Made by a program: the position numbers and the translations under genes | Source: a virus | Lineage: Duplodnaviria > Caudoviricetes | IMG/VR virus record: IMGVR_UViG_3300011339_000273 | Coordinates: 1 to 40,670 of that record | Strand: one strand, 5' to 3' | Length of the DNA stretch: 40,670 nucleotides | Shown here: in pieces, positions 1 through 40,670 of the stretch | How the letters are laid out: each line of letters opens with the position of its first letter | How positions within the stretch are numbered: position 1 is the stretch's first letter | Notes under the pieces: model-generated | What the model was told of the DNA's origin: nothing | Databases searched by the model: none | The model's input: only the letters and a program-made list of their open reading frames with translations

Positions 1-93
1 ACCACCACCTCCACCACCACCACCGCCACCACCGCCACCACCACCACCGCCACCACCGCCACCACCACCACCACCACCACCACCACCACCGCC
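1..93. repeat. (NCC)n trinucleotide tract encoding poly-Gly on minus strand
   Basis: 31 consecutive Ncc triplets (GGN on minus). Confidence 0.95.
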
Positions 94-732
94 AGTGTTG
101 TTAGCAATGACTACAAGTTTAGTTAGGTCAACCTCAGTCCCGCCAGTGTTGTTAGCAATGTCTACAAGTTTAGTTAGGTCAACCTCAGTCCCGCCAGTGT
201 TGTTTGCGATGTCTACAAGTTTAGTTAGGTCAACCTCAGTCCCGCCACCGTTGTTTGTATTGTTAGCTAACGCGATAAGCCCCGCGTCAGAGGCGTTATT
301 CTGGTTGATGGCAGTTTGCTCGTTTGCCTTGGCGATAAGCCCCGCGTCAGAGGCGTTATTCTGGTTGATGGCAGTTTGCTTGTTTGCCTTAGCGACAAGA
401 TTTTTATCAGAAGAATTGTTTTGGTTTACAGCGGCTTGTGACCGTGCCTTTTCCTCAAGCTTTTTATCTGAGGCGCTGTTCTGGTTGGTAGCCTTTTGTG
501 TGGTAGCCTTCTCGACAAGATTTTTATCAGAAGAATTGTTCTGGTTGGTAGCCTTTTGCACCGTAGCTTTTTCAATGAGTTTTTTATCCGCGGCACTGTT
601 TTGGGTGGTGGCCTTAGTGGCCTTAGTCCCTGTGGAACCGCCATCGTATTTTTTTGTGACGCTGCGCGGCGCGGCACGCTTCTGTGCCTGCAAGTAAGCC
701 TGTAGGTCGTGTAAGACTTTCCGAGAGTGCAT
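1..732 (-). CDS. Partial (runs off window) low-complexity repeat protein, probably virion/internal protein
   Basis: Missing from ORF track. ATG at 732 with GAGG upstream; frame open to position 1: MHSRKVLHDLQAYLQAQKRAAPRSVTKKYDGG..., then six ~20-aa repeats, three 17-aa GGTEVDLTKLVDIANNT repeats and >=31 Gly. Confidence 0.8.
   Translation of the reverse strand, partial: MHSRKVLHDLQAYLQAQKRAAPRSVTKKYDGGSTGTKATKATTQNSAADKKLIEKATVQKATNQNNSSDKNLVEKATTQKATNQNSASDKKLEEKARSQAAVNQNNSSDKNLVAKANKQTAINQNNASDAGLIAKANEQTAINQNNASDAGLIALANNTNNGGGTEVDLTKLVDIANNTGGTEVDLTKLVDIANNTGGTEVDLTKLVVIANNTGGGGGGGGGGGGGGGGGGGGGGGGGGGGGGG
91..243. repeat. 3 x 51-bp coding tandem repeat
   Basis: gccagtgttgttagcaatg...gttaggtcaacctcagtccc at 91, 142, 193. 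Confidence 0.95.
271..630. repeat. ~6 x 60-bp degenerate coding tandem repeat
   Basis: 271-330 and 331-390 nearly identical; later copies diverge but keep NQNxxxDxxL in the protein. Confidence 0.85.
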
Positions 733-799
733 GATTTACCTCATCTTCCGCGTGTTGCCGCATACTAGCACAGGCTAGTACATAAGTTCCATATTAAGT

Positions 800-1033
800 T
801 TACGGTGTAAGTTTCAAGAACCCGCTGCTATCTACGTAGATAGTCCCCGACTCAAGCCCTGTAGTGCTGGTAGGCACACTGGTAAGCACAATGGTCGTGT
901 TGCGGCCTTCGCCGGGGTTCTGCATCTGTTGCATATACTGCACAAAAACACGAGTAACTTCTGCCATATAGCGCTGGTCGTATTCTTTTGGGGGCACTGG
1001 AAACGGAATATTGGGGACGTTACGCGAAGCCAT
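800..1033 (-). CDS. Small hypothetical virion-associated protein
   Basis: 77 aa, immediately downstream of the tail protein gene, AGGT RBS. Confidence 0.7.
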   Translation of the reverse strand: MASRNVPNIPFPVPPKEYDQRYMAEVTRVFVQYMQQMQNPGEGRNTTIVLTSVPTSTTGLESGTIYVDSSGFLKLTP

Positions 1034-1035
1034 AG

Positions 1036-3210
1036 CTACCTCTTTCCATCGGAGCGAACATCAAGGCGCGGAGCCCCGAGACGCCAAGTGACACCTACAC
1101 CATCGCTGTCAATACGGAACGTAAAGCTACGGCCCCGCAAGCGAGTAAAGACTTGGTTTGTAAACTGCTCGACAGGGTAGGTTCCTGTACGTGTGATCGC
1201 GCTACCCGTGTACCCTGAAGGCGCAGCATTGAAATCCGCGCCGGGGAAGTTAGACATTTTCACAGTCATAGTAGCTGATGGCAGCGTTGCGGTAGAGTTC
1301 CTGAAAGTAAGGTCAGGAATGACGCGCCAGATAAACGCAAATGAGTCCCCATCTCCAAGGTCTTGCCCAGAAGATTCGATATACGCGCTGATAGCGGAAG
1401 TAGGAGTTGTGCTACCATCGTCCATACCCGACTCGTGCAGGTACATATAGTTATCAGTTGACGCCGCGATAGGGTAGCTACCTAAGTTTTTGTGTGTCCA
1501 AGCGGTGCGGGCCATGGAACCGTAGTACCAGATACGCTGTTGATAATTATAGACAACGTAAGAATCGTTCTCAGAGTTTGTTACGCCATTGGTGACCGTA
1601 TTTGATGGGTAGAACCACCATATTTCGCCGTAGTTAATGTTTACCCCAGCTACTATTTTTGGCGTTTGGTTAGAGTTAATACGGGAAAATACGTAGTCCT
1701 TTACATCGCATGGAACCTGCGAAACAACCCCGTTGTAGACGTAGAAGTCACCCTCCCCCATCCAGTACACGGCATCATCGACGGCAATCGCAGCGTTAGG
1801 GCTTGTGATAGAGATGTTGTCGGATAGCATCGTAAGGCCGAAAATGTATGGAGCCCCGAGGTACTGCAGTGCGTGCACAGAGGTATCTGTGATAACGAGT
1901 ATCTGTTGTTTAGTTTCGATTGCGGTAACAATAAACGAACCAGACCCGATACGTAGAGAACCTGCGTCATTCGTAGGCAACGTCCGCCATTCAGTAATAC
2001 TTTCCGTGGCGCTGAACCGGATAAGCAGAGGGTCTTGCGTACCAAGGCTAAACTCATCGTCGCAACCGAAAGCAATGATATGGCGGTCGTTATCGCTTAC
2101 CAGCACTTGCTTAGCGATGGTTGGGGCTGTACCTACCGCACCCGTAGGTGAGTAAGGTGCCACTAGGGTAGAGATATTGACAGCGCGTGGGTACGGGGAC
2201 GAAGTATCATTTACCCAGTAATATATGCCACCGTTACGCACATTTATCAGTAGGTTTTGACCAAAGTTATCGTGCGTCCATAGCCGAAGCTGCGAATCTG
2301 CAGTGGTAGCCGTGTAGCCCTCGCCCCAACCTTGCCTACCCCATACCCCTACACCCCAACCCGTACCCGAGCTGGCTGTATTTAGGCCCGTGTTAATCTG
2401 ATAAGCGCCGACTGTTAAAGCCCCACCTGTGCCCGTATCCGCAGTGGTGGGAAACGTGTACGTAGGAGCTAACCCCGAAGATGTCGCTATGGAGCTTACA
2501 GAGGATACGGTACGGGCCTCAATGGTGTACGTTGACGAAGAAATAATTGAAGTGATTTGGTATTCTTGGTTAAGAACCGCTGCAGTAATTGCGCCTCCAA
2601 GAGACACTGCACCGCTAAACGTCACAAAGTCAGTTGCAGCCGCGCCGTGGGCGGTGTCTGTTACGGTAATGGTAGCGCAGAAAATACCTACGCCGCTCAA
2701 GTGCGCAGCCGCCGTTGTGCCTTGTTGCCCACGAAGGAGCCCTGTCAATGTGTTACCAGCTACGCCAGAGTATCGAATCTGCTCGGAATCAATCTGAACA
2801 ATCCCCCCAGTCGTGGGAAACCCTGTGGCAGACGCAATAGTTACGGTGGTATCAATAGCGGTTATATCCGCGCTTAGTGTGCTCTTTCCCGCGGCAAATG
2901 TTACCGCGCCCGCAGCGGTGGTTTCCCTGATAGGTGTGATATCGTTATATGTACCGTTACCAGAAACGTAGTATTTCTGAGAAGTGCCGAGTCCTATGTA
3001 TTCGTTGGTATCAAGCGCCACCCACGGATGGATAGCGCGACAAGTTCCTAGCAGAACCGTGGTAGCATTAAAGGGTTGCCAACCACCAATCTTTTCGGGA
3101 TAGCCCATACGGAAACGAACTTTGTCAACGTCCCACCAACCGCCTTCGTTTGCATAGCCTGTGGTTTCGCGGTTTAGTCCCGGCTGGAACTGAAGCTTCA
3201 TTAACGGCAT
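1036..3210 (-). CDS. Tail tubular/nozzle (DNA stabilisation)-like structural protein
   Basis: 724 aa, beta-rich with propeller-like W/G motifs, AGGAGG RBS, position in podovirus-like tail module. Confidence 0.7.
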   Translation of the reverse strand: MPLMKLQFQPGLNRETTGYANEGGWWDVDKVRFRMGYPEKIGGWQPFNATTVLLGTCRAIHPWVALDTNEYIGLGTSQKYYVSGNGTYNDITPIRETTAAGAVTFAAGKSTLSADITAIDTTVTIASATGFPTTGGIVQIDSEQIRYSGVAGNTLTGLLRGQQGTTAAAHLSGVGIFCATITVTDTAHGAAATDFVTFSGAVSLGGAITAAVLNQEYQITSIISSSTYTIEARTVSSVSSIATSSGLAPTYTFPTTADTGTGGALTVGAYQINTGLNTASSGTGWGVGVWGRQGWGEGYTATTADSQLRLWTHDNFGQNLLINVRNGGIYYWVNDTSSPYPRAVNISTLVAPYSPTGAVGTAPTIAKQVLVSDNDRHIIAFGCDDEFSLGTQDPLLIRFSATESITEWRTLPTNDAGSLRIGSGSFIVTAIETKQQILVITDTSVHALQYLGAPYIFGLTMLSDNISITSPNAAIAVDDAVYWMGEGDFYVYNGVVSQVPCDVKDYVFSRINSNQTPKIVAGVNINYGEIWWFYPSNTVTNGVTNSENDSYVVYNYQQRIWYYGSMARTAWTHKNLGSYPIAASTDNYMYLHESGMDDGSTTPTSAISAYIESSGQDLGDGDSFAFIWRVIPDLTFRNSTATLPSATMTVKMSNFPGADFNAAPSGYTGSAITRTGTYPVEQFTNQVFTRLRGRSFTFRIDSDGVGVTWRLGAPRLDVRSDGKR

Positions 3211-3238
3211 AGCAGCCTCCTGTTGCCGGGATTATACC

Positions 3239-3406
3239 TTACGCCTTGCGCTTAGACCACACCGACCATGCAGCTACGACCATTGTAGAAACAGCTCCGC
3301 CGATTGTAGCGGCAGTTTCGTTGTCAATCACATTCTTTCCGGCCAAGTAAGCCACCAGAGCGGTCACCAGAGTGCGGACGATGCCGCCGATTTCACTAGA
3401 GTTCAT
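3239..3406 (-). CDS. Putative small holin from internal in-frame start
   Basis: GGGGAAG RBS before ATG 3406; MNSSEIGGIVRTLVTALVAYLAG...AAWSVWSKRKA with 2 hydrophobic segments. Confidence 0.6.
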   Translation of the reverse strand: MNSSEIGGIVRTLVTALVAYLAGKNVIDNETAATIGGAVSTMVVAAWSVWSKRKA

Positions 3407-3952
3407 TTTTCTTCCCCATATAAGCGTCGACATGACGCGGATAATTGCAGTGTTGAAGGGTACAGGCTCGTCAAACTCAGGCGCGTATACGTGCATATCT
3501 GCGGTAGCGGGCGTCAGGAACAACGCTATCTCCGCGTTGCGGCGATTGACTAAGCCTTTCTCAACTTTGCCGTTGTCCTTGTTCCACATCCTGAACGCAG
3601 CCGCCGCTTTATCCTTATTGCCCGCGTTTAACTCACGAAGGACAGTAGATTTTGCAAAAGCGTCTGGGCCGATGTTGTACGCCAATGACACACAAGTCCC
3701 ACGTTCATTTTGGTTGACCTTTGCTGTGATCAGCTCGTCAACTTGTGCCGCAAACTTGTTGATGCCTTGCAGTAGCAACTCCTCGGCGCGTCCTTGAGTG
3801 ATTGTCATGCCTTTGGTTGGCTCGATACCAAGCCCCGCTGCCGCTGTAGTGCCGTAACCAATAGTCCACACACCGCCGCCATCTTGGTAGGCCGTCAACT
3901 TGCAGCCTTCCCACTGCTTAATCAGATCTAACGTAGCCTTATTCACGTTCAT
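3239..3952 (-). CDS. GH24 lysozyme endolysin with in-frame C-terminal holin-like segment
   Basis: WEGCKLTAYQDGGGVWTIGYGTT (E...D...T triad), GLVNRRNAE; last 55 aa have two hydrophobic helices and a basic tail. Confidence 0.9.
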   Translation of the reverse strand: MNVNKATLDLIKQWEGCKLTAYQDGGGVWTIGYGTTAAAGLGIEPTKGMTITQGRAEELLLQGINKFAAQVDELITAKVNQNERGTCVSLAYNIGPDAFAKSTVLRELNAGNKDKAAAAFRMWNKDNGKVEKGLVNRRNAEIALFLTPATADMHVYAPEFDEPVPFNTAIIRVMSTLIWGRKMNSSEIGGIVRTLVTALVAYLAGKNVIDNETAATIGGAVSTMVVAAWSVWSKRKA

Positions 3953-4194
3953 CGCGGGAGGGCCTTATGGATTTCGTCAAGCTTTGTCATTATCGACTTA
4001 AAGCTTTCCTTGGCTTCCTTGAACTCGCGGTCATGGTTTTCCTTTACCAGAGCGTGTTCAGCTTTCACCACAGCAAGTTCTTTCTCATGCCGCTGGGTCA
4101 TGGAGTAGTGCGCCCACATAGCGCCAGCCAACGGCAGTACGGCAAATTGCAAAATGACTTTAACGATGTCAAACATACTTGGATCAGGCTGCAT
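3949..4194 (-). CDS. Small membrane protein (holin/lysis-associated)
   Basis: N-terminal hydrophobic helix plus coiled-coil; ATGA overlap with endolysin. Confidence 0.65.
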   Translation of the reverse strand: MQPDPSMFDIVKVILQFAVLPLAGAMWAHYSMTQRHEKELAVVKAEHALVKENHDREFKEAKESFKSIMTKLDEIHKALPR

Positions 4195-5192
4195 TATGCA
4201 GACACCCCTTTGATGATAGTGAAGTTGACAATTGGGGTATCCGAAGCTGTACCAACCACCGATGCCATTGTGATCTGAAACGATGTTGCCGCCGTAATGG
4301 CTGTAACAGAAGCGACATAAGTGTTGGTTGCGCCACGAACAGACAACACAACTGTATCGGTGACGGCAATGCCCGTGTTTGGCACGGTGAACGAAAAATA
4401 AGTTCCGACAACGGCTGTGGTTGTGAACAAAGTAATTGCGCCAGATTTCTTTGTGCTAGTGGTAGGCGTACTTGTTGTGCGGCTTGTTAACTGCGTTACG
4501 GCAGTGCCTGCGCCAGTGGCGTACCCAACACCACCTGTGCCGGAAGACAAGACGCTGGTTGATGCTGTGGCGGTGGTAAACGCACCTGTGGATGGGCTGG
4601 ATGCACCAACGGTGCCGCTATAGACGCCAGAAGTAATTGTCGGCCCCGTGCCTAAAACGTTAGCGCCTGAGCCAGTAGATGTGGTGACGCCCGTACCCCC
4701 GGAAGCAACAGGAATAGCGGATGAAAGCCCAGTAATAGAACCCCCAGTGATAGTAGCACTAGACAAGGCAAATGTTGATGTAAGATCAACAACCGCGGCT
4801 GTTGCCCCTGCGCCATCGCAGTACACAATTTTAGATGTGCCAGTAGTAAGTGTTACCGTGCCGCCCGTACCTTGCGTAAGTATAATGCTGCGAGCCGTGT
4901 TATTCTTAACCAAGTACATATGCTGGGCGGTATTTGGGGAAATTGTAACCGTGTTGGTGGCGCTAGGAGTACCGCCCAGAACTAGGACTTTGTACTGCCC
5001 TTCAGATAAAGCCCCCGCCGAACTTGTCGTGAGCGTGTATGTTGTGCCCGTACCTACAGAAACCGCGCCTACCCCGTTCGTAAGGCGGTCAATAATTTGC
5101 AGATTGGTGTTTGTTGTAGTACCCCAAATTCCTGTTTGATCACCTGAACCGATGAGTTCCATACCACTGTTCGTTGCGTAAGTGCTCGCCAT
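4194..5192 (-). CDS. Tail fibre-like / virion structural protein
   Basis: 332 aa T/S/G-rich, WGTTTNTNL N-terminal motif, VASGGTG repeat motif. Confidence 0.7.
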   Translation of the reverse strand: MASTYATNSGMELIGSGDQTGIWGTTTNTNLQIIDRLTNGVGAVSVGTGTTYTLTTSSAGALSEGQYKVLVLGGTPSATNTVTISPNTAQHMYLVKNNTARSIILTQGTGGTVTLTTGTSKIVYCDGAGATAAVVDLTSTFALSSATITGGSITGLSSAIPVASGGTGVTTSTGSGANVLGTGPTITSGVYSGTVGASSPSTGAFTTATASTSVLSSGTGGVGYATGAGTAVTQLTSRTTSTPTTSTKKSGAITLFTTTAVVGTYFSFTVPNTGIAVTDTVVLSVRGATNTYVASVTAITAATSFQITMASVVGTASDTPIVNFTIIKGVSA

Positions 5193-5239
5193 GTCAGTCC
5201 CTCATGCACAATTAAGCCACTATACGTAATACCGGGATT

Positions 5240-6601
5240 CTATGCAACACTTACCCATGGGTTTGATGCGCTCGGGACTATCGTACTATAGTCGGGGTTT
5301 TGGGTTGGTTGTATTGGACCCCAGACAAGAACATTTGAAACGTATCCATATGCGGCTATGCCCGTAGGTTCGACAGACGCAGTTCCAGTTATAGATACAG
5401 CATTAACTTCACCCACTGCGGCCACACCAGTGACGCTGACATTCACTGTTGGTAGTACCGTTACGGAGCCAACTGCGCTAATTCCCTCGTTTCCAGTTAC
5501 AGAAACTGTTACGCTAACTGTATTGATGGCGACAGTTACAGTTCCAACAGCTCCGGTGGCAGAAACACCGTTGACGGACACACTTTCATACTTTGCAACT
5601 ATTGCCGTGCCGACTCCGCCTGTGGCCTGTATGCCCGTGACGGTGGTGGATGCACTAGCAGAAACAGTCGCAGTGCCGACCGCGCTAGTAGCAGATACGT
5701 CCGTAACACTTGCTGACACGTTGACTGGTGGAACATAACGGATAACAATTATGCCACCAGCACCAGCGCCAGAGGTTATGCTGCCAGAGGCGCTTTGCCC
5801 AGCCCCACCTCCGCCACCACCATAACTTCCACCAGAATAACCTACAGAGGCACTAGTAGCAGTAAAACTCCCACCCCCACCGCCGCTGCCGTATATTGCT
5901 AAATCAGACCCATTACCCCCTCCTGTACCCGGTGCAGCCGTACTGCCCCCAATACCAGAAATACCGCCAAAACCACCGCCGCCTGAACCGCCATCACCTG
6001 TTGAACCACCACTTTTGTCAACGCCATTATTTCCTGCGCCCCTTGGTCCAGCAGCTCCACCTCCTCCAGTACGACCTCCCGTTGGGCCTCCCTGCTGTTC
6101 ACCTCCGTTACCACCCGTGTACTTTATGCTACCAATTGCACCTGTTAGCGAACCGCCAGCACCTCCTGCAAAGGTTCCCGAAGTAGCCCCCGCAACACCA
6201 CCAGCACCGCCATTTGCTGCGACTAACGATGACGCTTGTAAAGCATTCCCAAACCAAGTTGCCGTGCCAGAATTTCCGTTTATTTCTCCGCCACCTGTCC
6301 TAGTGACACCTACCCCACCTGTGCCTATTACATAGGAGACTGATCCAGATAGAGTTTGATTACTGGCCCTTGAATACCCACCGCCACCGCCACCTGTAGC
6401 AGTGTAAGGGTTCGTAGCAACCTGATAAGCAGTTCCGCCAGAACCACCAGCACCAATAACTTCAATGGTGTTTAGGGCGTTATTCCAGTCAGACGGAACG
6501 GTCCACGATGTACCAGAGGTCAATACTATTGTAGTGACATCTGGATTTACCCCGACATCATCCGCTAGGGGAGCAGAAGCTAGTGGGGAAAAGCCAAGCA
6601 T
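5240..6601 (-). CDS. Glycine-rich tail fibre-like protein
   Basis: WTVPSDW...VIGAGGSGG glycine-rich domain and C-terminal VTGVxAxGxVGTV repeats. Confidence 0.7.
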   Translation of the reverse strand: MLGFSPLASAPLADDVGVNPDVTTIVLTSGTSWTVPSDWNNALNTIEVIGAGGSGGTAYQVATNPYTATGGGGGGYSRASNQTLSGSVSYVIGTGGVGVTRTGGGEINGNSGTATWFGNALQASSLVAANGGAGGVAGATSGTFAGGAGGSLTGAIGSIKYTGGNGGEQQGGPTGGRTGGGGAAGPRGAGNNGVDKSGGSTGDGGSGGGGFGGISGIGGSTAAPGTGGGNGSDLAIYGSGGGGGSFTATSASVGYSGGSYGGGGGGAGQSASGSITSGAGAGGIIVIRYVPPVNVSASVTDVSATSAVGTATVSASASTTVTGIQATGGVGTAIVAKYESVSVNGVSATGAVGTVTVAINTVSVTVSVTGNEGISAVGSVTVLPTVNVSVTGVAAVGEVNAVSITGTASVEPTGIAAYGYVSNVLVWGPIQPTQNPDYSTIVPSASNPWVSVA

Positions 6602-6608
6602 TTATATG

Positions 6609-6794
6609 TCACTCCACTGGAGGGGTGAACGTCTCGCCATCGTACAGCCAGCCGGGGCCAACCTCAGTCGGGGCTGTAAGCCAGTCAGCTAAATCTGCGC
6701 GGTATGTGTCATTTGGAAATGGGATGTCGCTGATCAAAAACGCCTCGACCACCACACCATCTTCAACCCGTGCTTTTACAATTTGCTCCATCAT
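6609..6794 (-). CDS. Small tail-fibre-associated protein
   Basis: TAATG coupling to upstream gene, GGAG RBS, GWLYDGETFTPP motif. Confidence 0.6.
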   Translation of the reverse strand: MMEQIVKARVEDGVVVEAFLISDIPFPNDTYRADLADWLTAPTEVGPGWLYDGETFTPPVE

Positions 6795-7585
6795 TAACTC
6801 CACGGGCCGTAGGTTGTTGCTGTCGCGCTAGTGCTGATACGTCTCGCCATGAAATAACTATCTGTCTGCACAACAGCGGCAGCGGCTGTAGTTAGCGTGA
6901 AGGATGGAATAATCGTGCCAGCAACGGAAACTTTGAATGTTCCACAGATAAGTACACCGAGAGACTGTGAGGTCGCCACTGTAACAATGGCCGCGTTTGA
7001 TGTGACACCCGTCCAATAAGAACCACCAACAGCACTGCCAGCCCCCGGAAACGCAGCATCAGTACCACTAGCCGTAGACAAGGCAGACGCAACTGTAGCA
7101 GTGCCAGCGCCAAGAATACCAAACGCGCCATTGCCTGATGTTGACGACATAGTTGTCAAATATACAAACGCCTCATACCGATACGTTCCAATAGGCAAGG
7201 TCAGTGTTCCGTTGGTAGATGCGTTAAACAACTTTTGCGCTGCCGTGCTGCTTGTCAGTGTGTATGTTGCGTTCTGTTGTATCCAAAATTCCTCTTGAAT
7301 ATCTTCAGCACCAAGCGTGACATATACCACGGCAGAGCCGCTCAGTGACAGTAAAGACCCAGTACTAGACGATGTAAGAGTGCGCGATAGGGTCGTGCCA
7401 GATGTTGTATATACACCTGTGCCAATTTCCCAGTCTATACCGTCCTCAATCGTGTAGCGTACTTGATCCGTGTTAAGTACACCTGCCGCACCAAAAGTCT
7501 GAAAATTGCTAGACGCCGAGCCAAGCGTAATTGTGCCTGTCCCCGTGGTTGCTGTCGTCATCTTTGCGCGGTTGACGGTTCTCAT
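6794..7585 (-). CDS. Virion structural (tail) protein
   Basis: 263 aa; N-terminal TGTGTITLG...[16 protein letters not shown] motif typical of phage tail proteins. Confidence 0.65.
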
Positions 7586-8043
7586 TATGCAATCCGAATA
7601 ATGGCCGTTGAAGATGTAGCAGACGGGAACACAACAGTGAATGTGCCAGAAGTAGAGGTTTTATCGCTACCAAAGTCTAAGATAACCACTGTAGGGTTGG
7701 TCAAGCCCGCCGAAGATGTGGTGTTTGGCGTAGTATTGTAAATCATAGCACCGCGAGCGGTGATGGTGGCCGTGGTAAAGTCTATGTCAGCAAAGTCAGT
7801 GAACGCAGTGGTTCCAGAGTTTGTGGCAGTGATGTTGGTCAACGTACCGCCACCAGCGGAATATGAGCCGGATGCAGCAACTTCATTAGTCGCCGTGTAA
7901 GCAGTGGTAGTAGCGTCAAAAGTTGCGCTGCTGGTGTACAGTGCAAGCTTGAACGCATCGCCCGTGGTGAGAGTGAAGTCGTGACAACCTTTCAAGAGTT
8001 CTGTCTTGAAAGACGTAGCCATAAAGTTTCCAGTGAACGAAAT
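7585..8043 (-). CDS. Virion structural protein; probable non-canonical ATT start (first ATG at 8022)
   Basis: AGGAGG 5 nt before in-frame ATT TCG TTC ACT GGA AAC TTT ATG; TSFKTELL...[10 protein letters not shown]...[10 protein letters not shown] motif. Confidence 0.75.
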
Positions 8044-8059
8044 TTTAGCCTCCTACCTA

Positions 8060-8644
8060 TTACCCAAGCATCTGGGGTTGCACCATTTTTTTGGGGATAA
8101 GTACCCCACCTTTGCCCCAACGAAAACCCAACGGGGGCGCTGGGGGTTTAACCCCAGATTTGAGCATACTATCACGCATTTTTTCTTTTGTATCTAGCGT
8201 ATGGGATACCCCATAACGATGAGACATTTCCGGAGGGAGTTCAGCATTCCATACGGTCTGTCCCTTCTTGAACTCAGTACCCGGAGAATTTCTACCCCGT
8301 GCTTTTGCAGATTTACTCATCTTCAAACGAGATTCATCCGTATACTTAAAGTCCTTGCGCGATTCTGCTGCGCGTTCCCGCTCTGAGGCAAAGATCCGTG
8401 CCTTAAAATCTGGTATGCGCCCCATAGCAATCAAAGCTAACCAAAGGCCGCGAACACTTGGGTATATGCGAACAAGCAGTTTATGAGCAATGAAGTGTTC
8501 TTTTGCGGTCAGCAACACTAGGTTGCTCTTTGCATTGGAGCCACCCATACACTTAGGAACTATGTGGTGCTTCTCAGTGTATCCGACCAACTGACGTTGG
8601 GAAGCCTTCTCCATCAACGCAGTGTAAAGCCTCCCGTAGTCCAT
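8060..8644 (-). CDS. HNH homing endonuclease with NUMOD3-like tail
   Basis: EKHHIVPKCMGGSNAKSNLVLLTAKEHFIAHKLL; HTLDTKEKM repeat. Confidence 0.9.
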   Translation of the reverse strand: MDYGRLYTALMEKASQRQLVGYTEKHHIVPKCMGGSNAKSNLVLLTAKEHFIAHKLLVRIYPSVRGLWLALIAMGRIPDFKARIFASERERAAESRKDFKYTDESRLKMSKSAKARGRNSPGTEFKKGQTVWNAELPPEMSHRYGVSHTLDTKEKMRDSMLKSGVKPPAPPLGFRWGKGGVLIPKKMVQPQMLG

Positions 8645-8645
8645 G

Positions 8646-8942
8646 TCAGATCCTCCTGATCAGTTCAGCGAGGTCAGGGTGACCCGCATCGTTAAGCGCA
8701 TTATACACAGTAGTACGGTCATTGGCGATAGCGGTGTGCATATAGAGGGCTACCACCTTTTCAATCTGCTGCCGGAATGCTCGTGCTTGTTCCTTGATGG
8801 CAGGGGGCGCAGAATCTGACACATACATCAGCTTATCCGCGCAGCGCACTGCCAATTCCTCGGGTGTAAAGCCACGCCCGCTAGTCGTGTGAACTTGCAC
8901 AATCGGGGTATCCCGCGGAAATTCCATAGCTCCAGAGTTCAT
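8646..8942 (-). CDS. Hypothetical phage protein
   Basis: 98 aa, ATGA overlap with upstream gene. Confidence 0.75.
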   Translation of the reverse strand: MNSGAMEFPRDTPIVQVHTTSGRGFTPEELAVRCADKLMYVSDSAPPAIKEQARAFRQQIEKVVALYMHTAIANDRTTVYNALNDAGHPDLAELIRRI

Positions 8943-9589
8943 TTGTTGGTCCTTATTTGTCCATCGCGGTAGTCATCGCGCTTGCCACGTACATCAACCA
9001 TGCCAAGGTTCATAAGCGCTGCCTGATACCGTTCTGCGTATTTAGCCATCAAATCTGGATCACCCTTCATAAAGGTATAAGCCTCGATAAGGCTACCGTA
9101 CAAGAGGGTAGCTTCGGCGTTGTCACCCAGCCACGATGTATTTGTATCCACAATGGACGGCGGGTCGTAGAAGTAGTGCAACTCAACTTGATACGAAGCG
9201 TCTGGGGTTGGGCCTACAATAAAATTACCATAGGCCGTAGACACGCTTTCCCCGTCAAACTGGGCGTAGTATTTTGGCACCCCAGAGGTAGACGGAGACG
9301 GATAGGCTTCCCGCATGAAGTTCACATCTTTATCAAGCAGGTATTGGTAGTTACCGTCTCCATCTATCACTGCGAGAGAGAACACAGTAAGAAAGTCAGT
9401 AGGACGAGCGAGGTATTTATCTCCGCTCGTCAAAGTACCCAAAACGTTTTTACGAAGTTCTGGAATCATCACCGAGCGGTATACACGTTCCTCAGTCTGG
9501 CGAACAAACGTAGGAATATTGTTCACGAAAGTGGTTTCCGTGTTTTCCGTATAGTCCTGTATCGCCTGACTGAGTTCTGTGTAGTTCAT
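8939..9589 (-). CDS. Head-tail adaptor / tail tubular A-like protein
   Basis: MNYTELSQAIQDY...GVPKYYA...PTPDASYQVELHY...LLYGSLIEAY motif set. Confidence 0.7.
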   Translation of the reverse strand: MNYTELSQAIQDYTENTETTFVNNIPTFVRQTEERVYRSVMIPELRKNVLGTLTSGDKYLARPTDFLTVFSLAVIDGDGNYQYLLDKDVNFMREAYPSPSTSGVPKYYAQFDGESVSTAYGNFIVGPTPDASYQVELHYFYDPPSIVDTNTSWLGDNAEATLLYGSLIEAYTFMKGDPDLMAKYAERYQAALMNLGMVDVRGKRDDYRDGQIRTNK

Positions 9590-9592
9590 GGC

Positions 9593-10279
9593 TTAGCAAG
9601 ACCCCGTGAAGCGTTTACCGCGAATAGCCGCACCCGCACCGCGAACAGTACCGCCTGTTTTCATGCCGCCACCGTAGTTCATCTTTTTGACTGCGCCGCC
9701 CATAGCCATCTTGCCGACACCGTCAGCAGCAAAAGAGGGTACTTTCTTACCACCTTTTTCAACCATTTTGATCTTGCCGCCTTTAGCCATCTTATTGGGG
9801 GCATCGTGCTTCTTATCAGCAGCAGATGCCTCATGCTGTTTCATGGTCATGCCAGCTTTCTTAGCCATGGCCTTGTCTTCACGCATATCCTTAGCAGAGC
9901 CTTCTTTCATTTTAACAACTCCCCCTGCGTTACGCCGGGTTACATCACCTTTAGAGCGGGTATGTTCATTTAAAATCCCAATGACTTTGTCATTGCGTTC
10001 CATCTCCTTGAAACTATCCTTTATATTTGTTCCCGGTACAAACCCTGCGGGTTCATCCTTTGGGCGGTTCATTGCGTTGAAGTCCCGTGCGCCTCCGGCC
10101 CTTCCTTTGGCGATGTAATCAAAGGCGGGTTTATCCGGGTTCTCCGCGTCATCTTTTGCATACGCGGCCAGCCTTTTTTGCTTAGCCGCATATGCTTCTG
10201 GGTCTTTTTTAGCGGCAATCTTGTTGCGGGATGCGGTCACGCTTGGGGGTGTTCCGGTTTTTTGCGCAGTCATAGCCAT
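9593..10279 (-). CDS. Basic low-complexity protein with repeated M-x-x-G-G motifs
   Basis: AGGAGG RBS; MAKGG, MAMGG, MNYGG, MKTGG. Confidence 0.75.
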   Translation of the reverse strand: MAMTAQKTGTPPSVTASRNKIAAKKDPEAYAAKQKRLAAYAKDDAENPDKPAFDYIAKGRAGGARDFNAMNRPKDEPAGFVPGTNIKDSFKEMERNDKVIGILNEHTRSKGDVTRRNAGGVVKMKEGSAKDMREDKAMAKKAGMTMKQHEASAADKKHDAPNKMAKGGKIKMVEKGGKKVPSFAADGVGKMAMGGAVKKMNYGGGMKTGGTVRGAGAAIRGKRFTGSC

Positions 10280-10289
10280 GATGGCCTCC

Positions 10290-10607
10290 TTAAGTTGTGG
10301 TTACAGTTACAGTTCCGACAGATCCTTCAGCGTATTGTATAGGGTTCCAAACAGGGTTCCACCCCCAGATAGCGTTTGCTGCGGCCTCTGCAGTGTCAGG
10401 ACGCGGGTCTTTCAGCGCCTGCGGGTCATTGATCTTGAGACGCCCGATATACAACTGCGGATGGTCAGGATCGACAACATCTTTACCCACGCGAAATCCT
10501 GTGCGCCGTCCAAGCTTAATTTCCCAGACAAGTTCGCTCAGCGGGTAACGAAACCCAGTGAGGTCGCAGAATCCAAAAGCTTTACTGCCATGGGCGTATG
10601 CGGGCAT
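10290..10607 (-). CDS. Hypothetical virion protein
   Basis: GFCDLTGFRYPL...DPDHPQL...DPQALKDPRPD motif. Confidence 0.75.
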   Translation of the reverse strand: MPAYAHGSKAFGFCDLTGFRYPLSELVWEIKLGRRTGFRVGKDVVDPDHPQLYIGRLKINDPQALKDPRPDTAEAAANAIWGWNPVWNPIQYAEGSVGTVTVTTT

Positions 10608-10608
10608 C

Positions 10609-11292
10609 TTAGTTCCCCAACATCATGGAGTTGAACGGAGTAAACATAACCGAGGAGCGGTCACGATCTTCATCAGCAGCGAGCGCAAACTGCTCGTCGT
10701 AGATAGCTTTAAGCTGCGGTACTAAGGGCATAGACTGGGGCTTTTTCATGGCGAGGTAATACGCAAGGCCCGCCACAAGGGCAGGCACAAAGCGCGGCGG
10801 AACCGTAGTTGTATTCCCACCGATACCTGAAGCTAGGCCGTCAATCCCTTTGAGGCGGTAGTACGCAACTGTGTACGGCTGGGTGTTGTCTGGCACGGGC
10901 CATAGGGTGAACGTGGTGCTTGTAGCAAGACGCTGCACGAAGATCTGTGTGGGACGGCCCGTGATTAGCTTGTTGGTCTGCTGCGAGTAGGTAGAGACGC
11001 TGATGCGCTCAAGGTAAGTATCTACCTGCGATGTACCTGTTCCTGTACGTAGCTGATGTTCAATTAAATCGATTGTGTCTACCGGGAGCGTGTAAGTGGC
11101 AGTTCCAGAAGTCAGAGCTTGCGTACCAGACTCGATAGTAAACAGGTTCAGGCCCCGGTTCTGCCACTCTAGGGTGAGCAAGTTAAGGCTGCGGCGGGCC
11201 GTTTTTAGGTCATAGCCCGACTGCATTTCGAGGCCAGCACGTTCATAGGCTTCCTCAAACAGTTCTGGCAGATCAGGTACAACAACAGCCAT
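10609..11292 (-). CDS. Head-tail adaptor-like structural protein
   Basis: EEAYERAG...GYDLKTARRSLNLL...WQNRG...GRPTQ...LWPVPD. Confidence 0.7.
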   Translation of the reverse strand: MAVVVPDLPELFEEAYERAGLEMQSGYDLKTARRSLNLLTLEWQNRGLNLFTIESGTQALTSGTATYTLPVDTIDLIEHQLRTGTGTSQVDTYLERISVSTYSQQTNKLITGRPTQIFVQRLATSTTFTLWPVPDNTQPYTVAYYRLKGIDGLASGIGGNTTTVPPRFVPALVAGLAYYLAMKKPQSMPLVPQLKAIYDEQFALAADEDRDRSSVMFTPFNSMMLGN

Positions 11293-11294
11293 AT

Positions 11295-11681
11295 CTACTT
11301 CCTAAACTTTGCCGTCTTAACGGCTATCTTCTTTGGTTGTGCAACGAACTGCTTACCTGCCGCGGTGCCCGCACGCTTTGCCTTTGTAGTCGCAGCATAC
11401 TCTGAAGTAGTTAGAGATTCACGCGCTTTCTTTGGCAGGTAGCGTTCTCCAGTGGGTTTTGGCCCGACAGTAGAGTTTTTACCGCTTTTTGTGCCCCAAT
11501 CCTCTTTACCCCACTTAGATAGGGACTTCTGCCCTGAAGTCTTCTCGCCAGTGTACGCACCGCCCTTGCCTTTGTAGATCTTTCCAGCAAGCTGCATGGC
11601 CCGAGCGGAATGCTTGCCGCCCATTTTGGCTTTTGCCTGCGACTTGGACTGTTCCCACAAGGCTTCGTTTGTGCGGCCCAT
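11295..11681 (-). CDS. Basic hypothetical protein (DUF5872-like)
   Basis: SARAMQLA...YKGKGG.Y...QKSLSKW...TGERYLPKKA motif; family name from recognition only. Confidence 0.65.
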   Translation of the reverse strand: MGRTNEALWEQSKSQAKAKMGGKHSARAMQLAGKIYKGKGGAYTGEKTSGQKSLSKWGKEDWGTKSGKNSTVGPKPTGERYLPKKARESLTTSEYAATTKAKRAGTAAGKQFVAQPKKIAVKTAKFRK

Positions 11682-11684
11682 AAC

Positions 11685-12008
11685 CTAGTACACCTTTGCG
11701 CCAGATTTACCGCGGGTTGCACAGCCGCAGCCGCGTACAGAACCACCTTTTTTCATCGCCCGCACGGGGCCAGCCATGCTTGGCATAGGGGGCGTACCCT
11801 GAGAGTAAGTTGCGGGGTTAGTAGGCACGATGCGGGAGGGGGCGTTTGTAGCCATTTTCATGCCGCCTTGCTGCGCCATATCCGCAATGTCGCGCCCGCG
11901 CTGGTTTGTCATATCCGAAGGGGTGGGCATCCCACCCGTAGCCATTTTCTTAGCCTTTTGGCGGTTGCCAAAGAGCTCTTTCATCATGCTGCCGCGACCG
12001 ATTGCCAT
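11685..12008 (-). CDS. Small basic protein with M-x-x-G-G motifs
   Basis: AGGAG RBS; MATGG, MKKGGSVRGCGCATRGK. Confidence 0.7.
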   Translation of the reverse strand: MAIGRGSMMKELFGNRQKAKKMATGGMPTPSDMTNQRGRDIADMAQQGGMKMATNAPSRIVPTNPATYSQGTPPMPSMAGPVRAMKKGGSVRGCGCATRGKSGAKVY

Positions 12009-12017
12009 CTTACTCTC

Positions 12018-12272
12018 CTAGCATTTCCACGCCCGAAGGCTTTTGTTGATACGGCTATTGGGATCGTTAGCCGTCTTAGCGCTTGTAAGTTTCTTCTTCA
12101 TACCCGTCATTCTGGCACAAAAAGAGGCTTTGCGTGGGCCACCTTCTGGCTGTGGAGCCTTCAACCCCGGCTTACCGGGATTGGCCTTGTTGTATGAGGC
12201 GCGACCCTTGGCATTGAGACCGCCAGCAGGGTTCTTGCCTTCTTTGCGGGTCCACGCCGGGGTCTTAGCCAT
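12018..12272 (-). CDS. Small basic hypothetical protein (DUF6321-like)
   Basis: PAWTRKEGKNPAGGLNAKGRASY...SFCARM...W.C; start taken at MAKTP. Confidence 0.65.
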   Translation of the reverse strand: MAKTPAWTRKEGKNPAGGLNAKGRASYNKANPGKPGLKAPQPEGGPRKASFCARMTGMKKKLTSAKTANDPNSRINKSLRAWKC

Positions 12273-12555
12273 AATACACAGTGACACTGGTGACGTTGGT
12301 CAGGACTGCGTAAATATTTGAGCCGCAGAGAACGCCCTCGCCCGGAATCAAGTTATAGAATGGTGCTGGGGTTGTGGTGCTTGGGATGTCTAACTCAACC
12401 AATGTTGTGCCCCCAGAGCCTCCATCCTTCAGAACCAGTTTTCCAGCAAGGGCTGAGGTAGGGCAGATCGAAAAAGCCTTAATGCGGGAACGGTTACCAA
12501 AAACAGAGCCAGAGGCAGTAAGGTATGTAGATTTTACGTCAGTTTGCATCGACAT
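12265..12555 (-). CDS. Small virion structural protein
   Basis: 96 aa beta-rich, AGGAG RBS, ends VTVYYG. Confidence 0.7.
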   Translation of the reverse strand: MSMQTDVKSTYLTASGSVFGNRSRIKAFSICPTSALAGKLVLKDGGSGGTTLVELDIPSTTTPAPFYNLIPGEGVLCGSNIYAVLTNVTSVTVYYG

Positions 12556-12579
12556 CGAAGTCTCCTAAGCATTGAGGAT

Positions 12580-12600
12580 ACGGCCCCACTAGGGGGCCGT
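12580..12600. terminator. Intergenic GC hairpin (possible terminator/stabiliser)
   Basis: acggcccc/ggggccgt stem; no strong U-tract on the minus strand. Confidence 0.45.
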
Positions 12601-12610
12601 TCTATGTCAA

Positions 12611-13072
12611 TTACACCAAATCATGCGCTTGGATGTAGCGAACGGTGATAGTCCCCACGCCAGCGCCAGTGTTTGCTGACAGAACGAAGATGCGCTTGTC
12701 GGCGGTGCCCGTGTCATCCCAGTTTGCTGTACGGGTTCCGTCAGTGCCGGGAGTCAATGCTGCCAAACCGATTGCGCCGCTGGTCACGCCAGCAGAAACA
12801 AGCTCCGTAGCGGTTGCGCTTGTACCAACGCTGATGGTGGTAGCAACGCCCGACCAAGCAACTGTTGAAAGAAGCTGGATGTTTAAGATGTGGCTATTTG
12901 CCGGAAGCACAATGGTGGTTGAAAGTGCTGTGGCGCTGTCTGCTTGCGTGACCGCGTACACTTGTACCATGACAACAGAGCCAACGTTTTTCACGTTGGT
13001 TCCAAGGGTAGTACCCGTGGTGTCATAGATGTTGCCAGCGCGGAGTGGGCCGGAGAAAGTAGATTTACCCAT
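12611..13072 (-). CDS. Capsid decoration/minor structural protein
   Basis: Start MGKSTFSGP (AAGGA RBS); TIVLPANSHILNI...ISVGTS motif. Confidence 0.7.
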   Translation of the reverse strand: MGKSTFSGPLRAGNIYDTTGTTLGTNVKNVGSVVMVQVYAVTQADSATALSTTIVLPANSHILNIQLLSTVAWSGVATTISVGTSATATELVSAGVTSGAIGLAALTPGTDGTRTANWDDTGTADKRIFVLSANTGAGVGTITVRYIQAHDLV

Positions 13073-13170
13073 TTTGGGTTCCTTTGCACAATGGGCCACT
13101 CTGTCTGTGCAAAGTCCGCTGGGCGCGGTCAGGGTGGCAATTAGACCCAGTACTAGTGCAGTGTACACTA

Positions 13171-14016
13171 CTACAGACGATGGAACAACCACCCTTTGTA
13201 TTTACCCTTAGCCAACGGTGCGCCAGACTCCAACGCACGGTGTACGGTTGGCGGTGTTAACCCCATACCCGCACGAAGAAGCGTTATAGTCCCGTATACG
13301 TGCTTTACCCCCTCGGGAGAAACAGCGGCAACCACCGTACCCATCTTTAGTCGACTCTCTTCTGTGTGCGTCTTCCCCAGCCAGTTTTGGTTGCCCTTGA
13401 TAGCCTCCGACAGCTTTTGGCGGTGTTCTTCAGTTCGCACATGCCCTTTAGCGTTCTGGTTGCCCTGCAGCGAAGTCGACATTTTTGCCCGGGTTTCTTC
13501 GGACGGTATAAACTTTCCTCCCTTACCTAGATCAAGCGCTGCCTGTACCTTTTCACTGATTTTGGCCTTGGTTTTCTCTGAGTGGGTTCGCCCAGTGCGC
13601 GGGTCGGCCTCTCTCCATTGGCGGGTGGTAGCAGCGCGTAACGCCTCTTTTATGTCGTCGGAATGCGTCTTACCAAAATTCGGGTGTAGCGCGCCTTTAT
13701 TACGCCACGGAGTAGTTGCGCTCACCGACAAGTTACAGCACAGCGGATCGGATATAGCTGCCATCAACAACGACTCTTCACAGAGTTCCATATCCTGAAT
13801 GCCGTCGAACTCGGCAATAATGACGAAGGAAAAGGCGGACTCCCCATGCTTACGCCACGAAGCCTGTAGCTGGGGGTTTGGGTGAGTACCCGCCCGAAGC
13901 TTCGTCCGGTGAGTACGCCACCGTTCATATAAGTTCGTGCTGCTCCCGATATAGTACGAACCACTAACGGTGTTCACTATCCGGTATACAGCAAGTTTTT
14001 TAGCGGCTTTTGACAC
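13171..14016 (-). CDS. GIY-YIG homing endonuclease with NUMOD3 repeats
   Basis: AVYRIVN...YYIGSS...R...H; repeated HSEKTKAKIS/HTEESRLKM; GTG start with AGGAG. Confidence 0.92.
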   Translation of the reverse strand: MSKAAKKLAVYRIVNTVSGSYYIGSSTNLYERWRTHRTKLRAGTHPNPQLQASWRKHGESAFSFVIIAEFDGIQDMELCEESLLMAAISDPLCCNLSVSATTPWRNKGALHPNFGKTHSDDIKEALRAATTRQWREADPRTGRTHSEKTKAKISEKVQAALDLGKGGKFIPSEETRAKMSTSLQGNQNAKGHVRTEEHRQKLSEAIKGNQNWLGKTHTEESRLKMGTVVAAVSPEGVKHVYGTITLLRAGMGLTPPTVHRALESGAPLAKGKYKGWLFHRL

Positions 14017-14085
14017 GGGTAACTCCTACAAGATATAAGTCCTAGTAGCGCTAGTTATGCCTTGTAGATTACTTGGGGTCAAGAG

Positions 14086-14112
14086 AAAAGAAAAGGCCCG
14101 CCGAAGCGGGCC
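14086..14112 (-). terminator. Rho-independent terminator after major capsid gene
   Basis: GGCCCGC-TTCG-GCGGGCC followed by TTTTCTTTT on minus strand. Confidence 0.9.
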
Positions 14113-14133
14113 TAACTACTTGATTTTATTGGT

Positions 14134-15039
14134 TTATGCCCCAGGGCAACCGTAAATTCCCAACGGATCTGACACCCCGAACGAGTAACGCTCACGAGCC
14201 TTATAGCGAACGTTGCCTGTGTCAAAATCACCATCCATTGCAGTCGTCATAGCAGTACGCACAAAGTGCTTCATGCCATTCGGAACGTCAGTGGTCAGGA
14301 ACCAAGCGTCATTGTCGGTGAAGTAGTGGTTGATAGCATAACCACCGGGGATTGCACCGTTGTTCCGCAATGCGTTGATGTCATTGTCGGCGGTCCCCAC
14401 ACGCTGTTCCGTCTCAAGCAGACGGGTAGCGATGAACTGCGAGGACGACGGAATGATCAGCTTGCGCGGGCGAGCAGCAATCAGCAGACCACGTTCGTCT
14501 TTGAACGCAGCGATGTCGATCACGGCCTGCTCGAGAGCAGTCTCATTCAGGTCAACGTCAGTGGTGGGGCGGTTGGAGTTAGTGATACCCGACACTGTGG
14601 GGTGCGCAGTGCTGAACAGAGTAACACCGTCACCAGAAGTGAAGGTGGTGAAGCCTGTGTTCAACAACGATGCCGCCTTGACTTGCTTCGTGTAGGCCAT
14701 GGCGCGAGCCAAAGCTTTCGTGTAGCGAGCCGACAGCGAATCGTACAGGTTGTCTTCCATCGCTTCTTCGGTGATGGCGAAACCCATAGCCACGGTCTCG
14801 TGCGTATAACGAGCCGTGAACGCTTCCTGTGCGTTGTCGTAAGTGATTGCAGAACCTTCGTTTTTCACAGGAGCTGCGCCAAAACCCGACAGCTTTTGCT
14901 CCTCCTCGAATGAACGTTCTGAGGATTCGGTATCATAGATTTCCGTGTGCTCGTTTTCGTACTTCTTGTATTCCAGACCGAACAGAGCGTTCAGCCCGGG
15001 AAGAAGTTCTTTGAGAGCCTGTGCGCGTGAAATTGCCAT
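14134..15039 (-). CDS. Major capsid protein
   Basis: MAISRAQALKELLPGLNALFGLEY...DFDTGNVRYKARERYSFGVSDP; followed by a strong terminator. Confidence 0.9.
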   Translation of the reverse strand: MAISRAQALKELLPGLNALFGLEYKKYENEHTEIYDTESSERSFEEEQKLSGFGAAPVKNEGSAITYDNAQEAFTARYTHETVAMGFAITEEAMEDNLYDSLSARYTKALARAMAYTKQVKAASLLNTGFTTFTSGDGVTLFSTAHPTVSGITNSNRPTTDVDLNETALEQAVIDIAAFKDERGLLIAARPRKLIIPSSSQFIATRLLETEQRVGTADNDINALRNNGAIPGGYAINHYFTDNDAWFLTTDVPNGMKHFVRTAMTTAMDGDFDTGNVRYKARERYSFGVSDPLGIYGCPGA

Positions 15040-15054
15040 TTGTCAGCCCTCCTA

Positions 15055-15729
15055 TCAAACGCCGAGCGAGTTATAATAAGAATGAACACCTACGTTCAGC
15101 TTTACGATGAACTCAGGATAATCATCCGACTCAGTACCGCGAACAACGTCAACAATACGCAGAGCGAGAGTCGAAGTTGCAGCGAGCGAAGCACCGTTAG
15201 TGCCAACGGTCAGAACAAAGCTAGAGACGCCAGTCGTAGCGTTGCCGCCCGAACCAAAGCCAAGAGCGGCGTTCTTGCCGATAGCGCCCGGCCAACCAGA
15301 GCCAGCAGTGCCCGAGTTGAAGGTGCCCAAAGCTGCCGAACCCTTGATCTGGAACAGAGCGTCCGGGTCATCCATGACCATGACGAACACTTCAGTGCCC
15401 GACACTGAGTTGGTCACAGCGTTTGCTGGCAAGAAGTTATAGTAAACAGGCTGCTTGGTAGCATTGTTTACGTAACGAGCGCCAACACAGACGCCAACAA
15501 TACCCGCAGTAGCATCTGCAGAAGTTGCCGGAATCTTCGTCGAAACAGGTGAAGTAGTGACAACAGCCGAAGGCTGACCAGCCGACGACAGGACGACGAG
15601 GTCGCCATTGAAGATTGCTGCGGAGTTGTTCGCAGCGACTTTGTATTCGCGGATAACACCGCCATTGTAGGACTGACCGCCGATAAGATTCTGCGGTTTA
15701 AATCCGTAACCAGTAGCAACAGAAGACAT
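15055..15729 (-). CDS. Capsid cement/decoration protein
   Basis: YGFKP...AIFNGDLV...GIVGV.VG...DDPDALFQI; directly upstream of capsid gene. Confidence 0.7.
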   Translation of the reverse strand: MSSVATGYGFKPQNLIGGQSYNGGVIREYKVAANNSAAIFNGDLVVLSSAGQPSAVVTTSPVSTKIPATSADATAGIVGVCVGARYVNNATKQPVYYNFLPANAVTNSVSGTEVFVMVMDDPDALFQIKGSAALGTFNSGTAGSGWPGAIGKNAALGFGSGGNATTGVSSFVLTVGTNGASLAATSTLALRIVDVVRGTESDDYPEFIVKLNVGVHSYYNSLGV

Positions 15730-15765
15730 ATGTCTACTCCATGCTTAGTGCGGAACTAGATAAGG

Positions 15766-16212
15766 TTAACCCTTACCAAACGTAGTGCGGGACGAACGCT
15801 CTGGCGCGAGGACAGGCATCCGTGGGTCAGATTCGCGGAGGTAGTTACGATCCACGGCTTCCATCTGAGCTTGAGCTTCAGCGGCTTGGCCATAGGTACG
15901 GTCCTCTGCAAGGTCGGCAGAAATTGCACAGAGCAAGAGACCACCGACTTCAATGTTCTCAGGAAAGCGCGAGTCGATATCAGTCATAATATGCAACTCG
16001 GGAAACTCAATCGCCTTTACAGGCACATAGCCCTCACGGAAGCGTTTGGACACATTCGTCATATCACCCTGACCCAAGGCGGCTGTGCGAACCCAACGGA
16101 ATTTCATTCCGGGACGGGGCTCGGGGGTCGGCAACATAGACTGCCGCTTCCAAGAACTTTTACGCTCTGTGGCTTCGCGGGACTGTGCAACACGTGGTGT
16201 ACGTTCAACCAT
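15766..16212 (-). CDS. Conserved hypothetical head-module protein
   Basis: Start MVERT (AAGGA RBS); PEPRPG..FRWVR...REGY.PV...IEVGGLLLC. Confidence 0.75.
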   Translation of the reverse strand: MVERTPRVAQSREATERKSSWKRQSMLPTPEPRPGMKFRWVRTAALGQGDMTNVSKRFREGYVPVKAIEFPELHIMTDIDSRFPENIEVGGLLLCAISADLAEDRTYGQAAEAQAQMEAVDRNYLRESDPRMPVLAPERSSRTTFGKG

Positions 16213-17110
16213 TATACGATTCCTTGAGGAGTTGCGCCGCATAAATTTCAGGTTTTAGACCCAGACGCTTGGCGAGTGCGACCTGAGTAGAGGTCAAGAC
16301 AACTTTGCGGGGTGTAGAGTTGGTCTGACGACCAGCAGGAGCCACCACGGAACTCATCTGACGACGAGGAGTCCTATCCTCAGTTTTCCCATCGTCAAAC
16401 TTATCTGCAAACACGCGGCGAACCGATGTGTTTATTTGATTATAGTATTCTTCGCTATCTGGCGCAACACCTTGCTTGACAAGACGTTCATGCACGCCAT
16501 AAGCGAAGCCCGTCATCTCCTCGTCGTCACCAAACCATGGGTTTTCTTGAGCCCAACCCTCTGCACGAGACGAGGGGCGTGGAATTGAGGGACGTTGCAC
16601 GGGGGCTTGCGTCTGTTGTTCTTGTGTCGGACGCTGCGGGCGGAATGAGTGAACACGAGATTCCTCGGTCTTCAAATCCATCATGCGGGTTTGCGCTTCA
16701 GTCAGTGCATCCCCATCACCAGACTCATAAGCGGCCTTGAACTGCGCCTTAGCCTGTTCAAGCGCTGTACCAATGCGCTGCTTAGCCTGATCAAGCGACA
16801 CATCTTCTGTTGCTTCCAGACGGCGGGCCATATGGTCCCGTTCTGCTTTTAGCTTCAGCGCGACATTGATAGCTTCTTCGCGTAGACGCCCATCTTCTTC
16901 CCGAGCACGGCGCTCGGCATGGTAGTCATACTTCAGTTTGTTAATACGTTTCTTAACCTTGTCGGAATACCCTTCAAGATCTTCGTCATCATCAGACGCA
17001 CCCTGCGTACCCGTAGCTTTCGGCTTACCGCGGTCAGGTTCTGGCGTATCGTCGATGATTTCCAGCTCGATTTCGCCTTCGTCATCGTCATTTTGATTAT
17101 CGGTATTCAT
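16205..17110 (-). CDS. Scaffolding protein
   Basis: Acidic N-terminus, coiled-coil, W..ENPWFG, C-terminal LTSTQVALAKRLGL; between portal and capsid. Confidence 0.75.
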   Translation of the reverse strand: MNTDNQNDDDEGEIELEIIDDTPEPDRGKPKATGTQGASDDDEDLEGYSDKVKKRINKLKYDYHAERRAREEDGRLREEAINVALKLKAERDHMARRLEATEDVSLDQAKQRIGTALEQAKAQFKAAYESGDGDALTEAQTRMMDLKTEESRVHSFRPQRPTQEQQTQAPVQRPSIPRPSSRAEGWAQENPWFGDDEEMTGFAYGVHERLVKQGVAPDSEEYYNQINTSVRRVFADKFDDGKTEDRTPRRQMSSVVAPAGRQTNSTPRKVVLTSTQVALAKRLGLKPEIYAAQLLKESYNG

Positions 17111-17475
17111 GCGCGGCTATACCCCCTTGGGTCTTCGACAACTGCTTCCACAGTGTCATCATTGATAAGGCGGAACTCTTTACCCGACACTTTAAAGCGT
17201 GTGCCTGAGTAAGAACGGAAGATGATAAAGTCGCCTTCAGCGCAGTAAGGGCCATTCGGGAACTTAGCTTTGTCCACGTAGCACTCTGAGCCGAGTTTGA
17301 TCACGTACCCCACAACGGAGGCCGTTTCTTCTTCGCGTTTAAGTTTATCGGGGATAAATACGCCGCCCTTGGTGGTGTCACTTAGCTCGGGCACTGCGAT
17401 TAGGATGTGGTAACCCACTGGGTTAGGTAGCTTCGCAAGGACTTCTGCGTCATCGACTTTGTCAGCCGTATACAT
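17107..17475 (-). CDS. groES: Co-chaperonin GroES-like protein
   Basis: P.GYHILI...TKGGVFIP...GD..IFRSYSGT...EFRLINDD.V.AVV. Confidence 0.9.
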   Translation of the reverse strand: MYTADKVDDAEVLAKLPNPVGYHILIAVPELSDTTKGGVFIPDKLKREEETASVVGYVIKLGSECYVDKAKFPNGPYCAEGDFIIFRSYSGTRFKVSGKEFRLINDDTVEAVVEDPRGYSRA

Positions 17476-17560
17476 TTTAATCTCCGCAACAGTTTTAGGT
17501 ACTGTCGTTACCTTGCGTGGAACTACTCCACGATGCAGTTAAGTAGTAAGCTAAGTTATC

Positions 17561-17749
17561 CTACAGTTCAACATACCTTTTCTCTATGTCTTTGATATCT
17601 GCTTCAGTGTCGTTCAGTGCAGCGTACTCACCTACCAAACGGCAGTAATCCTCAAAGTTCTTAGCCCCGCCAATGGCGAGGCCCTGTTCGATGTGTTCTT
17701 TACGCTCAGCAATGCGCCGCAGGAGGGCCAGAAAAATATCACTTTCCAT
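17561..17749 (-). CDS. Small hypothetical protein
   Basis: 62 aa, L..GGAKNFEDY..LVG motif, overlaps portal end. Confidence 0.65.
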   Translation of the reverse strand: MESDIFLALLRRIAERKEHIEQGLAIGGAKNFEDYCRLVGEYAALNDTEADIKDIEKRYVEL

Positions 17750-20303
17750 CACGTGTATTCCGTAGCGTATCCATGGCTAGCTTAGCTCCTTCAAGGGCGT
17801 GCTTATGGTGGTTATTCTCCCGCTGCACGCCAACCTGAGCGCCAGCACGTTTGTTTTCAGCCGCCAAACGTTCCCGCTGCAACTCGATGTTTGCTTGATT
17901 ATTTTCGGCTGCAAGCTCGTTTTTGTACTGGTTATTCTCTCGTTGTATACCAACCTGAGCGCCAGCACGTTTGTTTTCAGACAGTATCCGTTCCCGCTGC
18001 AGGTCGATGTTTGCCTGATTGTTCTGCGCCATGACCTGAAGCTTCTTCTCTTCAAGCTGCAACTTACCTTGAACTTGCATCTCTTTGATCTGAAGTTCTT
18101 TCTGTTGAATCTGAGTTAGCGGGTCTTGCGCGTCTTGCTGTGCCTGCATCTGGGCCACTTCAAATTTGCTCTTCTCCAGCAGTTTCTGAGCGGCTTGTGC
18201 TACAACTTGCGACAATTGCACTTCGACATCCTCTGGGAGCTGTTCCTCCTCTGCAGGCAGCGGCACGCCGAGTTGTTTCTCAATCCCTTTGCGGTACGCC
18301 ATAGCCAAATGCTCGTTGATGTGGGCGAGCGTGGCTGACTGGATAGCTTGTGCAAACGGGGACTGCCCAATCATCTGCTGTAGTTTGGGATCTTGCATCG
18401 CAGCCATGTGCACGGAGATGTGCGCGTCATGGTCTTGGTACAGGAACGCCTTGATCGGCTCCTGCTTCAGTATTGCCATGTTTTCCGTAACCGGGTCTTT
18501 CGGCTTCATATCTGAAGGCAGCTTGATGAGGCTATCTGCGTCCTTGATACCAAGAACCGCTAACATCTGCTGGTGGAGTTTTCCAAGGTCGTAGAGCTGC
18601 GGAGCTTGTTGTGCTAGCTGCAGTGCCGCTTGGTACTGCATAATCCGCTGAGCCATAGTAGCAGCGTTGGGGTCTGACACTGGGATAATGTCAACGGGCC
18701 CGCCAAAGTCTTCTTGGCGGTTGAAGTCGCCCTCAACCTCGTAGTCATACTCAGGAGGCATATACTCTTTGATGATACCCGCTAGCAGACGAAGTTCGTC
18801 TTTCATTGCAGCGTGCAGGCGCGCCTGTACCCCCGACATAACCTTTAGGCTACGTTCGAGGATGGCAAGTGTCGTACCTACAGGGGCTTGGCCTCCCATA
18901 TCACTAATTTTAATGTCGGCTACGGAACCGATACGCCGACCTTCATCGACCACATTTCCAAGCAACGTATAGAGGACAGAAGAGGGTTCCTTATACGGCA
19001 TAGGAAATAGAGAGTCGCGGAGCGTACCGCCTGCAACGTCTGCATCGCGCCACTCACCGGGCATCAGCGGAGTGTTATCCCCTTTGATACGTAAGGAGCG
19101 CGACTTTAGCCCTGCTGGGAGATTTGACAGGGTGCCAGCGTCGATGAGCTGCCGCAGGATCGACGTAGCCGACTTCGCTAAACCACCAATAAGGTGGATC
19201 AAACCTGTGCCGTAGAACCCCATACCCGGCAGATACGGGTAGTGCACCACGTGCATACGCTTCTTCTTCGCCTCATCATCGGCGTACCAATTCCGGCGAA
19301 TAGAAAGAATCGTCTTAGAACTCTTGTCGATAGTCACGACATAGGGCAGGGCAATGCCATCTTCAGAGGCAAAATCACCCGGTAAATCGATGTCCACGTG
19401 CATTTCTAGGATAAGATAGCGGTCATCATCGGTCAAATATGTCGGATCTTGGCCGTCAATTTCGTCGTATTTCTCGTGAATATCGTCACGATCTGGCTCA
19501 GGATCAGGCAAATCTACGTCCCGGTAGAAGCCCACAGCCTGTAATTTTGCAATTTCATTGGCTGTTTTACGCATCACATGAGTGAATCGCGGGCAAGTAC
19601 GCAGGTTAGAGGCCCCATAAGACGCTACCAAATCCTCCGCAGGGACAAAAATAGACACCGGACGCTTCTCTACGGGGTCAAAATACAGCTTTTTGAAGGC
19701 AGAACCCGCCAAAGGCAGGCGAAACAGCATCTGTTCCATCTCATTGCGATAGTCAGGCATTATTTCCGTGATCTGGTAGTTCATTTCCTGCTCAACCCGG
19801 TACGCTTGGCGCGTTTTCTCGGGGGTAATCTTGCCTACAATCTTACTACGTGCAGGGCCACTGGCAGGCATCAACTCGCCCATAGCTTGCGCTTGGAAAC
19901 GCACTACCGCTTCGGATAGCATCGGGTGATATACTCCAGATGCCCCAGACCACGGCTGCGTGCGGTCTTCAATCTTCATGCCCAGCAGGTCTAGACCCTT
20001 TACATAGGCCATGGACCACTCTTTGCGGCTGTTTTGGTCGGCAAGGAACCCATCAACAAGGTCACTTGAGACACTACCAAGGTCAGAGTCGTCCATAAAC
20101 TCTGCTAAGTTTGCATCATGGTCTGCAGCGTCTTCAGAATTAGTACCACCGCCAAAGTCGATGATCACACCACCGTCTTCAGTCTCGGTAACAGTGGTTT
20201 CTAGCGGAGAAGTCTCCCCAGTCTCAAGATCGACCTCTATACCACCATCATTGGGGTCCATAAGTTCAATATTTGACGGTGTCATCGGCTTTGCAACGGC
20301 CAT
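17739..20303 (-). CDS. Portal protein
   Basis: 854 aa downstream of terminase; QPWSGASGVYHP, LPLAGSAFKK, YLPGMGFYGTGL; Q-rich C-terminal helices. Confidence 0.88.
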   Translation of the reverse strand: MAVAKPMTPSNIELMDPNDGGIEVDLETGETSPLETTVTETEDGGVIIDFGGGTNSEDAADHDANLAEFMDDSDLGSVSSDLVDGFLADQNSRKEWSMAYVKGLDLLGMKIEDRTQPWSGASGVYHPMLSEAVVRFQAQAMGELMPASGPARSKIVGKITPEKTRQAYRVEQEMNYQITEIMPDYRNEMEQMLFRLPLAGSAFKKLYFDPVEKRPVSIFVPAEDLVASYGASNLRTCPRFTHVMRKTANEIAKLQAVGFYRDVDLPDPEPDRDDIHEKYDEIDGQDPTYLTDDDRYLILEMHVDIDLPGDFASEDGIALPYVVTIDKSSKTILSIRRNWYADDEAKKKRMHVVHYPYLPGMGFYGTGLIHLIGGLAKSATSILRQLIDAGTLSNLPAGLKSRSLRIKGDNTPLMPGEWRDADVAGGTLRDSLFPMPYKEPSSVLYTLLGNVVDEGRRIGSVADIKISDMGGQAPVGTTLAILERSLKVMSGVQARLHAAMKDELRLLAGIIKEYMPPEYDYEVEGDFNRQEDFGGPVDIIPVSDPNAATMAQRIMQYQAALQLAQQAPQLYDLGKLHQQMLAVLGIKDADSLIKLPSDMKPKDPVTENMAILKQEPIKAFLYQDHDAHISVHMAAMQDPKLQQMIGQSPFAQAIQSATLAHINEHLAMAYRKGIEKQLGVPLPAEEEQLPEDVEVQLSQVVAQAAQKLLEKSKFEVAQMQAQQDAQDPLTQIQQKELQIKEMQVQGKLQLEEKKLQVMAQNNQANIDLQRERILSENKRAGAQVGIQRENNQYKNELAAENNQANIELQRERLAAENKRAGAQVGVQRENNHHKHALEGAKLAMDTLRNTRDGK
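17810..18021. repeat. Duplication with 120-bp period in portal C-terminus
   Basis: caacctgagcgccagcacgtttgttttcag at 17831 and 17951; NNQANIxLQRERxxxENKRAGAQVGxQRENN twice. Confidence 0.9.
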
Positions 20304-20374
20304 GTGGGCATCTCCCTACAGGTTTGGGAACACTATAACAGCATTTAGTATGTTTAAGGAAGGGGGATGGTGAT

Positions 20375-20449
20375 TGGTTGCGGGAGAAGGACTTGAACCT
20401 TCGGCCTTTCGGGTATGAACCGAACGCGCTACCACTGCGCCACCCCGCT
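20375..20449 (-). tRNA. tRNA-Met(CAT), initiator-like
   Basis: AGCGGGGTGGCGCAGTGGTAGCGCGTTCGGTTCATACCCGAAAGGCCGAAGGTTCAAGTCCTTCTCCCGCAACCA: cloverleaf, CAT anticodon, encoded CCA, 1:72 mismatch. Confidence 0.93.
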
Positions 20450-20471
20450 ACTAAGGTTTACCGCCCCAAAA

Positions 20472-20666
20472 TCACTCCGTAAAGCCCCAAAGCAGGGCAT
20501 AGTGTGCTATATTCGCACGTAGAATCTCTTCCTCGACCCGCAAATCGTAAGGAATCTTAGTTCCACGCAGCATTATGCCCTCTTTTACCACGGCTAAGCG
20601 CTTTTTCATGCGCACGTACTCTTCCCGTACCTCTGTCGGCGGGGGCGGGACTAGCTCTTCTAACAT
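20472..20666 (-). CDS. Small hypothetical protein
   Basis: 64 aa, TAATG coupling. Confidence 0.55.
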   Translation of the reverse strand: MLEELVPPPPTEVREEYVRMKKRLAVVKEGIMLRGTKIPYDLRVEEEILRANIAHYALLWGFTE

Positions 20667-20938
20667 TATTTAGCCTTCTTTAGTCGTGCGCGGTTTGTAA
20701 GCTGGTTATACTTATACTCAGCAGTGCCATGCTTACCAGACTTAGTAGCCGCCCGGTCCTTAGCCCGCCCAGCAGCGCCCATCTTTTGGCGAACCTCACC
20801 TTTCTGCGTGAGCTGCTGCGACCCCGGCTTCAGATCACCTGCTTTTTGCAGGGAACTAGTTGCTACCGCGAATGCTTTGCTCTTTGACATCCCTTTTGCT
20901 TCAAGCTGGGAAACAAGCCGTTCTAAGATCTTAGGCAT
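20666..20938 (-). CDS. Basic hypothetical protein
   Basis: MPKILERLVSQL..KG....A.A.AT.SLQK.G.LK.G. Confidence 0.7.
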   Translation of the reverse strand: MPKILERLVSQLEAKGMSKSKAFAVATSSLQKAGDLKPGSQQLTQKGEVRQKMGAAGRAKDRAATKSGKHGTAEYKYNQLTNRARLKKAK

Positions 20939-20983
20939 CTTTGTTGTGCTTTCTTTCTTCGGGGGCGCGTAGCGCCTTTCACC

Positions 20984-22549
20984 TCAATAGTACTCTATTT
21001 TGTGCCTGTAAGGCACCTCTTCTTCACGCTCGTCCGTAGGTAGGCGGATAAATCCACCTTGGCGAAAGCGCAATAGGGCCATCACTGTCGAGTCTACCAA
21101 GTCGTCGTGACTGGCAAACGGAAATCCTGCCAGCTCCTCAACAACCTCTTCGGCCCAACGCGTTTCGGGAACCCACACAAGCCCTGACGATATAATATCA
21201 GCAACAGAGTTCAAGCGAGCCATCTTGTCGCCCGTGCCGCGGTGCGGCGTAAATTCCTGCACGAGGATGCCCATGCGGCGAAGCTCCTGATATATAGCCG
21301 TCCCGGCGGACTTTTTCTCGACGATGAAGGCGTCAGGCTCCCACTCTTCGTTCTCCTCAAGGCACAGGGCCTTGAGCTCAGGAAACTCCATCCGCCGCTT
21401 GATAGAGTTTAGCAGGATAATGTGCTTCTCGTCCCGTGCGTGCTCATTAGCAAATATGCCCCACGTTGTAAGAGCAGTGAAGTCGGCACGGTTGTTAGTC
21501 TCGGCAGCGGCGTCCAAGGACATGATAATGTACTCGCACTTGGGCGGGTCTTCGTCTTCCCACACATTCCACCACTCACGCTTGACGATAGCTGCCTCTT
21601 CAGCCGTAGGCTGCTGCTGGTACTGCGAGTTCCACTGGAACACAGGCATTGACGCCTTAGTACGCAAGAGCGCAGGTAGATCGAAGAACTCTGGCCAGAG
21701 CGGCTTCTGGACGATGTCCATGTCGCCTGTAAGCTCGTTGAATGCTTCCTTCTCGAAGATAGCTGGGAACTCAATCACCTCGTACTGATCTGAGCCCTCG
21801 TTCTGTGTCATGTCGCGGATAACGCGCCCAGTCAGGTCATCCATGTGCCATCGAGTTTGCACGATAGCTACACGCCCACCGGGCATCAGACGAGTACGAG
21901 CACCGTATGTGAACCACTCATATGCCTTCTTAAACACATCAAAGTTACCGTTCAGCACATCCTGCTCCGAGTGTGGATCGTCGATGAGCAGCAGGTCAGC
22001 ACCGCGGCCTGCAAGGGCCGAGCCTACCCCACAAGCAAAATACTCGCCGCCAAAGTTCGTGCTCCATCGCCCTGCGGACTTACTGTCTGTAGCAAGCCCC
22101 ACCGTGGGGAAGATGTTCTTAAACTGTTGAGTGTCGATTAGGTTTCGAACCTTACGCCCAAAGTCCACGGCAAGGTCCGTGGTGTGGGACACCATCATTA
22201 CCTTCTTACCCGGATTCCGCCCAATGAACCATGCAGGGAAGTAGATGGAAACAAGCTGGCTCTTACCGTGCCGCGGCGGGATGTTAACGCACCCACGGTC
22301 CTTCGCCCCGTTTTCTAGGTCCATGAGCATATTTGCTAGAATGCGGTGATGCCGCCCGACTTTGTAATTCGGATCGACGTATAAGCAAAACTTAATCAAG
22401 TCGTCCCGTGCACCCTCCCGCTCCCTACGGGTGGTGAGCTCATCCACCATTTTCTCTATCTCCGCAGCTTCTGCGGCGGAAAACTTGTCAATGCTCCGCA
22501 GGAGTTCGTCGATCTCTTCTGGCGTAAAATCGTGGTTTTGGTTTGTCAT
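20984..22549 (-). CDS. terL: Terminase large subunit
   Basis: PPRHGKS Walker A, LLIDDP Walker B, TRWHMDDL, RNase H-like SLDAA...D...HDDLVD. Confidence 0.95.
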   Translation of the reverse strand: MTNQNHDFTPEEIDELLRSIDKFSAAEAAEIEKMVDELTTRREREGARDDLIKFCLYVDPNYKVGRHHRILANMLMDLENGAKDRGCVNIPPRHGKSQLVSIYFPAWFIGRNPGKKVMMVSHTTDLAVDFGRKVRNLIDTQQFKNIFPTVGLATDSKSAGRWSTNFGGEYFACGVGSALAGRGADLLLIDDPHSEQDVLNGNFDVFKKAYEWFTYGARTRLMPGGRVAIVQTRWHMDDLTGRVIRDMTQNEGSDQYEVIEFPAIFEKEAFNELTGDMDIVQKPLWPEFFDLPALLRTKASMPVFQWNSQYQQQPTAEEAAIVKREWWNVWEDEDPPKCEYIIMSLDAAAETNNRADFTALTTWGIFANEHARDEKHIILLNSIKRRMEFPELKALCLEENEEWEPDAFIVEKKSAGTAIYQELRRMGILVQEFTPHRGTGDKMARLNSVADIISSGLVWVPETRWAEEVVEELAGFPFASHDDLVDSTVMALLRFRQGGFIRLPTDEREEEVPYRHKIEYY

Positions 22550-23157
22550 TCGCCCTCGATTCCGAGGGCCTCATCAAGGTCAACGATCTCTCCGCTTAGC
22601 GTTAGCGGCTTGTTTTCTGGTTCTTCCTCTCCCGGGGTTACATCCCGTAAGCGAAGCAGCTTCTCCCTTAACTTTATTTTCAGGTCATCCGTGGTCTGGT
22701 GGGTCACGGTGATCTCTTGCTTATCGTTGAACAAACCTACGTCTGCTTGCTTGCCTAAGAGCTCCAACGCCCGCAGGCGGATCTTTGGGTCAGGGTTCTC
22801 GGTCTCCTGCAGGAGCTTGTTAGTGACGAGGTGGCGTATCTGCACTGAACTTGTGACGATCTGATGTGCGTAGTCATCTAAAATCTGCTGAGTCAGAATT
22901 AGCGCCGCGGGCGTCATCCGGGTTGTGGACGTATTCTTAGAGGTATGAACGGGGTTATGCGCGTAGGCTGCAGCTATCCCTGCAGCGGTGTTCCTGTCTT
23001 CCCGGGTAGGCTCTTCTATCTTGAGGCCGTGCTGCGCCAGCATTGATGCCGTCATTGCAGCAGCATTGAGCCTTGTCTGTATGTGTTTCTTAGACACTTC
23101 TCCCGTGTCCATCCCCGGCAGTGGGATGTCAAAGTCTGGTTCGATATTCAAAGCCAT
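22546..23157 (-). CDS. terS: Terminase small subunit (putative)
   Basis: Upstream of terL with ATGA overlap; IRLRALELLGK motif; start MALNIEP with GGAG RBS. Confidence 0.7.
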   Translation of the reverse strand: MALNIEPDFDIPLPGMDTGEVSKKHIQTRLNAAAMTASMLAQHGLKIEEPTREDRNTAAGIAAAYAHNPVHTSKNTSTTRMTPAALILTQQILDDYAHQIVTSSVQIRHLVTNKLLQETENPDPKIRLRALELLGKQADVGLFNDKQEITVTHQTTDDLKIKLREKLLRLRDVTPGEEEPENKPLTLSGEIVDLDEALGIEGE

Positions 23158-23619
23158 TGGCGCGCACTCCGTGCGAAGTAGGAAACATAACGAAGTATAC
23201 AACTATACCCCCCTGTTTTGCAAATGGGGGTCTTTCCTACGTTTTTCTAGTTGCAGGGGGTGGGTCTTAGCCGGGCCGAAAATGCTTAGGGGGTGGGGGG
23301 TAATGCAAACGCATTACCTTTTTAGTTTTAGCAAAGGTGAGGTGTTCTGTTCCAGCTTTAAGGTGTTCTGTTTTCGTTCTTTTTAGAAAGGTTTGCGTGG
23401 AATAGTATACACTACGCGTATACCCCGTGCCCTCCCCCAAGGGGGGCCACCCCCACGTGGGGTCCAGCCTATGCCGTTTGGTGGCGGATTCTGGCGTTTC
23501 ATGGTTAGTTATGGCAACTAATCACAAAACATCGGTTGATCTAGTTTTTTAGATAGGCGATAAAGGTGTTGTTGAAAGGGAAATGGTTCCCACGACACAA
23601 ACCTAGGAAGGGTTTCACT

Positions 23620-24222
23620 ATGACTAATCTTTTAGTTACCGCCGCCATGATCGCCTCTGTTGTTTCGTTTGACAAGAAAGGCGATGACTTCGCCAAAGCG
23701 ACAGCAAAGCTTTGCGAGGACTTGCTTGCGGCAGGCGTTTCGCCTGAGTATTTCAAGCGGCCTGCAGGCGAGGCAAAGAAGAACAATCTTCATGTCGTTT
23801 CGTTCTATGGCCTATCTGAATTGGCCGTCAGAACAATTTCGGTAAAAGGAAAGAAGGCGAACGCCGAAACGATCCAGAAGTTTTTGGATCCTGAAGTGTC
23901 CAGCGCAGCAATGCTGCAAGGCACGCCAAAGGGTGGCACGGGCACATCTTGGAATAGCCAAGTGGCTAGCAAGCTTGGCCAATGGCGCGATAAGTTGAAT
24001 GCGCACATCGCGGCAAAAGCAGAACCGACGACAGAACCCAAGCCTGTCAGCACGCCAGAGCAAGTGATGCTGAAAGCGTTGCAGACCATGTACGACAAGA
24101 CGCGGAAGGCAGCGTTCAAGTGCCACGACGCGGATTCTTACAAGAAAGCGCTGCACCTCGCAGCCTTCGCGGTCACGGGCAAAGAAGGCCAGATCAAGAC
24201 TGGCGACAAGACCAAGAAGTGA
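23620..24222 (+). CDS. Hypothetical early protein
   Basis: ATG 23620 with AGGAAGG RBS; 200 aa, K/A-rich. Confidence 0.8.
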   Translation: MTNLLVTAAMIASVVSFDKKGDDFAKATAKLCEDLLAAGVSPEYFKRPAGEAKKNNLHVVSFYGLSELAVRTISVKGKKANAETIQKFLDPEVSSAAMLQGTPKGGTGTSWNSQVASKLGQWRDKLNAHIAAKAEPTTEPKPVSTPEQVMLKALQTMYDKTRKAAFKCHDADSYKKALHLAAFAVTGKEGQIKTGDKTKK

Positions 24223-24230
24223 CACTGGAC

Positions 24231-24256
24231 GGGGCGGCGCAAGCCGCCCCTTCTTT
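24231..24256 (+). terminator. Hairpin with GCAA loop, weak terminator
   Basis: GGGGCGGC-GCAA-GCCGCCCC then TTCTTT. Confidence 0.7.
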
Positions 24257-24281
24257 CCCCCTCAAACAATGGAAAAACAAA

Positions 24282-24458
24282 ATGACTGACTTGGAATACA
24301 TCTTGCAAGCCGCAAGTATCTTGGCCTTTGCAAAACGGAAAGAATTGAACGCGCTTAAAGCGATGTTGGAAGCGCACATGGGCGATGGGGCAAGCGCAAC
24401 TGTTGGTGACGACCTTGCTTATGCGTGGATTGAAAACGAATTGGATGCGTGCGAATGA
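24282..24458 (+). CDS. Small hypothetical protein
   Basis: MTDLEYILQAAS..., 58 aa, GGA-containing leader. Confidence 0.65.
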   Translation: MTDLEYILQAASILAFAKRKELNALKAMLEAHMGDGASATVGDDLAYAWIENELDACE

Positions 24459-24547
24459 ACGAATGGTTCGAAGATATCGTAACGCTGGCCTTGTTTGTGA
24501 TCGCCGTGCTTGTGATCGCCGTGCTTGGTTTTGGCCTTGGCCTTTGA
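24455..24547 (+). CDS. 30-aa single-pass membrane peptide
   Basis: ATGA overlap; MNEWFEDIVTLALFVIAVLVIAVLGFGLGL; ends just before terminator. Confidence 0.6.
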   Translation: MNEWFEDIVTLALFVIAVLVIAVLGFGLGL

Positions 24548-24553
24548 CACCTC

Positions 24554-24585
24554 ACCCCGCAGCCGAAAGGTTGCGGGGTTTTTTT
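24554..24585 (+). terminator. Rho-independent terminator
   Basis: ACCCCGCAGCC-GAAA-GGTTGCGGGGT followed by T-tract. Confidence 0.9.
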
Positions 24586-24838
24586 ATGTCCTGTGGCCTT
24601 CGATGCCTGTTCTCGCGCCCGCATATAGCCAAGAGGTTGACCCTTTGATTGCCACGCCCGACCCGTTAGTCACCGCGACTAAGGCCGCGCAGCACCGAGG
24701 CTAGTTCTCGCTCCCGCATCGAGCCAAGAGGTTTCGGCGTTGTGCAATACCAATCTAATACCAATGCCGCCGCAGCGAGGTTAGTCGGCCAAACTAAACC
24801 AGTTCTCGCTCCAGCATCTAGTCTGTTAGTTTGTACGA

Positions 24839-25117
24839 CTAACGGCTGAAGACCCGGCGGATGTTGTCGAGTTCTAGTGTGAGTTCTGCCATACGCTTAT
24901 TGTGATACTCCTGCATGGTGAGTTCCCCGATGCTTTCGTGGCACTTAGTGCAGGCGGGCTTTAGGTTACTCTTGGTTGCTGTGCCACCATGCTTAGTCGG
25001 GATAACTAAGTGCATATGCAACGCACGGGAACGTAGCGGCCCCGAACCACATAAAAAACAAAAAGGGTCGTTGTTAGCCAAGAACTCGTTACGTATACGG
25101 CGGGCGGTTGAAGTCAT
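24839..25117 (-). CDS. Small HNH (McrA-like Zn-binding) protein, possibly degenerate
   Basis: CFLC...HMHLVIPTKHGG....NLKPACTKCH; AAGGAG RBS. Confidence 0.75.
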   Translation of the reverse strand: MTSTARRIRNEFLANNDPFCFLCGSGPLRSRALHMHLVIPTKHGGTATKSNLKPACTKCHESIGELTMQEYHNKRMAELTLELDNIRRVFSR

Positions 25118-25248
25118 GATTTTGCTCCTTTTTAGGGTACACTTCCCTAAGTACTACTGTACCGGAACAAATAGCGAAGTACAAGTGTCCGTCGAAACTG
25201 TCTACAGTAATAAAAATCTGATGTACCACAAATGTGTACTTTTGTCCC

Positions 25249-25500
25249 AATGTTCGGGGCAATGTTCGCCCTAATGTTCGCTTTTTGCTCCTCGTAAGTA
25301 TTTGATATTGCAGGAAAGTTCATTTGTTCTAATGTTCCATTTGTCTCTTTCAGGGTAAAATATTTCCGCCCGTTTGGGCACGCGCGGCACTAGGAACATT
25401 GCACCAAAAAAATAAAATCGGTAAACAGAAAAACACTATGAACATTAGGAACATTAGGTACTTCCCAACAATATCAAGCACTTATATATATCTTTAAAAA
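25249..25500. other. Putative replication origin / nucleoprotein assembly region
   Basis: AT-rich; AATGTTC x4 and GAACATT x3; ~45-bp imperfect inverted repeat with two WATCAANNNNTTR sites. Confidence 0.5.
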
Positions 25501-25593
25501 TAACTTTAAGAACTTTACACTACACTCACTTTTTTCTCATGCTTTGTCAGCGTTAACCATCATCTACCACTTCTAACTATTTTAACTGAAAAC

Positions 25594-25643
25594 TAACTAT
25601 TTTTCACAGTATTGTGGCGCTCCCTGATAGAATGTGCTAAGGT
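25594..25643 (+). promoter_or_regulatory. Putative early sigma70 promoter
   Basis: TGGCGC-N17-TAAGGT with TGn extension; upstream 22-mer shared with 28566. Confidence 0.5.
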
Positions 25644-25649
25644 ACTAGT

Positions 25650-26330
25650 ACGGCCCGAAATTGAAACTTGACTCTCTGCCTTCGGGCCCCGCCTGCCTCG
25701 TTAGTCGCGCTGACTAACCGCTCTTTGACAATAGAATAGCTGAACACGCCGCTTGCCCCTTGGCGACACGTGTGCCCGAACGGATGGGATCAGCATCAAA
25801 ACAAGGGGGACGGCAGAATAGCTGCGTCCGAAAGTGCAGGGGTATGCAACCCTGTAGTCGGGCGGTCCAACGCTAACCTAAGCCGCTGTGCGACAGAGTA
25901 GGTCCACCAAGTATGGAGAAAAGAACTCCACCGCGTTGTTAGTTGTGATGACTAACGGCACACCGCGAAAGCGGGTAGGTGCAAAGGTTCTCCCAGAAAA
26001 GTAGATGCCGCTATCAGCCCCCCACTTGGGGCGGCACAGCAACGTGGTAACACCCACGCCTCGCAGAAGGGAACCAAGGATAAAAGGGCTCAGGCCCATT
26101 GCGAAACTGTCACGGCTCGGCTGGCTTGCGTTGCTGCAAGGATTCAGGGGAGCCCCCAAAGGGATTAACAGTCCATGGTTAAGCATACACACATCAAGAG
26201 GATGGGCGCTGCACATGGTGAACCAATCACCCCACGCTAACCCGTGCGACACACCGCCCGTCCTAGGTTATTTGTTTTTAAGTTATTCGTTTGGCACTTT
26301 AGTCATGCCAACTAACCGCGGCCATGCCGC
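25650..26330 (+). ncRNA. Candidate long structured non-coding RNA / leader
   Basis: No RBS-supported ORF; series of stem-loops and multibranch domains. Confidence 0.45.
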
Positions 26331-26349
26331 TAACAACTGGAGAACCACC

Positions 26350-26457
26350 ATGAAAAAAGAACTTAACGCTGCGCTGATCCGCGCCTTGGCGCTGCAACTA
26401 CGTGCCGCCCTACTACGGCAAATGGAAGCAATCGAAACCTTTAGTTTGGAGAACTAA
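26350..26457 (+). CDS. 35-aa hypothetical protein
   Basis: CTGGAGAA RBS; MKKELNAALIRALALQLRAALLRQMEAIETFSLEN. Confidence 0.55.
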   Translation: MKKELNAALIRALALQLRAALLRQMEAIETFSLEN

Positions 26458-26458
26458 G

Positions 26459-27412
26459 ATGAACACCAACACCAACACCAACACCAACACCAACACCACC
26501 TACAAGCACACCAACTTCACCCAGTTCAACGCTGACCTTCGCAAGGGCAAGGTCGCTGGCATCATCTTGTGGCGCGGGCCCAGCGCCATTGACGGCTCGC
26601 CCGTGTTAGTCGTGGCAACTAAGTTTGCACAAGACAGCGACAACACCAAAACAGGAGAGATGGTGCAAACCTACATCCTGCCCGACCCCCATGCCGCTGG
26701 CATTGTCGTGAACGGCTCCACCCCCGCCAAGATTAACGATTGGCTTAGATCCACGGGCGCTGTGAGTATCTGCGGCGACTGTCCCCACGCATGGCAGATG
26801 GTCGAAGGTTCATCGCCCGCCCGTTACGAGAAGGGCGCTTGCTACGTGCGGGAATACCAAAGCCCTGCCGCTGTGCTTGGCGCTATCTTCCGCGCCTCAT
26901 ATCCCGAGGCTGGCGTAGACTTCCCCGCCGATTGGGTTCCGATGCTGGCCGCTGGGCTGGCCGTGCGGCTTGGCTCTTATGGTGACCCCGCTGCCGCTGC
27001 GCCGCAGCCCCTGATTGCCCTAGTGTCCCGCGCTAAGACCCGCACGGGCTACACCCATATGTGGAAGAGCAAGTACCCGCTTGCGCGGGCTAACGCCGAG
27101 GCGCTGCGCCCATATGTCATGGCATCGTGCGACAACATGGAAGACTACGCCGAGGCCACCCGCTTGCGCTATCGTGCATTCCTCATTACCCCCAAGGACC
27201 GCGACTATTCCTCGCGTTCGCTCCTGTCCGTAGGCTCCCACATCGTGGACGCTATGATCTGCCCTGCATCCGAGCCGTTCCTTGCCTTGACGGGCCGCAA
27301 GACTTCCTGTGAAGACTGCGGGTCGTGCAGCGGGACCGAGGGCAAAGGGGCTCACCACCCCAACGTGTTTACCCCCGCACATGGCGCGACAGCATCCCGC
27401 TTCGCAGTTTGA
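26459..27412 (+). CDS. Gp88-like Cys-rich (radical SAM-like Fe-S) protein
   Basis: NTKTG.MVQTYIL, CGDCPH...CYV, RLGSYGDPAA, TGYTH.W, CPAS...CEDCGSC. Confidence 0.7.
   Translation: MNTNTNTNTNTNTTYKHTNFTQFNADLRKGKVAGIILWRGPSAIDGSPVLVVATKFAQDSDNTKTGEMVQTYILPDPHAAGIVVNGSTPAKINDWLRSTGAVSICGDCPHAWQMVEGSSPARYEKGACYVREYQSPAAVLGAIFRASYPEAGVDFPADWVPMLAAGLAVRLGSYGDPAAAAPQPLIALVSRAKTRTGYTHMWKSKYPLARANAEALRPYVMASCDNMEDYAEATRLRYRAFLITPKDRDYSSRSLLSVGSHIVDAMICPASEPFLALTGRKTSCEDCGSCSGTEGKGAHHPNVFTPAHGATASRFAV
26462..26497 (+). repeat. (AACACC)6 hexamer repeat encoding (NT)6
   Basis: Directly after the start codon. Confidence 0.95.
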
Positions 27413-27425
27413 TAGGAGAACTAAG

Positions 27426-27758
27426 ATGACAAAGACTTACGAAAACACTTGGGGCACACCCCTAGGCCAAGACTGTGTGGACCTGTGCAGCACCCTGCCG
27501 CGCTGGCTGGGTGAACGCCTGATGTTCTTGGGGATGCACACCAGCGGTGCGCCCGCTGCGTACTGGGATGGGGATGCGTCCTTACCCGTGCCGATTGACC
27601 GCTGGCGCAGCGACCTGACTAAGCATGGCCTCGCGCTGTCCTTGGTGGGCAACCTATCGAACCTCGACCTGACCATAGATGAAGAGGAGCGGGCGCACGA
27701 AGCCGCGCAACGCGCAATGGTGTGGGTCACGGCGAACCTGACAAACCTGTGGGATTAA
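27426..27758 (+). CDS. Hypothetical protein
   Basis: AGGAGAACTAAG-ATG leader. Confidence 0.75.
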   Translation: MTKTYENTWGTPLGQDCVDLCSTLPRWLGERLMFLGMHTSGAPAAYWDGDASLPVPIDRWRSDLTKHGLALSLVGNLSNLDLTIDEEERAHEAAQRAMVWVTANLTNLWD

Positions 27759-27800
27759 CCCTTGCCGCTTAGTCGCGGCAACTAACAACTGGAGAAGAAG

Positions 27801-28061
27801 ATGAACACGCATGAGATAGAAGCCCTGTTCAAGAAATACTGGGAAGGGACTGATCAGGATAAAGCCGAGGTGGCCGAGTATATCCGCAAGTCAGAGAACT
27901 TCGCCATGATGCGTTCCGCAGAGTTCGTGCAAGTCGCACAGAACTGGGCCGAGCGGCTAGGCATCAAGAGGATGACCGACGAAGAAGCCGAGGCGTATGA
28001 CGCCGCGCTGGATGCTGATACCGAAACCTGCCCCTGCTGCGGGCAACAACTGGAGAACTAA
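27801..28061 (+). CDS. Hypothetical protein with C-terminal CPCC motif
   Basis: CTGGAG RBS after palindrome 27769. Confidence 0.75.
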   Translation: MNTHEIEALFKKYWEGTDQDKAEVAEYIRKSENFAMMRSAEFVQVAQNWAERLGIKRMTDEEAEAYDAALDADTETCPCCGQQLEN

Positions 28062-28062
28062 G

Positions 28063-28533
28063 ATGGCACTTACCGACCTTTGCCTGCGCGACGAACGCCC
28101 GCACTTCTGCGAGGGGGTGCAACGCACCTACGCCCTGCCGAACGGGTACGAACTGAGCCTGATCAACTTCCCGAATGCACACGTATTTCCCTTTGCGTGG
28201 GAAGGTGCGGTGATCAACCCGCATGGCAAACTGGACTACGACACCCCGCTGACCAACGATGTCGAGGTGTTCCGCACCGAGGAGCAAACCAACGAGTGGA
28301 TCATCCGTGCCATCCTATGGGCCGAGGCCGAGGGAACTGTTATCAACCCCGACACCACAAACAGCGCCGATCCCTATCACCCCGACTACGGACTACCTGC
28401 CGTTGTACGGCTCCGCGCCGTACACATAGCCGAAACCAAAGGGGTAAAGGCCGCTGCATCCGAGTGCAATGTGGCGCTGTCCACTGTCTATCGCTGGCGT
28501 AATGCCTACGTGACTAGTGTTAGCTACACGTAG
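28063..28533 (+). CDS. Two-domain protein with C-terminal helix-turn-helix
   Basis: CTGGAGAACTAAG-ATG; C-terminal GVKAAASECNVALSTVYRWR. Confidence 0.75.
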   Translation: MALTDLCLRDERPHFCEGVQRTYALPNGYELSLINFPNAHVFPFAWEGAVINPHGKLDYDTPLTNDVEVFRTEEQTNEWIIRAILWAEAEGTVINPDTTNSADPYHPDYGLPAVVRLRAVHIAETKGVKAAASECNVALSTVYRWRNAYVTSVSYT

Positions 28534-28565
28534 CTAACACGAAAAAAACAAGTGGGGAGAATACT

Positions 28566-28615
28566 TAACTATTTTTCCCACTATTGTTGAACTACGCTAG
28601 CAAATAGTGTAGTAT
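28566..28615 (+). promoter_or_regulatory. Putative early sigma70 promoter
   Basis: TTGAAC-N17-TAGTAT (28587-28615) with AT-rich upstream 22-mer. Confidence 0.6.
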
Positions 28616-28705
28616 TGTATCAGGCGATGGTTAAACATCGCCGCGCCGACCTCGCTACCAAAACCAACAACCTTAGTCGCAACGACTAACATCTGGAGAA
28701 CTACT

Positions 28706-29614
28706 ATGACCAACCTTAACTTCAATGCCCCGTCCATCGCGTCCGCAGCTATGCTGGTTGACCTGTCCATCAGCCAGTGGAAAGGGCTGCGCCGTGACAA
28801 GGAGGCGTCCAAGAACCTCGCCGATAGCGTAGGGGCCAAGCGGGGCCACATGACCGCAAACAAGAAACTTCTTGGTGACAGCTTGGAACTCAAGGCCATC
28901 GATAGTTTCGTGGGCGCGGCCCGCACGGGTGTCCATCAGGACATGACGATGCCTTGGTCCAACAGCGGGCTGCGCTTGCTGCCGACCGCTAAGTTCTTTG
29001 ACTACCAGAAGGCCATCACAGCGCAACAGGCCAAGTTCTACGAACTGCTTGAGGAGTTCCTGCAATCCTACGAGTGGGCCCGTACCGAGGCTAAGGCTGC
29101 ACTGGGCAGCGTGTTCAACGACCGCGAGTACCCCACACGATCAGTCTTGGCGACTAAGTTTCGCTTCGTAGTAAACTATCTGCCCGTGCCCGAGGTTGGC
29201 GACTGGCGTGTAGACATGGGCAACACCGCCCGCAATGAACTGGCCGAGCACTATTCCAAGTACTACGAGGAGCAGAACCGCACTGCCGTGGCTACGCTAT
29301 ACGAGCAGACCCTCAAGCCCTTGCTGCATATGTCCAAGAAGTTGGCCGACCCTGTCGCTGGGGATGCGGTGAACAAGAGCGGCATCCAGACTTTCCGTGA
29401 TACACTTGTCGAGAACGTGGTCGATATGATTGACCGCTTGGAAGTTTACAACGTGATGGGTGACCTCACTATCCGCGAGACACGCTTCAAGTTGCAGCAG
29501 ATGCTGGACGGCATCACGCCCGATGCGCTGCGCGAAGATGCACACTTGCGCCGCGAGACTAAGCGCAAAGTGGATGAGGTTATTGCCTCGCTGCCTTCGC
29601 TCGACAACTGGTGA
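28706..29614 (+). CDS. DUF3150-like protein
   Basis: MLVDLSISQW.G...TMPW...G.RLLP...F...EYP....L..KF; adjacent to AAA/VWA genes. Confidence 0.6.
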   Translation: MTNLNFNAPSIASAAMLVDLSISQWKGLRRDKEASKNLADSVGAKRGHMTANKKLLGDSLELKAIDSFVGAARTGVHQDMTMPWSNSGLRLLPTAKFFDYQKAITAQQAKFYELLEEFLQSYEWARTEAKAALGSVFNDREYPTRSVLATKFRFVVNYLPVPEVGDWRVDMGNTARNELAEHYSKYYEEQNRTAVATLYEQTLKPLLHMSKKLADPVAGDAVNKSGIQTFRDTLVENVVDMIDRLEVYNVMGDLTIRETRFKLQQMLDGITPDALREDAHLRRETKRKVDEVIASLPSLDNW

Positions 29615-29672
29615 GGGCGCAAGCCCCCGCTATCCTAAAAACAAAACCACAACTTAGTCTGGAGGACTAACA

Positions 29673-30764
29673 ATGACCGCACACTATCTCGTTTCCCTGA
29701 ACGAAGCCGCCCTCGCTATCCGCGCTACTGCGGGCGATATCACCACCCTTGTGCAGGGTGACATGGGCTGGGGCAAGACCAGCATCCTCAAGATGTTGGC
29801 AGAACAACTGCCCGACTACATCCCGATCTACTTTGACTGCACTGTCAAAGACTTGGGCGACCTTGCTATCCCGATGATCAAGCGCAGCGAGGATGGCATC
29901 GACTACGTGCACATGGCTCCCAACGAGGAACTTGGTGTGCATCTTGTCGGCAAGAAGCTGATCATTATGATCGACGAACTGGGCAAGGCTAACCCGTCTG
30001 TGGTGAACGGCTTGCTGCGATTGATGCAGGAACGTCAGTCGGGTAGCTACAAGCTACACCCCGACACCATCGTGTTCGCGACTACCAACAAGGGCAGCGA
30101 GGGCTTGGGCGATATCCTCAAGCCCCACGCACGTAACCGCATCACTATCCTGCCGCTGCGTAAGTCCACCAACATGGAGTGGATCGAGTGGGGCATCAAC
30201 AACAGCATTGACTACTCGTTGTTGGGCTGGTGCAAGGACAACGCGCAAGCGTTCCAGTCCTTCGAAGACGTAGCCGACTGCAATGACAACCCCTACATCT
30301 TCCACCCCAAAGCAGCGGGCCGCACCTCGTTCATCACGGGCCGCTCGTTGGAGAAGCTGTCCCACATCCTCAAGAAGCGTCCGTTGCTTGGTGAGAACCT
30401 GACTATGGCTATGGCCGTAGGTACAGTAGGTGGGCCCGCTGCCGCTGACATTATGACCCACGTGCGTATGGGTGACCAACTGCCTTCGCAGCAGTCCATC
30501 AAGGACGATCCAGCTAACGCCATCGTGCCAACAAGTGCTGCGGCTGTGTGCTTGCTTGTCTATCGTGCCTTGGCGTCCATCGACAAAACGTGGGTCGATG
30601 CGTGGCTGACTTACATGGTGCGCCTCGACAAGGAAGCGCAGGGGATGTTTGCCAATGGCGTAGTGACACCCTCGTTCAAGCGCAAGGGCGAGTTGATGAC
30701 CAACCTCAAGTGGACCAACTGGGCCCGCGAGAATGGCTACCTGATGAGCGCCGACCTGAAGTAA
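29673..30764 (+). CDS. AAA+ ATPase (MoxR/dynein-related)
   Basis: GDMGWGKT Walker A, IMIDE Walker B, ATTN sensor, RNR arginine finger. Confidence 0.9.
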   Translation: MTAHYLVSLNEAALAIRATAGDITTLVQGDMGWGKTSILKMLAEQLPDYIPIYFDCTVKDLGDLAIPMIKRSEDGIDYVHMAPNEELGVHLVGKKLIIMIDELGKANPSVVNGLLRLMQERQSGSYKLHPDTIVFATTNKGSEGLGDILKPHARNRITILPLRKSTNMEWIEWGINNSIDYSLLGWCKDNAQAFQSFEDVADCNDNPYIFHPKAAGRTSFITGRSLEKLSHILKKRPLLGENLTMAMAVGTVGGPAAADIMTHVRMGDQLPSQQSIKDDPANAIVPTSAAAVCLLVYRALASIDKTWVDAWLTYMVRLDKEAQGMFANGVVTPSFKRKGELMTNLKWTNWARENGYLMSADLK

Positions 30765-30813
30765 CCATAACACGGGGCGCTTAGTCGCCCCGACTAACAA
30801 CTGGAGAACTAAT

Positions 30814-32004
30814 ATGTTTATGCAAAATACGATCACGCTAGAGCAGCGTGTCCAAAAGTCGGCTGTGGCTATCATGGCCCATCCGAAGTGGTCGGCCCTT
30901 GCGGGTGTCATTATGATTGGCAAGCGCGGTGTGTCTGATACTTGCCCGACTGCGTACACCGATGGCGTCAACGTCATGTTTGGCCGTGCGTTCTTTACTG
31001 ATATGCCCGATGCAGAGTTGCGCTTCGTCGATGTGCACGAGCAATTCCACAAGATGTATCGCCACCTGACTACGTGGGCATGGATGTGGAAGATCGATAA
31101 GCAGCTTGCCAACATGGCCTGTGACTACGTCATCAACTGCAAGATCTACGATGCCTCTGCGGGCGATGGGTTCTTAGTCATGCCCAAGAAAGGTTTGCTC
31201 GACTTCAAGTATCGCGGCATGGATGCAGCACAAGTGTTCAACTTGCTGCGTAAGGATCAAGAAGGCGGCAAGGGTAAGGGCCAAGGTCAGGGCGAGGGCT
31301 TCGACGAGCACGACTGGGAAGCAGCCGAGGAGATGACTGACGCGGAGAAGCGCGAGGTAGCGCAGGATATCGACGAGGCTATCCGTCAAGGTGCGCTGGT
31401 TGCGGGCAAGATGGGCAGCGGTGGTGAGCGCATCGTCGGGGAGTTGCTAGAACCGCAGGTCGATTGGCGCGAGGCGCTGCGTGACTTCATCACGACTACC
31501 TGTGCTGGCAAAGATTATTCCACGTGGACTAAGCCCAACCGCAGGTTCGTCGGTGCAGGTATCTATATGCCTAGCGGCATCACCGAGCGTGTCGGGGAAC
31601 TGGTATTGGCGATTGACACATCAGGCTCAACCTATGCTCCGGGCGTCCTTGATGCTTTCATGGCCGAGGCCAAGTCGCTGTGCGATACAGTCAAGCCCGA
31701 TGTTCTGCACATCATCTACTGGGATACCAAGGTATGCCATGCCGAGCGGTATGAAGCCGACCAACTAGAAAACTTACTCTCTACGACTAAGCCCAAGGGT
31801 GGTGGCGGCACTCACATCCCGTGTGTCCCCGAATACATGGCCGAGCAGGGTATCATTCCGCAAGCCGTGGTTGTCCTGACCGATGGCTATCTGGGTGGCG
31901 TGTGGGGCACGTGGTCCTGCCCCGTCCTGTGGTGCGTCCTCGACAACAAGTCGGCCAACCCGTCCGTTGGTCAAACTGTCCACATCAAATCGCATGATAT
32001 GTAA
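30814..32004 (+). CDS. Metallopeptidase-like + VWA domain protein (DUF2201-like)
   Basis: TAYTDG, HEQFH (HExxH), N.ACDYVIN; MIDAS DTSGS...GGGT...LTDG. Confidence 0.88.
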   Translation: MFMQNTITLEQRVQKSAVAIMAHPKWSALAGVIMIGKRGVSDTCPTAYTDGVNVMFGRAFFTDMPDAELRFVDVHEQFHKMYRHLTTWAWMWKIDKQLANMACDYVINCKIYDASAGDGFLVMPKKGLLDFKYRGMDAAQVFNLLRKDQEGGKGKGQGQGEGFDEHDWEAAEEMTDAEKREVAQDIDEAIRQGALVAGKMGSGGERIVGELLEPQVDWREALRDFITTTCAGKDYSTWTKPNRRFVGAGIYMPSGITERVGELVLAIDTSGSTYAPGVLDAFMAEAKSLCDTVKPDVLHIIYWDTKVCHAERYEADQLENLLSTTKPKGGGGTHIPCVPEYMAEQGIIPQAVVVLTDGYLGGVWGTWSCPVLWCVLDNKSANPSVGQTVHIKSHDM

Positions 32005-32016
32005 GGAGAAAACAAC

Positions 32017-33057
32017 ATGACACGTATATATCCACCCGCTCGCCCCTGCTCGTTCTTTGAGGTAGTCGCTACCTATAACAACATCAAACCCTCAAAGGGT
32101 AAGTACGCTGCCTACGATGTCCGCCCCTTGGGGCGGCGCAGCAATCAACACGAACGCATCATCAAGATCGATGAGAATACCTATGCGCTGTGGCCGTCCA
32201 CGCACTGGTGGGTCGATTCTAAAAACCTCGACCTTGAGGATGCACGTATCCGTGCGGCTGTCCTGTGGGAGCGCACCGACAAGGGCGACTTCATCCACGT
32301 GCGTAACTCTTGGTTCAATAGCAGTAACATTTCACACTATCGGTTCTTGAACGAGGTGCTGCCTTACGGGCTGAACTATCATACGGGAAACGGCAAGCAG
32401 TACGTCATCCCGCACTTTGCTTTGAAGAAGCACTATCTGCCGCACGACGAATGGTTTGGTGGGTCGTATGCGAAGCACATATCTGGAGACCCCAACAAGC
32501 CCAATGTGGTCGACAACAGCCCGTTAACTCCTGAACTTGTTTACAGGCACGAAGGCGACAGGAAGTTTACGCTGGTTAGCGAGGAGTACGCCGCGCCCAA
32601 GAAGGCTGTGAACTTGGCGGATAAGAAGGCGCTGACGCCCAGCATCAGGGCTTTCAAGGAGTGGGCGTTGGTCATGGCCCCTATGCTGAACCTGAAGCCG
32701 TATTGGCTGTGGGATGGAAACAAAGAAGCCACCAGCTACACTATGGCTAGGGAAGCACACGCCGCCCAAAACACTACCGATGAGCGGTTGCTCAGGGATT
32801 GGATGGAGAGCAATGGGTACGGAAAGGTGTACGTCATGGACCATGTTGCGCCTAAGATCATACGGCAGATCGTGGAGACTGAAGACCACCCGATGCGCGT
32901 GGTGCTAGCTAAGTACGTCTTAGATGACTGCGGCTACACGCGCATTGCAGATGAAACCCGCAGGAAAGTGTACGACGAGCGCGAGGCGCGGGCCAAGTTC
33001 GGCACTGTGTTTAACTACCACATGAACCGCATCCTTGGTCTTGTGGAAAATAAGTAA
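32017..33057 (+). CDS. Hypothetical protein
   Basis: 346 aa, AAGGAG RBS. Confidence 0.8.
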   Translation: MTRIYPPARPCSFFEVVATYNNIKPSKGKYAAYDVRPLGRRSNQHERIIKIDENTYALWPSTHWWVDSKNLDLEDARIRAAVLWERTDKGDFIHVRNSWFNSSNISHYRFLNEVLPYGLNYHTGNGKQYVIPHFALKKHYLPHDEWFGGSYAKHISGDPNKPNVVDNSPLTPELVYRHEGDRKFTLVSEEYAAPKKAVNLADKKALTPSIRAFKEWALVMAPMLNLKPYWLWDGNKEATSYTMAREAHAAQNTTDERLLRDWMESNGYGKVYVMDHVAPKIIRQIVETEDHPMRVVLAKYVLDDCGYTRIADETRRKVYDEREARAKFGTVFNYHMNRILGLVENK

Positions 33058-33106
33058 GCAATAAGTATAACCCTTAGTCGCAACGACTAACATCTGGAGA
33101 ACTACA

Positions 33107-34015
33107 ATGGCTGAACATTATGAAGTAGTTAGACTGGAAGAACAGACAGAGGAGCAGTTCAACACACGGAGCCGTGGCACACACGGGGTGACGATAGATG
33201 GGTTCGTCACCGCCCTCAAAGCAGAGATGCCTTACCTCAAGTTTCGCAGCACTCAGGCATACAACAGTGAGGTCGCTGTGTACCGCGAGGGGGATGCCTT
33301 AGCTATGGGCTGGATTGGTTATGGCGACTACAGTCCGGGGGTATCTAGCGTCAAGCGATACACTGTATTCAGCCTAAACATTGACAATGGTAAGTATTCT
33401 AAGAGTTCTAACCAGCGCAATATGGCAATGACCACAGACTTGGGCAAAGCCGTCAAGCTAGTAAAGAAGCACTTACGCCCGATACCAACCGAGGTGGCAG
33501 CAAAGCATTCCCTGACAGAGTTAAACTATGCTTATTCAGAGGCACACAAGGGCGCTAGGAAGTTACTAGATGAGAGCCGCCGCGCAATCGTCGGCGCTTC
33601 AGGGGACGTATTCCTCAACCCCGCCTTGGAGAATGTCTTCGCTTTGCTACGTATGCAGGAACAGCCTATCGGTGACGCGGTCTTTAACGCGCACGTGAAT
33701 AACTACTTCATCGCTAAGGACGCAATGGCCGAGGCCAAGACTTTGCACGGCGACATATACTTCGTGCATCCGCAGATGAAGTTTGGCGAACCAGTATACA
33801 ACCTAACCTCAATCACGTGGAACCAAACAGTCCCGTCTGTGCTGCCAAGATTTCACGTGATGGAGTCTCTTGCTGCGGCTTACGCTGCTGCCGTGGGGGT
33901 AGACATGGAGGCAATCAAGGGCCGTGTCGCTGTGCTGCACATGATGCAGACTAATGAGTTCGTCGTTGGCGTGGGTATGAAGGTCGACGCTAATCGTTAC
34001 TTCGTGGTGGTGTGA
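33107..34015 (+). CDS. Hypothetical protein
   Basis: 302 aa, palindrome + CTGGAG leader. Confidence 0.8.
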   Translation: MAEHYEVVRLEEQTEEQFNTRSRGTHGVTIDGFVTALKAEMPYLKFRSTQAYNSEVAVYREGDALAMGWIGYGDYSPGVSSVKRYTVFSLNIDNGKYSKSSNQRNMAMTTDLGKAVKLVKKHLRPIPTEVAAKHSLTELNYAYSEAHKGARKLLDESRRAIVGASGDVFLNPALENVFALLRMQEQPIGDAVFNAHVNNYFIAKDAMAEAKTLHGDIYFVHPQMKFGEPVYNLTSITWNQTVPSVLPRFHVMESLAAAYAAAVGVDMEAIKGRVAVLHMMQTNEFVVGVGMKVDANRYFVVV

Positions 34016-34479
34016 TGACGAGCACACGCGAACGGATTGAGGATGCGTTTGGGAGGAAAGCCGCTAACCCAAGACTGCATCACCTATGGCTTAAAGAACT
34101 AGCCGAGACTTATCGCCAGTACAGGGACTTAGTGTACACGTACATGAGTAACCCACAGTTCACTATGCTTGTTAAGAAAGCACTCGTTGCGCACGATGTA
34201 CTTGCTATGCCAAAGCACACAACAGTTTATCGTGTGGCGCTACATCCTGATAGGGATAATATCGAAGTGGTAAGTATTGGCATGGAACGTGTTGATACCA
34301 CACCCGATACTGTGTATGCTGACTTCTCACGACTACCCACGTGGATGCAGGACAGGCTTCACGTGATGATTATGCTAGATGATACCGCGCCCACCGAGCA
34401 CATAGAAGGCATTGGACGGCGCATAAGTAAGTACGTGTTTTGGCTGGAGATACCTAAAGGAGAGAACAATCATGGCTGA
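34012..34479 (+). CDS. Hypothetical protein
   Basis: Coupled start; C-terminal LP.W..DRL.V......IEGIGRR motif resembling upstream gene end. Confidence 0.75.
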   Translation: MMTSTRERIEDAFGRKAANPRLHHLWLKELAETYRQYRDLVYTYMSNPQFTMLVKKALVAHDVLAMPKHTTVYRVALHPDRDNIEVVSIGMERVDTTPDTVYADFSRLPTWMQDRLHVMIMLDDTAPTEHIEGIGRRISKYVFWLEIPKGENNHG

Positions 34480-34780
34480 TACGCCAGAGAAGAAAGTAAA
34501 GATTAAACTTGTAGCGCAGCTTAAAGCCTTGGGTGCGTATTACTTTTACCCCGTGACAGGCGGCTATGGCGCAAGCGGTGTGCCCGATGTGATCTGCTGC
34601 TACAAGGGCAGGTTCTTTGGGTTCGAGTGCAAGGCTGGCAACAACAAGCCAACTACCCTGCAAGATATTAACATAGAGGCCATCCGCAAGTCGGGTGGTT
34701 ACGCCCTTGTTGTCAACGAGGAGAACGTAGGGGTGATGACGCAATACTTAGTGGGGGCAACTAATGATCCCGCTGAATAA
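34472..34780 (+). CDS. VRR-NUC nuclease
   Basis: PEKKVK...GVPDVICCYKGRFFGFECKAG..KPT.LQ. Confidence 0.88.
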   Translation: MADTPEKKVKIKLVAQLKALGAYYFYPVTGGYGASGVPDVICCYKGRFFGFECKAGNNKPTTLQDINIEAIRKSGGYALVVNEENVGVMTQYLVGATNDPAE

Positions 34781-34922
34781 CCTGAAGCCTAAGCACGTGC
34801 TGGCCCTGTATCGTATCGGCAAGGCCAAGGGCCGTGGGCTAGCGCCCTTCCTCAAGCACCCCCGTGACATGATCGCGCTGCGTAAAGAAGCGCAGCGGGT
34901 CGGAAAACTGGTGTCGAAATGA
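34764..34922 (+). CDS. 52-aa basic hypothetical protein (not in ORF track)
   Basis: MIPLNNLKPKHVLALYRIGKAKGRG...VSK; GGGGG RBS inside near-palindrome 34748; ATGA overlap with next gene. Confidence 0.55.
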   Translation: MIPLNNLKPKHVLALYRIGKAKGRGLAPFLKHPRDMIALRKEAQRVGKLVSK

Positions 34923-35650
34923 ACGCGCCGTTTGAACCCACAAGGGATGTACGAGGTAACTCTACGGCCAAATGCACTTGTAAAAAGTGCGGACATTCAA
35001 TGAATGTCAAAAGCGCTTATGCCACGCGGGCTAATTCTGCGCGGGGCCCTGAAGTTAACATGGCACAAGTTATGCCGAAACTACACGCAGCGGGGTGGAC
35101 CTACATCAAAGGTGTTCTGCGCTGTCCGGCCTGTAACCTAGAAAGTACTTCCCCGTTTGCGCCGCTTGAACCGCACCACCACTTTTACACGCCCAACCCT
35201 CTGGAGAACATCATGGCTAAAGAACCTACAGTTATCGTTATCCCGCCGCCGCCCGTACCACCGCTGCGGCAACCCTCACGGGACCAGAAGCGCCAGATCG
35301 TCGCTGCTCTGGAAATGGCATACGACATCAAGAACCAGCGGTACTCAGGCACTGAGACCGACAAAAGTATCGCCGATATGCTTGGTGATAGCATCATGTA
35401 CGGATGGGTCGCTACGATCCGTGAGGATATGTTTGGGCCCGATGGCAACGAGGAGTTGGGTAGCCTTGCGGCTGACGTTGCAGCATGGATGAAGAAAGTA
35501 GATGCGCAGATGTACGCCGCCGAGGTGGCTGTGGCTGAGATCGAAAACAGCCGCGCCGACCTCGAAAACAGCCGCACCGAGGTCAAGAAATACCAAGAAC
35601 GCCTCAACAAGATCATTGCCGCTATTGGGCCGAAAGCGGAGAAATTGTAA
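34919..35650 (+). CDS. Zn-finger + coiled-coil hypothetical protein (possible second start at 35213)
   Basis: CKKC...GW......CPAC; internal CTGGAGAACATC-ATG. Confidence 0.75.
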   Translation: MNAPFEPTRDVRGNSTAKCTCKKCGHSMNVKSAYATRANSARGPEVNMAQVMPKLHAAGWTYIKGVLRCPACNLESTSPFAPLEPHHHFYTPNPLENIMAKEPTVIVIPPPPVPPLRQPSRDQKRQIVAALEMAYDIKNQRYSGTETDKSIADMLGDSIMYGWVATIREDMFGPDGNEELGSLAADVAAWMKKVDAQMYAAEVAVAEIENSRADLENSRTEVKKYQERLNKIIAAIGPKAEKL

Positions 35651-35958
35651 TGATAACTAAAATACGGGGCGTTACATACCCCTCAGTGAAGGCTGCATCA
35701 GAGGCGCTGGGGGTAACAGTCAATGCCATCTACTCCGCACTTAATCGGGGGAACATAGACACAGTAGGCTTAGGCAAGAGCCAGCCGCGCCATGTCGATC
35801 TTGACGGTGACGGACTATCTTTCAAGTCTATTCGGTCGGCAAGTTTGGCACTTGGCTTTGGGCGCACTTACCTAAGCAAAGTGCTTACCCGTGAAAGCGC
35901 CCACGGCCTAAAGAAAGTCAAAGAGGCGGTAGCAGCATACAAGGAGAAAACAAAATGA
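35650..35958 (+). CDS. NUMOD1-like tandem HTH DNA-binding protein
   Basis: YPSVKAASEALGV and FKSIRSASLALG repeats. Confidence 0.7.
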   Translation: MITKIRGVTYPSVKAASEALGVTVNAIYSALNRGNIDTVGLGKSQPRHVDLDGDGLSFKSIRSASLALGFGRTYLSKVLTRESAHGLKKVKEAVAAYKEKTK

Positions 35959-36341
35959 TCATAACAGCAGCGGCAGCGACCTGCCTTGCCCTCAACATCT
36001 ACTTTGAGGGGCGGAGCGAAAGCTATGACGGCCAGAAGCTAATCGCCGAGGTCACCATGGAGCGCGTATATACAGATGGGTTTCCCAAAACTGTCTGCGG
36101 CGTTGTCTGGGAAGATGGTGCGTTTAGCTGGACCCACGATGGCAAGAGCGACCGCCCACGGGACATTGATGCGTGGCTGACAGCGCAGATCATCGCCAAC
36201 GAAACCTTGCTGTACGGGTGCGAGTTTTGCACTGGCGCGACCTACTACCACACCCGCGATGTGCTGCCGTATTGGGCTGACGACATGGTGATGGTGGGAA
36301 TGTACGGCAACCATGTTTTTTATAAGGGGTGTGATGAATGA
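35955..36341 (+). CDS. Cell wall hydrolase (SleB/Hydrolase_2)
   Basis: CLALNIYFEGRSE...GQ...FPKTVCGVV....FSW...GATYYH...GNHVFY. Confidence 0.88.
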   Translation: MIITAAAATCLALNIYFEGRSESYDGQKLIAEVTMERVYTDGFPKTVCGVVWEDGAFSWTHDGKSDRPRDIDAWLTAQIIANETLLYGCEFCTGATYYHTRDVLPYWADDMVMVGMYGNHVFYKGCDE

Positions 36342-36718
36342 CTGAGGATGATAAGTTCCGTATCGAACTCCACAGGTCTGATGTTTACTATGGCGACCCA
36401 CTAGCCGCCGACCGCATCGAGGAGTTGGTGAAGGAGCGGGAACGTTTAGCCCTTGCCATTTGCGGCGGCGAAGATGCGGTGGGGTATGCTAATGCACAAT
36501 CCGTCGAGGCGTTGGAAAAGGTGGCGCGAGACAATGCAGCGATGACAATGTGGCAGATTGATAAAACAATGCAAGCAGAAGCCAAGCTGACCAAGGCGGT
36601 GGCGGGGCTGCGGAAGATTGCGGATTACACACACATTGGCGAATCTGGCCAAGGCGTCAAGCAACACGCTGAAGCACGAATTGCCATCGCCGTGCTGGCT
36701 GAACTGGAGGGCCAGTGA
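36338..36718 (+). CDS. Hypothetical coiled-coil protein
   Basis: ADRIEEL / AEAKLTKAV / AVLAELE modules. Confidence 0.7.
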   Translation: MTEDDKFRIELHRSDVYYGDPLAADRIEELVKERERLALAICGGEDAVGYANAQSVEALEKVARDNAAMTMWQIDKTMQAEAKLTKAVAGLRKIADYTHIGESGQGVKQHAEARIAIAVLAELEGQ

Positions 36719-37173
36719 TGGGTGACGATATGACTGACCAAGAACAGAAAAAGCAGTTGCAGATTGATGCAGGTATTCCGCACTTGCCAACAGACCTGAC
36801 CTATCAATGCCGCATTGCAATAGCTGGCGAAGGTGAGCGTGGTTGGGAATGGCAGGATAAGCCGCACCGTTTAGTCTATGACCTATGCCGTCAAGTAGAG
36901 GCTGATGCCGACCGCATCGAAGAGTTGATAGAGGAAAACAAGGAACTGACGCTGCAACTGCTTGCGGTTCATGGTCAGGCCGCAGATGCACTGGACAAGG
37001 CCGTGGTCGCAGAAGCCAAGCTGGCCAAGGCGGTGGAGGCGCTGCGGGTAGCTCTTGAAGGGTTGAATTGGGCCAAAGCCTATTTGTCAACGAGTGGCAT
37101 TGATAGCGTTCCGGTCAATTATGCGGACGCAAAGGTTTACGCCGTGCTGGCTGAACTGGAGGTAAAGGAATGA
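36715..37173 (+). CDS. Hypothetical coiled-coil protein
   Basis: Same modules as previous gene; coupled start. Confidence 0.7.
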   Translation: MMGDDMTDQEQKKQLQIDAGIPHLPTDLTYQCRIAIAGEGERGWEWQDKPHRLVYDLCRQVEADADRIEELIEENKELTLQLLAVHGQAADALDKAVVAEAKLAKAVEALRVALEGLNWAKAYLSTSGIDSVPVNYADAKVYAVLAELEVKE

Positions 37174-37358
37174 GCGAGGTCCGACGTAAACCTATCGAAT
37201 TTGAATTCGATGATGGCATCACTTACATCAGCTTTGACGACGATCACACCATCCGCGACATCATACGATATCTGCTGTCCACAGGCGTGGAGGCAAGCGA
37301 ACTGATCGACCACATAAACGATCCGACTTTGCTGGCTGAACTGGAGCGGAAAGAATGA
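37170..37358 (+). CDS. Small hypothetical protein
   Basis: ATGA coupling; ends LLAELERKE. Confidence 0.65.
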   Translation: MSEVRRKPIEFEFDDGITYISFDDDHTIRDIIRYLLSTGVEASELIDHINDPTLLAELERKE

Positions 37359-37594
37359 ACCATGACATAACAAAAGAAGGGGGCGGTAGCTTTGGGCTTA
37401 CGTTAAATGCAATCGACGTAGGCGACACAATAGTTTATCATGTAGGTGCTTACGCTAAGGGTCCGCACAAGGCCGACGCACTGAAGGCATACGAAGCGGG
37501 CCTGTGCTTTCTCTACCAACGCAAGCTGCCCGATGGGCGGTTTGCTTACACCGCCGCTAAGAAAAAAACCCTTGATGCAAAAAATACCCGCTGA
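37355..37594 (+). CDS. Small hypothetical protein
   Basis: GD.IVYHVG...G...LYQRK.....F.Y motif. Confidence 0.7.
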   Translation: MNHDITKEGGGSFGLTLNAIDVGDTIVYHVGAYAKGPHKADALKAYEAGLCFLYQRKLPDGRFAYTAAKKKTLDAKNTR

Positions 37595-37722
37595 TAGAAA
37601 GATGGTGAGGGGCGTGAAACAATCTAACAAACGGCAACGGATGTCATTTTGTATTGGTCAGAAATCTGACTGCGCTACGGCCTATTTCCCCAATCGCCCC
37701 TCACCAATTCCTATAGAAGTAA

Positions 37723-38151
37723 GTGGCTGATGATTTAAAAAAGCAGCGTTGGAGGGAGGCGTCTAGGCGTTACTTCGAAAAGAACCGCACTCAGATTTTA
37801 GCGCAAAACCGAGAACGTGCAAAGAAAAAAGACGCAGAAGACCCCCTAAGCCGCGAGACAAGAAACTTAAAAAAACGTGCCAATGGGCTAGGCATAACAA
37901 AAGACCAATGGGAGAAGATGTTTGACAGCCAAGGACGCGTATGCGCCATATGCAAGTCCGAAATTTCAGGACATAAAAACGGGTGGCACTTGGATCACTG
38001 CCACAAGACTAAAACGGTGCGCTTCATTTTGTGCACACACTGCAACCGAGGGCTGGGTGGGTTTCGCGATAGCCCCGAACTACTAAGACGCGCAGCAGAT
38101 GCGCTTGAGGCTTTCAATAAGAACAGGTTAGACGATGGCAAAGTGGAGTGA
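37723..38151 (+). CDS. Recombination endonuclease VII-like (homing) nuclease
   Basis: Q...CAIC...LDHCHKT..VR..LC..CNRGLG.FRD. Confidence 0.9.
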   Translation: MADDLKKQRWREASRRYFEKNRTQILAQNRERAKKKDAEDPLSRETRNLKKRANGLGITKDQWEKMFDSQGRVCAICKSEISGHKNGWHLDHCHKTKTVRFILCTHCNRGLGGFRDSPELLRRAADALEAFNKNRLDDGKVE

Positions 38152-38155
38152 TACG

Positions 38156-38560
38156 ATGGCTATAGGCGGTGGGATCAGGTTTACCCCCGAAGAACAAGCA
38201 GACGAGTCAATACTGGACGCAGCGTTTGCTAAAGCGAACGAGTACCCCGATGGCAACCCGAAGACGGTCTTTGGTGAGGCAAAGCCGAAACTGAGCGACA
38301 CGCCGACTATTGGTATTCAGCTTATGGGTAAGGTGCACACCAACGGGGCCGCTAAGTATGGGCGCTTTAACTGGCGTGAGCACCAAGTGTCCTCCACTGT
38401 CTATTATGATGCGGCGCTTCGCCACCTGATGGCTTGGTTTAACGGGGAGACTATCGACCCAGAGAGTGGGCTACCTCACCTCGCCCATGTCATGGCTTGC
38501 TGCAACATCCTGCTGGATGCCGAGCAGCACAAGAAGCTGAACGACAACCGCGATAAATAA
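38156..38560 (+). CDS. dATP/dGTP diphosphohydrolase-like protein (DUF5664)
   Basis: GAAKYGRFNWR...YYDAALRHL.AW..GE..DPESGLPHLAH...C..IL. Confidence 0.85.
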   Translation: MAIGGGIRFTPEEQADESILDAAFAKANEYPDGNPKTVFGEAKPKLSDTPTIGIQLMGKVHTNGAAKYGRFNWREHQVSSTVYYDAALRHLMAWFNGETIDPESGLPHLAHVMACCNILLDAEQHKKLNDNRDK

Positions 38561-38582
38561 AAACTTAGTCTGGAGGACTAAA

Positions 38583-40406
38583 ATGGATGTCTACACGCTA
38601 GACTTCGAAACCTATTACGACAAAGACTTTTCCCTGTCCAAGATCACCACGGAAGAATACGTGCGGAGCCCCCTGTTCGAGACTATCGGGCTGGGCATCA
38701 AGAAGAACGATGGTCCGACCTACTGGTTGGAAGGAGAGAAGCGCGTAGCGCATACGCTGTCGCGTATCGACTGGCCTAAGTCTGCTATCCTGTGCCACAA
38801 TACTATGTTTGATGGTGCTATTCTGTCATGGCGTTACGGCGTGAAGCCCAAAGCGTGGTTCGATACCCTGTGCATGGCGCGGGCTATTCATGGCGTAGAG
38901 AAGAGCGCCAGCTTGAAAGCCTTAGCCGAATCCTATGGGGTAGGGGAGAAGGGCAACGAGGTCATCAACGCACTGGGAAAGCGGTTAGTCGATTTCACTG
39001 AGGAAGAATTGGATCGGTACGGCGAGTATTGCCGCAACGATGTGAGCCTGACCTATTACATCTTCAACCAAATGATAAAGAAGTTCCCCACAAAAGAACT
39101 AAAGCTGATCGACCACACGCTGCGTATGTTCATTGACCCAATCCTAGAACTAGACGGCGACTTGCTAGAGATGCACCTGCAGAAAACCAAGCTGATGAAA
39201 GAAGACCTGCTCACTGCGTCAGGCGTGACCAAGGAAGACCTGATGAGCAATGCCAAGCTGGCCGCTGTATTGCAGTCATACGGCGCAGAAGTTCCCATGA
39301 AGATCAGCCCGACAACGGGCAAACTTACCTACGCCATGGCTAAGAACGACGAAGAGTTTAAGGCGCTGGCCGAGCACGAAGACTTCCGCGTACAGGCTGC
39401 GATAGCCGCACGGCTGGGCACTAAGTCCACGCTTGAGGAGACACGTACCCAACGCTTCATCGACATCTCCAAGCGGGGCGCTCTGCCCGTCCCTGTGCGG
39501 TATTACGCTGCCCACACGGGCCGCTGGGGCGGTGACGATAAGATCAACCTCCAGAACCTGCCGAGCCGTGGGCCTAACGCTAAGGTGCTCAAGCGGGCCA
39601 TCATCGCACCAGAGGGCATGACGATTATCGAATCCGACTCCGCGCAGATCGAAGCGCGGGTGCTTGCATGGTTGGCCGAGCAGGACGATCTCGTCGAAGC
39701 CTTCGCCCTAGGTAAAGACGTGTACAAGAAGATGGCCGCGAAGATCTACGGCGTCGATGAGGCTGACGTTACTAAGGAGCAACGCTTCGTAGGAAAGACA
39801 ACTATTCTGGGTGCTGGCTACGGCATGGGGGGCGTCAAGTTCCAAGCCGCTCTATTGACGCAGGGTATGGAGGTGACGCAGGAAGAAGCCAAACGCATCA
39901 TCACGATCTACCGCGACGAGAACGAGCAGATTACTAACCTGTGGAAACGTGCAGGGTATATGCTCCGCGCCTTAGCCAACGGCGAGGTCCAAGAGTTTGG
40001 TCGTGCAGGTGTTCTCAACGTCGATCCCGATGCCCCCGGCGTTATCTTGCCATCTGGTTTGCTGCTTCGTTACGATGGGTTACGCGGCCACCAGAACGCT
40101 GACGGCACCGAGTATACTTACCAAACACGCAAGGGGCCGAACCGCATCTACGGCGGCAAAGTCATAGAAAACGTGTGTCAGGCGATAGCAAGGTGTATCA
40201 TCGGGGACCAGATGTTGCGTATTGCTAAGAAACATCGTGCCGTGCTAACAGTACATGACTCGATTGTCTGCTGTGTTCCCGACGATGAGGTGACCGAGGC
40301 TAGGGCTTGGGTTGAGGAGTCGATGCGTTGGGTTCCAGATTGGGCTAAGGGTCTGCCCGTGAACTGCGAGGCAGGTGTAGGCAAGAATTATGGAGACTGT
40401 GCGTGA
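38583..40406 (+). CDS. polA: DNA polymerase family A with 3'-5' exonuclease
   Basis: LDFETY, HNTMFD, YCRND exo motifs; HTGRW, NLQNLP, DSAQIEAR, KTTILGAGYG, TVHDS. Confidence 0.96.
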   Translation: MDVYTLDFETYYDKDFSLSKITTEEYVRSPLFETIGLGIKKNDGPTYWLEGEKRVAHTLSRIDWPKSAILCHNTMFDGAILSWRYGVKPKAWFDTLCMARAIHGVEKSASLKALAESYGVGEKGNEVINALGKRLVDFTEEELDRYGEYCRNDVSLTYYIFNQMIKKFPTKELKLIDHTLRMFIDPILELDGDLLEMHLQKTKLMKEDLLTASGVTKEDLMSNAKLAAVLQSYGAEVPMKISPTTGKLTYAMAKNDEEFKALAEHEDFRVQAAIAARLGTKSTLEETRTQRFIDISKRGALPVPVRYYAAHTGRWGGDDKINLQNLPSRGPNAKVLKRAIIAPEGMTIIESDSAQIEARVLAWLAEQDDLVEAFALGKDVYKKMAAKIYGVDEADVTKEQRFVGKTTILGAGYGMGGVKFQAALLTQGMEVTQEEAKRIITIYRDENEQITNLWKRAGYMLRALANGEVQEFGRAGVLNVDPDAPGVILPSGLLLRYDGLRGHQNADGTEYTYQTRKGPNRIYGGKVIENVCQAIARCIIGDQMLRIAKKHRAVLTVHDSIVCCVPDDEVTEARAWVEESMRWVPDWAKGLPVNCEAGVGKNYGDCA

Positions 40407-40670
40407 GTGTAGCCCCTTGGTCGTTCAGTAAGCTGAAAGCATTCGAGCAGTGCCCAAAACAGTTCTATCACGAAAAGGTGCTTAAACAGTACCCCGTGCA
40501 GGAGACCGAGGCCATGATGTATGGCACGGCGTTCCACAAGGCGTGTGAGGATTTTATCGGGGGCGCGATACCTGTTCCCGAGAAGTTTGGGTACGTTCGG
40601 GGGCTGCTTGAGATACTGAACGCCAAGGTGGGCGAGCAACGCTGTGAGGATAAGCTTGGCCGTACCGCAG
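40403..40670 (+). CDS. PD-(D/E)XK exonuclease-like protein, partial
   Basis: GTGA overlap, GGAG RBS; WSFSKLKAFEQCPKQFYH...YGTAFHKACEDFI; runs off window. Confidence 0.8.
   Translation, partial: MSVAPWSFSKLKAFEQCPKQFYHEKVLKQYPVQETEAMMYGTAFHKACEDFIGGAIPVPEKFGYVRGLLEILNAKVGEQRCEDKLGRTA

What the first reader, a model, noticed from the sequence alone, without database searches (positions are those of the whole stretch)
23505..38581. Arm-wide network of 17-bp palindromes TTAGTY-N5-RACTAA: candidate undescribed phage regulatory system
Seen: 16 exact copies (23505, 24666, 24781, 24826, 24993, 25701, 25939, 26299, 26441, 26606, 27769, 28673, 29654, 30781, 33074, 38565) plus one-mismatch copies (29141, 31774, 34748). 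I found none in the 23.5-kb structural arm by manual scan. Uniform-composition chance is about 40670/4^11, ~0.01 copies. Half-sites are fixed and the spacer is always 5 bp but varies in sequence. The inner Y/R positions do not co-vary (C with A is common), which fits a dimeric DNA-binding protein site better than an RNA stem. Most copies are in leaders, but two exact copies persist inside ORFs (24993, 26606). Inference: multi-operator repression of the whole early arm, a loading/protection signal on first-injected DNA, or hairpin promoters.
Basis: partly seen in the sequence, partly recalled or inferred. Interest (0 to 1): 0.88.

Follow-up and report, generated by a model that had tools for sequence, protein, structure and literature searches.

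The report
Type-specific palindromes matched to early protein
This uncultured phage carries 16 exact copies of one 17-base DNA palindrome, all in its early-gene arm, and related phages swap that palindrome together with their first early protein, which likely binds it and would give each phage type a private switch for its early genes.

Summary
All 16 exact and 3 one-mismatch copies are confirmed; none with one mismatch or fewer lies in the structural arm. The window is an uncultured phage distantly related to HTVC023P and MinM2. 48 of 55 related loci carry their own multi-copy palindrome, mostly of a different sequence; 99 of 100 sites in 10 near-complete genomes lie in the early arm. The palindrome tracks the first early gene (23620-24222, 'gp1', no known family): phages 96-100% identical in TerL and the AAA ATPase but with different palindromes have gp1 only 16-19% identical. 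A gp1 ortholog is predicted to be an all-helical homodimer (0.80, best control 0.13) with a basic, Gln-rich helix. Deviations show no G-U bias, which favours DNA over RNA reading. Best reading: a dispersed operator system for a new dimeric regulator in an integrase-less phage; binding and repression are inferred. Unexplained: the C-terminal part of the giant, likely ejected, virion protein also tracks the palindrome. Similar orphan repeats are published (Cluster O, EG) and earlier scan notes saw this system.

The parts
23505..23521 (.). first palindrome, 98 nt upstream of gp1; equivalent site upstream of gp1 in most relatives
   Evidence: a site lies between 260 nt before and 60 nt after the gp1 start in 67 of 77 loci
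23620..24222 (+). gp1, first early gene, 200 aa, K+R 31 / D+E 20, all-helical model; candidate cognate binding protein; putative recognition helix about residues 108-125
   Evidence: (no family)
24666..24682 (.). exact copy, non-coding, after a terminator-like hairpin at 24554-24579
   Evidence: kept in G003
24781..24797 (.). exact copy, non-coding
24826..24842 (.). exact copy, overlaps the stop of the HNH-like ORF 24839-25117
24993..25009 (.). exact copy inside the HNH-like ORF (minus strand); absent at the aligned place in G003
25701..25717 (.). exact copy, non-coding; identical in G003; overlaps a weak sigma70-like -35 (9 of 12)
25939..25955 (.). exact copy in a leader-like region
26299..26315 (.). 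exact copy 34 nt before a 35-codon ORF
26441..26457 (.). exact copy holding the ribosome-binding site of 26459-27412 and the stop of the 35-codon ORF
26606..26622 (.). exact copy in frame inside the 317-aa ORF; the ortholog in G004 (other palindrome) lacks the left half
27769..27785 (.). exact copy at a gene junction, 15 nt before ATG 27801
28673..28689 (.). exact copy 16 nt before the DUF3150-like gene 28706
   Evidence: name from the MinM2 homolog
29141..29157 (.). one-mismatch copy in frame in 28706-29614; absent in the G004 ortholog
29654..29670 (.). exact copy holding the ribosome-binding site of the MoxR-like AAA ATPase gene 29673
30781..30797 (.). exact copy at the AAA / VWA-like (DUF2201) gene junction
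31774..31790 (.). one-mismatch copy in frame in the DUF2201 gene; exact in G003 and G001, absent in G004
33074..33090 (.). exact copy at a gene junction, 16 nt before ATG 33107
34748..34764 (.). one-mismatch copy at the end of the endonuclease gene 34472-34780
38565..38581 (.). exact copy holding the ribosome-binding site of the family A DNA polymerase gene 38583

Best explanation
The palindromes are likely double-stranded DNA docking sites for gp1 (23620-24222), the first early protein, which is predicted to form a symmetric dimer and likely damps transcription of the early arm as it accumulates. Shown: the sites, their confinement to the early arm, their swap between near-identical phages, and the matching swap of gp1. 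Predicted: the helical fold and the homodimer (for an ortholog). Inferred: (1) gp1 binds the sites through the basic, Gln-rich long helix; (2) bound dimers act mainly as roadblocks in leaders, at gene junctions and inside genes, as stoperators do, because most sites are not on promoters; (3) since gp1 would also act on an incoming phage with the same sites, it would exclude later phages of its own type, which would select for repeated switches of protein and sites together and explain the many types.
For: Sequence-fixed arms within a genome but a different palindrome in each lineage, 48 of 55 loci with 4 or more copies. 99 of 100 exact sites in the early arm of 10 near-complete genomes, where that arm is 29-47% of the genome. 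gp1 nearest neighbour shares the palindrome class in 24 of 26 loci; other genes 17/26 (TerL), 19/26 (TerS), 20/26 (DUF3150-like), 16/26 (AAA), 13/20 (VWA), 9/12, 9/12, 9/10 (classes set by eye, 5 near-duplicates dropped). L130/L131: TerL 100, TerS 99, AAA 98, VWA 98, gp1 16%, different palindromes; L179/G011: 99, 100, 96, gp1 19%. Among 180 locus pairs with TerL/AAA at least 85% identical, 161 are concordant (77 similar gp1 and same site, 84 both different), 19 are not (pairs not independent). On the AAA tree the TTCGGGC site and its gp1 type appear together in 3 separate places inside the TTAGGGA clade, the TTTACG site with gp1 type g13 in 2 places. L161/L162 (98-100% in 7 genes, gp1 77%): 10 of 38 differences fall in helix 86-103 (p 0.0014, window chosen after seeing the alignment; 2-5 in six other comparisons). 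Conserved K84, K/R87, R88, Q91-93, G95, R97 in 149 homologs. Homodimer score 0.80, best of 3 controls 0.13; mark reached by 20 of 30 solved dimers and 1 of 23 monomers; runs agree in at least 93% of contacts, pLDDT at least 84. Deviant arm pairs: G-U 30, A-C 34, other 124 on the mRNA strand. In-gene copies follow the type.
Against: No binding or expression data. gp1 has no sequence or fold match to a known DNA-binding family. G001 shares the window's palindrome but its first gene is only 15-20% identical and weakly alignable (hhalign probability 34); 14 of 180 close pairs have similar sites with gp1 under 45%. MinM2 has 21 palindromes but its first gene does not align, and G020 has sites with no gp1 profile hit. 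The site before gp1 ends 19-38 nt upstream of the -35 in the 13 loci where a promoter pattern was called, which is not a classic repressing position. The C-terminal part of the giant virion protein co-varies about as well (52 of 60 close pairs) and this reading does not explain it. The dimer was predicted for the G006 ortholog, not for the window's protein.
Confidence: 0.55

Rival explanations
1. The sites are self-tags on the first-entering DNA that are read during genome entry, by the C-terminal part of the giant LPD39 virion protein or by gp1 working with it, to pace, pull in or protect the genome, or to let gp1 block entry of same-type phages.
For: G005 and G011 share 85-91% identity in the N-terminal part of the giant protein but 37-40% in its last ~1000 aa, while same-type G017 has 84-91%; G008 has 75-92% with three same-type phages over most of that region and 21-30% with G013. 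52 of 60 helicase-close pairs concordant. The gene lies about 20-30 kb from gp1. Sites are densest in the first ~5 kb after TerS. An LPD38 protein of phi24B is proposed to be an ejection protein (10.64898/2026.04.10.717836, passages).
Against: 8 of 60 pairs break the link, involving L484, L488, L548 (each typed from one site only), L465/L536 and one borderline pair; G001 and G003 share the palindrome with 31% identity in that region. The link could reflect host-specific ecotypes rather than contact with the sites. The late arm, which could not be pulled in by rightward transcription, has almost no sites. The physical genome end and the direction of entry were not determined.
Confidence: 0.17
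2. The element acts as an RNA hairpin bound by gp1 in the early mRNA, controlling translation, processing or antitermination gene by gene.
For: 7 of 16 window sites end 1-16 nt before an ATG and 3 hold the ribosome-binding site in the loop. Mean predicted arm pairing in local context is 0.68 on the mRNA strand, 0.57 on the other, 0.53 +/- 0.07 with swapped flanks.
Against: Isolated hairpins are weak (-0.3 to -5.5 kcal/mol); C-A outnumbers T-G at the inner pair (5 vs 2); no G-U bias over all loci (30 vs 34); no extra pairing beyond the core (this test is biased by local base composition); several types are perfect palindromes through the centre (G010, G011); copies sit deep in genes and in non-coding DNA.
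Confidence: 0.11
3. The sites are activator sites or hairpin promoters for a phage factor or a virion RNA polymerase (N4-like).
For: The site before gp1 lies 19-38 nt upstream of a -35, an activator-like position (13 loci). Residues 47-107 of the ortholog model align weakly to sigma region 4 (3mzy, Z 5.9, rmsd 2.4, 59 residues), below the level that means anything for helical proteins.
Against: Most junction sites leave no room for a start between site and ribosome-binding site; 3 window sites contain it. No DxDGD (recalled catalytic motif) in 21 ORFs over 900 aa; Pfam of 4 giant proteins gave LPD38/39, GNAT and ART only; no PDB sequence hit. A divergent single-subunit polymerase is not excluded.
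Confidence: 0.1
4. The sites are boxes of a host regulator or recombination sites that shuffle early genes.
For: Many sites sit exactly between a stop codon and the next ribosome-binding site, like cassette boundaries.
Against: Phages 96-100% identical in core genes carry unrelated palindromes that follow a phage gene; more than 20 types; conserved core genes are flanked as often as accessory ones; no tyrosine recombinase in 5 of 5 complete genomes. The host is unknown, so a host box was not tested directly.
Confidence: 0.05

Closest known systems
Cluster A mycobacteriophage repressor with operators/stoperators (PMC6550527, passages; PMC9283540, abstract and outline)
   Same: 20-30 dispersed sites, most not at promoters; site motif distance follows repressor distance; basis of immunity groups.
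   Different: Those sites are asymmetric 13-mers oriented with transcription and read by a monomer with an HTH and a second domain, in temperate phages. Here the sites are palindromes, the candidate is a predicted homodimer of no known family, it is the first early gene, and no integrase or ParA was found.
Cluster O mycobacteriophage 17-bp dyad repeat (PMC4351075, passages)
   Same: 17-bp palindromes, over 30 copies, between and inside genes, mostly in the non-structural arm; no integrase; authors predict a dimeric protein acting other than at initiation; function unknown.
   Different: 7-bp arms with a 3-bp spacer, one sequence across the cluster, no cognate protein named; unrelated hosts. 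Homology of gp1 to Cluster O proteins was not tested.
Cluster EG Microbacterium phage 18-bp inverted repeats; Cluster K ESAS (PMC7302621, passages)
   Same: 8-10 inverted repeats 14-22 bp upstream of start codons at one genome end; no repressor or integrase identified.
   Different: Same sequence in all three phages; no type switching or partner gene reported in the passages read.
Phage phiC31 conserved inverted repeats with repressor c; lambdoid CI/Cro operators; phage P1 C1 operators (all recalled; one search found no library paper on the phiC31 repeats)
   Same: Repeated sites bound by a phage repressor, with specificity defining immunity groups.
   Different: Temperate phages with HTH repressors. 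The Atlas's nearest named cluster for gp1 was Streptomyces repressor c at 0.79, under the lead threshold.

Membership tests
Cluster A stoperator system | asymmetric site oriented with transcription | tested here: not met
   Sites are dyads; spacer occurs in both orientations in G008 and G013.
Cluster A stoperator system | many sites away from promoters, at gene junctions and in genes | tested here: met
Cluster A stoperator system | site motif co-varies with a phage repressor gene | tested here: met
   co-varies with gp1; that gp1 represses is inferred
Cluster A stoperator system | HTH-plus-stoperator-domain monomeric repressor | tested here: inconclusive
   no Pfam, PHROG, PDB sequence or fold match; homodimer predicted
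Cluster A stoperator system | bound repressor blocks elongation and gives superinfection immunity | not testable with these tools
   needs experiment
Temperate immunity region (CI-like) | integrase or partition system | tested here: not met
   PF00589 in 0 of 5 and PF13614 in 0 of 5 complete genomes; serine recombinases not searched
Cluster O / EG orphan inverted repeats | 16-18-bp dyad repeated in the non-structural arm of an integrase-less phage, near start codons | tested here: met
   against passages; resemblance of layout, not shared sequence
Cluster O / EG orphan inverted repeats | shared descent (homologous partner protein) | not tested
   those genomes were not fetched
N4-type hairpin promoters | virion RNA polymerase | tested here: inconclusive
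   no polymerase domain or DxDGD found; no fold of the giant protein was run
N4-type hairpin promoters | hairpin upstream of the transcription start | tested here: not met
   for 3 of 16 window sites the ribosome-binding site is inside the palindrome; starts not mapped for the rest
Known structured RNA | Rfam match | tested here: not met
   only a tRNA in 20000-40670

The most novel reading that the evidence does not exclude
A three-part self-recognition code in a widespread lytic phage family: palindromes on the first-entering arm, a new-family dimeric first-gene protein and the C-terminal part of the giant ejection protein switch together as one identity module, coupling genome entry or superinfection exclusion to a DNA barcode while the rest of the genome recombines freely.
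Probability: 0.2. Interest if true: 0.92.

Novelty: new variant of a known kind. Interest (0 to 1): 0.74.

Why it matters
Repeated palindromes before the genes of lytic phages have been noted without a partner or function (Cluster O, EG). Here a candidate partner is named, with natural swap experiments that make it testable with one small protein and short oligonucleotides. The family is large (564 representatives at 50% identity) and matches no known fold in the searches run, so it may be a new DNA-reading scaffold with dozens of natural specificities: a ready data set for a recognition code and for orthogonal switches. If it gives exclusion groups without lysogeny, it would explain how near-identical phages of aquatic metagenomes stay distinct at a few barrier loci. 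The link to the giant virion protein hints at something beyond transcription control.

Tried and rejected
HTH candidates: window ORF 28063-28533 (2 of 16 relatives, wrong pattern) and the core HTH_17 protein after the helicase (near-invariant across types). Early genes 32017 and 33107 follow the backbone. Fold searches gave nothing clear: best Z 5.1 (window model) and 6.1 (ortholog), none at 8 or more; Foldseek 0 hits at E 0.001 in viral and PDB libraries; this does not show a new fold. PDB profile searches: none under E 0.1 for gp1, none under 1 for the giant protein's C-terminal region. No RNA holder was listed for the window. GTDB scan with TerL: 6 loci, all metagenome-bin contigs at 35-51% identity, so no host or prophage was identified. 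No palindrome family above 3-5 copies and no gp1 profile hit in the stretches of HTVC023P (50 of 61 kb), HTVC027P (24 of 58 kb) and DSL-LC04 (28 of 62 kb) examined; no gp1 hit among cultured phages. The first collection scan with the motif was too loose: 2 of 120 loci had more than one copy. The stem-extension test is confounded by local composition and is not used as proof. Rank correlations over all pairs do not single out gp1 (rho 0.19, others 0.17-0.29), because unrelated types dominate; only the close-pair and nearest-neighbour tests do. Literature: 10 searches found no paper on these repeats in this phage family; the HTVC023P-type genome paper PMC9599517 has 0 hits for 'palindrom' and 'inverted repeat' in its main text (supplements not read). 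Subscription papers, including any on MinM2, Pag-Yong1 or Pra-JY27, were not searchable.
Full report
Observation. The three one-mismatch copies are right and none with 0-1 mismatch lies left of 23505. Spacing is fixed: 17 of 18 half-site pairs within 29 nt are 7 apart. The inner Y and R vary independently (C-G 7, C-A 5, T-A 2, T-G 2).

Context. The window is a 68%-complete virus record. Its left 23 kb on the minus strand encode terminase, portal, GroES, capsid, adaptor, tail and lysis proteins; its right 17 kb on the plus strand encode small early proteins, a MoxR-like AAA ATPase, a DUF2201 protein, nucleases and a family A polymerase. The nearest named phages are HTVC023P/027P, 023Pt_psg01, DSL-LC04 and MinM2/Pag-Yong1/Pra-JY27 (TerL 42-47%, capsid 63-75%). 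The host is unknown. No tyrosine integrase or ParA was found in 5 of 5 complete relatives.

The sites in relatives. Of 55 loci found with the ATPase, 48 carry 4 or more copies of one palindrome, and the sequence differs by lineage: for example GTTAGTG-N3-CACTAAC, TTAGGGA-N2-TCCCTAA, TTCGGGCA-N2-TGCCCGAA, TTTACGGAATTCCGTAAA, TCTAGTG-N5-CACTAGA. The window's own motif recurs in G003 (20 exact) and G001 (19). In 10 near-complete genomes 99 of 100 exact sites lie in the early arm, which is 29-47% of the genome, and they are densest in the first 5 kb after TerS. Typical places are upstream of the first gene, a non-coding leader, and gene junctions between a stop codon and the next ribosome-binding site. 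MinM2 has 21 copies of its own palindrome, 5 of them in the structural arm (arm from the annotation).

The partner. The first plus-strand gene after TerS (window 23620-24222, here gp1) is a positional ortholog with no Pfam or PHROG family. The window's branch aligns to the wider family (hhalign probability 98), which has 564 representatives at 50% identity. Its sequence follows the palindrome, not the backbone. Nearest neighbours share the palindrome class in 24 of 26 loci, more than for any of 5 other genes with 20 or more testable loci. L130 and L131 are 98-100% identical in TerL, TerS, AAA and VWA but 16% in gp1 and have unrelated palindromes; their DNA alignment shows site-sized patches exchanged between flanks about 97% identical, including one inside a coding region. 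Among 180 pairs with TerL/AAA at 85% or more, 161 are concordant and 19 are not (non-independent; most discordant pairs are related motifs or near a threshold). On the ATPase tree, site type and gp1 type switch together repeatedly. L161 and L162 are 98-100% identical in seven genes and 77% in gp1; L162 has four new-type sites, one half-converted site and one unchanged old-type site, and its gp1 changes cluster in helix 86-103 (10 of 38; p 0.0014, post hoc). A site lies near the gp1 start in 67 of 77 loci.

Structure. Models are all-helical (window pLDDT 75; G006 ortholog 94.5). The ortholog is predicted to form a homodimer (0.80, best control 0.13; 20 of 30 solved dimers and 1 of 23 monomers reach the mark). 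Confident contacts involve the N-terminal helix and the C-terminal hairpin; none is listed for residues 64-96, which leaves their state open. The long helix carries conserved Lys/Arg and a Gln triplet, as major-groove helices often do (general knowledge). No solved or viral structure matched clearly; a sigma region 4 row at Z 5.9 is a lead only.

DNA or RNA. Deviant arm pairs are G-U-compatible on the mRNA strand 30 times and A-C 34 times; isolated hairpins are weak; some types are palindromic through the centre; in-gene copies at 26606, 29141 and 31774 are missing from the orthologs of G004, which uses another palindrome. In local context the arms are nonetheless predicted to pair often (0.68 vs 0.53 +/- 0.07), so an RNA role is weakened, not excluded.

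Against and unexplained. G001 shares the window's palindrome with a barely alignable first gene; MinM2's first gene does not align. The site before gp1 is upstream of the -35, not on it (13 loci). The last ~1000 aa of the giant LPD39 protein, the last late gene and missing from the window, also follow the palindrome: G005 and G011 are 85-91% identical in the preceding part and 37-40% in this one; 52 of 60 close pairs are concordant, with real-looking breaks; in complete genomes gp1 and this region drop together between types. An LPD38 protein of phi24B is proposed to be an ejection protein. This may mean direct contact, exclusion at entry, or host-specific ecotypes.

Mechanism. Most likely gp1, made first from a host-polymerase promoter, binds the dyads as a dimer and damps the early arm, mostly by blocking polymerase or occluding leaders; acting in trans, it would silence later phages of the same type, and escape from this would drive joint switches of protein and sites while recombination evens out the rest of the genome. 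Sites, swaps and co-variation are shown; dimer and fold are predicted; binding, repression and exclusion are inferred (0.55 for the whole chain; about 0.75 for gp1 binding the sites).

Known kinds. It works most like Cluster A stoperators but fails their defining asymmetry; it looks most like the orphan dyads of Cluster O and EG phages, for which no partner was named in the passages read. Ten library searches found no description for this family. Eight earlier AI notes from this scan describe what seems the same system in other genomes; I saw them after reaching the gp1 result, and they are not independent evidence. Additions here are the near-identical-genome swaps, the helix clustering, the dimer prediction and the link to the giant virion protein. 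Verdict: real; new variant of a known kind; interest 0.74.

Noticed in passing
G005/G011/G017 and G008/G013/G019 giant late protein (e.g. L191:5293-8394, minus strand); gene absent from the window: The C-terminal ~1000 aa of the LPD39 giant protein switch abruptly between palindrome types while the preceding part can stay 85-91% identical.
   Followed up: partly
G005 (L193, record position about 49395-49435); L162:9805: Relic sites of another type: G005 carries two TTTACG-type matches, one right beside its own site; L162 keeps one old-type site and one half-converted site.
   Followed up: partly
L133, L318, L320: One gp1 type goes with two spacer lengths (3 and 4 bp) in the same genome, 7 and 5 copies in L133: a possible route for spacing switches.
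   Followed up: no
window 24601-24831: Three 38-nt direct repeats spaced 95-98 nt, interleaved with three palindromes; the same leader word follows sites in G003, G001 and marine relatives. Possibly a small RNA or repeated leader unit; no Rfam match.
   Followed up: no
window 25700-26300: Long non-coding stretch conserved with G003 and G004 around three sites, with a minus-strand ORF (25878-26252) of doubtful reality; candidate non-coding RNA.
   Followed up: no
window 24839-25117: Short HNH-like ORF on the minus strand within the early leader, holding one site and ending in another; similar remnants in G003, G001, L032.
   Followed up: partly
window 20375-20449: tRNA-Met(CAT) between TerL and portal on the minus strand.
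   Followed up: yes
window 8060-8644, 13171-14016, 37723-38151: HNH/NUMOD3, GIY-YIG and endonuclease VII genes; the GIY-YIG gene lies just downstream of the capsid gene.
   Followed up: no
G001 early arm (L182, about 47000-56000 in the record): Several genes end in Gly/Asp/Tyr-rich repeats (GGC-TAC-GGC type) directly followed by stop, palindrome and ribosome-binding site.
   Followed up: no
G003, G004 and all 12 relatives with that region, after the exonuclease (L185:15691-15945, minus strand): A highly conserved, very basic 81-100-aa protein of unknown function (75-92% between close relatives); several genomes have a site right after it.
   Followed up: no
window 1-100 and 26462-26500: Low-complexity repeats: ACC/GCC runs (Gly-rich on the minus strand) at the left end, and an AACACC run at the start of the 317-aa ORF.
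   Followed up: no
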